From: Candidatus Karelsulcia muelleri
Lineage (GTDB): Bacteria > Bacteroidota > Bacteroidia > Flavobacteriales > Blattabacteriaceae
Direction of reading: 5' to 3'
NCBI RefSeq assembly: GCF_022985615.1
Contig: NZ_CP094965.1
Span: 120,001 to 152,000 of the forward strand
Length of the DNA: 32,000 nt
Shown here: piece after piece, positions 1-32,000 of the stretch
Numbering within the stretch: the first letter of the stretch is position 1
How the letters are laid out: every line of letters begins with the position of its first letter
Made by a program: the position numbers and the translations under genes
Notes under the pieces: generated by a model
What the model saw: only the letters and a program-made list of their open reading frames with translations
Database searches by the model: none
Told to the model about the DNA's origin: nothing

Positions 1-234
1 AAAATGGTAAGAAATTCCACAATAAAATTAAAAAGAGATAATAAAATTCTTTATGTGGGGAAATTAAATTCTTTGAAAACTTTTAAAAAAGATGTCAATG
101 TAGTAAAAAAAGGTTCTGAATGTGGAATAAATATTAAAAATTTTAATAATATAAAAATAGGAGATATTATAGAATCATATAAGGATTTAGGAGGGAGTTG
201 GAGAATGGGAGGAGAATCTAAGGTAATTTATTGA
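1..234 (+). CDS. infB: translation initiation factor IF-2, C-terminal fragment (5' end lies outside the window)
   Basis: Frame 1 is open from base 1. The translation ...KLNSLKTFKKDVNVVKKGSECGINIKNFNNIKIGDIIESY fits the conserved IF-2 C-terminal beta-barrel pattern (SLKrfKdDV..G.ECGI....GD.IE). TGA stop at 232-234. Confidence 0.8.
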   Translation, partial: KMVRNSTIKLKRDNKILYVGKLNSLKTFKKDVNVVKKGSECGINIKNFNNIKIGDIIESYKDLGGSWRMGGESKVIY

Positions 235-442
235 TATAAATCTGTATTTTTCTTTTTAATCTATTGGCTTTATTTTTATGTATAATTTTTTTTTTTGCTA
301 ATTTATCTATTAAGGATGAAGTTAAACTAAATTTTAGTTGTGCTATTTTTTTATCTTTTACTGATTTATTCTTTTTAATTGCAGTTTTTGTGGATTTAAA
401 AAAATATTTGTTGATTTTGGGAATTTTTTTATGTGAACCCAT
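218..442 (-). CDS. rpsT: 30S ribosomal protein S20
   Basis: 74-aa ORF. MGSHKK... at the N-terminus and ...IDKLAKKKIIHKNKANRLKRK match the S20 signature (M.NhKSa.KR ... dkaakkgvIHKNkAaR.KSrl). Converges on infB with a 17-bp overlap. Confidence 0.8.
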   Translation of the reverse strand: MGSHKKIPKINKYFFKSTKTAIKKNKSVKDKKIAQLKFSLTSSLIDKLAKKKIIHKNKANRLKRKIQIYINKLP

Positions 443-459
443 TCTTTCTTATTTTAAGA

Positions 460-531
460 TAGCCCATAGGGGAATTGAACCCCTCTTTTCAGAATGAAAA
501 TCTGATGTCCTAACCAATAGACGAATGGGCC
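460..531 (-). tRNA. tRNA-Glu (anticodon UUC)
   Basis: The reverse complement GGCCCAT TC GTCT ATTGGTTA GGAC A TCAGA TTTTCAT TCTGA AAAG AGGGG TTCAATT CCCCT ATGGGCT A folds as a 72-nt cloverleaf. The anticodon loop reads TTC at positions 34-36. Confidence 0.85.
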
Positions 532-537
532 CTTTTT

Positions 538-816
538 TTAAATCTTTTTAACTCCATTTAAGAAATGTTTTTTGTAAAACACTCCTTTTTTATATAAAAA
601 AGATTTAACAGTATTAGTAGGTTGTGCACCTTTTTCTAACCAATATATAGCTTTCTCTACATTTACTTCAACAATATATGGATTTTGAACGGGATTGTAA
701 ATTCCGATTTTTTCAATGAATTTTCCATCTCTAGGAGAATTGGAATTAGCTATTACAATTGAATAAAAAGGTTGTTTTTTTTTTCCTTTTCTTTGTAGAC
801 GGATTCTAAGAGACAT
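538..816 (-). CDS. rpsP: 30S ribosomal protein S16
   Basis: 92-aa ORF. MSLRIRLQRKGKKKQPFYSIVIANSNSPRDGKFIEKIGIYNP is a canonical S16 N-terminus. Confidence 0.95.
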   Translation of the reverse strand: MSLRIRLQRKGKKKQPFYSIVIANSNSPRDGKFIEKIGIYNPVQNPYIVEVNVEKAIYWLEKGAQPTNTVKSFLYKKGVFYKKHFLNGVKKI

Positions 817-895
817 AAATTGAATTGAGTAAATAAAGTATATATAACAAAATATACTTATATTGTAAAAAAAAACCTTTATATTTAATGTTAAA

Positions 896-966
896 AGATT
901 CGTAGTGTAATGGTAGCACAGCAGATTTTGGTTCTGTTAGTTAGGGTTCAAATCCCTGCGAATCTG
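896..966 (+). tRNA. tRNA-Gln (anticodon UUG)
   Basis: AGATTCG TA GTGT AATGGTA GCAC A GCAGA TTTTGGT TCTGT TAGT TAGGG TTCAAAT CCCTG CGAATCT G folds as a 71-nt cloverleaf with a perfect 7-bp acceptor stem and anticodon TTG. Confidence 0.85.
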
Positions 967-1001
967 AAGAATCGAATATGAAGTAAAGAATGTAAAGAAT
1001 C

Positions 1002-1033
1002 ATCTTCTAGAATCTGTATCTTCTAGAATCTAA
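1002..1033. repeat. 16-bp tandem duplication (ATCTTCTAGAATCTGT / ATCTTCTAGAATCTAA) in non-coding DNA downstream of tRNA-Gln
   Basis: Direct reading: two adjacent copies with 14 of 16 positions identical. A GTAAAGAAT x2 duplication lies just upstream. Confidence 0.85.
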
Positions 1034-1223
1034 ATCTAAAACCCGTCAAAGAAGAAATAGCAAAAAGATCGAGATTATTAATCTATATAAAGATAAACAA
1101 TTTCATGTTTATCATAGAGGAATTTTAATTGATAAAACGATTTATTAGAAAGGGAGAGTCTTTAAAAGAAAGACTAATGACTGTAATAGCAATAATTAAT
1201 AATTATAATTAATAAAATTATAA

Positions 1224-1700
1224 TTAATAATTATTTTTAGCAGAATTTATTATTTTTTCTTTACTCGGGTACCAAAGTTTAATTAAGTTTTTGGCATAAG
1301 GAGCTGGAGTATCTTCTAAAGTAATTCTTTTGATTGGAGCATCTAAGTAATCAAAAGCATATTTTTGTACTAAATAAGTAATTTCAGATGAAATAGAACA
1401 AAATGGCCAAGCTTCTTCTAGAATAATTAATCTATTAGTATTGTTTTAATGATTACATCATTAATAGCTGATTTTAAAAGCCCTTTAGCATCATATGCAT
1501 TAGATGGAACTACTACTTTTAATCCAGGACAATGAGCATACAAATTCTCTAAAGATTGTGAATGTGTAGCACCCAATTGACCAGCAAATCCTGTAGGGCA
1601 TCGAAATACTATTGGTAGTTGACCTCCACTCATTTGTCGGATTTTAGCAGCATTATTTATTATTTGATCTATAGCTACTAATGAAAAAAGTCATAAATTA
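1224..1700 (-). pseudogene. pdhB: pyruvate dehydrogenase E1 beta subunit remnant (N-terminus lost, internal deletion, frame changes)
   Basis: Minus-strand fragments translate as [77 protein letters not shown] and, in another frame, [70 protein letters not shown] (stop at 1224-1226). These match the middle and C-terminal parts of E1-beta. About 470 bp remain of a gene I expect to be near 1 kb. The junction lies near 1430-1445, and a 1-nt frame problem sits near 1690. No start codon or N-terminal domain remains before the rpoD stop at 1721. Confidence 0.8.
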
Positions 1701-1720
1701 ATTTTTTTTATCTTTGACTT

Positions 1721-2647
1721 TTAATATAAGAAAGAAATTAATTTTCGAAATTTAGAGGTATGTCTTAGTCTTTTTAAAGTATGGATTTCGATTTGTCTAC
1801 ATCTTTCACGAGTTAATTTTAAGATTTTAGCTATTTCTTCTAATGAATGAGGGTAACATCCTAGACCAAAATGAAGTTTAATAATTTTAGCTTCTCTCTC
1901 GGGTAGAGTTTTTAAAACGGATTGGATTTCTTCTTTAAGGGAATCCAATTCTAATTTTTCTTCTGCATTTTCACAATTTTTATTTGTTAAAATTTCATAC
2001 CAGTTAACTGGTTCTTCTTCTTCATTCAATGGAGCATCTAAAGAAGGTAGTTTATATGAGTTTAGTAGGGCTTCATCTACTTCTTTTTCTGTACATTTTA
2101 ATGTGTCGCTTATTTCTTTTATAGTGGGTTTTATTTTGAATTTTTGTTCGAATTTTAAAATGAATTTATTTACTTTATTATAAAATGCTATCTTATTTGT
2201 TGGGCACCGTATTCCACGAGATTGTTCAGAAATAGCTTGTAATATCGATTGTCTAATCCACCAAACGCAATATGAAATGCATTTGTATCCTTTTCGTTCA
2301 TCAAATCTACATATTCCTTTTATTAATCCCATATTGCCTTCATTAATTAAATCACTAAAGCTCAATCCTTGGTTTTGATATTTTTTAGCTATAGAAACTA
2401 CAAAACGAAGGTTGGATTTTATTAATAGATCAATACATTTTTTAGCTATTTTTTTTTCATATTGAGTTGCATTTTCATTATATCCCCTTCTAATTTTTCT
2501 AGCCAAAATTATTTCTTCTTTATAAGATAATAATTTAATTTTTACTATTTCCTCTAAGTATTTTTCAATAGTTTCTTCATCTAAATTTTTGTATAATTTC
2601 TGTTTTTTCTTTTGGATCTGAGGTCTCATAGGTTTGTTTAATATCAT
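1721..2647 (-). CDS. rpoD: RNA polymerase primary sigma factor (sigma-70 family, short Bacteroidota-like form)
   Basis: 308-aa ORF. Region 2 reads NLRFVVSIAKKYQNQGLSFSDLINEGNMGLIKGICRFDERKGYKCISYCVWWIRQSI. Region 4 reads EREAKIIKLHFGL...SLEEIAKILKLTRERCRQIE. Confidence 0.9.
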   Translation of the reverse strand: MILNKPMRPQIQKKKQKLYKNLDEETIEKYLEEIVKIKLLSYKEEIILARKIRRGYNENATQYEKKIAKKCIDLLIKSNLRFVVSIAKKYQNQGLSFSDLINEGNMGLIKGICRFDERKGYKCISYCVWWIRQSILQAISEQSRGIRCPTNKIAFYNKVNKFILKFEQKFKIKPTIKEISDTLKCTEKEVDEALLNSYKLPSLDAPLNEEEEPVNWYEILTNKNCENAEEKLELDSLKEEIQSVLKTLPEREAKIIKLHFGLGCYPHSLEEIAKILKLTRERCRQIEIHTLKRLRHTSKFRKLISFLY

Positions 2648-2648
2648 T

Positions 2649-4787
2649 TTAAGTATTAGTATTATTTAAGTATTTATTTGAGAATATCATTTTCCCATTT
2701 TTATTGTCTACTCCCAAATATTTTACTAAGATTATATCTCCAATTTTTAAAAAATCTTCTAATCTATCATATTTCTGAAAATTAATTTCAGAAATATGTA
2801 ATAGGCTTTCTATATGTAATAGGCTTTCTACACCTTTATAAATTTCAATAAATACTCCGAATTCTTTGATAGATCTAACTCTTGCCTTATATATATTTCC
2901 AATTTTAGGAATAAAAATCAGAGATTTTATTACTCTTACTGCTTTTTTAATTTCCTCATTTTTTTTTCCAATTATTTCAATACGTCCTAAATTATTCTTT
3001 TCCTCGATAAAAATACTTGTATTAGTTTCATGTTGAATGTCAGTAATTTTTTTTCCACCATGGCCTATCACAGTGCCTATAAAGGATTTAGGTATAGTGA
3101 AAGCATAAATTTTTGGAGCCTGAGGTTTAAGAAATAATCTAGGTTTTGGTATAGTTTTTAACATTTTGCCTAAAATAAATAATCTCCCAATTTTAGCCTT
3201 TAAAAGGATTTTGGCTAAAATTTCATGATTCAAACCTTCAACTTTCACATCCATTTGACATGCAGTAATTCCTAGTTTAGTCCCTGCTATTTTAAAATCC
3301 ATATCTCCCCAAAAATCTTCTTCTCCTAAGATATCTGATAGTACGATTTTTTCTCCAGTTGCTTTATTGATAATTAAGCCCATCGCAATTCCTGCTACTG
3401 GTCTAATAATAGGTATTCCAGCATCCATCAAGGCTAAAGTACTTGCACATACTGTAGCCATTGAAGAGGACCCATTAGATTCTAAGACATCTGCTACTAT
3501 TCTTATAGTATATGGATTATTACTTGGCAGTATATTCTTTAAAGCTCTTTGAGCTAAATTCCCATGTCCTATTTCACGACGTGAAATACCTCTAATAATT
3601 CTTATTTCTCCTGTAGAAAAAGGTGGAAAATTATAGTGTAAATAAAATTTTTGTTGATCTTGCTCAATTACATCTTGCTCAATTACAGAATCTATTTTCT
3701 TAACGTCTGAAGAGGACCCTAAAGTAATGGTAGATAAAGCTTGTGTTTCACCTCTGGTAAATAAGGCGGAACCATGAACTTCAGGTAAAAAATCCACTTT
3801 ACACCAAATATCTCTTATTTTATTAAAATTACGTCCATCTAGCCTTTGTTTTTTTTTAAACATTAAATCAAGAATAATTTTCTTTTTTAATTCGTTAAAA
3901 TAATATTTTATTTCATTTTCACTGTCCTTAGGCATTTTTTGTTTTACTTTTTTTAATAAAGTTTCTAATTTTTCATTTCTTTTTTGTTTATTATAAAATT
4001 TATTATAAAGTTTTGTTATATTATATTTTATTAATTTTATTATTTTATCATTAAAAAAATTTTGACCTTCTTTTTTCTTGATTATAGTTGTTTTTTTAAG
4101 TTTAATTTTTTTTCTTAATCGTTTTTGAGCTGATATTTGATATTTAATATGTTTGTGAGCATATTTTATAGCTTTTAGAAGTTCAAATTCAGAGATTTCT
4201 TTCATTTCACCTTCTATCATAATAATTGAACGGTTAGACCCACCTATAATTAACTCAAAACTTGAGTTTTTAAGTTGTTCTATTCCAGGATTTAATACAA
4301 AAGAATTATTTACTCTAATTATTCTTACTATTGAAACTGGTTCTGTAAAAGGGATTTTAGAAATATATAATGCAGAAGAAGCTGCGAGACAGGCTAAAAC
4401 ATCTGGTAATATCTTTTTATCATAAGATAAAAGAGAAATCATAATTTGAATATCTTTATAGAAGTTTTTGGGAAAAATGGGTCGTAATACACGGTCTATA
4501 AGTCTCATCGTCATTATTTCTTCTTCTGTACATCTGCCTTCTCTTTTAAGATATCTCCCCGGAATTTTACCTATCGCTGAATATTTTTCTCTATAATCTA
4601 TTGTAAGTGGTAGAAAATTTACACCTTCTTTTTCTTCTTTTGAAATTACTACTGTAGCCAATAAAATTGTATTTCCCATTCTGATTATAACTGAACCATT
4701 AGCTTGCTTGGCTAATTGGCCAGTTTCAATATTTATATATTTTCCATCATTTAAAAATATTTTTTCTTTTATTAATTTTGTAATCAT
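2649..4787 (-). CDS. pnp: polyribonucleotide nucleotidyltransferase (PNPase)
   Basis: 712-aa ORF with two RNase PH domains (GRCTEEEIMTMRLIDRVLRPIFP; RREIGHGNLAQRAL; SNGSSSMATVCASTLALMDAGIP), a KH domain (IGTVIGHGGKKI) and a C-terminal S1 domain (GNIYKARVRSIKEFGVFIEI). It lies directly downstream of rpsO, as in the classical rpsO-pnp arrangement. Confidence 0.95.
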   Translation of the reverse strand: MITKLIKEKIFLNDGKYINIETGQLAKQANGSVIIRMGNTILLATVVISKEEKEGVNFLPLTIDYREKYSAIGKIPGRYLKREGRCTEEEIMTMRLIDRVLRPIFPKNFYKDIQIMISLLSYDKKILPDVLACLAASSALYISKIPFTEPVSIVRIIRVNNSFVLNPGIEQLKNSSFELIIGGSNRSIIMIEGEMKEISEFELLKAIKYAHKHIKYQISAQKRLRKKIKLKKTTIIKKKEGQNFFNDKIIKLIKYNITKLYNKFYNKQKRNEKLETLLKKVKQKMPKDSENEIKYYFNELKKKIILDLMFKKKQRLDGRNFNKIRDIWCKVDFLPEVHGSALFTRGETQALSTITLGSSSDVKKIDSVIEQDVIEQDQQKFYLHYNFPPFSTGEIRIIRGISRREIGHGNLAQRALKNILPSNNPYTIRIVADVLESNGSSSMATVCASTLALMDAGIPIIRPVAGIAMGLIINKATGEKIVLSDILGEEDFWGDMDFKIAGTKLGITACQMDVKVEGLNHEILAKILLKAKIGRLFILGKMLKTIPKPRLFLKPQAPKIYAFTIPKSFIGTVIGHGGKKITDIQHETNTSIFIEEKNNLGRIEIIGKKNEEIKKAVRVIKSLIFIPKIGNIYKARVRSIKEFGVFIEIYKGVESLLHIESLLHISEINFQKYDRLEDFLKIGDIILVKYLGVDNKNGKMIFSNKYLNNTNT
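2794..2829. repeat. perfect 18-bp tandem duplication inside pnp (adds ESLLHI to the S1-domain region)
   Basis: ATATGTAATAGGCTTTCT occurs twice back to back. The protein reads ...ESLLHIESLLHIS... The duplication is in-frame (6 codons). Confidence 0.9.
3657..3686. repeat. perfect 15-bp tandem duplication inside pnp (adds VIEQD)
   Basis: ATCTTGCTCAATTAC occurs twice back to back. The protein reads ...SVIEQDVIEQDQQ... The duplication is in-frame (5 codons). Confidence 0.9.
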
Positions 4788-4789
4788 AT

Positions 4790-4966
4790 TTATTTTTTTT
4801 TTAGCAATGATTTAATCATTTGTTTTTTTTTAGTAACTTGTTTAATTAAAATTCTATAACTATTATAATCGTGTTGATTTTGTTTTAAATGATTAGTAAT
4901 TCTTTTTATCTTTTTATTTAAGTATAATAGTTGTGCTAGATTGGAACCAGTATCTAATTTTTTCAT
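4790..4966 (-). CDS. rpsO: 30S ribosomal protein S15, unusually short (58 aa)
   Basis: Not in the supplied ORF track (below its size cut-off). My hand translation from ATG 4966 is MKKLDTGSNLAQLLYLNKKIKRITNHLKQNQHDYNSYRILIKQVTKKKQMIKSLLKKK*. It matches the S15 core (DTGS.evQ.A.LT..I..Lt.Hlk.hkkDhhSrRgLl.lv.kRr.ll.YL). A stop codon lies immediately upstream of the ATG. The TAA at 4790-4792 is 2 nt before the pnp start. Confidence 0.7.
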   Translation of the reverse strand: MKKLDTGSNLAQLLYLNKKIKRITNHLKQNQHDYNSYRILIKQVTKKKQMIKSLLKKK

Positions 4967-5009
4967 TTATAATATTTTCTTGTATAAGAATATAAGAAAT
5001 AAATAGAAA

Positions 5010-5267
5010 ATGAAAAAAGGAATACATCCAAAAAATTATAGAATTGTAGTATTTCAAGATATAGCAAGCAAAAAGAAAATATTTTGTAAATCAACAGTAG
5101 AAACTAAAAATGTTATAAAAATTAAAAATAAAGTTTATCCTTTATATAAAATGGAAGTTTCTAGCTTCTCGCATCCAACTTATATTGGTAAACTAAAATA
5201 TATTAATAAAGCCGGTAGAATAGAAAAGTTTAATTCTAGATATAGCTCCTATCTGAAAAAAAGATAA
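5010..5267 (+). CDS. rpmE: 50S ribosomal protein L31
   Basis: 85-aa ORF. MKKGIHPKNYRIVVFQD... and ...SSFSHPTYIGK are typical of L31; no CxxC zinc motif is evident. Confidence 0.9.
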   Translation: MKKGIHPKNYRIVVFQDIASKKKIFCKSTVETKNVIKIKNKVYPLYKMEVSSFSHPTYIGKLKYINKAGRIEKFNSRYSSYLKKR

Positions 5268-5271
5268 TATG

Positions 5272-6276
5272 CTAAGGTTTGATCGAAAATTTATCGAATA
5301 AATTTCGTTCATATTTTAATTTACCAACTAGAGCAATCATAGCTGCATTATCACTTGAAAATTCAAGTTGTGGAAAAAAAGTTTTCCAGTTATTTTCTAG
5401 AGATTTTTTGCTAAAAAATTTTTTTAATCCAAGATTTGATGAAATTCCTCCAGAAAAAACTATATTTTTTATTCCAGTTTTTTTAACAGTTTGATTTAAT
5501 TTATCAAATAATATCTCAAAAACAGTTTCTTGAAAAGAAGCACAGATATCATTAATATTTTGGGAAATAAATTTACTATTTTTTTTAATTTTCTTTTTCA
5601 AGAAATATAAAAAATTAGTTTGTAACCCACTAAAACTAAAATTTAACTTTTTGGCTTTAGGTTTATTAAAAAAAAAGGTTTTCGAATTCCCTAATTGAGC
5701 ATATTTATCTATAATTCTCCCTCCTGGATATTTAAATCCAAGTCTTTTAGCCATATTATCAAAGAGATTTCCTAAAGAAATATCGTTAGAACTACCTAAA
5801 ATTTTAATTTCTAAAAAATCTTTTACTTTTATTATATTAGTATGTCCACCACTTATAGATAAAGAAATAAATGGAAAATTAGGGGGAGTAGAATGTACTC
5901 CTTTAATAAAATGAGCTAAAATATGAGCTTGAATATGATTGACAGAAATTAATGGAATTTGCCAGCACATAGCTAATGATTTTGCAAAAGCACTGCCAAC
6001 TAATAAAGAACCAATTAAACCTGGGAAATTAGTAAATGCGATAGCATTAATAGCATTATTTTTAATTTTTGCCTTTAAAATAGCATTATTAACTACAGAA
6101 ACTATATGCTGAAGATGCAAACTGGCAGCTAGTTCAGGGACCACACCACCAAATTTTTGATGAATTTTTTGAGTTCTTACAATATTTGATAAAACGGTGT
6201 TGTTATTTATAATTGCAGCACAAGTATCATCACAAGAAGTATCTATACCTAAAATAATTAAATTCTTTTTTTTCAT
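5272..6276 (-). CDS. tsaD: tRNA N6-adenosine threonylcarbamoyltransferase (Kae1/Gcp/TsaD family)
   Basis: 334-aa ORF. ILGIDTSCDDTCAAII, VVPELAASLHLQHI, NHIQAHIL, SISGGHTNII and FSGGISSN are the conserved TsaD blocks. Confidence 0.9.
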   Translation of the reverse strand: MKKKNLIILGIDTSCDDTCAAIINNNTVLSNIVRTQKIHQKFGGVVPELAASLHLQHIVSVVNNAILKAKIKNNAINAIAFTNFPGLIGSLLVGSAFAKSLAMCWQIPLISVNHIQAHILAHFIKGVHSTPPNFPFISLSISGGHTNIIKVKDFLEIKILGSSNDISLGNLFDNMAKRLGFKYPGGRIIDKYAQLGNSKTFFFNKPKAKKLNFSFSGLQTNFLYFLKKKIKKNSKFISQNINDICASFQETVFEILFDKLNQTVKKTGIKNIVFSGGISSNLGLKKFFSKKSLENNWKTFFPQLEFSSDNAAMIALVGKLKYERNLFDKFSIKP

Positions 6277-6287
6277 GGTAAAAAGAT

Positions 6288-6295
6288 TACTTTTG
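6288..6295 (+). promoter_or_regulatory. possible Bacteroidota-type -7 promoter box (TAnnTTTG) ahead of rpsL
   Basis: TACTTTTG lies 26 nt upstream of the rpsL ATG, in the 44-bp divergent tsaD/rpsL spacer. I found no convincing -33 TTTG partner, and the motif is expected often by chance in DNA this AT-rich. Confidence 0.25.
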
Positions 6296-6320
6296 TACTT
6301 AAAGACAGTTCAGTTCTATA

Positions 6321-6695
6321 ATGCCTACAATTCAACAATTAATAAAAAAAGGTAGAAAAAAAAGAAAAAATACAAGTAAATCTTTAGCCTTAAATCATTG
6401 TCCACAACGTAGAGGAGTATGTCTTAGAGTATATACAACTACACCAAAAAAACCGAATTCTGCTATGAGAAAAGTTGCAAGAGTACGTCTAAGCAATGGA
6501 AAAGAAGTAAACGCTTATATACCTGGTGAAGGCCATAATCTTCAAGAACATTCAATAGTTTTGATAAGGGGAGGCCGAGTAAAGGATTTACCAGGAGTAC
6601 GTTATCATATAATTAGAGGAGCTTTGGACACTTTAGGAGTTAAAGATAGAAAGAAATCCCGTTCAAAATATGGAACAAAAAAGAAAAGTAAATAA
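6321..6695 (+). CDS. rpsL: 30S ribosomal protein S12
   Basis: [14 protein letters not shown]...[74 protein letters not shown] is a canonical S12. Confidence 0.97.
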
Positions 6696-7165
6696 TGAGA
6701 AAATTAAAAAAAAAAAAAATAATATACGAACCAGATCCAAAATTTAAAGAACCATTAGTTACAAGATTTGTGAATCATTTAATGAAACATGGTAAAAAAA
6801 AATTAGCCTATAGAATATTTTATAATTTTATAGATGAATTAGAAAAGATCAATAATAATAAAAAAGGAATAAAAATTTGGAAAAAAGCTTTAAAAAATGT
6901 GACTCCACAAGTCTATATAAGAAGTAAACGGATAGGAGGGACAAAAATAAATATACCAATTATTCTACCAAAAACCTTACAATTAACTAAAGCTATGAAA
7001 TTACTTATTAATAGTTCGAAAGAAAGAAAAGAAAAAGCAATGTATAAGAAATTAGCAGGAGAAACCTTAGCAGCTTACAAAAAAGAAGGAAGAGCAATAA
7101 AAAAAAAAGAGAATATGCATAAAATAGCTGAATCCAATAAAGCCTTTTCACATATAAAATTTTAA
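6695..7165 (+). CDS. rpsG: 30S ribosomal protein S7
   Basis: 156-aa ORF. DPKFKEPLVTRFVNHLMKHGKKKLAYRIFY and the C-terminal KKKENMHKIAESNKAFSH match S7. TAATG overlap with rpsL. The N-terminus contains an A14 run (6706-6719). Confidence 0.93.
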   Translation: MRKLKKKKIIYEPDPKFKEPLVTRFVNHLMKHGKKKLAYRIFYNFIDELEKINNNKKGIKIWKKALKNVTPQVYIRSKRIGGTKINIPIILPKTLQLTKAMKLLINSSKERKEKAMYKKLAGETLAAYKKEGRAIKKKENMHKIAESNKAFSHIKF

Positions 7166-7195
7166 AAAACATCACATATAAAATTTTAAAAAACA
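7148..7195. repeat. perfect 24-bp tandem duplication spanning the rpsG stop codon
   Basis: TCACATATAAAATTTTAAAAAACA occurs twice back to back. Copy 1 holds the last rpsG codons and its TAA (7163-7165). Copy 2 repeats them in the rpsG-fusA spacer. Confidence 0.9.
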
Positions 7196-7202
7196 AAATA
7201 AA

Positions 7203-9287
7203 ATGGGAACAAAGTTAAAATATACAAGAAATATTGGCTTTGCTGCTCATATAGATGCTGGTAAAACCACTACGACAGAAAGAATATTATTCTATACTGG
7301 AATAAATCACAAACTTGGAGAAGTTCATGAAGGGACTGCTACTATGGATTGGATGGCACAAGAACAAGAGAGAGGAATAACAATAACTTCTGCTGCTACA
7401 CGTTGTGAATGGAAAAATAATGATAAGATATATAAAATTAACATTATAGATACACCAGGTCATGTAGATTTTACGGTGGAAGTTGAAAGATCGTTAAGAA
7501 TATTAGATGGCTTGGTGATTTTATTTAGTGCAGTGGATGGGGTGGAACCCCAATCAGAAAATATTTGGTTACAAGCTGACAAATATAAAGTACCCAGAAT
7601 TTGTTTTATTAATAAAATGGATCGTCAAGGTGCAAGTTTTTTTGAAGTTTGTGATCAAATAGAAAAAGTACTAGATACTAATTGTTTGATCTTACAAATT
7701 CCTATAGGGAATGAAGAAAATTTTAAAGGAATTGTAGATATAATTTCTAATAAAGCCTTTATATGGAATGAAATTGACTTTGGCAGAACCTTAAAAGAAA
7801 TCCCAATTCCTTCGAATTTAATAAAATTGACTGAAGAATATCGTAAAAAAATGATAGAAAGGTTAGCTGAGGGTGATAGTAAACTTTTTGATAAATACTT
7901 TGATTCAAAAAACCAAATCACTGAAGAGGAGATAATAACTACTATAAAAAAACAGACCTTAAAACTGGAAATAACTCCTGTTATTTGTGGTTCAGCTTTC
8001 AAAAATAAAGGAATACAATATATTTTGGATGCAATATGCAGATTTCTGCCCTCACCGATAGAATGTAAAAAGATATACGGTTATAGTGTGAAGGAAAAAA
8101 AAAAAAAAAAGATTATTCCAAAGATTAATAACCCTTTTTCAGCTTTAGCATTTAAAATTTCTTCTGATCCTTTTGTTGGAAAATTGACTTTTTTTAGAGT
8201 ATATTCAGGAAAAATAAAATCTGGATCTTATGTTTTAAACAGTAGAACAAATAAGAAAGAAAGGATTTCAAGAATTTATCAAATGCATGCTAATAAACAA
8301 AATCCTATTAATTTAATTAAAACTGGTGATATTGGTGCAGCAGTAGGGATTAAAAATATTAAAACTGGAGATACTCTATGTGATATTAATAATCCAATTT
8401 TTTTAGAAAAGATATTTTTCCCAGATACAGTAATTGGCTTAGCTATTGAACCTAAATACAAATCAGATATAGATAAAATGAGTATGGCACTATCAAAATT
8501 AATAGTAGAAGATCCCTCATTACAAATTCGTAATGAGAAAACCACTGGACAAACAATAATTTCAGGAATGGGAGAGTTACATTTAGAGATTATTCTTGAT
8601 AGAATGAAAAGAGAATTTAACGTTGAAGTTAATAAAGGAAAGCCCCAAGTAGAATATAAAGAAATATTAACTAAAAAAGTTCTTCACAGAGAAATATATA
8701 AAAAACAAACTGGTGGAAAAGGTAAATATGCTGATATTCTATTTCAGATTGAACCAATAAAAAAAGATTTCCAAGGCTTAAAATTTGTAAACAAAGTAAA
8801 AGGAGGAAATATTCCGACAGAATTTATTCCTTCAATAGAAAAGGGATTTAAAGAATCTTTAAGAAATGGGCCTTTAGCAGGATACGAAATAGAAAAAGCT
8901 AAAATTATTTTACTTGATGGATCATATCATACAGTAGATTCCGATCAACTATCTTTTGAGTTAGTTAGTAAAATAGGGTTTAAAAATGCAGCTAAAAAAG
9001 CTAATCCATATCTTTTAGAACCTTTTATGAAGTTGGAAGTTTTTACTCCTCAAAAATATATGGGTATTATTGTTGGTGATCTTAATCGTAGAAGAGGTGT
9101 AATTCAAGGAATGGAAGATAAGCGAAAAAATGTAAAAATTATTAAAGCAGTAGTTCCACTCTCTGAAATGTTTGGATATGTCACTTCTTTAAGGACTTTA
9201 TCTTCGGGAAGAGCCACCTCAATAATGATGTTTTCTCATTATCAGAAAGCCCCTGAAAGGATTTGTAATAAAATAATATATAAATAA
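7203..9287 (+). CDS. fusA: translation elongation factor G
   Basis: 694-aa ORF. G1 AHIDAGKTT, G3 DTPGHVDF and G4 NKMD are present, with full domains II-V. It contains an A16 homopolymer at 8095-8110. Confidence 0.97.
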   Translation: MGTKLKYTRNIGFAAHIDAGKTTTTERILFYTGINHKLGEVHEGTATMDWMAQEQERGITITSAATRCEWKNNDKIYKINIIDTPGHVDFTVEVERSLRILDGLVILFSAVDGVEPQSENIWLQADKYKVPRICFINKMDRQGASFFEVCDQIEKVLDTNCLILQIPIGNEENFKGIVDIISNKAFIWNEIDFGRTLKEIPIPSNLIKLTEEYRKKMIERLAEGDSKLFDKYFDSKNQITEEEIITTIKKQTLKLEITPVICGSAFKNKGIQYILDAICRFLPSPIECKKIYGYSVKEKKKKKIIPKINNPFSALAFKISSDPFVGKLTFFRVYSGKIKSGSYVLNSRTNKKERISRIYQMHANKQNPINLIKTGDIGAAVGIKNIKTGDTLCDINNPIFLEKIFFPDTVIGLAIEPKYKSDIDKMSMALSKLIVEDPSLQIRNEKTTGQTIISGMGELHLEIILDRMKREFNVEVNKGKPQVEYKEILTKKVLHREIYKKQTGGKGKYADILFQIEPIKKDFQGLKFVNKVKGGNIPTEFIPSIEKGFKESLRNGPLAGYEIEKAKIILLDGSYHTVDSDQLSFELVSKIGFKNAAKKANPYLLEPFMKLEVFTPQKYMGIIVGDLNRRRGVIQGMEDKRKNVKIIKAVVPLSEMFGYVTSLRTLSSGRATSIMMFSHYQKAPERICNKIIYK

Positions 9288-9289
9288 AT

Positions 9290-9583
9290 ATGTTAAATTA
9301 TAAAATTAAAATAAAAGCATTTGACGGCTATATATTAAACCTATCAGTAATAAAAATTATTAATTACATTTCAAAGCAGAATATAAAAGTTATTGGACCA
9401 ATTACCTTACCAACTAAAAAAAAAATATATACCATTTTAAGATCTCCTCATGTACATAAAAAATCAAGAGAACAATTTAAATTGTTCATCCATAAAAGAT
9501 TTTTAGTGGTATATAATGTAAAAAAGATTTTAAAACCAATTGATCTCCCTAGTGGAGTAAAATTAGAAATAAAAAAATGTTAG
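9290..9583 (+). CDS. rpsJ: 30S ribosomal protein S10
   Basis: 97-aa [26 protein letters not shown] is the S10 signature, and the gene follows fusA as expected. Confidence 0.92.
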
Positions 9584-10224
9584 GACTAATTGGAAAGAAG
9601 ATAGGTATGACTAGTTATTTTAATAAATTAGGTTACTGTATACCCTGTACAGTAATAAAAGCTGGACCTTGTACAGTATTACAAAAAAAAAGTATAAAAA
9701 AAGATGGCTATTATTCTATTCAACTAGGGTTTGAAGATAAAAAAAAGAAAAAAACTAATAAACCTTTATTAGGCCATTTTAAGAAATTTAACTCCTCTCC
9801 GAAAAAAAGAATATTTGAATTTGCAGGTAATTTTTTAAATTCTCCAGGAGATATAATAAAAGTAGATTTATTTAAAGAAAATGATAAAGTAGACATAGTA
9901 GGAAAATCGAAAGGTAAAGGATTTCAAGGGGTTGTAAAGCGTCACGGTTTTTCAGGAGTGGGTGAAAAAACACATGGTCAACATAATCGTTCTCGTGCAC
10001 CTGGTTCAATTGGTGCAGGTTCCAATCCATCAAGAGTGTTCAAAGGGACCCGAATGGCTGGAAGAATGGGTGGAAAAAGAAGAACGATAAAAAATTTAAA
10101 GATTTTAAAAATAGATTTTAAAAGAAATTTATTAATAGTAAAAGGTTCAGTACCCGGTCACCAAAATTCTTATTTATTAATAAAAATAAAATTGGATAAA
10201 AATGATAATAGAAATTTTAAATAA
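9577..10224 (+). CDS. rplC: 50S ribosomal protein L3
   Basis: [15 protein letters not shown]..., [19 protein letters not shown] and [33 protein letters not shown] match L3. Confidence 0.95.
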
Positions 10225-10849
10225 AAAGGGTTTAAAAACTGGTAGAAAAATAAAATTTAATTATAATTTTCTTTACAATAATATTAATATAAAAACTAAA
10301 AAACATCTAATTTATTTAGAAATTAAAAGATTTTTAGCTGCACAAAGACAAGGTAGTCATCAAACTAAAGGAAGGAGTCAGATTCAAGGAAGTAATAAAA
10401 AAATTCAGAAACAAAAAGGAAGTGGTAATGCTAGAAAAGGTGATAGAAAAAATCCTTTATTTGTTGGTGGGGGGAGAATTTTCGGTCCAGTTAAAAGAAA
10501 GTATAATTTAAAATTAAATAAAAAGATAAAAAAGCTGGCTATAAAAATTTTATTTTATGAAAAATTTATAAATAAAAAAATTAAAATTATTGCATCTTTT
10601 CCATTAAAAGAAATTTCAACAAAGAAAATAATAAAGCTGTTAAAAGTATTAAATATATTTAAAAAAAAAATATTATTTATTACTAATAAAAGAGAGAAAA
10701 AGCTCTATTTTTCTTCTAGAAACTTGAAAAATGTAAAAATTATAAATATAATAAATGGAATAAACAGTTATGATATAGCAAAAGCTTATTACTTGATAAT
10801 TAAAGAAAATTCAATAAAATATTTAGAAAATATGTTAAATAAGAGCTAA
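10202..10849 (+). CDS. rplD: 50S ribosomal protein L4
   Basis: [49 protein letters not shown] is the L4 core, and the operon position fits. Confidence 0.9.
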
Positions 10850-10854
10850 AAAAG

Positions 10855-11172
10855 GTGAGTGAAAAGAGAATAAAATTCCTCTTTTATAAAGAGTATATAA
10901 ATAAAAACTTAAGTAAAAAAATAAAACCAATTATAACTGAAAAAGCTATATTTACCAATATATCAAATAATTATTATACTTTTATTTTTCCTATTTATTT
11001 TAATAAAAAGGAAATTTCAAAATATCTACAGAGAGTTTATAGAATTAAGATAACCAAGTTACATACTAATATTTATTATAAAAAAAAGAGTAATAAAAGA
11101 ATATTGAAAAAAACTTTTTCAGGAAAAAACATAAAATTTAAAAAGGCTTTTTTTAAAGTAAAAGATTTTTAA
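10855..11172 (+). CDS. rplW: 50S ribosomal protein L23 (GTG start)
   Basis: 105-aa ORF between rplD and rplB. IKPIITEKA...YTFIFPIYFNKKEISKYLQRVYRIKI fits the L23 pattern. The only in-frame start is GTG at 10855. Confidence 0.8.
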   Translation: MSEKRIKFLFYKEYINKNLSKKIKPIITEKAIFTNISNNYYTFIFPIYFNKKEISKYLQRVYRIKITKLHTNIYYKKKSNKRILKKTFSGKNIKFKKAFFKVKDF

Positions 11173-11173
11173 A

Positions 11174-12001
11174 ATGCCAATTAAGAGAAAAAACCCCATT
11201 ACGCCAAGTCAAAGGTTTCAGATATTAAATAAATTTTCTGAAATAACTAAAACAAAACCAGAGAAATCTCTGGTTTTTGGGCTTTCAAAAAAAGGAGGAA
11301 GAAATAATACTGGAAAAATTACGATGAAATATATCGGAGGAGGACATAAAAAAAAATATAGAATAATAGATTTTAAAAGAAAAAAAAGGGGAATTCCTGC
11401 TATAGTTAAATCTATAGAATATGACCCAAATAGATCTTGTTTTATTTCACTTTTACATTATATAGATGGTGAAAAAAAGTATATTTTATCTATTAAAGGA
11501 CTTACAGTTGGACAAAAAATATTATCTGATGAAATTACAGAACCAAAAATAGGAAATGCAATGTTATTAAAAAATATCCCTTTAGGAAGTATTATTTGCT
11601 GTATTGAATTGTACCCTAATTGTGGTGCTGCATTAGCTCGTAGTGCTGGAACATCGGTACAATTAATTGCGAAAAAAGAAAAATATTGTACTTTGAAATT
11701 ACCATCAGGTGAAACCCGAATGGTATTATCTAATTGTCTGGCAACTATTGGTTCAGTATCAAATCAAGATCATAAATTAGTAATTTCAGGAAAAGCTGGA
11801 AGAAACCGTAGGTTAGGAAGAAGACCTCGAACAAGAGGAGTAGCTATGAATCCAGTTGATCACCCAATGGGTGGTGGTGAAGGAAAAGCCTCAGGAGGCC
11901 ATCCAAGAAATCGAAATGGAATTCCTTCACATGGTTTTAAAACACGTAAGAAAAACAAAAAATCCAATAAATATATTATAATAAAAAAAAAAAATAAGTA
12001 G
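11174..12001 (+). CDS. rplB: 50S ribosomal protein L2
   Basis: [29 protein letters not shown] and [18 protein letters not shown] match L2. The gene ends in TAG (11999-12001). Confidence 0.97.
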
Positions 12002-12009
12002 TAATAATT

Positions 12010-12300
12010 ATGCCACGTTCATTGAAAAAAGGGCCATTTATTAATTACAAATTGATTAAAAAAATAGTAATTAATAATAGATTAAAAACAAAGAAAATAA
12101 TAAAAACTTGGTCAAGAGCTTCAACAATAACTCCAGAATTTATAGGAAATTCAATTGCAGTTCATAATGGGAAAAAATTCATGACAATTTATATTTCAGA
12201 AAATATGGTAGGACATAAATTAGGAGAATTTTCTCCTACTCGAAATTTTCGTAGTCATTCTGGAGCTAAAAAAATAAAGCCTACTCGAAATAAAAAGTAA
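12010..12300 (+). CDS. rpsS: 30S ribosomal protein S19
   Basis: [15 protein letters not shown]...[25 protein letters not shown]...[18 protein letters not shown] is a canonical S19. Confidence 0.96.
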
Positions 12301-12635
12301 TGTTTAAAAACAAAAAATTAGATTTCTATTATAAATCTAATAATATTAATTATTCAAAAATTAAGCTGATAAAATTAATTAATATTATTAAGTCGAAAAA
12401 TATTGAAGATATAATGAATTTATTGATAAATTTTAAAACAAAAGGAGCAATACTTTTAAAAGAGATAATTTTGAATGCTTATAAGAATTTTAGGAGACAA
12501 TCCCCCAAAAAAAATGTATATATAAAAAACATTATAATTAACAAAAGCCGAATTTTTAAAAAAATTAGGCCAACTTCACAGGGTAGAGCTAAGAAAATAA
12601 AAAAACAATTTTTTAAAATGATTTTGATTTTTTAA
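12300..12635 (+). CDS. rplV: 50S ribosomal protein L22
   Basis: 111-aa ORF in the expected slot. The C-terminal RPTSQGRAKKIKKQ resembles the L22 RprAkGRA..I.KRtsH block. The 3' end is altered by a 19-bp duplication. Confidence 0.82.
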   Translation: MFKNKKLDFYYKSNNINYSKIKLIKLINIIKSKNIEDIMNLLINFKTKGAILLKEIILNAYKNFRRQSPKKNVYIKNIIINKSRIFKKIRPTSQGRAKKIKKQFFKMILIF

Positions 12636-12646
12636 AATGATTTTGA
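12609..12646. repeat. perfect 19-bp tandem duplication across the rplV 3' end
   Basis: TTTTTTAAAATGATTTTGA occurs twice back to back. The unit is not a multiple of 3, and the current rplV stop (12633-12635) lies in copy 2. Confidence 0.9.
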
Positions 12647-12671
12647 TACTTTACCAGGAAAAAAAGAAAAA

Positions 12672-13370
12672 ATGGGACAAAAGGTAAATCCGATAGCCAA
12701 TCGGCTAGGAATCTCAACTTGCTGGAAATCAATATGGTATAGTGAAAAGTTTAATCAGCTGAAAGAAGATTTAGAAATACGAAAATATCTAAATATTAGA
12801 TTAGCAAAATCTTATTTATCATACATATATATAGAACGAAAAAAGTATAAAATTTTTATTACAATTTACTCTTCAAGACCTGTAATAATTATTGGAAAAG
12901 GCGGTAATGAAATAGAAAAATTAAAAAAAGAAATTAATAAAATTACTAAGAAAAAAATAAATATTAATATACTAGAAGTAAAGATCCCAGAAATAGAAGC
13001 TCTCTTGATTGCAAGAAACCTTGCAAATCAAATTGAAAATCGTCTACCATATAAAAAAGCTATAAAATTCGCAATAAATTCTGCATTACGTAAAAAGGTA
13101 GAAGGGATCAAAATTAAAATTTCTGGTCGTTTAAATGGAACTGAAATGGCACGTACGGAATTTTATAAAGAAGGAAGAATTCCTTTTTCGACTTTTAGAG
13201 CTAACATAGATTATTCAACTTATGAAGCTCATACTACTTATGGGAAAATAGGGATAAAAGTATGGCTTATGAAAGGAGTAGTATATAATAAAAAAGAATT
13301 ATATCTCTATCTCTTAAGACCTAAAAAGAAAAAAAAAACAAGTACTTATGCTAAAGCCAAAAATAAATAA
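12672..13370 (+). CDS. rpsC: 30S ribosomal protein S3
   Basis: [19 protein letters not shown], the KH block [13 protein letters not shown], and [30 protein letters not shown] match S3. Confidence 0.96.
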
Positions 13371-13755
13371 ATTTGATAAACTCCATAAAGGCCGAATAAA
13401 AGGATATGCTAAAAAAGGTACAAAACTTCACTTTGGGATATTTGGACTAAAAACTTTAGATACAGCTTGGCTTTCAGATAGACAAATAGAAGCAGCACGT
13501 ATAGCAGCTACACGACATATGAAAAGACAAGGAAAATTATGGATCAATATTTTTCCTAATAAGCCTATTACAAAAAAACCTCAAGAAGTTAGAATGGGTA
13601 AAGGAAAAGGGGCTATAGACCATTGGGTGGCTGTGGTAAAACCTGGGAGAATATTAATAGAAATCGATGGAGTAAATTTGGAAATAGGAAAAGAAGCTTT
13701 AAGATTAGCTGCTAATAAATTGCCAATAAGAACAAAATTAATTTTAAAAGGATGA
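13348..13755 (+). CDS. rplP: 50S ribosomal protein L16
   Basis: [19 protein letters not shown]..., [44 protein letters not shown] match L16. Confidence 0.96.
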
Positions 13756-13991
13756 GGAAAAAAAAAAGAATTGGTATAATATTAAGTGATAAAATGAATA
13801 AAACAAGAGTAGTAGGTGAAGTAGTAAAAAGAAAACATAAGATTTATAAAAAGAATATTTATTATACCAGAAAATATTTTGTTCACGATGAAAAAAATAA
13901 ATCCAATAAAGGGAATACAGTAGAAATAATTTTTACACGACCATTAAGTAAGAAGAAACGTTGGAATTTATTTAAAATAATAAAATGTTAA
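13752..13991 (+). CDS. rpsQ: 30S ribosomal protein S17
   Basis: [16 protein letters not shown]...HKIYKK...[31 protein letters not shown] matches S17. It overlaps rplP by 4 nt, so there is no room for rpmC. Confidence 0.92.
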
Positions 13992-14006
13992 TGTTAAGAA
14001 TCAAAT

Positions 14007-14375
14007 ATGTTACAACAAGAATCATTTCTTAATGTTGCTGATAACACGGGTGCAAAAAAAGTTTTATTAATCCGTGTATTAGGAGGTACTAAAAAAAACT
14101 ATGCTTCTCTTGGCGATACTATTATAGTAACAGTTAAAAATTCAATTGCTGGATCTACCATCAAAAAAGGACAAGTCACAAAAGCAGTAGTAGTTCGAAC
14201 AAAATATAAAGTTAAACGCAAGGATGGATCATATATAAGTTTCGATGATAATGCCTGTGTTTTATTATCAAAAAGTGGCGAAATTAGAGGTACTAGAATC
14301 TTTGGGCCAGTGGCAAGAGAATTAAGAGAAAAAGAATATATGAAAATAATTTCATTAGCTGTAGAAGTATTATAA
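14007..14375 (+). CDS. rplN: 50S ribosomal protein L14
   Basis: [27 protein letters not shown]...[19 protein letters not shown] is a canonical L14. Confidence 0.97.
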
Positions 14376-14382
14376 TATTAAA

Positions 14383-14715
14383 ATGAAAATTAAAACTAAA
14401 GATACTATATTAATTAATAGTGGGAATTCTAAAGGCAAGAAAGGGCAAGTTATAAAGATTATAAAAAAGAAAAAGAGAGCTTTAGTAAAACTTTTCAATC
14501 AGCAATTAATTGAAATTGATTTATCGAATATACTTTTAATATATAGACCCTCTTATAATTATAAGAGTTTTGACAAAGTCCAAAAACTTTTAATTAAAGT
14601 GAGAAAAATAAATAAAAAATTAAATTCTTTCTTTTCGATAGAAGAATTAAAGAATTTATTAAAGATTAGAGATTTAGAAAATATTAAACTTAGAAAGAAT
14701 GAATTATTTACCTAG
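14383..14715 (+). CDS. rplX: 50S ribosomal protein L24 (KOW domain conserved, C-terminal half highly divergent)
   Basis: The N-terminal KTKDTILINSGNSKGKKGQVIKI is the L24 KOW motif, and the gene lies between rplN and rplE. The remainder is hard to align apart from ...IEIDLSNILLI. Confidence 0.75.
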   Translation: MKIKTKDTILINSGNSKGKKGQVIKIIKKKKRALVKLFNQQLIEIDLSNILLIYRPSYNYKSFDKVQKLLIKVRKINKKLNSFFSIEELKNLLKIRDLENIKLRKNELFT

Positions 14716-15244
14716 ATTGAAAAAAAAATACAATGAAGAGATTAAATTAAAATTAAAAAAAAAGTTTCTATATGAAGGTATAATGCAAATTCCCAAATTA
14801 ACTAAAATAGTAATAAATCAAGGTATTAACAGATCTATATATGATAAAAATACATTAAATAATGCAATTGAAAATATTTCTTTAATATCTGGACAGAAAG
14901 CAATTTTTTGCCAATCAAAACGTGATGAATCAGGATTTCAACTAAGAAAAGGAACACCTATCAGTGTAAAAGTCACACTACGCAGAAATAGAATGTATGA
15001 ATTTTTAGATAGATTAATAAATATTGTTTTACCTAGAGTTCGTGATTTCAATGGAGTAAATAAAAAGAGTTTTGATGGAAAAGGAAATTATAATTTAGGA
15101 ATTCGTGAACAAATTATCTTTCCAGAAATAAAAAAAGATTTTAAAAAAAATATAGGAATGAATATTACTTTTGTGACTACTGCTAAAAAAGATAAAGAAG
15201 CTAAATATTTATTATATTTATTTGGTCTTCCTTTTAAAAAATAA
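14699..15244 (+). CDS. rplE: 50S ribosomal protein L5
   Basis: [15 protein letters not shown]...[13 protein letters not shown]...[19 protein letters not shown]...[20 protein letters not shown] matches L5. Confidence 0.95.
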
Positions 15245-15248
15245 AATT

Positions 15249-15518
15249 ATGTCTAAAGAATCTATAAAAGCTAGACAAAAAAAACGTAGAATTTTAGTTG
15301 AGAAATATGCTAAAAAAAGAGCTTATTATAAGAAAATAGGAGATAATATAAATTTACAAAAATTGCCTAAAAATGCTTCTCCAGTTCGTTTACATAATAT
15401 TTGTAAGCTCACTGGGAGAACTAAAGGTTATATTCGCAAATTTGGGGTCTCACGATTAGAATTTAGACGATTAGCCTCTCAAGGTTTAATTCCAGGAGTA
15501 AGAAAAGCTAGTTGGTAA
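15249..15518 (+). CDS. rpsN: 30S ribosomal protein S14
   Basis: [24 protein letters not shown]... and ...[43 protein letters not shown] match S14. I prefer ATG 15249 over the TTG-extended ORF at 15222, which overlaps the rplE end. Confidence 0.93.
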
Positions 15519-15530
15519 AAAAATAAAAGA

Positions 15531-15920
15531 ATGATTACAGATCCAATTGCCGATTGTTTAACAAGAATTAGAAATGGGTGCCTATCTAAGAAAGATATTA
15601 TTTATATACAATATTCGAAAGTTATAAAAAATATTCTTAAAATTTTCCTTGAACAAGGGTTTATAGGAAATTATAAATTAAAAACAAATAAAATAATAAA
15701 GGTATATTTAAAATATATTTATCCTAAAAAAAACTCGGTAATTAAATATATTAAAAGAATAAGTAAACCAAGTTTAAGAAAATATTCAAGTAGTAAAAAT
15801 TTACCTAGAGTTCTTAATGGGTTAGGAATAGCTATTATATCAACCTCAAAAGGAATAATTACTGATAAATTAGCTAGAAAAAAAAAACTAGGTGGTGAAA
15901 TAATTTGTTATGTATATTAA
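15531..15920 (+). CDS. rpsH: 30S ribosomal protein S8
   Basis: [16 protein letters not shown]... and ...[33 protein letters not shown] match S8. Confidence 0.96.
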
Positions 15921-15936
15921 ATAATATAAAAGCTTC

Positions 15937-16503
15937 ATGTCTAGAATTGGAAAAAGAAATATTATTATACCCAAGAATATTTTAATTAAAATTAAAAATA
16001 AGGTAATTTCTGTAACTGGTCCTCTTGGAAAACTTTCTCTTCAAATAAGAGGGAACCTAAAAATAGAAAGGGCAGAAAATAAAATAACAATAAAAAGAAG
16101 AGAGAATAATAAATATAATAAATATAATAAATCTCTACATGGATTATACAGAATGCTAATTAATAATATGATTATTGGTGTATTATATGGTTTTAAAAAA
16201 GAATTAGAATTGAAAGGAGTAGGTTATAAAGTTGCTTTAGATAATGAAAAAAAAGTATTAGAATTTAACTTAGGCTACTCTCATAATATAGTAATGAATT
16301 TCCCCAAAGACTTAAAAGTAGAAATAAAAAATGAAATGAACAAAAATCCTCGTATTATTTTAATGTCATATGATAAACAATTATTGGGGATATTTGCGGC
16401 TAAAATAAGATCTTTAAGAAAACCTGATCCTTATAAAGGCAAAGGAATTCGTTATATTAATGAATATATTATTAAAAAAGCAGGTAAATCGACTGTTAAA
16501 TAA
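15937..16503 (+). CDS. rplF: 50S ribosomal protein L6
   Basis: MSRIGKRNIIIPKN...V.GPLGKLS...LHGLYRMLINNMIIGV..GF.KELELKGVGYK...PDPYKGKGIRY matches L6. Confidence 0.94.
   Translation: MSRIGKRNIIIPKNILIKIKNKVISVTGPLGKLSLQIRGNLKIERAENKITIKRRENNKYNKYNKSLHGLYRMLINNMIIGVLYGFKKELELKGVGYKVALDNEKKVLEFNLGYSHNIVMNFPKDLKVEIKNEMNKNPRIILMSYDKQLLGIFAAKIRSLRKPDPYKGKGIRYINEYIIKKAGKSTVK
16108..16132. repeat. 9-bp tandem repeat (AATAAATAT, about 2.8 copies) inside rplF
   Basis: Direct reading. The protein shows NNKYNKYNKS, and the repeat is in-frame. Confidence 0.8.
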
Positions 16504-16516
16504 ATGAATTGCTTAT

Positions 16517-16804
16517 ATGAAAAAAAAAAGACCTAGAATTTCAGTCTTTAGAAGTAATAAGCAGATTTATGTTCAAATAATAGATGATGTTAATCATCAG
16601 ACTTTACTATCATATTCTTCGAAAAAAAAATCTAATTTAAAAATTACTAAAACTAAAATGGCAAGGAAAATAGGGATGATTTTAGGAGAAAAAGCCAAAA
16701 AAAGAGGTATTTATAAGTTAGTTTTTGATAGAAATGGATATTTATATCATGGTAGAGTTAAAGCTTTGGCAGAGGGTTTAAGAAAAACTGGTTTAAAATT
16801 TTAA
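16517..16804 (+). CDS. rplR: 50S ribosomal protein L18 (short N-terminus)
   Basis: RPRISVFRSNKQIYVQIIDD...VFDRNGYLYHGRVKALAEGLRKTGLKF matches L18. Confidence 0.93.
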   Translation: MKKKRPRISVFRSNKQIYVQIIDDVNHQTLLSYSSKKKSNLKITKTKMARKIGMILGEKAKKRGIYKLVFDRNGYLYHGRVKALAEGLRKTGLKF

Positions 16805-16807
16805 AAT

Positions 16808-17302
16808 ATGAAAGTACAAGGAAACAAATTAAAAGAGAAATTAGTAACTTTAAAAAGAGTATGTAAAGTCACAAAAGGAAGAAGATATTTCAGTTTTACA
16901 GCTTTAGTAGTTAAAGGAAATAAAAAGGGGTTAGTAGGTTTTGGGGTTGGCAAAGCTAAAGAACCACAAAACGCTATAAAAAAGGCTGGAGATAAAGCAG
17001 AAAAAAGATTGGTTAAAATATCATTAAAAAGGGGAACTATTCCTCATGAACAAAAAGCTAAACATGGCAGTACTTATATATTTCTTTATCCAGCTTCTGA
17101 AGGTACTGGAATAATTGCAGGTGGTGTGGTTAGAATAGTTTTAGAATTAGTAGGTGTAAAAAATATTTTCTCTAAATTGAATGGTTCATCTAATCCTAAT
17201 AATTGCATTAGGGCAGTAATATTAGCTTTAACAAAAATTAGAAATGCATATACTATTTCCAAAGAAAGAGGGATATCTATTAAAAAGATTTTTGAAGTTT
17301 AA
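16808..17302 (+). CDS. rpsE: 30S ribosomal protein S5
   Basis: LVTLKRVCKVTKGRRYFSFTALVVKGNKKGLVGFGVGKAKE...ASEGTGIIAGGVVRIVLELVGVKNI matches S5. Confidence 0.96.
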   Translation: MKVQGNKLKEKLVTLKRVCKVTKGRRYFSFTALVVKGNKKGLVGFGVGKAKEPQNAIKKAGDKAEKRLVKISLKRGTIPHEQKAKHGSTYIFLYPASEGTGIIAGGVVRIVLELVGVKNIFSKLNGSSNPNNCIRAVILALTKIRNAYTISKERGISIKKIFEV

Positions 17303-17314
17303 ATTTATTATACC

Positions 17315-17767
17315 ATGATTCTGAATCATTTAACTCCTCTTCAAGGCTCAAATAAGAAAGGCAAACGATTAGGAAGAGGAAAAGGTTCTGGAAAAGGAAA
17401 AACGGCTACTAGAGGTAATAAAGGGGCTAAATCTCGTTCTGGGAATTCTGTGAAATTAGGATTTGAAGGTGGACAAATGCCTTTCCATAAACGGATTCCC
17501 AAATTTGGATTTAAAAATAGAAATAAAAAAAAATATAAAATATTTAATTTAGAAACGCTAGAAGATCTAATAAATATTGGAAAAGTAAAAAGAAATTTAA
17601 TAAATAATAATGTATTGATAAAAATTGGTTTATTAAAAAAAAAAGAGGTTTTTAAAATCTTAGGAAAAGGGGAATTAACTCATAAAATAAAACTTTTTGC
17701 TCATAAGTTTAGTAAAAAAGCCTCTCTAAAGATTAAAAAGCTTGGAGGAAAGCCTATAATTAAATAA
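17315..17767 (+). CDS. rplO: 50S ribosomal protein L15
   Basis: L.PLQGSNKKGKRLGRGKGSGKGKTATRGNKGAKSRSG...GFEGGQMPFHKRIPKFGF matches L15. It follows rpsE directly, with no rpmD between them. Confidence 0.95.
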   Translation: MILNHLTPLQGSNKKGKRLGRGKGSGKGKTATRGNKGAKSRSGNSVKLGFEGGQMPFHKRIPKFGFKNRNKKKYKIFNLETLEDLINIGKVKRNLINNNVLIKIGLLKKKEVFKILGKGELTHKIKLFAHKFSKKASLKIKKLGGKPIIK

Positions 17768-17771
17768 ATAA

Positions 17772-17988
17772 ATGACGAAAGCAAAATATATTAAATCCAA
17801 GGTATGGATAGTCAAACAGGCTTTACCAAATGTTACCAAGTACAAAAGGATAGTAACTGGATAAAGGTAAAAATGTAAAAAAAGGGAAAATGAGAAGGAA
17901 TTATATTAAAATTTTACCAGGCGATAAAGTTAAATTGCAGATTTACTATTATGATTTAACTAAAGCAAGAATAATATATAGATACTAA
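17772..17988 (+). pseudogene. infA: translation initiation factor IF-1 gene interrupted by a 1-nt frame disruption and an in-frame TAA
   Basis: ATG 17772 opens [30 protein letters not shown], which stops at TAA 17862-17864. Skipping T17862 continues as [41 protein letters not shown] (stop 17986-17988). The joined product is 71 aa, the normal IF-1 size, and its C-terminal half fits the IF-1 pattern GKMR.n.I.ilpGDkV.ve.spYDl.kgRI.yR. Confidence 0.8.
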
Positions 17989-18014
17989 AAGTTATAAAGT
18001 TATAATCTAAAGTT

Positions 18015-18131
18015 ATGAAAAAAGTTACCTCTTTAAAAAGAAGAAGTCAAAATTGCAAAATTGTTAAAAGAAAAGGAAAATTAATAATTATAAATAAAGT
18101 TAAACCGAAATATAAACAAAAACAAAGATAA
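18015..18131 (+). CDS. rpmJ: 50S ribosomal protein L36
   Basis: Below the ORF-track size cut-off. My hand translation is MKKVTSLKRRSQNCKIVKRKGKLIIINKVKPKYKQKQR* (38 aa), which matches L36 (MKVr.SvKk.C..CkivkRkG.v.vIc..pkhKQrQg). Confidence 0.88.
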   Translation: MKKVTSLKRRSQNCKIVKRKGKLIIINKVKPKYKQKQR

Positions 18132-18134
18132 TAT

Positions 18135-18518
18135 ATGGCTCTGATATCTGGAATAAATATACCAGAAAATAAAAGAGGAATTATAGCTCTAACTTATATT
18201 TTTGGGATTGGAAAAAATATTTCTAAAACAATATTTGAAATTCTAAAAATGAATCCAAATACAAAAGTAAAGAATTGGTCAGATTTAGAATTAAATAATA
18301 TTAGAAAATTTATAAATAAGAATATAAAAATTGAAGGGGAGTTGAAAACTGAGATTAAATTAGATATTAAGAGATTACTTGATATAAAATGTTATAGAGG
18401 AATCAGACATAAAATTGGTCTTCCAGTTAGAGGTCAGAAGACTAAAAATAATTGTAGGACCAGAAAAGGGAAAAGAAAAACAATAGCTAATAAAAAAAAA
18501 ATTATTAAAAAGTCATAA
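18135..18518 (+). CDS. rpsM: 30S ribosomal protein S13
   Basis: MALISGINIPENKRGIIALTYIFGIGKN...IKCYRGIRHKIGLPVRGQKTKNNCRTRKG matches S13. Confidence 0.96.
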   Translation: MALISGINIPENKRGIIALTYIFGIGKNISKTIFEILKMNPNTKVKNWSDLELNNIRKFINKNIKIEGELKTEIKLDIKRLLDIKCYRGIRHKIGLPVRGQKTKNNCRTRKGKRKTIANKKKIIKKS

Positions 18519-18521
18519 TAA

Positions 18522-18875
18522 ATGAAAAATCAAGATATATCTTGTTGCAATGTTCACATAAAGTCTACATTTAACAATATTATTATAACTTTGTCTAATT
18601 TTAAAGGTGATGTGCTGGCCTGGGCTTCAGCTGGACAAAAAGGTTTTAAAGGTGCAAAAAAAAATACCCCTTATGCTGCTTGTAAAACAGCTCAAGATAT
18701 AGTAGAAAAAGGGAAAAAAATGGGTATTAAAAAAATTAATATTATTGTTAAAGGTCCAGGAGGTGGACGAGAAGCAGCAATTAGAACTTTAAGTAATCTA
18801 AATGTTATGAAAATAAAAGATATTACTCCTATTCCCCATAATGGTTGTAGACCCCCAAAAAAAAGAAGAATATAG
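18522..18875 (+). CDS. rpsK: 30S ribosomal protein S11 (short N-terminus)
   Basis: [43 protein letters not shown]...[15 protein letters not shown]...[19 protein letters not shown] matches S11. Confidence 0.95.
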
Positions 18876-18902
18876 TATATTATATATAAAATATATAAAA
18901 AA

Positions 18903-19499
18903 ATGGCTAAATATATTGGTCCTAAAAATAAAATCTCTAGAAAATTTGGTTGTCTTATTTATGGAATTAAAAAAAAAAGTTTTGAAAAAAAAAACTATCC
19001 ACCTGGTCAACATGGACCAAAAAAAAAAACAATAAATTTTAATAAATCAAATTATTATATTCAATTATTAGAAAAACAAAAGATAAAATATCTTTATGGA
19101 ATTCTAGAAAAACAATTTAGAAAAATCTTTGAAAAAGCTTCAAAAAAAAAGGGGATCACTGGAGAAATACTTTTACAACTTTGTGAATCCAGGTTAGATA
19201 ATGTCGTCTATAGATTAAATTTTGCTCCTACTAGACCAAGTGCCAGACAGTTAGTTACTCATCGACATATATTAGTAAATGGAAAAATTGTTAATATTCC
19301 ATCTTTTACATTAAAACCTGGGGATATAATTTCGGTTAAAGAAAATTTAAAAATCTCTGCAAATTATAAATTACTAAAAAAAATTTCCAATTGGTTGATG
19401 TTAAAAAAAAGGAAAGGAATTTTTAAATATATTCCTAGGAGAGAACAAATTCCCGAAAATATTAATGAACGTTTACTAGTAGAATTGTATTCTAAATAA
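18903..19499 (+). CDS. rpsD: 30S ribosomal protein S4
   Basis: [16 protein letters not shown]..., [12 protein letters not shown] and the S4 domain [51 protein letters not shown] match S4. Confidence 0.96.
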
Positions 19500-19519
19500 T
19501 TTAATTTAATAATAGTATT

Positions 19520-20560
19520 ATGATTTCACCAGCCCAGATAAAAATCTTAACAAATTCTAAAAATAGAGGGAAATTTTTAATAAAACCTTTAAGTACTGGA
19601 TTTGGAATTACTCTAGGAAATTCATTAAGGAGAGTTTTAATATCATATTTAGAAGGATATGCCATATATTATATAATGATTAATGGTGTCAAACATGAAT
19701 TCTCTTATATAGATGGAGTAATAGAAAATCTAACTGAAATAATTTTAAATTTAAAACAAATACGTTTTAAATTAAAAAGTAAAATTTATAAAAAAATCCC
19801 AGAACAGTTTACAATATTTTTAACAAAAAAAAAGTCTAAAATTACTGCTGGAGATTTATGTGGATCTATTACTTGTTTTGAAGTATTGAATCCAAATTTA
19901 TTAATTTTGAATAAAGAGTTAGATACTAATTTAAAAATTACTCTCGGTATAAAAAAAGGAGTTGGATATATTCCAGTAGAAAAAAAAAAGAATAAAATAG
20001 GAAAAATACCAATTGATACTATTTTTAGTCCCATAATAAACGTAAGCTTAAAAGTAGAAACTTGTGAAGTGAATAATTGCTATGAATACGATAGTTTGAT
20101 TATAGATATTCGTACTGATGGTTCAATTACTCCAAAAAAGGCTTTAAAAAAAGCTTCTAGTATCCTAATACAACATTTTACTTTATTTTTTAATGGTAAA
20201 AAAACAGAATTAAAGCTCCCAATAAAATATACTGATTATAAAGAAAGAATAAAATATTTATATATGCAAAAACTTTTAAATTGTTTAAAATTTGCTAAAA
20301 TTAAAACTTGGGCTGACTTAGTAAAAGTTAAAAACTTAGGATTAGCTTATGATTCTGAGTCTGAGTATAATTTTGGAAATTTTGGAGGAGGAGATTATGG
20401 TCTTGATTTATCAAAATATCAAATATCAAAATATCAAATTAAAATTTCTAATAAAAAAAAAAGAATAAAAAATTTTCGTGAAAAAATGAGAAAAATAGTA
20501 AAGCTAAGAAATGTTATTAAAAGAAGAAAAATGACCAAAAAAAATGAGACACCAAAATAA
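19520..20560 (+). CDS. rpoA: DNA-directed RNA polymerase alpha subunit (C-terminal domain eroded)
   Basis: The N-terminal domain is clear (GKFLIKPLSTGFGITLGNSLRRVLISYLEGYAI...IDTIFSPIINV...LIIDIRTDGSI). The C-terminal domain keeps only LLNCLKFAKIKTWADLV and then becomes repeat-rich and Lys-rich. It overlaps rplQ by 17 nt. Confidence 0.9.
   Translation: MISPAQIKILTNSKNRGKFLIKPLSTGFGITLGNSLRRVLISYLEGYAIYYIMINGVKHEFSYIDGVIENLTEIILNLKQIRFKLKSKIYKKIPEQFTIFLTKKKSKITAGDLCGSITCFEVLNPNLLILNKELDTNLKITLGIKKGVGYIPVEKKKNKIGKIPIDTIFSPIINVSLKVETCEVNNCYEYDSLIIDIRTDGSITPKKALKKASSILIQHFTLFFNGKKTELKLPIKYTDYKERIKYLYMQKLLNCLKFAKIKTWADLVKVKNLGLAYDSESEYNFGNFGGGDYGLDLSKYQISKYQIKISNKKKRIKNFREKMRKIVKLRNVIKRRKMTKKNETPK
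20411..20440. repeat. 15-bp tandem duplication inside the rpoA C-terminal region (SKYQI x2)
   Basis: TCAAAATATCAAATA / TCAAAATATCAAATT are adjacent. The TCTGAG x2 (20354-20365) and AATTTTGGA x2 (20369-20386) duplications lie just upstream. All three are in-frame. Confidence 0.85.
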
Positions 20561-20894
20561 AAATAATAATTTAGGACGAAATAAGTCTCATAGAAAATCC
20601 CTATTAACTAATCTGGCTATTTCCCTAATAAAACATAAAAGAATTAAAACAACTTTAGCTAAAGCAAAATCTTTAAAAAAATTCATTGAACCAATAATAA
20701 CTAGAGGTAAAAAAAAAGATACTCATTCTATGCGAATAGTATTTAAAAAATTAAATGATAAAACTGCTGTTTTGGAACTTTTAAAAAATATATCAAAAAA
20801 TAATTTAAAACGTAATGGAGGATATACAAGAATTATTAAACTTGGCAAGAGGTTAGGAGATTTTTCAGAAATGGCAATAATGGAGCTAGTTTAA
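20544..20894 (+). CDS. rplQ: 50S ribosomal protein L17
   Basis: MRHQNKNNNLGRNKSHRKSLLTNLAISLIKHKRIKTTLAKAKSLKKFIEPIIT and ...RNGGYTRIIKLGKRLGD match L17. Confidence 0.95.
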   Translation: MRHQNKNNNLGRNKSHRKSLLTNLAISLIKHKRIKTTLAKAKSLKKFIEPIITRGKKKDTHSMRIVFKKLNDKTAVLELLKNISKNNLKRNGGYTRIIKLGKRLGDFSEMAIMELV

Positions 20895-21796
20895 TGAAAT
20901 ATTTTCATATACCAGTTTTATTATCGGAAGTTCTAGAAAACCTTATTAAGGATATTAATGGTATCTATATAGATACTACTTTTGGTAGTGGTGGACATTC
21001 TTTTGGGATATTAAAGAAAATAAGTAATCAAGGTAAATTATTTGCTTTTGATCAAGATCAATTTGCAATTATTAAAAATAAAATTTGTGATAAAAGAATA
21101 AGATTTTTTAACGAGAACTTTCGAAATATACAAAAAATATTAAAAGCTTATAAAAACAACATTCTAAAGAATGTATCAGGAATAATAGCCGATTTAGGAG
21201 TTTCCTCGTATCAAATAGATACACCACAACGAGGGTTTTCAATAAGATTTAATAAAATTTTGGATATGAGAATGGATTTATCAAAACAAAAGTCGGCTTT
21301 AAATATAATAAAAAATTATTCTTTTGAAAAATTAAATAAGATTTTTAATAAATATGGGGAGTTTAAAAATCCGCAAAGAATATCTAGAAAAATTGTTTTA
21401 AACAGTAAATTTATTAACACTACTTTGGATTTAGTAAATCTATTCAAAAGAAATAATAACAGGAAATTTTTATCTAGATTATTCCAAGCTTTAAGAATAG
21501 AGGTAAATGATGAAATAAATGCGTTAAAGAAATTACTTAAACAATCAATAAATATTTTAAAACCGGGAGGTAGATTAGCTATTATTTCCTATCATTCATT
21601 AGAAGATAGGTTAGTTAAAAACTTCTTTAAAAGTGGAAATATACAGGGGATTATTAAATATGATAAGAAAGGTAAGAATTTATCTCCATTTAATAAAAAA
21701 TATACTAAAAGAATTTTTCCAACAAAAGAAGAAATCACTAAAAATAATAGAGCTAGAAGTGCTATATTAAGAATTACACAAAAAAAAGTATGTTGA
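20894..21796 (+). CDS. rsmH: 16S rRNA (cytosine1402-N4)-methyltransferase (MraW/RsmH)
   Basis: HIPVLLSEVLENL...YIDTTFGSGGHS...DQD..A...ADLGVSSYQID...RGFS...LDMRMD...ISYHSLEDRLVK are the RsmH blocks. The TGA stop (21794-21796) lies inside a duplicated copy of the rnpB 5' end. Confidence 0.92.
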   Translation: MKYFHIPVLLSEVLENLIKDINGIYIDTTFGSGGHSFGILKKISNQGKLFAFDQDQFAIIKNKICDKRIRFFNENFRNIQKILKAYKNNILKNVSGIIADLGVSSYQIDTPQRGFSIRFNKILDMRMDLSKQKSALNIIKNYSFEKLNKIFNKYGEFKNPQRISRKIVLNSKFINTTLDLVNLFKRNNNRKFLSRLFQALRIEVNDEINALKKLLKQSINILKPGGRLAIISYHSLEDRLVKNFFKSGNIQGIIKYDKKGKNLSPFNKKYTKRIFPTKEEITKNNRARSAILRITQKKVC

Positions 21797-21903
21797 TTTA
21801 TCGCATTGTTTGTTTTTAAACAAACAATGAGGAAAGTAAAGTATGTTAAGTATAAGTATAAGTATAAGTATAAGTATAAGTATGTTGATTTATCGCATTG
21901 TTT
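21788..21903. repeat. duplicated copies of the rnpB 5' segment separated by a (GTATAA)5 microsatellite
   Basis: A 50-nt block GTATGTTGATTTATCGCATTGTTTGTTTTTAAACAAACAATGAGGAAAGT at 21788-21837 is identical to 21906-21955, the true rnpB 5' end. A 24-nt partial copy lies at 21880-21903, and an 8-nt start (GTATGTTA) lies at 21841-21848. GTATAA x5 occupies 21850-21879. Confidence 0.92.
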
Positions 21904-22225
21904 AAGTATGTTGATTTATCGCATTGTTTGTTTTTAAACAAACAATGAGGAAAGTCTGGAATCACTAGGGATAACGCAACGGGTAACTCCCGTACATCGT
22001 GAGATGAGGAATAGTGCAACAGAAAGTATGTACAGTTGAGCTGTAGTGAAATCATGTAAACTCTGTGTTGTGAAATGCCAAATATACCAGAAGTATAGTA
22101 GTATAGTTCATCCCTAACTAAATATCTGCTAACTAAATATCTGGGGGGTAGGCAGATCGAGATAAAGGGTAACTTTTATCCTAGATAAATGATAAATTAA
22201 ACTGAATCCGGCTTATAACATACTT
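21904..22225 (+). ncRNA. rnpB: RNase P RNA (bacterial type A-like, reduced)
   Basis: The conserved blocks are present: GAGGAAAGTCTGG (CR-I/P4 5' strand), ACAGAAAGTATG, and AAACTGAATCCGGCTTATAACATACTT (CR-V/P4 3' strand plus P1 3' strand). The 5' AAGTATGTT and 3' AACATACTT pair as P1. Confidence 0.85.
22114..22143. repeat. perfect 15-bp tandem duplication inside the RNase P RNA gene
   Basis: CTAACTAAATATCTG occurs twice back to back, between the conserved core blocks of rnpB. Confidence 0.9.
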
Positions 22226-22229
22226 TTTT

Positions 22230-23906
22230 TTAAAAATATTTCTCTATATTATTTATATCTAATAAGAATAAGATTTTTTGTTTGAATTTTAATAAATTAT
22301 CAATTTTTAATATTTGTTTTATTAGCTTCCTTATTGTTAAGGAAGCAATCTTTTGTTTTGTTTCTAATTTATAAAAATTATATATATTTTTATATATTAA
22401 TTTTTCAATGATTTTATCATCTTGGTAAATATAAAGATCATATAATAACCTATATACATATATTTTTTTTAAAAACTTAGGAGAATAAGTAATTGAAATA
22501 GAATTTTCAAAACATTTTATTTTAAAACCAAAATTAATTAAAATTTCTATAATTTTGGTTTTAGTTTTTTTAGTAAAAAATTTATTCAATTTAATATTTA
22601 TCGGTGGGTATAATTTATAGATTTTGTGTTTTTTTATTTCTTTTTTAAACTTATCCTCTAAAATTATTTTATAGACTCTATCTTTATGAATAATTAAAAC
22701 ACCAAAATCTAAAAGACATAATATATATTTTTTATAGATCTTAAATTGGGTAAAATCCAGATCTATTTTCTTAAGATCTATTTTCTTAAGAAATATTTTA
22801 TTAAGAAATATTTTCTTAAGAAATATTTTATTAAGAAATTCTTGACAATTATTATTTAGGTTGCGGTTTTTTTCTTCTTTATCTTTTTTTTTAGAGTAAA
22901 ACTTAAAAATATTCTGTAGGCCTAAATATTCTTTAATTATTATATTTATATTTTTACAAATTTCTGACTCTGATTTAATGAGTATTTTGTTTTTGGATTG
23001 ACAAATATTAATTTCAATTTGTTTGGTTGGAATAGTAAGAAATAAAAAATAATTTGGTTTATTAGTTTTGTTTATTAGACCGTTATAGGCTTTAATAATA
23101 GACTTGTGAATTCTTTTGTTTACTACGTATCTATTATTAACAAACAAATAATAATTCTTAAATTGAGTATTAAAAAAACTTGTAGAAGTGATATATCCTT
23201 TTATAAGAAATAATTTATCTTTTTTAAAAACTTTGATTAAGACATTTTTATAATATTCGCCAAAAATTTTAATTATTCTATATTTTAGATTTGATTTTTT
23301 TAAACTGGTAATTATCTTATTATTATGCATCATAACAAAATTAATATCAGGGTGTGAAAGAACTATCTTATTAAATTCTGATATGATATATCTTAATTCA
23401 ATATGGGCAGATTTTAAAAAGTTTTTTCTATTGGGGAAATTGTAAAATAAGTTTTTCACATATATACTAGTACCATTTAATAAATTATTTAATAATACAG
23501 GGGGATATTTAAGCTTTTGATTTTCTAATGTTAAGAAGACTCCAAATTCTGATTTGGTTTTTTTAGTGTATATTTCTACCTGGCTAACTAAAGAAATATA
23601 GTATAAAGCTTCACCTCGAAAGCCTTTAGTATTTAGTGATTTGATATCTTTAAGAGAATATAATTTGGAAGTATAAAATCTCCTAATACTATTTTTCGCT
23701 TCTAAATGATTCATTCCATCACCATCATCTATAACATTAATTAAATCTTTCCCACCATTCAATAATATCAATTTAATATTTTTTGAATGTGCATCAATTG
23801 AGTTTTCTAATAATTCTTTTACTACAGAAGCTGGTCTTTTAATTACATATCCTGCTGAAATTTTATTTGAATCTTGTGTGGGTAGAATTTTTATGGTATT
23901 TTTCAT
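22230..23906 (-). CDS. mutL: DNA mismatch repair protein MutL homologue (N-terminal GHKL ATPase recognisable, C-terminal domain degenerate)
   Basis: The N-terminus reads IKILPTQDSNKISAGYVIKRPASVVKELLENSIDAHSKNIKLILLNGGKDLINVIDDGDGM...KGFRGEAL. In the C-terminal part I cannot find DQHA(x)2E(x)4E: the aligned position reads LIIHKDRVYKIILED. I also cannot find a CPHGRP-like motif. Confidence 0.8.
   Translation of the reverse strand: MKNTIKILPTQDSNKISAGYVIKRPASVVKELLENSIDAHSKNIKLILLNGGKDLINVIDDGDGMNHLEAKNSIRRFYTSKLYSLKDIKSLNTKGFRGEALYYISLVSQVEIYTKKTKSEFGVFLTLENQKLKYPPVLLNNLLNGTSIYVKNLFYNFPNRKNFLKSAHIELRYIISEFNKIVLSHPDINFVMMHNNKIITSLKKSNLKYRIIKIFGEYYKNVLIKVFKKDKLFLIKGYITSTSFFNTQFKNYYLFVNNRYVVNKRIHKSIIKAYNGLINKTNKPNYFLFLTIPTKQIEINICQSKNKILIKSESEICKNINIIIKEYLGLQNIFKFYSKKKDKEEKNRNLNNNCQEFLNKIFLKKIFLNKIFLKKIDLKKIDLDFTQFKIYKKYILCLLDFGVLIIHKDRVYKIILEDKFKKEIKKHKIYKLYPPINIKLNKFFTKKTKTKIIEILINFGFKIKCFENSISITYSPKFLKKIYVYRLLYDLYIYQDDKIIEKLIYKNIYNFYKLETKQKIASLTIRKLIKQILKIDNLLKFKQKILFLLDINNIEKYF
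22759..22839. repeat. 15-bp tandem array (about 5.4 units) inside mutL
   Basis: The units are AGATCTATTTTCTTA x2 followed by AGAAATATTTT(A/C)TTA x3, plus a partial unit. They encode FLNKIFLKKIFLNKIFLKKIDLKKIDL in the linker between the N- and C-terminal domains, in-frame. Confidence 0.9.
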
Positions 23907-23932
23907 AAGAACTCTATAAAAACAAAACCAAA

Positions 23933-25414
23933 TTAAGATTTTAAACGCATTTGTGGAAAAAATAAGACCTCCTGAATATTTCTTTGATTAGTAAATAACA
24001 TGATTAAACGATCAATCCCAAAGCCTATACCACTACAAGGAGGCATACCATATTCTAATGAAAGAATAAAGTCTTTATCTATTAACATATTTTCAGATTC
24101 AACTTTATTATATAATTTAATTTGTCTTTTAAATCTCTTGAATTGATCAATTGGATCATTTAATTCTGAATAAGAATTCGCTATTTCAACACCATTAATT
24201 ATTAATTCATATCTTTCAGATAAACCATTTTTAAAGCGATGTTTTTTAGCTAATGGACTCATTTCAAGGGGAAAATCAATTATAAAAGTTGGTTGAATAA
24301 TTTTTTTTTCACATTTTTGACTGAATATTTGATCGAGAAGTTGTCCTTTTTTCATCTTATTATCAATCTTCACATTTATTTCCTTACATATTTTTCTAAT
24401 TTCAGTTTCAATAAGATTACTTAGGTCAAATCCAGTATAAATTTTAATAGCTTCAAAAAAAGTAATTTTTTTAAAGGGTGAAATCAAATGAAGAGATTGT
24501 TTGCCTACTTTGGCAAATTTTAAACAAATTTTTTGTAAAAACTTTTCAGTAAATTTCATCATCCAATAATAATCTTTATAGGCTACATATAATTCTAGAA
24601 TTGTAAATTCTGGATTATGATTTTTATCTATCCCCTCGTTTCTAAAATTTCTAGAAAATTCATAAACTTTTTCTAAACCTCCAACTAGTAATTTTTTTAA
24701 ATATAATTCATTGGAAATTCTTAAATAGAATGTACTTTTTAAGGTATTATGATATGTAATAAATGGTCTGGCAATAGCACCACCCGGAATGGCTTGTAAA
24801 ATAGGAGTTTCAACTTCTAAATAATTTCTTTTATTTAAATAATTTCTTATAAAACTTATAATTTTAATACGTGTAAAAAATACAGTTTTAATTTCGTCAT
24901 TAACGATCAAATCAACATATTTCATTCTATGTCGTTTTTCATTATTAGAAAAAGAATCAAAAGTATTTCCCGATTTATCTTTTTTTACGTTTGGTAAAGT
25001 ATGTAGACATTTAGATAATAAATTTATTTTTTTTGCATATACAGAAATTTGGTTATTTTTAGTTTTGAATAAATAACCTTTCAACCATATTATATCTCCG
25101 ATATCTAAAAGTTTTTTTAAAAACAAATTGTATATATTTTTGCCAGTATAAAAATTATTTATGGATATATAAATTTGTATCAAACCTTCTTTATCTTTTA
25201 TTTCAATAAAAGAAGCCTTTCCCATTATTCTAATTCTAATAATTCTACCAGCAACAATAACCTTTTTATTTTTTTTGTAATTATTAATTATTTTTTTTGA
25301 ATTAGAATTTATTGGATATTCTTCAGAAGGATAAGGATTAATATTTATTTTGTTTAATTTTTTAAGCTTTTTTATTCTAATCAAATTTTGGTCATAAATA
25401 CGCAAATTTCTCAT
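23933..25414 (-). CDS. lysS: lysine--tRNA ligase (class II)
   Basis: 493-aa ORF with an OB-fold N-domain (VIVAGRIIRIRIMGKASFIEIKD..G.IQIYI). Class II motifs are present: FLEVETPILQAIPGGAIARPF, RNFRNEGID..HNPEFT.LE and GIGFGIDRLIMLFT. Confidence 0.95.
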   Translation of the reverse strand: MRNLRIYDQNLIRIKKLKKLNKININPYPSEEYPINSNSKKIINNYKKNKKVIVAGRIIRIRIMGKASFIEIKDKEGLIQIYISINNFYTGKNIYNLFLKKLLDIGDIIWLKGYLFKTKNNQISVYAKKINLLSKCLHTLPNVKKDKSGNTFDSFSNNEKRHRMKYVDLIVNDEIKTVFFTRIKIISFIRNYLNKRNYLEVETPILQAIPGGAIARPFITYHNTLKSTFYLRISNELYLKKLLVGGLEKVYEFSRNFRNEGIDKNHNPEFTILELYVAYKDYYWMMKFTEKFLQKICLKFAKVGKQSLHLISPFKKITFFEAIKIYTGFDLSNLIETEIRKICKEINVKIDNKMKKGQLLDQIFSQKCEKKIIQPTFIIDFPLEMSPLAKKHRFKNGLSERYELIINGVEIANSYSELNDPIDQFKRFKRQIKLYNKVESENMLIDKDFILSLEYGMPPCSGIGFGIDRLIMLFTNQRNIQEVLFFPQMRLKS

Positions 25415-25421
25415 TAAAAGA

Positions 25422-25453
25422 ATATTAAGACCTTGAAATATTAAGACCTTGAA
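25422..25453. repeat. perfect 16-bp tandem duplication covering the 3' acceptor end of tRNA-Arg
   Basis: ATATTAAGACCTTGAA occurs twice back to back. Copy 2 contains the tRNA 3' acceptor strand (GACCTTG on the + strand). Copy 1 repeats it in the lysS-tRNA spacer. Confidence 0.9.
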
Positions 25454-25517
25454 GGGAGTTGAACCCTTACTCTTCTGATCCGTAGTCAGATGCTTTATCC
25501 AATTAAGCTACAAGGCC
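25444..25517 (-). tRNA. tRNA-Arg (anticodon ACG)
   Basis: The reverse complement GGCCTTG TA GCTT AATTGGATA AAGC A TCTGA CTACGGA TCAGA AGAGT AAGGG TTCAACT CCCTT CAAGGTC T folds as a 74-nt cloverleaf with anticodon ACG. Confidence 0.85.
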
Positions 25518-25640
25518 AAGGAGAGCTAGGGAAAAGGTTTCTAAATATAGACTTTCATAAAAAATAAAAAGTTAAAATACTACTTAGTAGTTAATTAGAA
25601 GTCTAGATTTAGATATTAAGAAAGAAAGAAAGAAAAAAAA

Positions 25641-26630
25641 ATGAAACCAATTACCAATGAAATATATTTGAAATGGTATAAAGATATGTCGTTTTGGAGA
25701 AAATTTGAAGAAAAATGCCGATCATTATATTTAAAACAAAAAATAAGTGGCTTTCTCCATTTATATAGTGGTCAAGAGGCTATACCTGCCGGTATTACTT
25801 ATGTGATGAATCTAAAAAAAGATAATATGATTACAGGGTATAGATGTCATATACTTGCTTTATCTATGGGAATAGACCCAAAAAAGGTTATGGCAGAATT
25901 ATTTGGAAAAAAAACTGGAACTTCTTGTGGTTTAGGTGGATCGATGCATATATTTAGTAAAAAATATCGATTTTATGGTGGATATGGAATTGTAGGGGGA
26001 CAAATACCATTAGGAGCAGGTATCGCCTTTGCTGATAAATACTTTAATAGAGAAGCAGTGACGGTGACGATTATGGGAGATGGTGCTATTTGGCAAGGGG
26101 CTTTACATGAAACCTTCAATATGTCCGTAATTTTAAAATTACCAGTAGTTTATATCTGCGAAAACAATAAATACGCAATGGGAACTTCAGTTAAAAAAAG
26201 TTCTTGTATTAAAAATATTTTCCAACTTGGATTATCATACAATATGCCCTCTAAATCAGTAGACGGCAGTAGCCCATTTAAAATTGCTAAAGCAGTTGAC
26301 AAAGCTATTCAAAGAGCTAAAACTGGAAAAGGACCTACTTTTTTAGAAATATTAACTTACAGATTCAGAGGCCATTCAATGTCTGATCCTGAAAGTTATA
26401 GAACAAGAGCTGAAGTAATAGAACAGAAAAAAAATGATCCAATTTTAAAAATTAAAAACAAAATATTAGAAAGAAAAATTATGACTAAAAAGTTATTAAA
26501 AGCCTTGGATTTAGAATTAATAAAAAAAATAGATGAATGTGTTGTATTTGCAGAAAATTCTGATTATCCACCCCAAAAAACTAGGTTTAATGTGGTTTAT
26601 TCTCAAAAAAAATATCCTTTTTTAAAATAA
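25641..26630 (+). CDS. pdhA: pyruvate dehydrogenase E1 component, alpha subunit
   Basis: 329-aa ORF. LHLYSGQEAIPAGI, GKKTGTSCGLGGSMH, the thiamine-diphosphate block MGDGAIWQGALHETFNMSVILKLPVVYICENNKYAMGT, and YRFRGHSMSDP are all present. Confidence 0.93.
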   Translation: MKPITNEIYLKWYKDMSFWRKFEEKCRSLYLKQKISGFLHLYSGQEAIPAGITYVMNLKKDNMITGYRCHILALSMGIDPKKVMAELFGKKTGTSCGLGGSMHIFSKKYRFYGGYGIVGGQIPLGAGIAFADKYFNREAVTVTIMGDGAIWQGALHETFNMSVILKLPVVYICENNKYAMGTSVKKSSCIKNIFQLGLSYNMPSKSVDGSSPFKIAKAVDKAIQRAKTGKGPTFLEILTYRFRGHSMSDPESYRTRAEVIEQKKNDPILKIKNKILERKIMTKKLLKALDLELIKKIDECVVFAENSDYPPQKTRFNVVYSQKKYPFLK

Positions 26631-26647
26631 AAGTCCAAGTAACAAAA

Positions 26648-27742
26648 ATGGCAGAGATAATTTACATGCCACGTTTAAGTGATACTATGAAAGAAGGTAC
26701 AATAGTAAAATGGTATAAAAAAGTAGGAGAAAAAGTATTAAATGGAGAAATTTTAGCAGAAATAGAAACAGATAAAGCTATTCAAGAATTTGAATCCGAA
26801 TATAAGGCTACTCTTCTCTATATAGGAGTTAAAGAAGGAGAAAAAGCAAAAGTAAATGATATTTTGGCTATTATGGGTGAAAGAAATGAAAATATAGATT
26901 ATTTAATAAAGAAGAATAAGAATAAAAAAATTTTAGTATCCCCATTAGCAAAAAAAATAGCTTTAGAAAAAGGTATCAAATTAAAAACCTTAAAAGGAAG
27001 TGGACCAAAAAACAGAATTGTTAAAAAAGACATAATAAAAAGTATCAAAACAAAAAATAATAAAAAATATAAAATTAAAAATATTTCTAATATAAGGAAA
27101 ATCATTAGTGAACGCTTATTAAAATCAAAAAAGATTTCTCCACATTATTATTTATTTATCGAAATTCCTGCAGATAATTTAATAAGATTTAAAAAATATA
27201 TTAATAAAAAATATACTAGTAAAATTTCTTTTAATGATTTAATAGTGAAAGCTACTGCTTTATCACTTAAAAAAAATCAAAAAATAAATTCTTCATTGAA
27301 GAAAGAAAGGATTATATATCACAAAGATATTAATATAGGTATTGCTGTTTCCTTACCGGAAGGACTAATTGTACCGGTAATAAATACCGTGGAAAAAAAA
27401 TCTTTAATAAAAATTTCCAAAGAAATAAAAGAAAAAATAAAAAGATATAGAAATAAAAAAATTTCTAACAATGAATTAGAAGGAAGTACTTTTACAATTT
27501 CTAATTTAGGTATGTTTGGGATAGATTGTTTTACTTCTATAATAAATCAACCTAATTCGAGTATTTTATCAGTAGGAAGTATTCAAAGAAAACCTATAGT
27601 TGATAAAAACAAAATAAAAATAGGAAATACTATTAAATTTACTTTAGCTTGTGATCATAGAATTATAGATGGTGTAATAGGTAGTACCTTTTTACTTACT
27701 TTAAAAGAATACTTATTAGAACCAATTACTATGTTAATTTAA
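26648..27742 (+). CDS. dihydrolipoamide acyltransferase (2-oxoacid dehydrogenase E2 component)
   Basis: The lipoyl domain (MPRLSDTMKEGTIVKWYKKVGEKV..GEILAEIETDKAIQEFES), the E3/E1-binding domain (VSPLAKKIALEKGIKLKTLKGSGPKNRIVKKDI) and the catalytic domain with LACDHRIIDGVIGSTFL are all present. It lies directly downstream of pdhA. Confidence 0.92.
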   Translation: MAEIIYMPRLSDTMKEGTIVKWYKKVGEKVLNGEILAEIETDKAIQEFESEYKATLLYIGVKEGEKAKVNDILAIMGERNENIDYLIKKNKNKKILVSPLAKKIALEKGIKLKTLKGSGPKNRIVKKDIIKSIKTKNNKKYKIKNISNIRKIISERLLKSKKISPHYYLFIEIPADNLIRFKKYINKKYTSKISFNDLIVKATALSLKKNQKINSSLKKERIIYHKDINIGIAVSLPEGLIVPVINTVEKKSLIKISKEIKEKIKRYRNKKISNNELEGSTFTISNLGMFGIDCFTSIINQPNSSILSVGSIQRKPIVDKNKIKIGNTIKFTLACDHRIIDGVIGSTFLLTLKEYLLEPITMLI

Positions 27743-28255
27743 TTTAGTAAGTAATCTTTTTTTGTTTTTAGGAATCTTTTTTAAGAACTCTATTCCATTA
27801 TTTTTAAATTCGAAAATAATGTTTTTAATACCATTTGTAAGAACGAGATATTGGCTTTTGAATCTCAAATAATATTTCATTATTTGATCAAAAGATTTAG
27901 ATGAAATCTTTACTTCAGGAGATTTACATTCAACCATTATAAATGGTCTTTTTTTTTTAAGAACTAGAATATCTATCCGATTTTTAATATTATAAAAAGT
28001 TGAATGGAATTCGACATATATTTCATGAACATTATAGCCTCTATTTTTTATTAGATAATAAATTATCTTTTGTCTCACTAATTCTTCTTTAGTTAAAAGA
28101 TAATATTTTTTTCTAATTAAGCAAAAAACGTACATTTTACCGTTAAATGTTTTTATCTTATTTTTTATATTACATTTATTCAATAGCTTGTAATTTCTTT
28201 TTTTTATATGATTATGATTAATCTTACAAATATTAAAATTAAAGAAATTAAACAA
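27734..28255 (-). CDS. HsdR_N-like (PD-(D/E)XK fold) domain protein of unknown function
   Basis: 173-aa ORF. LTKEELVRQKIIYYLIKNRGYNVHEIYVEF....NRIDILVLKKKRPFIMVECKSPEV....DQIMKYYL....YLVLTNG fits the pattern of type I restriction enzyme R-subunit N-terminal-domain-only proteins (E..VRQ...yL......i.vE.....R.Di.v......p.l.vECK......Q...Y.......tNG). The start is uncertain because the first 48 nt overlap the holA 5' end. Confidence 0.65.
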   Translation of the reverse strand: MFNFFNFNICKINHNHIKKRNYKLLNKCNIKNKIKTFNGKMYVFCLIRKKYYLLTKEELVRQKIIYYLIKNRGYNVHEIYVEFHSTFYNIKNRIDILVLKKKRPFIMVECKSPEVKISSKSFDQIMKYYLRFKSQYLVLTNGIKNIIFEFKNNGIEFLKKIPKNKKRLLTKLN

Positions 28256-29062
28256 ATTTCTCTTTTTATAGGTGAAGAAGAATATCTTATAAAAGAATAT
28301 ATAGAAGAGATAGAGAATCTTTTAAAGAACAGGATTCTAAATATATTATAGAAGTAAAAGAAGAAGATAGAATAACCAATATTTTACACTCTTACTCTAT
28401 TTAAAGAATATAAGTTAATTATTCTTAAAAATTCGTAAGATCTAAATCTAAGCTTAGATAACTTAGAAAAATTACTAAAAAAGACCTCGAAAAGAAATAT
28501 TTTCATTTTTTGTATTAATTTCGTAATTCACTCACGAAATTTATAATTTTATAATTTTATTAAAAAAAACACAAATAACAACATAGAAATTATAAATAAT
28601 AAAAAATTAACTTTTGGTGAAATTTTGTATTTAGTAAAAAGAAAAATAAAAAAAATAGGCTTAAAGATAAATGAAATAACAGTAAAAAAAATGATACAAT
28701 CTGTTGATTCCAATTTATTTATGCTTGAAAATGAGTTAAAAAAAATAAGATTTAATAATATTAATAATATAGCTGACAATTATAATTATAAACTTCTTCA
28801 TAATGAATTTAAAATAATTTTAAAGATGCTTGAAGTCCACCCCCTAACTTTAATCTTAAATAAGATATATAAACTATACTTAGAAAAAGTTATGACTTAT
28901 AATAATAATGAAGAAAAATTTAATAAAATAGCTAATTTAGTTTTTCTGCTAAAAGAAGCAGAGAAAAAAAATAAGAGCTATTTTTTAAAAAAGGAAGAAA
29001 TAATGAAAGAACTAATTTATAAAATATGTCAAATAGAGAAAGAGAAATCTTTGATTGTATAA
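28208..29062 (+). pseudogene. holA: DNA polymerase III delta subunit gene with five in-frame stop codons and no frameshift
   Basis: A single frame (frame 2) reads MIMINLTNIKIKEIKQISLFIGEEEYLIKEYIEEIENLLKNRILNIL*K*KKKIE*PIFYTLTLFKEYKLIILKNS*DLNLSLDNLEKLLKKTSKRNIFIFCINFVIHSRNL*FYNFIKK...KKLTFGEILYLVKRKIKKIGLKINEITVKKMIQSVDSNLFMLENELKKI...*. The stops are TAG 28349 and TAA at 28355, 28373, 28436 and 28544. The layout resembles delta (vYlf.GeE.yli N-terminus, kl.il.n. block, C-terminal ...a...l....g.dl..l.nEleKl). Confidence 0.75.
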
Positions 29063-29967
29063 TTATAGGAGGTGGTCCAGCAGGATATACGGCAGCCATT
29101 TATTTAGCTCGTGCAGAAATAAAACACCTTCTTTTTACAGGCTTTAAACCAGGTGGACAATTGATATCAACTAATAAAATAGAAAATTATCCTGGTTTTC
29201 CTGATGGGATATCTGGTTACAAATTAATGGAATCTTTTAAAGCCCAAAGCGAAAACTTCGGGACTAAGGTAAAAGATAATAGTGTAGTAAAAATTAATTT
29301 TAATATAATAAAAAATTGGCATGAAATTATCTTAGATAATTCTTTAAAAATAAAAACCAAAACACTAATTATAGCGACTGGAGCTTCTCCTAGATATTTA
29401 AATATTGAGAATGAAAAAAAATTAATTGGAAAGGGTATTTATACATGTGCAAATTGTGATGGCTTTTTTTTTAAAGGGAAAAAAGTAGCAGTAATTGGTG
29501 GAGGGGATAAAGCAGCAGAAGAATCTATTTATTTAGCTAATATTTGTAAAAAAGTATATCTAATAATAAGAGATAAAAAAATGAAAGCTTCAAAAATTAT
29601 GCAAAAAAAAGTTTTAAACATTAAAAATGTTGAAATATTTTATTATCATAAAGTTATAAAAATAATTGGAGAAAAAAAAATAAAAGCGATTTTTTGTAAA
29701 AACAGAAAAAATAATAATAATTACTTATTTAAGGTGGCAGCTCTTTTTTTAGCTATTGGGCAAATTCCAAATAGTCTTATTTGTAAACCAAATCTAAAAT
29801 TAGATAAATCTGGATATATAATTACAAAATATACAATTACTAATATTCCTGGAATATTTGCAGCAGGAGATGTGCAAGACACAAGATATCGACAAGCAAT
29901 CACCTCAGCTGGATCTGGTTGTATGTCTGCAATAGAGGTAGAAAAATACCTTATTAAAGTTCAATAA
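29026..29967 (+). CDS. trxB: thioredoxin-disulfide reductase
   Basis: 313-aa ORF. The FAD site is DCIIIGGGPAGYTAAIYLAR, the redox centre is CANCDGFFF, the NADPH site is VAVIGGGDKAAEE, and GIFAAGDVQD follows. Confidence 0.94.
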   Translation: MSNREREIFDCIIIGGGPAGYTAAIYLARAEIKHLLFTGFKPGGQLISTNKIENYPGFPDGISGYKLMESFKAQSENFGTKVKDNSVVKINFNIIKNWHEIILDNSLKIKTKTLIIATGASPRYLNIENEKKLIGKGIYTCANCDGFFFKGKKVAVIGGGDKAAEESIYLANICKKVYLIIRDKKMKASKIMQKKVLNIKNVEIFYYHKVIKIIGEKKIKAIFCKNRKNNNNYLFKVAALFLAIGQIPNSLICKPNLKLDKSGYIITKYTITNIPGIFAAGDVQDTRYRQAITSAGSGCMSAIEVEKYLIKVQ

Positions 29968-29990
29968 CCAACCTTATTAAAGTTCAATAA
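29948..29990. repeat. duplication of the last 20 nt of trxB, including its stop codon
   Basis: ACCTTATTAAAGTTCAATAA lies at 29948-29967 (trxB 3' end plus TAA) and again at 29971-29990, separated by CCA. Confidence 0.9.
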
Positions 29991-30175
29991 AGAATATAAA
30001 AGAAAAAATAAAAGAAAAAATAAATATTAGATACTTTATTAGATACTTAGAAGTTTTCTTTTCTTATCATGGATTAAGTACAAACAAACAAACATAACAA
30101 AGTACAAATAAACAAACAAACATAACATAACATAACATAAGTAAGTAAGTACAAACAAGTAAGTAAAGTACAAAC

Positions 30176-30247
30176 ATTATTTACATTTTTAATTCTTTTA
30201 TTATTTACATTTTTAATTCTTTTATTATTTACATTTTTAATTCTTTT
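30176..30247. repeat. perfect 24-bp tandem repeat x3 (ATTATTTACATTTTTAATTCTTTT)
   Basis: Direct reading: three identical adjacent units in the trxB-ilvC spacer. Confidence 0.9.
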
Positions 30248-30260
30248 TTCTTTTACAAAT

Positions 30261-30471
30261 AGCAGTTAGCTGCTAATCAGCAGTTAGCTGCTTATCAGCA
30301 GTTAGCAGCAGTTAGTTAGCAGCAGTTAGCTGCTAATCAGCAGTTAGCAGCAGTTAGTTAGCAGCAGTTAGCTGCTAATCAGCAGTTAGTTAGCAATCGT
30401 TAGCTAATGCTAATCAATCAATCAGCAAGCAGTTTGCTAATCAATCAATCAGTTAGTTAGCTAATGCTAAG
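30261..30471. repeat. relatively GC-rich minisatellite built from AGCAGTTAGC / TGCTAATC / TTAGC modules, with a 42-bp higher-order unit
   Basis: The region reads as A(AGCAGTTAGCTGCTAATC) A' B(AGCAGTTAGC) C(AGCAGTTAGTTAGC) A B C A C, followed by degenerate variants (..CGTTAGCTAATGCTAATCAATCAATC..). The B-C-A block (42 bp) occurs twice in tandem. All six frames contain stops. Confidence 0.9.
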
Positions 30472-30588
30472 TTTTAATAAGTATTTCTTAAAAAAGATAT
30501 TTATTATTTTATTATTTATTACTTTTATATTAAAAAAAGTTTTTTAGCGATTATTAATAAATTGTTGTAAACTAGGATCTTTATTAGG

Positions 30589-30648
30589 ACTTACTTACTT
30601 GTGTTTACAGTAACTTGTTTTTACAGTAACTTACTTGTGTTTACAGTA
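30589..30648. repeat. three tandem variants of an ACTT(ACTT)GTGTTTACAGTA unit
   Basis: The units are ACTTACTTACTTGTGTTTACAGTA / ACTTGTTTTTACAGTA / ACTTACTTGTGTTTACAGTA. The reverse complement resembles the GTAAGTAAGTACAAACAAGTAAGTAA tract at 30141-30176. Confidence 0.8.
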
Positions 30649-30908
30649 AATTGCCTTCATTTTATTCCAAAGTATTTTTTTTAAAAGCTATTATTTTAAA
30701 TAAATTCTTAAAAAGATCTCTTTTTTAAATTATTATTTTTTAATTATTAATTATTAGAAAGTTTATTTCTATTTCTTATATAAGAAGAGAAAATATATAG
30801 AAATAATTCTGATAATAAGATAAAATATCAATAAACAATTGTAAATAACATTTTTTGTTTTCTTTATAATATTTTTTTCTTTTTCTTTATCTTTTCGTTT
30901 CATTTATC

Positions 30909-31943
30909 TTATGGTCTTAATTTTCGTATTAATTCTCCAACTTTCCATAATTCACTATTTTTTAATTCCTTTAATTCTTTCTTTAAAATCTCTCTATAAT
31001 TACTTTTACTATTTAATGAAATAGTTCGTTCTGCCTCTTTTCCAGAAGACACGTCTTTATAAAGTTCTCTAAATAAAGAAATATTAGTGTCTCTAAATTT
31101 TTTCCACCAATCTAAAGCACCTCTTTGAGCAGTAGTAGAGCAATTTTCATACATCCAATCCATTCCTTTTTCTGCTATTAAAGGCATAAGACTTTGAGTA
31201 AGCTCTTCTACTGTTTCATTAAAGGCTTCAGAAGGTGAGTGACCATTCTCTCTTAAAACTTGGTATTGTGCTGAAAATAACCCTTGAATAGCTCCCATTA
31301 ATGTTCCTCTTTCACCTGTTAAATCTGAAAACACTTCTTTTTTAAAAGTTGTTTTAAATAAAAAAGCAGAACCTATACCTATACCAATTGCTAAAGCTCT
31401 TTTTTTAGCTTTCCCAGTATAATTTTGATATATTGCATAACTAGAATTTAGTCCTTTTCCTTCTTTAAATAATCTTCTCAAAGATGTTCCTGAACCTTTA
31501 GGTGCAACAAGAAAAATATCAATTTCCTTTGGTGGTAATATTTTCGTTTTTTTATTGAATGTTAATCCAAAACCATGAGAAAAATATAAAGCTTTTCCTG
31601 GGCAAAGAAATTTTTTAATTTTTGGCCAAACCTCAATCTGACCAGCATCAGATAATAAAAACATAATGATACTTCCTTTATCTGCTGCTTCTTCTATTTC
31701 GAATAGAGTTTCATTAGCTATCCATCCATCTTTTAAAGCTTTTTGCCACGATTTTGAATTTTTTCTTTGGCCTACTATTACATTGAACCCATTATCTCTT
31801 AAATTTAATGCTTGACCAGGTCCTTGTACACCATATCCTATCACTGATATTATTTCATTTGATAATATTTTTCTGGCTTTACTTAAACTAAAGTCCTTTT
31901 TAGTTATAATTTCTTCTTCTATTTCTCCAATTTTCAACTTCAT
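30909..31943 (-). CDS. ilvC: ketol-acid reductoisomerase
   Basis: 344-aa ORF. The NADPH-binding block is VIGYGVQGPGQALNLRDNGFNVIVG. Also present are FSHGF, VAPKGSGTSLRRLF, DLTGERGTLMG and PSEAFNETVEELTQSLMPLI. Confidence 0.93.
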   Translation of the reverse strand: MKLKIGEIEEEIITKKDFSLSKARKILSNEIISVIGYGVQGPGQALNLRDNGFNVIVGQRKNSKSWQKALKDGWIANETLFEIEEAADKGSIIMFLLSDAGQIEVWPKIKKFLCPGKALYFSHGFGLTFNKKTKILPPKEIDIFLVAPKGSGTSLRRLFKEGKGLNSSYAIYQNYTGKAKKRALAIGIGIGSAFLFKTTFKKEVFSDLTGERGTLMGAIQGLFSAQYQVLRENGHSPSEAFNETVEELTQSLMPLIAEKGMDWMYENCSTTAQRGALDWWKKFRDTNISLFRELYKDVSSGKEAERTISLNSKSNYREILKKELKELKNSELWKVGELIRKLRP

Positions 31944-32000
31944 TTATTTAATGCTTTATTTATATTATATAGAATATAATAATAGAATATATAATATAAT

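Follow-up and report, generated by a model that had tools for sequence, protein, structure and literature searches.

The DNA analysed here (the window) comprises 32 kb (NZ_CP094965.1:120001-152000) out of the roughly 156-kb genome of Candidatus Karelsulcia muelleri (Sulcia), and 40 kb of a sister genome was analysed in addition. Matches of rpoA and of the DNA indicate Karelsulcia of planthoppers, the host being a Pyrops-type fulgorid (lanternfly family), and the window shares 99.8% identity with CP094964.1. The gene map was checked by translation, with all open reading frames intact, rnpB and the tRNAs were confirmed (Rfam, ARAGORN), and 89% of the window is coding sequence. Across these 32 kb the gene order is collinear between the window, CP094964, CM132443, DICMUL and OPOL2, without any rearrangement. 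Genomes were aligned with mafft --auto, using CP094964, CP094963, CM132443 and the Logan lineage as close strains and DICMUL and OPOL2 as outgroups, whereby the comparison with CP094963 covers window positions 1-16729. Inserted blocks were judged to be copies of neighbouring sequence by a periodicity test and direct inspection. The duplications lie as follows (window coordinates, with the strand where one was assigned):

1002..1040: 16 bp x2.2, imperfect (16-bp part 1002-1037), then AATCTA x2.3, after tRNA-Gln
2794..2830, minus: pnp, perfect 18 bp x2, in frame (aa ~653-665, S1 domain envelope)
3657..3687, minus: pnp, perfect 15 bp x2, in frame (aa ~367-377)
7148..7195, plus: perfect 24 bp x2 over the rpsG stop (rpsG ends at 7165)
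12608..12647, plus: perfect 19 bp x2 near the rplV 3' end
13302..13314, plus: rpsC, 6 bp (TATCTC) x2, in frame
16106..16132, plus: rplF, perfect 9 bp x3, in-frame array (aa 57-65)
20354..20439, plus: rpoA C-terminal region, three in-frame duplications, namely 6 bp x2 (20354-20366), 9 bp x2 (20369-20386) and 15 bp x2 (20409-20439)
21786..21955, plus: composite duplication of the rsmH stop and rnpB 5' end, with a 52-bp perfect repeat (21786-21837 and 21904-21955) and, nested, (TAAGTA)6 (21847-21883) and 26 bp x2 (21877-21929)
22114..22143, plus: perfect 15 bp x2 within rnpB, window-only
22759..22839, minus: mutL, 15-bp array of ~5 copies, 91% matches, in frame (aa ~356-383)
25421..25453, minus: perfect 16 bp x2 over the tRNA-Arg 3' end
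29948..29990, plus: two perfect 20-bp copies 3 bp apart (23-bp period) over the trxB stop (gene end at 29967)
29996..30048: a pair of neighbouring 12-bp duplications (x2.4, x2) directly downstream of trxB
30076..30650: nested arrays in the convergent trxB-ilvC spacer, including 24 bp x3 (30176-30247), 42 bp x2.7 (30278-30389) and 16/20 bp x3 (30593-30649)

All 15 adjacent duplications listed in a sequence-only reading of this DNA were found at or next to the places and in the gene contexts given there. The item at rsmH/rnpB, described as 50 bp, is present but is actually the 52-bp perfect repeat with nested arrays, while the 6-bp rpoA item exists but lies near noise and alone is no evidence. 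Elements flanked by direct repeats, as in the target-site duplication of mobile elements, were not found at these sites, the copies being adjacent and in one case 3 bp apart.

Density and excess over shuffled sequence

The window holds 14 perfect tandem-duplication loci with units of at least 12 bp, where ~0.07 are expected, and 22 with units of at least 9 bp; an excess over a shuffled control, the genome-wide lack of which would have refuted the earlier reading, is thus present in the window. By unit length, and with expected counts given as ranges across Markov order 1, 3 and 5 shuffles, the repeats are distributed as follows:

Units of at least 15 bp: 14 observed, 0-0.005 expected
Units of 12-14 bp: 5 observed, 0.05-0.07 expected
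Units of 9-11 bp: 11 observed, 1.4-1.8 expected
Units of 6-8 bp: 81 observed, 36-44 expected

The 6-8 bp units are about twofold above chance, and about half of them are noise. Within coding sequence, 11 repeats with units of at least 9 bp were observed vs 2.1 expected upon codon shuffling within genes; the same shuffling yields ~1.6 in-CDS 9-bp repeats, so that one or two of those observed could be chance-made. The density, which had been called unusual, is so in comparison with the outgroups DICMUL and OPOL2 of equal G+C (loci with units of at least 12 bp, per 10 kb):

Window: 4.4
CP094964: 4.0
CM132443: 2.9
DICMUL: 0
OPOL2: 0.95
CP138191: 1.85
CM132442: 13.4

Reading frame and gene boundaries

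In-gene units had been described as multiples of three throughout, which holds for 11/11 units of at least 9 bp in the window and for 35/36 in CM132442, a second Sulcia lineage that repeats the frame filter at three times the density. Unit lengths outside genes are arbitrary, as had been claimed, with multiples of three in 9/16 cases in the window and 16/38 in CM132442, and the bias in the pooled data of both yields P = 2e-9 (Fisher). Frame-shifting in-CDS units, as found in phase-variable contingency loci, are absent among the units of at least 9 bp in the window, and the density of duplications is 12-fold higher outside coding sequence than inside. The in-frame insertions of mutL and of the rpoA tail fall in linkers, the mutL array being positioned between the N-terminal and C-terminal domains. 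A location of all in-frame insertions in linkers was considered and rejected, as those of pnp and rplF lie inside Pfam domain envelopes.

At a gene boundary any unit length survives, because a boundary-spanning tandem duplication leaves one intact end per gene. The protein is unaltered by the 24-bp duplication at the rpsG stop, tRNA-Arg (25444-25517, minus strand) is intact despite the 16-bp duplication, and the functional rnpB start is 21903. The 15-bp duplication within rnpB is located in a hairpin, presumably the peripheral P16/P17 region, which follows the conserved GCCAAAUA element and already bears a large insertion vs the Rfam consensus.

The purifying-selection filter proposed earlier stands as far as the reading-frame bias is concerned, but it leaks at gene ends. 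Through the 19-bp duplication, rplV goes out of frame and RplV is cut from 122 to 111 aa, and the ancestral 16-nt rplV/rpsC overlap has become a spacer. A 95-bp deletion adjoining the repeat at 1002..1040 removes the start of rpmF, and this gene appears to be broken, with its start lost and a stop codon gained.

Lineages, ages and the direction of indels

The tested duplications are single-copy in DICMUL and OPOL2 (the rplF array has two copies in DICMUL), and inspection of the same loci in related strains, as had been suggested, yields a nested distribution over six lineages, with window-only, CP094964-shared and clade-wide events. It is confirmed that the observed duplications are real and are derived insertions. 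The 24-bp duplication at the rpsG stop is window-only and belongs to the youngest class, while the pnp 18-bp, rplV 19-bp, rpoA 15-bp and tRNA-Arg 16-bp duplications are common to the window and CP094964 only, and the rpsC TATCTC duplication is derived in these two. The pnp 15-bp duplication is common to the window, CP094964, CP094963 and CM132443, and is single-copy in the Logan lineage. The rplF 9-bp array has grown stepwise, as OPOL2 has a single copy, DICMUL two and every fulgorid strain three. The mutL array has one additional copy in CP094964 and is 39-57 bp shorter in CM132443, the Logan lineage and DICMUL.

Copy-number change of the micro- and minisatellite kind is present even between very close strains (0.19% diverged). 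The repeat after tRNA-Gln is a contracted remnant of an array with 5 copies in CP094964, and the period of the rsmH/rnpB repeat is 118 bp in the window vs 74 bp in CP094964, from which a 44-bp block upstream of rnpB that holds extra (TAAGTA) copies is absent. CP094964 has in turn a further private 9-bp duplication in rpoA at position 20191 and a further 28-bp copy-like insertion at the trxB stop, and private duplications and arrays also occur in sister strains. The trxB-ilvC spacer measures about 940 bp in the window vs about 170 bp in DICMUL, and also contains microsatellites (ACAA, AACAT, AAGT) and a 27/31-bp repeat; its arrays have other copy numbers in CP094964 than in the window (24-bp array x1 vs x3), and a search of this spacer for Rfam RNAs or known elements gave sub-threshold chance matches only. 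The single burst that the sequence-only reading had envisaged is contradicted by these data, since the events differ in age and sit on different branches, which argues for a continuing process.

Between the window and CP094964, only 61 substitutions (0.19%) stand against 21 indels, which are mostly tandem copy changes. The copies look perfect because duplications arise much faster than substitutions erase them, and their perfection largely reflects the very low substitution rate of Sulcia. The indel-to-substitution ratio falls from 0.34 at 0.2% divergence to 0.15 at 1.6% and 0.04 at 6%, which could stem from saturation, from slow purging or from a recent acceleration. After its separation from DICMUL, the window lineage acquired 34 insertions that add 797 bp and 6 deletions that remove 9 bp, in contrast to 8 insertions and 45 deletions in the DICMUL lineage (Fisher P = 8e-12). 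Within the clade, a hand tally of the event list gives about 21 insertions with a total of about 820 bp, next to about 5 deletions. Deletions prevail in the acoB pseudogene (7, totalling 575 bp), hence the excess of insertions is in part owed to selection acting on functional DNA. The acoB pseudogene agrees with the Pyrops Sulcia genomes (PMC10333215).

The same pattern could be sought in selection instead of a mutator change, with unaltered mutational input and weaker purifying selection or stronger drift that fixes slightly deleterious duplications. Such drift would be in keeping with the decay of acoB, holA, infA and possibly rpmF in this clade, with an indel-to-substitution ratio that drops as genomes diverge, as slow removal of many duplications would bring about, and with leafhopper Sulcia, which also has repeat-associated indels and more insertions than deletions (PMC7952229). 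However, drift should raise the fixation of deletions too, whereas the opposite balances of the window and DICMUL lineages were obtained from the same genes, and the neutral spacers of DICMUL and OPOL2 are almost free of such repeats, so that we regard this explanation as unlikely.

Far less probable still are artefacts of assembly or polishing, for which Nanopore and Illumina data were processed with Canu, medaka and Pilon. A single pipeline yielded CP094963, CP094964 and the window, and four window-only events are known from a single Nanopore/medaka/Pilon assembly (the 24-bp duplication at the rpsG stop, the 15-bp one within rnpB, 44 bp lying 5' of rnpB and 48 bp of the spacer), but the pnp 15-bp duplication and the rplF 9-bp x3 array recur in the independently produced CM132443, and the rplF array also in Illumina-only Logan contigs. 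The CM132443 and Logan assemblies moreover contain private duplications of like kind (14-bp ones in Logan), the assemblies of DICMUL (0) and OPOL2 (0.95 per 10 kb) are largely without such events, and all in-CDS events are in frame, while errors would ignore the frame. This alternative, already raised by the sequence-only reading, is thus largely excluded for the shared events, and for the window-only events not at the read level.

That the repeats are functional and selected, as contingency loci, regulatory iterons or protein-repeat innovation, is highly improbable. Arrays do cluster around ilvC in two lineages, and hairpins could form in some array units, but the events are scattered across unrelated housekeeping genes, RNAs and spacers, their unit sequences differ at every locus with none shared, in-CDS units never switch the frame as those of phase-variable loci do, copy number varies freely between near-identical strains, and Rfam gives no match. 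Chance repetition due to the low-complexity, 75% A+T composition has next to no probability, as it is refuted for units of at least 12 bp by a more than 100-fold excess over expectation, by the low counts in outgroups of equal G+C and by alignments that display actual insertions, and holds for part of the 6-9 bp class, where the near-twofold excess of 6-8 bp units and the in-CDS 9-bp repeats expected from codon shuffling favour it.

Origin of the duplications and comparable systems

We consider it quite likely that the indel spectrum of this clade has shifted to continual de novo tandem duplication, which is sorted by purifying selection. Head-to-tail duplications of about 5-74 bp would arise continually in this clade, and the resulting arrays would then gain and lose copies. 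Selection would keep only multiples of three in reading frames, at about one twelfth of the non-coding density, and any length at gene boundaries, in spacers, in the peripheral RNase P RNA hairpin and beside tRNAs, a tandem duplication probably being tolerated because it deletes nothing. The events would occur during replication, by nascent-strand realignment or template switching without pre-existing repeats, and their clade-specific rise may reflect a degraded replisome or repair set.

The slippage-type origin that had been assumed is at odds with the junctions, where microhomology is at chance level (mean 1.09 nt vs 1.08 under the null), is lacking in 36% of events, and where the extra matched bases number 0-2 in 10 of 11 events; microhomology-mediated slippage, that is classical slipped-strand mispairing, was therefore rejected. 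Loops of 15-70 nt are not known to be a substrate of mismatch repair. The mutL reading frame is intact in the window. All planthopper Sulcia have a degenerate C-terminal motif region in MutL, and since that of repeat-poor DICMUL-type sequences is degenerate to the same extent, MutL degeneration was rejected as the cause. According to the literature, two out of three Pyrops Sulcia have holA as a pseudogene, and the gene is intact in the symbiont of P. clavatus (CP094963); its loss as the sole cause was rejected, as this holA-intact symbiont carries the older duplications too. A gene loss that cleanly separates this clade from the repeat-poor Dictyopharidae Sulcia was not found.

In-frame internal tandem duplications under selection are exemplified by FLT3-ITD, and duplications also arise in rad27/FEN1 or polA 5'-exonuclease mutants, those of the rad27 type being flanked by 3-12 bp direct repeats. 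The duplications described here resemble FLT3-ITD and rad27-type duplications in their size of 5 to about 100 bp and in being only in-frame where the protein must work, but differ from the rad27 type in the chance-level microhomology of their junctions. Most short insertions in human are, as Messer and Arndt reportedly found in 2007, tandem duplications of adjacent sequence. In chloroplast non-coding DNA, short insertions are likewise mostly tandem duplications. The window conforms to this general rule in that the inserted sequence is a copy of its neighbour, at many non-repetitive sites without obvious flanking homology; the rule, however, describes background mutation and says nothing of a rise confined to certain lineages by which the net indel direction of a bacterial endosymbiont is turned round.

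The closest known case is Portiera aleyrodidarum of Bemisia tabaci (Portiera BT), in which short tandem repeats have proliferated in a lineage-specific manner in an otherwise static tiny genome (Sloan and Moran, 2013, PMC3673631; Santos-Garcia et al., 2020, PMC7821994). Both have repeats concentrated in intergenic DNA, a loss of the usual deletion bias, a repeat-poor sister lineage and a link to the decay of replisome genes, holA being lost in Portiera BT and a pseudogene in two Pyrops Sulcia; dnaQ loss is a further feature of Portiera BT (PMC3673631; PMC7821994), dnaQ of Sulcia lying outside the window. Portiera BT is, however, dominated by 7-bp microsatellites, while two-copy duplications of unique 9-74 bp segments are typical of the window, which unlike Portiera BT also has in-frame duplications inside essential genes. 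Coding density is 69% in Portiera BT vs 89% in the window, where only some spacers are expanded, and the many inversions of Portiera BT contrast with the collinearity of the window with DICMUL and OPOL2 across 32 kb. Leafhopper Sulcia likewise has very few SNVs, variation dominated by repeat expansion and contraction, insertions at least as frequent as deletions, and hypervariable arrays (Waneka et al., 2020, PMC7952229; PMC13345377). There, 96% of indels occur at pre-existing microsatellites and the genomes stay repeat-poor, whereas in the window new duplications of non-repetitive sequence have been fixed densely, also in coding sequence.

Sulcia is a textbook example of a frozen endosymbiont genome. 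At the cut-offs of one survey, 56 of 59 Karelsulcia assemblies are repeat-free, tandem repeats are not mentioned in the Pyrops genome paper (PMC10333215), and literature searches on this accession and on tandem duplication in Sulcia/Karelsulcia gave no account of the phenomenon in planthopper Sulcia. In practice, the finding cautions that the lengths of genes and spacers, and the ends of genes, are unstable in these genomes and call for read-level validation. It also provides a second, independent example beside Portiera of an escape from the deletion bias, and the lineages form a natural series of densities (0, 4 and 13 loci per 10 kb) in which the losses of replisome or repair functions that govern the duplication rate of a minimal genome can be sought. 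Tentatively, and with some doubt on our part, several planthopper Sulcia lineages may have switched independently from a deletion-biased to a homology-independent, tandem-duplication insertion spectrum, their minimal replisome having entered a mutator-like state that is heritable. These lineages would include the Pyrops/fulgorid clade and, to a stronger degree, that of CM132442, with possible ties to clamp-loader decay or host-supplied enzymes. If such independent switches took place, essential proteins and spacers would now be lengthening in a symbiont that counts as the most stable one known.

Excess of tandem duplications over chance

The window (25% G+C) opens with rpsT, rpsP, rpoD, pnp, rpsO, rpmE and tsaD, continues with the str/S10/spc/alpha ribosomal operons and closes with rsmH, rnpB, mutL, a class-II aaRS gene, tRNA-Arg, acoA, E2, trxB and ilvC. 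A search with rpoA matched only planthopper Candidatus Karelsulcia muelleri, including the two outgroups DICMUL (84% amino acid identity) and OPOL2 (66%). The close relatives compared were CP094964.1 (155,888 bp), CP094963.1 (156,700 bp) and CM132443.1 (152,970 bp), together with Illumina-only Logan contigs (runs SRR318646xx). In nucleotide sequence the window differs by 0.19% from CP094964, 0.3-0.4% from CP094963, ~0.9% from the Logan lineage, 1.0-1.6% from CM132443, ~6% from DICMUL and ~12% from OPOL2. Deng et al. (2023, PMC10333215) assembled three Pyrops Sulcia genomes of 155.8-156.7 kb, with acoB as a pseudogene, by running Canu on Nanopore reads and then polishing with medaka and Pilon.

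All duplications listed in the sequence-only reading were found, each in the gene context given for it, and they exceed a shuffled control.

Perfect adjacent repeats in the window; expectations are ranges over Markov order 1, 3 and 5 shuffles
Units of at least 15 bp: 14 observed, 0-0.005 expected
Units of 12-14 bp: 5 observed, 0.05-0.07 expected
Units of 9-11 bp: 11 observed, 1.4-1.8 expected
Units of 6-8 bp: 81 observed, 36-44 expected

Merging leaves 22 loci with units of at least 9 bp and 14 with units of at least 12 bp, and with codons shuffled within each gene 2.1 repeats of at least 9 bp are expected inside coding sequences, where 11 are observed. Chance repeats explain only part of the 6-9 bp class: about half of the 6-8 bp class is noise, and one or two of the 9-bp repeats in coding sequences may have arisen by chance. 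The tandem duplications as a feature are real and statistically strong.

Age, density and direction of the events among strains

In a three-way alignment, DICMUL and OPOL2 have a single copy of each window duplication at 9.4-31.4 kb, apart from the rplF array (three copies in the window, two in DICMUL, one in OPOL2). The duplications are thus derived, and their presence and absence are nested across six lineages.

Distribution of duplications among strains
Window only: 24 bp at the rpsG stop; 15 bp in rnpB; 44 bp upstream of rnpB; 48 bp (two extra 24-bp units) in the trxB-ilvC spacer
Window and CP094964: 18 bp in pnp; 19 bp in rplV; 6 bp in rpsC; 15 bp in rpoA; the 74-bp rsmH/rnpB duplication; 45 bp of the mutL array; 16 bp at tRNA-Arg
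Window, CP094964, CP094963 and CM132443: 15 bp in pnp
All fulgorid strains: third rplF copy
CP094964 only: 9 bp in rpoA; one more mutL unit; 28 bp at the trxB stop
CM132443.1 only, spacer arrays: a 296-bp array with a ~6-bp unit, upstream of rpsL (opposite window 6286); (AATGTT)17 after rpsQ (opposite 13984); a 158-bp array with a TAGTT/TAGGT unit, separating infA from rpmJ (opposite 17993)

The Logan lineage has private 14-bp duplications. Between the window and CP094964 there are 61 substitutions plus 21 indel events, and these indels are mostly changes in tandem copy number. The single burst originally proposed therefore gives way to events of differing age, and duplication in fulgorid Sulcia is a continuing process; copies are perfect because the substitution rate is very low.

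The impression of an unusual repeat density for such a symbiont held up, as high density is limited to some Sulcia lineages, all those compared having 24-26% G+C.

Loci with units of at least 12 bp, per 10 kb
Window: 4.4
CP094964 (40 kb examined): 4.0
CM132443: 2.9
CP094963: 2.0
Logan contigs: 1-2.7
OPOL2: 0.95
DICMUL: 0
CP138191 (117.7-kb genome): 1.85
CM132442 (159-kb genome): 13.4, three times the window's

CM132442 is a more distant Sulcia, whose MutL is 69% identical to that of the window. Proteins encoded at CM132442.1:135251-156978 are visibly lengthened (rpoA 406 aa, E2 420 aa, aaRS 546 aa, rplF 206 aa).

When indels were polarised with OPOL2 as outgroup over a common 21 kb, the window lineage showed 34 insertions (797 bp) and 6 deletions (9 bp), whereas the DICMUL lineage showed 8 insertions (49 bp) and 45 deletions (315 bp; Fisher P = 8e-12). 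Fixation by drift, with no change in mutation, may contribute, as the indel-to-substitution ratio declines with divergence (0.34 at 0.2%, 0.04 at 6%), but by itself it leaves this reversal of indel direction unexplained. The insertion excess has to be qualified by the remnant of acoB (window 1233-1720), the gene for the pyruvate dehydrogenase E1 beta subunit: this remnant has 7 deletions (575 bp) and no insertion relative to the intact CP094963 gene, hence deletions still arise in unconstrained DNA. In CP094964, acoB has decayed otherwise, with a 98-bp array of a 21-bp unit and without 120 bp that the window keeps.

Reading-frame filter and altered genes

Inside coding sequences of the window, the unit of all 11 perfect repeats of at least 9 bp is divisible by 3 (binomial P = 6e-6), compared with 9/16 for boundary and non-coding repeats, in line with the arbitrary lengths noticed at gene ends. 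The multiple-of-3 bias recurs in CM132442 (35/36 in coding sequences, 4/14 at boundaries, 12/24 in non-coding DNA), the lone exception lying 19 nt from the mutL stop; pooled over both lineages, Fisher P = 2e-9. Outside coding sequences repeats are 12 times as dense as inside, a larger difference than the threefold one that frame alone would produce; many in-frame insertions must therefore also be removed, which agrees with the proposed filter by purifying selection. That duplications were created by assembly is unlikely for the shared events, which also occur in the independent CM132443 genome and the Logan assemblies; moreover, events in coding sequences respect the reading frame. A function of the repeats has no support.

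The mutL array lies between the N- and C-terminal domains and the rpoA copies within the C-terminal tail, in which no alpha-CTD is detectable in the window, while the pnp and rplF copies are inside domain envelopes. The removal of frame-breaking events holds inside genes but not at the rplV end, where the 19-bp duplication is a true frameshift: the window and CP094964 encode an RplV of 111 aa, CP094963 and CM132443 one of 122 aa, and a former 16-nt overlap with rpsC has become a 36-nt spacer. Why units of any length persist at gene ends can be read from the sequence. The rpsG 24-bp and trxB 23-bp copies double the stop codon, so that the first copy terminates the protein normally. The 74/118-bp duplication covers the overlap of the last rsmH codons with the rnpB 5' end, leaving the rsmH end intact in copy 1 and rnpB intact in the last copy, and tRNA-Arg is whole despite its 16-bp copy. 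The 15-bp copy in rnpB lies in a hairpin after the conserved GCCAAAUA element, presumably the peripheral P16/P17 region, where a large insertion relative to the consensus was already present. The real rnpB is preceded by two partial pseudo-copies of its 5' end (P1-P3 region; 21786-21837 and 21877-21902), whose transcription, should it occur, would impose additional 5' processing on the RNase P RNA precursor. The convergent trxB-ilvC spacer (29968-30908) measures ~940 bp against ~170 bp in DICMUL and consists almost entirely of nested arrays, including G+C-richer 42-bp units (CAGCAGTTAGCTGCT...) with internal palindromes; no Rfam family scored above threshold in it. Beyond ilvC, the next spacer (from 31944) likewise starts with repeats.

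Four genes of the window stand out in other ways.

1008-1150: rpmF (L32), apparently disrupted. Compared with CP094964, 95 bp have been deleted here, AATC marking either end point, and the region of the start codon went with them; at 1146-1148 an in-frame TAG replaces TAT and truncates the frame, and ORFs begun by ATG, GTG or TTG reach 27 aa at most. CP094964 itself already has the canonical MAHP start out of frame
17857-17988: infA, only 43 aa, its match to the IF-1 profile confined to the C-terminal half (positions 32-64 of 64); CM132442 has a 71-aa version, and in CM132443, next to the 158-bp array, no infA is called
22230-23906: mutL, ORF intact, MutL C-terminal domain under the Pfam threshold
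27734-28255 (minus strand): 173-aa protein with a strong HSDR_N_2 match (E = 3e-29), a domain of restriction-endonuclease-like nuclease fold, kept in this 156-kb genome and at the other fulgorid Sulcia loci

Fulgorid and dictyopharid-type Sulcia MutL has HKDRVYKIILED aligned with QHLAHQRILYE of free-living flavobacterial MutL, and the region is similarly altered in more distant planthopper Sulcia; judged from these alignments, nuclease function may have been lost clade-wide. In Logan contigs (roughly 1% diverged), tsaD is split in two ORFs, rpsS, called at 50 aa, combines a 5-bp deletion with a 14-bp tandem duplication (net +9), and rplC is split in one sample only, reflecting either frame-breaking events or assembly noise.

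Origin of the duplications and known systems

Textbook slipped mispairing and rad27-type events start from flanking short direct repeats. In isolated two-copy events with units of at least 12 bp, extra matched bases at the junction average 1.09 against 1.08 at random positions, and 36% of junctions have none (45% expected); the duplications are therefore not seeded by such repeats, and their description as slippage-type was not sustained. Unit sizes are centred on 12-26 bp. Most plausibly, the initial event would be a realignment of the nascent strand, or its switch to another template, during replication by a stripped-down replisome. From two copies onward, arrays gain and lose units, as seen in mutL, the 24-bp array, (TAAGTA)6 and spacer microsatellites. 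The clamp-loader delta subunit gene holA is a pseudogene in two of three Pyrops Sulcia (PMC10333215) and is among the genes lost in the repeat-rich Portiera of Bemisia tabaci (PMC3673631), which makes its loss one candidate lesion. No single loss seen in the window or described in the literature explains the pattern: the holA-intact strain shares the older duplications, and in its C-terminal motif region MutL is just as degenerate among repeat-poor relatives.

Tandem repeats are mentioned neither in the Pyrops genome paper (PMC10333215) nor in a planthopper-wide preprint, and a literature search on Sulcia found no description of such duplications. [quoted passage not shown] Of the known cases, the Portiera of B. 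tabaci comes closest, with lineage-specific proliferation of short tandem repeats, no deletion bias and loss of replisome genes (PMC3673631); unlike it, the window has two-copy duplications of unique sequence and in-frame events in coding sequence, keeps 89% coding density and has a conserved gene order. The tandem duplications hence belong with the already known genome instability of endosymbionts, of which they are a newly found instance.

Follow-up and report, generated by a model that had tools for sequence, protein, structure and literature searches.

Probable inherited decay of the initiation factor gene infA by several indels in a planthopper Sulcia

Translation initiation factor IF-1, encoded by infA, is essential in free-living bacteria. 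In the plastid genomes of angiosperms the gene has reportedly been pseudogenised or lost repeatedly, with transfer to the nucleus, and nuclear infA copies carrying transit peptides are documented. The Sulcia case described below resembles that of the plastids: decay is parallel and independent in close lineages, the genome is host-dependent, and remnants are left at the ribosomal-protein cluster position. We know of no host-encoded IF-1 replacement in planthoppers. In the endosymbionts Buchnera and Blochmannia, transcriptional slippage on poly(A) runs is said to rescue broken genes. Both this slippage and the +1 frameshifting of prfB share with the present locus a stop codon in frame where the shift would take place, an AT-rich endosymbiont genome and A-runs nearby. 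The locus differs from these systems in having no slippery codon, a site that is not conserved among relatives, A-runs that lie downstream of the stops and a product that is not an intact member of its family.

The infABC genes are 'generally retained' in hemipteran symbionts (PMC9379567). The Sulcia of Nesophrosyne leafhoppers has nevertheless lost infC (IF-3) at least six times (iScience 2022, PMC9379567), a case like the present one in the recurrent loss of an initiation factor but different in that infC is lost while infA and infB are kept. Loss of infA is reported for Sulcia-TRYOCC of Trypetimorpha occidentalis (Tropiduchidae), with infA stated to be present in other planthopper Sulcia including Sulcia-PYRCLA (mSystems 2024, PMC11264691). 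TRYOCC belongs to the same symbiont genus and the same host suborder as the locus studied here, and it has likewise lost IF-1 and kept infB. Its infA is reported lost from a rearranged two-chromosome genome, whereas here a recognisable 217-nt remnant remains in conserved synteny; the two are independent events in different host families. IF-1 pseudogenes and losses are also described in Walczuchella and other scale-insect Bacteroidota symbionts, where the authors call the absence striking because the gene is usually kept (bioRxiv 10.1101/2024.10.23.619753; 10.1101/2025.10.31.685726). These too are Bacteroidota insect endosymbionts in which some genomes have infA missing or pseudogenised, but the symbiont genera and the hosts are others. 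Three Sulcia genomes of 155.8-156.7 kb are known from Pyrops lanternflies (Fulgoridae), two of the three with acoB and holA pseudogenes (Deng et al. 2023, PMC10333215). The main texts of Deng et al. 2023 and Michalik et al. 2021 do not mention infA, and the state of the gene in the Sulcia of Pyrops and in Candidatus Karelsulcia (Sulcia) muelleri DICMUL, from Dictyophara, appears under-reported.

The infA locus and its reading frames

The window, that is, the whole 32,000-nt stretch of DNA that was analysed, has a G+C content of about 25% and carries a ribosomal-protein operon of the Bacteroidota type. The features at infA are as follows.

17315..17767, plus strand: rplO (L15), upstream neighbour of the infA remnant
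17772..17988, plus strand: infA, very probably a pseudogene, 217 nt (intact orthologues 216 nt), assigned by synteny and alignment to seven intact Sulcia infA genes
17772..17864, plus strand: 5′ remnant ORF, 30 codons and TAA (ORF reading; tblastn alignment)
17857..17988, plus strand: downstream open frame with the IF-1 C-terminal half, 43 codons from CTG 17857 (ORF reading and HMM matches)
17877..17883, plus strand: A7 run, downstream of both frame-1 stops
18015..18131, plus strand: rpmJ (L36), downstream neighbour of the infA remnant

The gene order rplO-infA-rpmJ-rpsM is the same at all Sulcia loci compared, the window included, and the window's infA combines homology with the conserved position between rplO/secY and rpmJ. 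Neither secY nor map lies between rplO and infA at the window (17767-17772) or at any planthopper Sulcia locus examined. The 218-kb genome of Sulcia-ENCA still has a 431-aa ORF, presumably secY, between the two genes (locus L003, 2395-3690).

As an earlier note on this DNA had read it, ATG 17772 opens an ORF of 30 codons that ends at TAA 17862-17864, and the frame taken up at 17863 runs for 41 codons to ...ARIIYRY and TAA 17986-17988, which makes 71 aa in all. The assignment to infA was likewise sound, since the C-terminal half matches PF01176 (E = 1.4e-10) and TIGR00008 (E = 4e-14). In the tblastn alignment the 5′ ORF keeps MTKAKYIKSK..IVKQALPN and RIVTG of IF-1, with the segment of strand beta2 gone; the 30-aa ORF alone has no Pfam or NCBIfam match. 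The first ATG in the downstream frame, at 17890, leaves 32 codons. A 43-aa 'IF-1' CDS with a CTG start, identical to this frame, is annotated in GenBank for all three Pyrops Sulcia genomes. The infA of the window is thus not an uninterrupted ORF of about 71-72 codons, as frame 1 runs for only 30 codons before its stop and the rest of the protein, its C-terminal half, is encoded in another frame. The C-terminal match and the conserved synteny show descent from infA, not function.

The closest relatives of the window are the Pyrops genomes. Its locus is 99.74% identical to CP094964 (155,888 nt; 7 differing positions over 6.1 kb) and 99.17% identical to CP094963 (156,700 nt; 31 differing positions over 6.1 kb), and the C-terminal tail of its IF-2 equals that of a protein cluster from CP094963, CP094964 and a 156,326-nt genome. 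Ribosomal protein S13 is 94% identical to that of DICMUL, other planthopper Sulcia being less similar. Decaying acoB and holA genes elsewhere in the window agree with two of the three Pyrops Sulcia (PMC10333215). From the sequence identities, an infA remnant identical to that of CP094964, the IF-2 tail, the acoB fragment and the split holA-like ORFs, taken with the report of three genomes by Deng et al., we therefore infer that the window comes from the Sulcia of a Pyrops lanternfly, one of the two species other than clavatus.

The two frames are open together only at 17857-17864 (CTGGATAA), so any shift between them must fall at ACU-GGA-UAA; the stretch contains no homopolymer, in line with the earlier observation on the extra base. 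Programmed recoding, proposed in the earlier note as a +1 event at GGA-TAA-A, would have ribosomes shift by +1 or hop at ACU-GGA-UAA-A to give a functional IF-1 of 71 aa. The in-frame stop stands directly after the last sense codon, as at the +1 site of prfB, the frames overlap openly at this very place, and the product would have the length of IF-1; a weak hint from nonsynonymous and synonymous changes in the 3′ half of infA, given below, points the same way. The codon reached by a +1 shift after GGA is GAU, however, which by sequence and base-pairing rules has two mismatches to the Gly anticodon and does not allow tRNA-Gly to re-pair, so that GGA-TAA-A is not slippery. The Shine-Dalgarno-like AAGGA upstream is unchanged in all intact orthologues. 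The site itself is the work of a lineage-specific 5-nt deletion: a related lineage recovered from SRA data has no such site, reads GGA TAT ATA AAA there and has its frame broken at an 11-nt deletion instead. The recoded product would moreover lack beta2, score below the equivalog cut-off for IF-1 and model poorly. Recoding is extremely improbable as an account of this locus.

Two other ways round the break were rejected. For a hop like that of T4 gene 60 there is a take-off GGA followed by a stop; landing on GGA at 17885 or 17897 would resume a frame that stops at 17891 or 17957. For poly(A) transcriptional slippage the runs are on the wrong sides of the stops: A5 and A7 come after both frame-1 stops (17862 and 17868), and the A4 run at 17843-17846 comes before the frame-2 stops at 17851 and 17854. 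Slippage at the A7 run is therefore unable to rescue the frame. The earlier note had drawn the same conclusion from a run correctly placed downstream of the stop, with coordinates (17878-17884) one base too high.

Three indel sites and the probable history of decay

The reference for the lesions consisted of seven intact Sulcia infA genes (OPOL2; CP069424, which is probably Sulcia-CALKRU; CM132425; CM132428; CM132915; a MAG; and the leafhopper-type ENCA), all seven exactly 216 nt and 71 codons long. The break had been put down to a single extra base. Alignment of the DNA to the intact orthologues instead places three indel sites in the 217 nt of the window's infA, of +3, -15 and +13 nt, whose net effect is +1.

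17803..17805, plus strand: lesion site 1, 3 nt (TAT) more than the intact genes; 6 nt more in the SRA lineage (DNA alignment)
17837..17838, plus strand: lesion site 2, junction left by the net loss of 15 nt, which takes out the FKVQL codons of strand beta2 (DNA alignment)
17864..17876, plus strand: lesion site 3, net 13-nt insertion (AAGGTAAAAATGT) (DNA alignment)

The insertion at site 3 sits between beta3 and the short helix. On this alignment, changes of about +1, -5 and +4 codons merely happen to bring the repaired product to 71 aa.

The repaired product is also not the full-length, well-conserved protein it had been taken for. The 71-aa join aligns to IF-1 HMMs over residues 37-71 only (positions 35-69 of the TIGR00008 model), and its TIGR00008 score of 50.7 bits is below both the 61.15-bit equivalog cut-off and the 52.2 bits of the C-terminal fragment alone. 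A join of three frames reaches 55.4 bits, again under 61.15, and does better than the 71-aa join because site 2 consists of an 11-nt and a 4-nt deletion, as the SRA lineage reveals. The three-frame reading was rejected as a sign of function, the KVQ codons being those left out of frame by the two deletions. In 32 homologues F22 is invariant and V24 and L26 are nearly so, and this F-x-V-x-L segment is replaced in the repaired product. The segment corresponds to strand beta2, which spans E21-26 in the AF2 model of an intact orthologue. With the same homologue alignment the intact orthologue is modelled at pLDDT 83.4 and pTM 0.67 and the repaired product at pLDDT 60.5 and pTM 0.44, its pLDDT falling under 50 for residues 19-25 and 29-33, around the lesions; this comparison carries modest weight. 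The repaired product does not have the five-stranded OB barrel that includes beta2, and neither a fragment nor the frameshifted fusion has a complete OB fold.

The same three lesions are found, identical, in CP094963 and CP094964. Independent assemblies of six separate SRA runs (SRR31864622, SRR31864625, SRR31864645, SRR31864646, SRR31864648 and SRR31864651) likewise contain contigs with a split infA, at 98.5% identity to the window. The earlier note had allowed for an assembly error, and a sequencing or assembly error over an intact infA is a general possibility at any locus that looks, as this one superficially does, like the product of a single wrong base. The difference from the intact gene is three multi-base indels, however; the two sister genomes, assembled by Deng et al. 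from short and long reads, are in the same state, and the six SRA runs are in a related one. The probability of such an error is next to negligible.

The SRA lineage has a remnant of 229 nt, in which these three sites stand at +6, -11 and +18 nt relative to intact genes. At site 3 the extra 18 nt form a clean tandem duplication that keeps the frame (YIKGK-KVKKGK-MR), and at site 2 the remnant retains ACCTTAAAAGTACAA, homologous to ACCTTCAAAGTACAA of the intact genes. The homology to intact genes makes the SRA states the ancestral ones at sites 2 and 3, and the losses of TTAA (-4, site 2) and TATAA (-5, site 3) in the window are, on this polarity, derived. All combinations of the observed states (+3 or +6; -11; +13 or +18) are out of frame, so infA was already frameshifted in the common ancestor. 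The series amounts to at least six indel events within a gene of 216 nt.

These states are very probably to be explained as follows. An 11-nt deletion inside the beta2 codons frameshifted infA in the common ancestor of the sampled Pyrops-type Sulcia lineages, and both lineages share in-frame insertions of 6 and 18 nt. The window's lineage then took three more deletions, of 3, 4 and 5 nt, at the same three sites. The last of these, loss of TATAA from the 18-nt tandem duplication, created the TAA at 17862-17864 (GGA-TAA), and the resulting look of a single +1 shift is an accident. Transcription of the remnant along with the ribosomal-protein operon presumably continues, but its coding capacity comes down to an N-terminal peptide of 30 aa and, at most, a C-terminal fragment of 32-43 aa. 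Inactivation, one of the explanations first offered, is thus upheld, but not as a very recent, one-base event: the lesions are shared with CP094963 and CP094964, and the SRA lineage has an older form. The infA of the window is very probably a decaying pseudogene, broken by several indels and inherited, in the genome of about 156 kb of a Pyrops Sulcia.

The remnant carries multiple disabling lesions, and it has gone on gathering indels and substitutions faster than the genes beside it. Against CP094963 it has 4 substitutions in 217 nt and the flanks have 25 in 4595 (one-sided p = 0.039); against the SRA lineage the counts are 6 in 217 and 23 in 2871 (p = 0.014). Overall, its substitution rate is 3-4 times that of the flanks. 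Indels relative to the SRA lineage number three in the 217 nt of the remnant and three in 2871 nt of flanks (Poisson p = 0.0016), and a single one of the flank indels, 3 nt long, is in a coding region. Pairs of genomes with intact infA have no excess of change in infA over the flanks. Measured against CP094963, the remnant has diverged by 0.018, no less than the 0.010 of the flanks at synonymous sites. Relaxed selection before the break left no usable signal, as dN/dS is similar and noisy in intact infA (0.2-0.9) and in the neighbouring ribosomal-protein genes (0.3-0.5).

The 3′ half might still be of use to the cell, either as a C-terminal peptide of 32-43 aa (from ATG 17890 or CTG 17857) that acts at the ribosome by itself or jointly with the N-terminal peptide of 30 aa, or as DNA kept for signals that serve the expression of rpmJ. 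Its protein identity to intact orthologues is 91% (tblastn), and the sister genomes carry the annotated 43-aa CDS. Within the Pyrops group the C-terminal frame has three nonsynonymous to three synonymous changes (5:4 with the stem), below the neutral expectation of about 82% nonsynonymous; with 6-9 changes only and p = 0.06-0.08, this ratio is a weak, non-significant hint of slight residual constraint on the 3′ half. A promoter-like hexamer pair at 17979-18006 overlaps the 3′ end of infA, such matches occurring at chance frequency; a promoter and terminator scan around the locus gave matches at chance level only. Set against this, half an OB barrel (beta4, beta5 and the short helix) would not be expected to fold, and the 3′ half has taken an L>W change in the SRA lineage and, in DICMUL, both P>Q and a nonsense mutation. 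The raised substitution rate of the remnant counts against a function as well. Sulcia evolves slowly, and high similarity is what a young relic in such a genome would have. A function of the fragment is accordingly rated very unlikely, and decay of a pseudogene is the reading retained here.

Probable absence of an IF-1 gene and parallel loss in related symbionts

No second infA was found in the window by tblastn, and the annotation of the sister complete genomes lists none. For these three genomes, no IF-1-like protein other than the truncated 43-aa CDS was found. The window accordingly represents a symbiont without an IF-1 gene of its own, a conclusion that annotation searches support for the sister complete genomes. 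It speaks against this reading that IF-1 counts as essential and that hemipteran symbionts as a rule keep infABC, so that the loss of infA needs some compensation. Translation in this symbiont would have to start either in the absence of IF-1 or with the help of a factor from another source.

In DICMUL infA is a 192-nt remnant with lesions of -1 nt, -23 nt and TCA>TAA (locus L001, 3664-3855). It keeps the sequence missing from the window's infA and is without the window's insertions. Flanking genes totalling 4.6 kb give a tree in which one shallow clade of about 6% divergence unites the Pyrops group with DICMUL and the intact-infA genomes CP069424 and CM132425; the closest relatives of DICMUL keep an intact infA. 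The different lesions and the presence of intact infA within the same shallow clade therefore make the Pyrops and DICMUL inactivations independent. For six DICMUL-like genomes of about 142 kb the database yielded no IF-1 protein, and IF-2 is present, an indirect line of evidence. The rplO ORF of DICMUL reads through into the infA remnant, which lengthens it from 150 to 157 aa.

All these symbionts have a full-length IF-2. Compensation of the mitochondrial type, through an insertion in IF-2, was rejected: aligned with IF-2 of infA-intact genomes, the infA-broken planthopper Sulcia have no insertion specific to them, and the inter-domain linker is shorter. The Pyrops-group IF-2 has only a C-terminal extension of 14 aa (...ESYKDLGGSWRMGGESKVIY), absent from DICMUL and the other planthopper Sulcia IF-2 aligned and probably derived from a lost or shifted stop codon. 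The window starts inside infB, the 3′ end of which is at 4-234 (plus strand).

The loss of infA here is ordinary reductive evolution and a further instance of a known loss, which stands out in that the gene is normally essential and is lost in parallel in sister lineages. The published claim that planthopper Sulcia besides TRYOCC have infA (PMC11264691) is not borne out by the alignment for the Pyrops genomes and needs correction. In the annotation of the three Pyrops Sulcia genomes, infA ought to be entered as a pseudogene rather than as the 43-aa 'IF-1' CDS given in GenBank. The small list of bacteria that have lost IF-1 grows by at least two independent cases, one in the Pyrops clade and one in DICMUL, and the case becomes stronger that these symbionts rely on outside help or on altered initiation at a core step of translation. 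Fulgoridae and Dictyopharidae are a place to seek the compensating mechanism. A wider, unlikely reading of the independent decay in Pyrops, DICMUL and TRYOCC is that IF-1 has become dispensable as a symbiont gene in fulgoroid Sulcia. One possible reason would be supply by the host bacteriocyte, through a host protein that has been retargeted or a gene gained by horizontal transfer; the alternative would be that Sulcia ribosomes have evolved initiation independent of IF-1. A host-supplied IF-1-like factor, if there is one, would be for a bacterial endosymbiont what the move of infA to the nucleus is for plastids.

Other features of the window and of a related contig

Besides infA, the window contains the two other decaying genes used above to place it. 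The region 967-1720, between tRNA-Gln and rpoD, holds a 68-aa ORF (1427-1633, minus strand) that matches Transket_pyr over profile positions 103-156 of 174 and is a remnant of acoB (pyruvate dehydrogenase E1 beta). The genes for E1 alpha and E2 are intact at 25641-27742. At 28208-29062 two short ORFs of 47 and 145 aa, which have no Pfam match, look by eye like a split holA (DNA polymerase III delta). A 173-aa ORF at 27734-28255 (minus strand) strongly matches (E = 2.7e-29) HSDR_N_2, which is the N-terminal domain of the R protein of type I restriction enzymes, an unexpected gene to retain in a genome of 156 kb. The roughly 940 bp from 29968 to 30908, with a thioredoxin-reductase-like gene on one side and ilvC on the other, contain no ORF as long as 70 aa and nothing that matches Rfam or a tRNA, and may be another eroded gene. 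Further features of the window are these.

218-442, minus strand: ribosomal protein S20, 74-aa ORF
460-531: tRNA-Glu-TTC
896-966: tRNA-Gln-TTG
21903-22230: RNase P RNA (165 bits)
25444-25517: tRNA-Arg-ACG

In the Sulcia-like JGI metagenome contig Ga0633543_0057544 (3-1548), infB appears as two overlapping genes of 436 and 96 aa, which suggests a frameshifted gene or a sequencing error.

What the first reader, a model, noticed from the sequence alone, without database searches (positions are those of the whole stretch)
21788..21955. The 5' end of the RNase P RNA gene is present in multiple copies around a (GTATAA)5 microsatellite, and one copy supplies the rsmH stop codon
Seen in sequence:
- The first 50 nt of rnpB (P1 5' strand through GAGGAAAGT of the CR-I/P4 block) occur identically at 21788-21837 and 21906-21955.
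- A 24-nt partial copy lies at 21880-21903, and an 8-nt start lies at 21841-21848.
- GTATAA x5 fills 21850-21879.
- The upstream copy overlaps the last codons and the TGA of rsmH (21794-21796).
- Only the third copy is contiguous with the rest of the ribozyme.

Inference: repeated slippage or unequal exchange has occurred at an essential ncRNA gene. Transcripts starting upstream would carry alternative P1/P4 strands that could compete during folding. All copies are identical, so the event is recent or copy number is variable.
Basis: partly seen in the sequence, partly recalled or inferred. Interest (0 to 1): 0.65.

Follow-up and report, generated by a model that had tools for sequence, protein, structure and literature searches.

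The report
Duplicated start of RNase P gene
In a tiny insect-symbiont genome (Sulcia of a planthopper), the first 52 bases of the essential RNase P RNA gene were copied in tandem several times where the gene overlaps its upstream neighbour; this is a real, fast-changing but probably harmless scar of replication slippage.

Summary
There are exact 52-nt copies at 21786-21837 and 21904-21955, a 26-nt copy at 21878-21903, a 9-nt copy at 21839-21847 and an (AAGTAT)n array between them. All are prefixes of rnpB. rsmH ends with a TGA inside copy 1.

The window is Candidatus Karelsulcia muelleri from a planthopper, probably Pyrops. Comparative data settle the history.
- Single-copy relatives (DICMUL, and eight SRA assemblies with 98% RsmH identity) already have the rsmH TGA inside rnpB P1. 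The overlap is therefore ancestral.
- Two genomes 99-99.9% identical to the window carry the same duplication, but with 2 rather than 5 hexamers and no 26-nt unit. The structure is real and its copy number varies.
- A third lineage has an independent 20-nt prefix duplication at the same spot.

The event fits the tandem-repeat instability already described for Sulcia.

The Rfam model puts rnpB on copy 3. However, P1 in single-copy relatives extends into the A8 tract that only copy 1 retains. Folding then predicts that a transcript from the ancestral start pairs P1 with copy 1 and extrudes the insert as a long P3 arm. The ribozyme core survives either way.

It is a curiosity, not a new system.

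The parts
20894..21796 (+). rsmH (16S rRNA m4C1402 methyltransferase), 300 aa. The last codons GTA TGT TGA lie inside rnpB prefix copy 1.
   Evidence: ORF. Pfam PF01795 at 280 bits, with the domain ending at residue 297 of 300.
21760..21768 (+). TGCTATATT, an extended -10-like motif inside rsmH. It is the candidate ancestral rnpB promoter (inferred, not shown).
   Evidence: Read from the sequence. It is identical in 8 of the 9 relatives whose rnpB starts at the A tract (L098 reads TGCTATCTT) and is altered in OPOL2, where rnpB lies 60 nt further downstream. The consensus scan found no two-hexamer promoter on the + strand between 21585 and 22070.
21780..21787 (+). A8 tract (rsmH Lys codons). 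It holds every left breakpoint of the duplications and is complementary to the U8 run after the rnpB 3' end.
   Evidence: Inverted repeat I11: 21780-21794 against 22217-22231, 15 nt, 100% complementary. Junction parsing.
21786..21837 (+). Copy 1 of the rnpB 5' prefix (P1 5' strand, P2 5' strand, the complete P3 hairpin, and GAGGAAAGU). It sits in the ancestral position overlapping rsmH.
   Evidence: 100% identical to 21904-21955. Single-copy relatives have rnpB exactly here.
21839..21847 (+). 9-nt prefix copy AAGTATGTT, preceded by a single A at 21838.
   Evidence: Shared with CP094963 and CP094964.
21848..21877 (+). Each unit is a 6-nt rnpB prefix. Close relatives have only 2 units.
   Evidence: TRF period 6, 6.2 copies, 100%. 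Part of the 44-nt indel against CP094964.
21878..21903 (+). 26-nt prefix copy (P1 and P2 5' strands plus the P3 5' strand). Specific to the window; absent from CP094963 and CP094964.
21904..22231 (+). rnpB, bacterial type A RNase P RNA, as placed by the covariance model (copy 3 plus the rest of the gene). P4 is formed by 21952-21960 (with U21955 bulged) and 22207-22214. The P1 3' strand is 22217-22225, followed by U8 at 22224-22231.
   Evidence: RF00010 hit at 21903-22230, 165.1 bits, E 9.6e-52, model 1-367. The P4 pairing was worked out by hand from the sequence and the known CR-I/CR-V pairing.
22114..22143 (+). A second perfect tandem duplication specific to the window, inside rnpB (15 nt x2, P16/P17 arm).
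   Evidence: TRF. Absent from CP094964, CP094963 and L085.
22230..23906 (-). mutL, convergent with rnpB. Its stop codon overlaps the U8 run by 2 nt. It carries a 15-nt x5 in-frame repeat whose copy number also varies between strains.

Best explanation
The locus is a nest of serial tandem duplications of the 5' prefix of rnpB. It arose in one lineage of planthopper Sulcia, probably the symbionts of Pyrops.

History:
1. In the ancestor, rsmH, rnpB and mutL were packed with no spacers. The last three rsmH codons and its TGA lay inside the P1 5' strand of rnpB.
2. A ~53-nt tandem duplication with its left breakpoint in the A8 tract produced two copies. The upstream copy still ends rsmH. The downstream copy is contiguous with the ribozyme.
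3. Later short duplications in the same register (9 nt, 6 nt x n, 26 nt) filled the spacer. They still change between near-identical strains.

This is the multi-nucleotide tandem-repeat expansion and contraction that dominates indels in Sulcia. I infer it is neutral or nearly so.

Why it is tolerated (inferred):
- One uninterrupted rnpB always remains. Only duplications whose left edge is at or before the RNA's 5' end leave the distal copy intact, and that filter explains the common register.
- The founding unit contains the whole P3 hairpin, so the insertion is topologically equivalent to an insertion in the P3 loop.

Likely RNA (my preferred sub-model, about 45%): the RNA still starts at the ancestral site upstream of copy 1 and pairs P1/P2 with copy 1, using the A8:U8 extension. 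Copy-1 P3a pairs with copy-3 P3b, and the 74-118-nt insert is extruded as a hypervariable P3 arm.

Shown: the repeats, their variation between strains, the ancestral overlap, and the intact type-A RNA. Inferred: the order of events, neutrality, the transcription start and the fold.
For: Anatomy:
- Searches give the repeats; one search gives the RF00010 hit.

Identity of the genome:
- RsmH relatives are all Candidatus Karelsulcia muelleri.
- The window's own contig is 156,326 bp. This fits the 155.8-156.7 kb Pyrops Sulcia genomes of PMC10333215.

Ancestral overlap:
- A single rnpB copy with the rsmH stop inside or abutting P1 is seen in DICMUL, in L085-L092 (eight independent SRA assemblies, RsmH 98%) and in L095, L096, L097 and L098.

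Real and variable:
- CP094963 and CP094964 share copy 1 + A + AAGTATGTT + hexamers + full copy, but with a 74-nt rather than 118-nt period.
- Over 12.1 kb, the window and CP094964 differ by 17 substitutions and 4 indel loci. All four are whole tandem-repeat units, and those in coding sequence are in frame.

Recurrence:
- L093 (RsmH 97%) has an independent duplication, A8GTATGTTGATT|AAAAGT|AAAGTATGTTGATTTATCGC.

Literature:
[quoted passage not shown] Hypervariable regions were noted there (PMC7952229).

Fold and transcription start:
- P1 in single-copy relatives is 11-15 bp and reaches into the A tract. Compensatory changes support this: C-G in DICMUL and L097, AUA/UAU in L095.
- In the window only copy 1 can make the 15-bp P1. 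Copy 3 makes 9 bp.
- For a transcript starting upstream of copy 1, P1 probability is 0.97-0.98 with copy 1 and 0.00 with copy 3.
- The constrained MFE is 10-12 kcal/mol better with copy 1.
- The P3 super-hairpin has probability 0.89-0.93.
- No sigma-70-like promoter is predicted between the copies.
Against: - The junctions show almost no microhomology (0-1 nt). The 5-nt AAAGT repeat that could have mediated slippage predicts a 48-nt unit, but ~53 nt is observed. Classical microhomology slippage therefore does not explain the founding events, and the shared register could instead reflect a mutational hot spot in the A8 tract.
- The covariance model places the RNA on copy 3.
- In L093 the duplication (20 nt, without P3) cannot be absorbed into P3, and the 3' U run has been lost there. 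This suggests the downstream copy is the one used in that lineage.
- The folding results are equilibrium predictions without the P4 pseudoknot, without protein and without co-transcriptional kinetics. RNAfold also does not recover P2.
- No transcript data exist.
- I did not check exact unit counts in the window against reads.
Confidence: 0.72

Rival explanations
1. Only copy 3 matters. Either transcription starts at a new site within or just after the repeats, or the upstream copies are an inert 5' leader. The mature RNase P RNA would be the ~327-nt molecule at 21904-22231 with a 9-bp P1.
For: - RF00010 aligns full length on copy 3, and likewise on the downstream copy in CP094963, CP094964 and L093.
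- In L093 the downstream copy must be used for a contiguous P1-P2, and the U run that would pair with the A tract has been lost.
- The AAGTAT|AAGTAT junctions create TATAAG, one mismatch from TATAAT (read from the sequence).
Against: - The scan found no promoter on the + strand between the copies.
- TATAAG lacks the conserved T6. In CP094964 the last TATAAG abuts the gene, so initiation about 7 nt downstream would truncate P1.
- The U8 run and the extended-P1 covariation argue that the ancestral RNA starts upstream of the A tract.
- Tiny Sulcia genomes have few RNases available to trim a leader (general knowledge, not tested here).
Confidence: 0.38
2. One reading: the extra P1, P2 and partial P4 strands are decoys that misfold the ribozyme. 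On this view the locus is a mildly deleterious, unstable lesion in an essential gene, drifting in a small population.
For: - Three alternative P1/P2 5' strands exist, at 21786, 21878 and 21904.
- Thermodynamics predicts that the 3' strand of P1 does not pair with copy 3 when the upstream copies are present.
- If both local P3 hairpins form co-transcriptionally, the P2-P3-J3/4 geometry would be broken (inference).
Against: - The duplication has persisted through the divergence of three genomes and has grown rather than been purged.
- A precise reversion by deletion between 52-nt perfect repeats should be easy, but it has not been fixed.
- The predicted dominant fold keeps a native-like core.
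Confidence: 0.12
3. The hexamer array is a functional, hypermutable tuning element, like a contingency locus. On this view, changes in unit number alter rnpB promoter strength, spacing or leader structure, and so set RNase P RNA levels.
For: - Unit number differs (2 versus 5) between genomes about 99.9% identical.
- The units create -10-like TATAAG hexamers directly upstream of the gene.
- Three of the five or more indel events separating the window from CP094964 in 12 kb cluster within 300 nt at rnpB.
Against: - Other tandem repeats with no conceivable regulatory role (mutL linker, rpoA tail) vary just as much.
- Sulcia indels are generally repeat expansions and contractions.
- No promoter was predicted.
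- A strictly vertically inherited nutritional symbiont has no obvious need for phase variation.
Confidence: 0.07
4. Assembly or polishing artefact of a Nanopore+Illumina hybrid assembly. This would apply at least to the window-specific extras: 3 hexamers, the 26-nt unit and the 15-nt unit.
For: - The likely source genomes were assembled with Canu, then polished with medaka and Pilon.
- The 170-nt repeat block is slightly longer than a 150-nt read.
- I could not inspect reads.
Against: - The core architecture is shared by three separately assembled genomes.
- All the other indels between them are clean whole-unit, in-frame changes.
- An independent duplication of the same kind occurs in L093, from another project.
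- The authors checked the read mappings.
- Assemblers do not invent perfect nested prefix copies.
Confidence: 0.04

Closest known systems
Hypervariable microsatellite and tandem-repeat regions of Sulcia genomes (Waneka et al. 2020, PMC7952229)
   Same: - Same organism group and the same mutational behaviour.
[quoted passage not shown]
- Copy number differs between very close genomes.
   Different: - Here the repeat units are copies of the 5' end of an essential ribozyme gene at a gene overlap.
- They are nested prefixes of 6, 9, 26 and 52 nt rather than a simple microsatellite.
- That paper does not describe rnpB.
Short tandemly repeated repetitive (STRR) heptamers inside rnpB helix P12 of heterocyst-forming cyanobacteria (Vioque 1997; recalled from memory, not checked here)
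   Same: - Tandem repeats are tolerated within the transcribed RNase P RNA because they sit in a peripheral helix.
- Copy number varies between strains.
   Different: - STRRs are genome-wide heptamers inserted in P12.
- Here the repeats derive from the gene's own 5' end.
- They lie upstream of the gene or, if transcribed, in P3, and they overlap a protein-coding stop codon.
Simple-sequence-repeat contingency loci of host-adapted bacteria (Haemophilus, Neisseria, Mycoplasma)
   Same: A short-unit repeat directly upstream of a gene, with unit number changing on very short evolutionary time scales.
   Different: - There is no evidence for a promoter, for switching or for any selective benefit.
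- The neighbouring coding repeats behave the same way.
Expansion segments and helix extensions of structured RNAs (for example the enlarged P3 of eukaryotic RNase P/MRP, or rRNA expansion segments)
   Same: If the RNA starts at copy 1, a peripheral helix (P3) is enlarged by 74-118 nt while the core is unchanged.
   Different: - No protein-binding role is known, and the RNA has not been observed.
- The extension would be made by duplicating the RNA's own 5' segment.

Membership tests
Bacterial RNase P RNA class A (Rfam RF00010) | Covariance-model score at or above the gathering threshold over the full model | tested here: met
   165.1 bits against 100, model positions 1-367, window 21903-22230. 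Relatives score 110-182 bits.
Bacterial RNase P RNA class A (Rfam RF00010) | CR-I (GAGGAAAGUC) and CR-V (ACNGAANCCGGCUUA) able to form the P4 pseudoknot with a bulged U | tested here: met
   Manual pairing of 21952-21960 (U21955 bulged) with 22207-22214 gives 8 bp, including one G-U. Copy 1 lacks the CUGGA half (sequence).
Bacterial RNase P RNA class A (Rfam RF00010) | P1 helix closing the molecule, supported by covariation | tested here: met
   - Copy 3 gives 9 bp and copy 1 gives 15 bp.
- Compensatory changes are seen in DICMUL and L097 (C-G) and in L095 (AUA/UAU).
Bacterial RNase P RNA class A (Rfam RF00010) | Catalytic activity in pre-tRNA 5' processing, and the actual RNA ends | not testable with these tools
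   No transcript or biochemical data were available.
RsmH / MraW methyltransferase (PF01795) | Full-length match to the family profile | tested here: met
   280 bits, residues 3-297 against profile 2-308 of 309. The overlap with rnpB covers only the three residues beyond the domain.
Slippage-type tandem duplication / microsatellite | Head-to-tail copies of high identity, with unit number varying among close relatives | tested here: met
   100% identity. There are 2 versus 5 spacer hexamers, and the 26-nt unit is present or absent, between genomes 99.9% identical.
Slippage-type tandem duplication / microsatellite | Microhomology at the junctions of the founding duplications | tested here: not met
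   - The junctions 52|-1, 9|1, 6|1 and 26|1 share 0-1 nt.
- The AAAGT...AAAGT microhomology predicts GAGGAAAGTATG, but the sequence reads GAGGAAAGTAAAGTATG.
SSR contingency (phase-variable) locus | Repeat located in a promoter spacer or ORF, so that unit changes switch expression | tested here: inconclusive
   The consensus scan found no promoter between the copies. Only weak TATAAG motifs are present, and the array lies downstream of the rsmH stop.
SSR contingency (phase-variable) locus | Reversible ON/OFF phenotype within populations | not testable with these tools
   Needs reads or RNA from individual hosts.
Cyanobacterial STRR insertions in rnpB | Genome-wide heptamer family inserted in helix P12 | tested here: not met
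   The units are 6, 9, 26 and 52 nt, derive from the rnpB 5' end, lie upstream of or in P3, and occur nowhere else in the window.

The most novel reading that the evidence does not exclude
In Pyrops-type Sulcia, RNase P RNA would be a ~400-455-nt molecule that still starts at the ancestral site in rsmH. It would carry a 74-118-nt, rapidly evolving arm grown out of P3 by tandem duplication of the RNA's own 5' end.

This would be a caught-in-the-act natural example of how expansion segments arise in a catalytic RNA. The rsmH/rnpB junction would be a recurrent hot spot, since an independent event is seen in L093. All the breakpoints would be anchored at the transcription start and A tract, possibly through replication stalling there.
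Probability: 0.35. Interest if true: 0.6.

Novelty: new variant of a known kind. Interest (0 to 1): 0.38.

Why it matters
- **Limits of gene packing.** The locus shows how an essential structured RNA gene, squeezed against both neighbours in a 156-kb genome, can absorb a partial self-duplication without losing function. One consequence is that a protein-gene/RNA-gene overlap becomes uncoupled.
- **Annotation.** The 5' end of rnpB and the 3' end of rsmH in these genomes should not be inferred from a covariance model alone.
- **A marker.** The repeat block is a fast-evolving marker for separating Sulcia strains that are otherwise almost invariant.
- **RNA evolution.** If the long RNA exists, it would be a rare natural snapshot of helix expansion in a ribozyme.

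It does not reveal a new biological system.

Tried and rejected
Searches that gave nothing:
- Exact-protein look-ups of the window's own RsmH and MutL found no contig. RplQ, RpmJ and RpsK look-ups led to only two close genomes.
- A literature search for CP094963 found nothing.
- Neither planthopper genome paper mentions rnpB, RNase P or tandem repeats.
- A search for rnpB tandem duplications in endosymbionts gave no relevant paper.
- The promoter/terminator scan gave no usable signal near the repeats. Its counts equal the shuffled expectation.

Ideas considered and rejected:
- TGA read as Trp, so that rsmH reads through the in-frame hexamers. Rejected because RsmH ends at the same place in all relatives, the Pfam domain ends at residue 297, and all other ORFs are intact under code 11.
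- AAAGT-microhomology slippage as the founding event. Rejected because it predicts a 48-nt unit, which is not observed.
- L093's short duplication as a deletion derivative of the Pyrops one. Rejected because it needs an extra A, and the Pyrops copies both carry the derived 4-bp-longer P3 that L093 lacks.
- Copy 1's P3 hairpin as an rsmH terminator. Rejected because no U run follows it.

Not attempted: the metagenome scan and structure prediction, which are irrelevant here.
Full report
**1. What is in the sequence**

The region reads, 5' to 3':
- The A8 tract.
- Copy 1, the first 52 nt of rnpB: GTATGTTGATTTATCGCATTGTTTGTTTTTAAACAAACAATGAGGAAAGT, counted from the last two As of the tract (21786-21837).
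- A single A (21838).
- AAGTATGTT (21839-21847).
- AAGTAT x5 (21848-21877).
- AAGTATGTTGATTTATCGCATTGTTT (21878-21903).
- The complete rnpB, from 21904.

The repeat finder gives the two 52-nt copies as 100% identical. Tandem Repeats Finder gives the period-6 (6.2 copies) and period-26 (2.0 copies) arrays at 100%. The 26-mer occurs three times against zero expected.

Every block is a prefix of rnpB in one register. Rfam RF00010 matches 21903-22230 over the full model at 165 bits. rsmH (20894-21796) ends with a TGA inside copy 1.

**2. Whose genome it is**

The window has 25% G+C. It carries the S10-spc-alpha ribosomal protein cluster followed by rsmH, rnpB, mutL and lysS. All close RsmH relatives are Candidatus Karelsulcia (Sulcia) muelleri of planthoppers.

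The window's own contig is 156,326 bp. Two genomes with an identical RplQ are 156,700 bp (CP094963) and 155,888 bp (CP094964). These sizes match the three Pyrops Sulcia genomes (155.8-156.7 kb) of Deng et al. 2023. Those were assembled from Nanopore reads with Canu, polished with medaka and Pilon, and checked by read mapping (PMC10333215). The assignment to Pyrops is an inference. That paper does not mention rnpB or tandem repeats.

**3. Comparative evidence**

(a) The overlap is ancestral. Several relatives have a single rnpB copy whose P1 5' strand contains the rsmH TGA, exactly as copy 1 does. These are DICMUL (RsmH 93%), L097 and eight independent SRA assemblies with 98% RsmH identity (L085-L092). 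Other lineages vary:

| Lineage | rsmH-rnpB junction |
|---|---|
| L095 | TAA overlapping by 2 nt |
| L096 | TAG inside P1 |
| L094 | 10-nt spacer |
| OPOL2 | 60-nt spacer |

(b) The duplication is real and variable. CP094963 and CP094964 both read copy 1 + A + AAGTATGTT + (AAGTAT)x2 + full gene. This gives a 74-nt period instead of the window's 118 nt. Over 12.1 kb, the window and CP094964 differ by 17 substitutions and four indel loci:
- 9 nt in rpoA.
- 44 nt here, made up of three hexamers plus the 26-nt unit.
- 15 nt inside rnpB.
- 15 nt in mutL.

All four are whole repeat units, and those in coding sequence are in frame. In CP094963 the downstream copy carries a G>T in P3 that copy 1 lacks, so the copies are not always identical.

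(c) The event recurs. L093 (RsmH 97%) reads A8GTATGTTGATT | AAAAGT | AAAGTATGTTGATTTATCGC. This is a different, shorter prefix duplication at the same place. Both Pyrops copies carry a derived, 4-bp-longer P3 that L085 and L093 lack. Independent origin is therefore the simpler reading.

**4. Mechanism of origin**

The literature on Sulcia fits this locus. [quoted passage not shown] One-base indels are rare, and hypervariable regions were seen during assembly (PMC7952229). The 32-kb window itself holds about fifteen perfect tandem duplications of 8-26-nt units.

The unusual feature here is the register. All left breakpoints, in the window and in L093, fall within the last three As of the A8 tract or at the first base of the RNA. 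The junctions show almost no microhomology. The obvious AAAGT/AAAGT microhomology predicts a 48-nt unit, which is not observed.

I see two explanations, and I could not separate them:
- **A selection filter.** Only duplications whose left edge lies at or before the RNA's 5' end leave the distal copy intact. Because short events are commonest, breakpoints pile up at that boundary.
- **A mutational hot spot.** The A tract, or the transcription start, is itself prone to breakage.

The tRNA-Arg gene shows a mirror-image case. Its 3' acceptor strand plus trailer is duplicated outside the gene (25421-25453). This favours the selection filter.

**5. What the RNA probably looks like**

The P4 helix needs AAAG-U-CUGGA (21951-21960) paired with UCCGGCUU (22207-22214). 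Copy 1 ends at the bulged U, so it cannot supply P4. To that extent only copy 3 is 'complete'.

However, in single-copy relatives P1 is 11-15 bp long and reaches into the A tract. Compensatory changes support this: C-G in DICMUL and L097, and AUA/UAU in L095. The ancestral RNA therefore starts upstream of the A tract, inside rsmH. An extended -10-like TGCTATATT sits there at 21760-21768. It is conserved in all but one (L098) of the genomes whose rnpB starts at the A tract, and altered in OPOL2. No promoter is predicted between the copies.

In the window only copy 1 keeps the A8 tract that pairs with the retained U8 (15 bp, against 9 bp for copy 3). For a transcript from the putative start, the predictions are:
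- P1 probability is 0.97-0.98 with copy 1 and 0.00 with copy 3.
- The constrained fold is 10-12 kcal/mol better with copy 1.
- With probability 0.89-0.93, copy-1 P3a pairs with copy-3 P3b, and copy-1 P3b pairs with copy-3 P3a.

Because the duplicated unit contains the entire P3 hairpin, the 118 nt are topologically an insertion in the P3 loop. P3 is a peripheral, length-variable helix (general knowledge). The core (P1-P2, J3/4, P4) is then native-like.

Several caveats apply:
- These are equilibrium predictions without the pseudoknot, the protein or folding kinetics.
- RNAfold does not recover P2.
- In L093 the duplication cannot be absorbed this way, and the U run is gone, so the downstream copy is probably the one used there.

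I rate the copy-1/P3-arm RNA and the copy-3 RNA as about equally likely. In both cases the ribozyme is intact, which explains why the structure has persisted and grown.

**6. Verdict**

The feature is real and lineage-specific, and its copy number varies. It is best explained as a near-neutral product of the tandem-repeat instability typical of Sulcia, acting on an ancestral rsmH/rnpB overlap. The duplication uncouples the rsmH terminus from the functional ribozyme.

It is not an assembly artefact. There are three separate assemblies, plus an independent event in another project. There is also no evidence that it is regulatory.

It has not been described in the genome papers I could read. It is a new variant of a known kind of event, and of modest interest unless the long RNA is shown to exist.

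Noticed in passing
window 12015-24166 versus L083, L081 and L001: The substitution spectrum is extreme.
- 14 of 14 differences between the window and CP094964 (over the 6.4-kb four-way alignment; 17 of 17 over 12.1 kb), and 42 of 43 between the window and CP094963, are G<->T or A<->C, the G:C<->T:A class. There are no transitions.
- Against DICMUL, 238 of 377 differences are in that class and only 69 are transitions.

This looks like an 8-oxoG-type signature. It contrasts with the roughly 0.5 transition fraction reported for leafhopper Sulcia.
   Followed up: partly
window 25421-25453 (tRNA-Arg 25444-25517, minus strand): The 3' acceptor strand of tRNA-Arg(ACG) plus a 7-nt trailer is perfectly duplicated in tandem (16 nt x2.1). 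The partial copy lies between the tRNA and the lysS start codon. This is a mirror image of the rnpB prefix copies.
   Followed up: partly
window 22114-22143: A perfect 15-nt tandem duplication (CTAACTAAATATCTG x2) lies inside rnpB, in the P16/P17 arm. It is absent from CP094963, CP094964, L085 and DICMUL.
   Followed up: partly
window 22764-22839 (mutL) and 20409-20439 (rpoA): In-frame 15-nt repeats occur in the MutL linker and the RpoA tail. Protein lengths differ among the three close genomes: MutL 553, 558 and 563 aa, and RpoA 341, 346 and 349 aa. The MutL C-terminal domain scores below the Pfam cut-off (16.5 against 25 bits), and RpoA has no alpha-CTD hit.
   Followed up: partly
window 17772-17988: infA appears split into two short ORFs of 30 and 32 aa. 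The relatives' annotation calls only a 43-aa eIF-1a fragment.
   Followed up: no
window 29967-30909: A roughly 940-nt non-coding stretch between convergent ORFs is packed with tandem repeats, including 24 nt x3 at 100% and 42 nt x2.7 at 98%. This is unusual for a 156-kb genome.
   Followed up: no
L093 2700-2715; L096 and L098 rnpB 5' ends: Three further oddities in relatives:
- L093 has lost the U run after the rnpB 3' end.
- L096 (AAGTAGTTT) and L098 (AAGGAGGTT) have mismatched P1 5' strands against an unchanged 3' strand. P1 is therefore decaying where it overlaps rsmH.
   Followed up: partly
L003 3910-4248 and L004 3362-3678: In non-planthopper Sulcia (SMEUTCHI, EHBR), rnpB lies next to rsmH but on the opposite strand. 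The gene is therefore inverted relative to the planthopper lineages.
   Followed up: no
window 21804-21829 versus L085 2410-2431: The Pyrops-type P3 stem is 4 bp longer than in L085, L093 and L095. It grew by an AAAC tandem duplication on the 3' strand plus a T>G on the 5' strand. This is a small compensated helix extension that predates the 52-nt duplication.
   Followed up: partly

Follow-up and report, generated by a model that had tools for sequence, protein, structure and literature searches.

The loss of holA, the gene encoding the delta subunit of DNA polymerase III, is on record in both leafhopper and treehopper Sulcia (Candidatus Karelsulcia muelleri): in the leafhopper symbionts Sulcia-ALF/MSEV the gene is absent along with dnaN, dnaX, holB and gyrAB, in Karelsulcia-DH it was lost with dnaE, dnaN and dnaX still kept, and in Sulcia-ENCA and Sulcia-CARI it is retained. 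Delta is dispensable or has been lost repeatedly in Sulcia. The closest described case comes from Pyrops planthoppers, three of which yielded Sulcia genomes of 155.8-156.7 kb (Deng et al. 2023, Genome Biol Evol 15:evad120; PMC10333215). In that paper holA is retained in the symbiont of P. clavatus and pseudogenised in the other two; as far as the accessible text shows, the gene is classified there by ORF length only. At the level of the family, the reference is the E. coli delta subunit, the clamp-loader 'wrench' (PDB 1JQJ, 1JQL, 1JR3), to which Sulcia delta is connected by homology via the NCBIfam holA model TIGR01128; the two share 12-14% identity and only positions 1-174 of the 316 in the model are matched. 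The copy described here cannot encode the delta protein.

We analysed this copy in the window, i.e. the whole stretch of 32,000 nucleotides under study, and compared it with the same locus in four genomes: CP094963.1 (L001; 156,700 bp, holA intact), CP094964.1 (L002; 155,888 bp, holA broken), an intact outgroup planthopper Sulcia (L003) and CM132409.1 (L004; 142,646 bp). The one intact copy in L001 and the two broken copies in L002 and the window match the pattern in the Pyrops Sulcia (PMC10333215), which represent the same organism group and the same locus, and the window strain is probably the Sulcia of a Pyrops planthopper. L001 would be the strain of P. clavatus, and L002 and the window those of P. 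lathburii and P. viridirostris, in either order. Worked out here, on the alignments, is the lesion-by-lesion anatomy: a shared TAA, compensating deletions of 10 and 11 bp, and independent decay in two lineages. Taken together, the region 28208-29062 is very probably a non-functional, recently inactivated holA pseudogene in a Sulcia genome of roughly 156 kb.

Identity and gene neighbourhood of the locus

The locus and the features that overlap it are the following:

28208..29062, plus strand: holA pseudogene (DNA polymerase III delta subunit), whole extent; assigned by TIGR01128, orthologue identity and synteny
28208..28333, plus strand: N-terminal segment of holA with the original frame kept, codons 1-42 (M...NR); collinear with residues 1-42 of the orthologue P0001
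29026..29062, plus strand: overlap of 37 bp between trxB and the 3' end of holA; the intact trxB spans 29026-29967 (ORF list; Pyr_redox_2, E=1.5e-46)
27734..28255, minus strand: small protein with an HSDR_N_2 domain, upstream divergent neighbour (PF13588, E=2.7e-29)

In the frame of the ATG at 28208, translation of 28208-29062 yielded 284 codons and the terminal TAA at 29060, with five internal stops (TAG at 28349; TAA at 28355, 28373, 28436 and 28544) and with the codons of 28547-29059 open. The stops and the open remainder had been described in the same way in an earlier reading of the sequence only, and were reproduced. The other two plus-strand frames contain 42 and 47 stops, and 2000 shuffles of the region gave 31.7 ± 5.2 stops (minimum 18), as compared to the 5 observed. 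The frame of ATG 28208 is clearly the former coding frame, as its openness is far above chance.

TIGR01128 matched the stop-masked translation with E=1e-14 (54.6 bits) and the frame-corrected translation (see next section) with E=4.2e-20 (72.3 bits); both scores lie below the curated cutoff of 80 bits, which the intact orthologue P0001 passes with 83.6 bits. In a protein search seven proteins came up, all of them from Candidatus Karelsulcia (Sulcia) muelleri. First among these is P0001 (290 aa), which bears the annotation 'DNA polymerase III subunit delta [Ca. Karelsulcia muelleri]', originates from a sister Karelsulcia genome, carries PF06144 and shows 90% amino-acid identity. The earlier observation that delta-like sequence continues across the stops thus holds, on the strength of the masked TIGR01128 match and this identity. 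The Pfam model PF06144, proposed at the same time as the means of recognition, gave no match with the masked or the corrected window translation (hmmscan, even at E<=1), TIGR01128 having matched instead; the precomputed annotations do place PF06144 on the orthologues P0001, P0002 and P0007. An AlphaFold2 model of the intact P0001 (6 sequences) reached a mean pLDDT of only 47, and with this low-confidence model Foldseek returned as top matches the E. coli delta chains 3gli_F, 1jr3_D, 3glf_A and 1jql_B, at E about 1e-3 and TM 0.3-0.4, a weak hint of the three-domain, AAA+-like fold of clamp loaders. A comparison of the holA profile with the PDB sequences gave no delta match, and a search of a genome-contig collection with the holA alignment, apparently a collection without planthopper Sulcia, matched 600 patterns and confirmed no relative.

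The gene order in the window, based on Pfam, is: pyruvate dehydrogenase E1-alpha, E2, the HSDR_N_2 gene, holA, trxB and ilvC. The E2, HSDR_N_2, trxB and ilvC genes flank holA likewise in L001, L002, L003 and L004. By these combined signs the window sequence is recognised as a descendant of holA. Of the other clamp-loader and clamp genes, dnaX, holB and dnaN were sought and not found in the 32-kb window and in 10 kb of flank to its left; the supplements of PMC10333215 do not list them, and the planthopper literature gave no status either.

The neighbours call for some comments of their own. The trxB protein of the window is identical to that of CP094964.1, and constraint on 29026-29062 belongs to trxB and not to holA, because these 37 bp overlap with the intact trxB. 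The overlap of the HSDR_N_2 gene with the start of holA is probably an artefact of the TTG start that yields the longest ORF; the orthologue in L003 (141 aa) starts further downstream, and the true start is probably internal, near 28135. The HSDR_N_2 protein, which resembles the N-terminal part of the type I restriction enzyme R, is kept beside holA in all planthopper Sulcia examined, in genomes of 142-157 kb, and the four differences between the window gene and that of L001 are all non-synonymous.

Elsewhere in the window several further features were encountered. At 4-234 (plus strand) and 218-442 (minus strand), the window begins inside the 3' end of infB (weak match to GTP_EFTU_D2; IF-2 at the matching place in L005), which is followed by rpsT, tRNA-Glu, rpsP and tRNA-Gln. 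In the spacer at about 1225-1720, an ORF of 68 aa (1427-1633, minus strand) matches positions 103-156 of the 174 in Transket_pyr; it is what remains of acoB/pdhB, the gene for pyruvate dehydrogenase E1 beta, and is far more eroded than holA. Deng et al. (2023, PMC10333215) report acoB/pdhB as a pseudogene in the two Pyrops Sulcia in which holA is one too. The rsmH-mutL spacer (21797-22229, 430 bp) contains TAAGTA x6 (21847-21883), perfect repeats of 26 bp x2 and 15 bp x2, and 52-bp duplicated segments (BLAST). The mutL gene itself (minus strand, 22230-23906) carries a 15-bp x5.1 tandem repeat within the coding region (22764-22839), and the MutL lengths of 553, 558 and 563 in the three Pyrops Sulcia differ in steps of 5 aa, consistent with changes in copy number of the 15-bp unit; RpoA varies in length as well (341, 346 and 349 aa). 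The trxB-ilvC spacer (29968-30908) comprises some 940 bp of non-coding DNA with dense tandem repeats of period 4-42 bp, among them a 24-bp unit x3 at 30176-30247, with 100% matches, and a 42-bp unit x2.7 at 30278-30389; it measures only about 340 bp in L003, and a spacer of this kind is unusual in a genome this compact.

Lesions of the window copy and their history

The lesions were read from DNA alignments, of the window with L001 and of the window with L001, L002, L003 and L004 (5-way):

28333..28334, plus strand: 10-bp deletion, AGAAAAAAAT lost; R43-K45 and part of Y46 are gone and a frameshift results; the 10 bp are present in L001-L004
28336..28386, plus strand: stretch with the ancestral +3 frame, SKYIIEVKEEDRITNIL; its frame-3 translation equals residues 47-63 of P0001 exactly
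about 28381..28387, plus strand: 11-bp deletion, GAAAATTTTTA lost; removes E64-Y67 and returns frame 1; window-specific in the alignments
28436..28438, plus strand: TAA from GAA (G>T) at codon 84 of 290; TAA also in L002, GAA in L001 and L003, CAA in L004
28504, plus strand: A>C (TTA>TTC, L106>F), a derived change that affects an invariant residue and falls on the common stem of the window and L002 (alignments)
28544..28546, plus strand: TAA from GAA (G>T) at E120, window lineage only; GAA in L001-L004, E120 invariant in the intact orthologues
about 28746..28747, plus strand: 6-bp in-frame deletion (CAAATA/ACAAAT) between AAATA direct repeats, window-specific (alignments)
28885..28889, plus strand: D232>E (C>A at 28885) and F234>V (T>G at 28889), both derived on the common stem of the window and L002; neither residue varies among six intact orthologues

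The 10-bp deletion between 28333 and 28334 is window-specific, and the lost stretch includes an A8 run. With frame 3 used for 28336-28386, TIGR01128 scores 72.3 instead of 54.6 bits. The junction of the 11-bp deletion lies between two TTTTA direct repeats, with the ancestral AATATTTTAGAAAATTTTTACAC present in L002 and L003, and such a repeat-flanked junction suggests that this deletion arose via replication slippage. Frame 1 resumes at 28388; the frame of holA was restored because the 10-bp and 11-bp deletions add up to 21 bp. Three of the five internal stops, the triplets at 28349, 28355 and 28373, are accordingly read in the alignments as out-of-frame by-products between two frameshifts, not as nonsense substitutions. 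The only true nonsense substitutions are those at 28436 and 28544, both GAA>TAA.

These results divide the claims of the sequence-only reading. It had counted five nonsense codons, of which only the last two stand, and it had named AT-biased substitution as an easy way to generate them, which the two GAA>TAA changes fit. That no indel or frameshift had accumulated is contradicted by the 10-, 11- and 6-bp deletions that the alignment to an intact orthologue exposes. On the sharing of the stops, which it had left to comparison with related symbionts, the outcome is mixed: TAA 28436 is common to the window and L002, but TAA 28544 belongs to the window lineage only.

When the two missing stretches were put back and the two T>G changes were reverted, an uninterrupted ORF of 291 codons was obtained. 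Since the repair of four lesions yields an open ORF, the window copy contains exactly four disabling lesions. A full-length delta ORF is absent from the window on account of two frameshifting deletions and two nonsense substitutions, and the locus was therefore filed as a holA-derived pseudogene and not as a functional member.

At some 98-99% identity to L002, and about 96-99% to L001, the window represents a third strain. Across 12 neighbouring genes, 18 sites separate it from L002 and 51 of 10,923 separate it from L001, with about 54 between L001 and L002, which makes the window and L002 sisters. The dS of the neighbouring genes among the three strains amounts to only about 0.004-0.007. TAA 28436 is the sole disabling lesion common to the window and L002. 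Only L002 (holA at about 9146-10037) shows TAT>TAG, a deletion of 6 bp and a tandem duplication of 16 bp (TTTATCTTTTTATAGG); the latter two lie near the 5' end and result in a net +10, an uncompensated frameshift. The lesions found only in the window are the -10, -11 and -6 deletions and TAA 28544, and in total the two holA copies are separated by 5 indel events and 4 substitutions. Because TAA 28436 is shared and the other lesions differ, parsimony suggests that the gene died in the common ancestor of the two strains and then decayed separately in each lineage. On that history both frameshifting deletions postdate TAA 28436, and for that reason their sum to a multiple of three cannot stem from selection on delta function.

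A further broken copy occurs in L004 (CM132409.1, 3001-3857) at the same locus and with the same synteny, where holA is split into ORFs of 159 aa and 110 aa. Its lesions, GAA>TAA after codon 159 and a 1-bp deletion, are situated mid-gene and are unlike those of the window; these differences point to a separate inactivation event.

Substitution pattern and alternative readings

Relative to L001, 12 of the 834 aligned sites of holA differ (1.4%), as compared to 0.47% for the 12 neighbouring genes (51/10,923; Poisson P=7e-4), i.e. a substitution rate about 3x that of the neighbours, and the divergence also exceeds the dS of the neighbours of about 0.007 (P=0.02). Polarised against the outgroups L003 and L004, all 8 derived substitutions on the stem or the tips of the pseudogene clade were non-synonymous, an outcome with a chance of 0.17 under neutrality and of <0.01 at omega=0.3. 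After 28546 there are only 2 derived substitutions, D>E at 28885 and F>V at 28889, and a comparison of dN/dS before and after this point is underpowered and allows counts only.

The course of events that we place beside the observed lesion map, sharing pattern and rate acceleration is as follows. GAA>TAA at 28436 would have arisen first, in the common ancestor of the window strain and CP094964.1, after which the inactivated gene would have drifted neutrally. The window lineage would then have gained the 10-bp deletion, the 11-bp slippage deletion at the TTTTA repeats, TAA 28544, the 6-bp deletion and missense changes, an order of window-specific events that we infer from the alignments, and the sister lineage its 6-bp deletion, 16-bp tandem duplication and TAT>TAG. 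The unbroken frame is then an accident, in that -10 and -11 sum to -21; such a frame-restoring sum has a roughly 1-in-3 chance for any second indel, and L002, with its +10, shows the other outcome. The long open C-terminal stretch reflects only the little time that has elapsed, corresponding to about 0.5-1% divergence.

The sequence-only reading had offered two explanations for the preserved frame: that the gene had died recently, with which the low dS among the three strains agrees, or that a C-terminal product or stop read-through is still under selection. The latter is not borne out, as the frame was restored by the -10/-11 pair, the C-terminal changes strike invariant residues and the window lineage has lost 6 bp from this part as well. 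In its more specific form, this explanation has a C-terminal delta fragment made from an internal start (TTG 28625 or ATG 28691) and selected, e.g. to fill the delta position in the clamp-loader collar. An ORF of 145 codons (TTG 28625 to 29062) does persist in the window and one of 147 codons in L002; the last 172 codons in the window and the matching part in L002 are open, and this part is the same in both except for the 6-bp in-frame deletion. However, about 6% of the point substitutions in the open C-terminal part create stops, so that with only 2 substitutions its openness is expected by chance, and both of these substitutions replace residues that are invariant in six intact orthologues. 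The stops do lie in the first 40% of the gene, as had been pointed out, but the excess of lesions there, 7 of 10 events, falls short of significance (binomial P=0.052). Moreover, the last 37 bp are constrained by trxB, a promoter and terminator scan of the holA region stayed at background level (12 promoter sites found vs 13.5 expected), and in the independent break of L004 it is the C-terminal part that is out of frame. We consider the selected fragment highly improbable. The same ORF (28625 or 28691 to 29062) as a collar-only fragment or, alternatively, a clamp loader that runs without delta or with a host-supplied substitute for it, in strains that keep dnaX and dnaN, is together given a slim chance.

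That holA still functions, be it by read-through of the stops, by recoding or by correction of the message after transcription, is extremely unlikely, even if Michalik et al. (bioRxiv 10.1101/2025.05.16.654412) speculate that the symbionts of planthoppers might repair some broken ORFs post-transcriptionally: any repair would have to deal with four independent lesions of three kinds, the 21 missing bases encode the invariant residues R43, K44, Y46 and E64, and the substitution pattern is neutral. The orthologues have sense codons and no shift at each lesion site, so the lesions are lineage-specific and coincide with no conserved recoding sites. TAA is the normal terminator of 31 of the 38 normal genes in the window (TAG 5, TGA 2). 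Reassignment of stop codons was ruled out separately, as TAA, TAG and TGA all terminate normal genes in the window. One may also ask whether the lesions result from errors of sequencing or assembly, or whether they are minority alleles in a symbiont population that is polyploid and still bears intact holA copies, considering that the genomes were assembled from Nanopore reads, that the 10-bp deletion contains an A8 run and that the 2025 preprint (10.1101/2025.05.16.654412) says that broken ORFs may be unfixed variants. Against this, the Pyrops Sulcia assemblies underwent medaka, at least two Pilon rounds with Illumina reads and a read-mapping check (PMC10333215); 10-, 11- and 6-bp deletions and G>T changes are not typical homopolymer errors; TAA 28436 is seen again in a genome that comes from a different host species and was assembled independently; and Deng et al. 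(2023) themselves scored holA as a pseudogene. This possibility carries very little weight, and the preferred reading stays that of a recently inactivated pseudogene.

Meaning for the erosion of the replication machinery

The loss of holA is ordinary genome decay and is already known. The earlier suggestion that delta is lost only from the most extremely reduced genomes is compatible with a genome of about 156 kb, but losses of holA from Sulcia are already well on record. In the leafhopper and treehopper Sulcia with a recorded loss the gene is gone, whereas in the window it is caught within about 1% divergence of its death and an intact sister copy exists. The method lesson is that in-frame stops with 'no indel' can mask a compensating pair of frameshifts, which here accounts for 3 of the 5 stops. 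At <1% divergence, the intact copy and the two that decay independently offer a small but clean view of the spectrum of neutral mutation in Sulcia: indels come about as often as substitutions, 5-bp repeats flank the deletions, and tandem duplications occur. The trio would also serve a study of how Sulcia comes to dispense with delta. The loss as such documents one step in the way a symbiont genome of roughly 156 kb loses its replication genes, and it means little beyond bookkeeping; if a delta-less loader were true, the recent loss together with the intact sister genome would constitute a natural experiment on the dispensability of delta.
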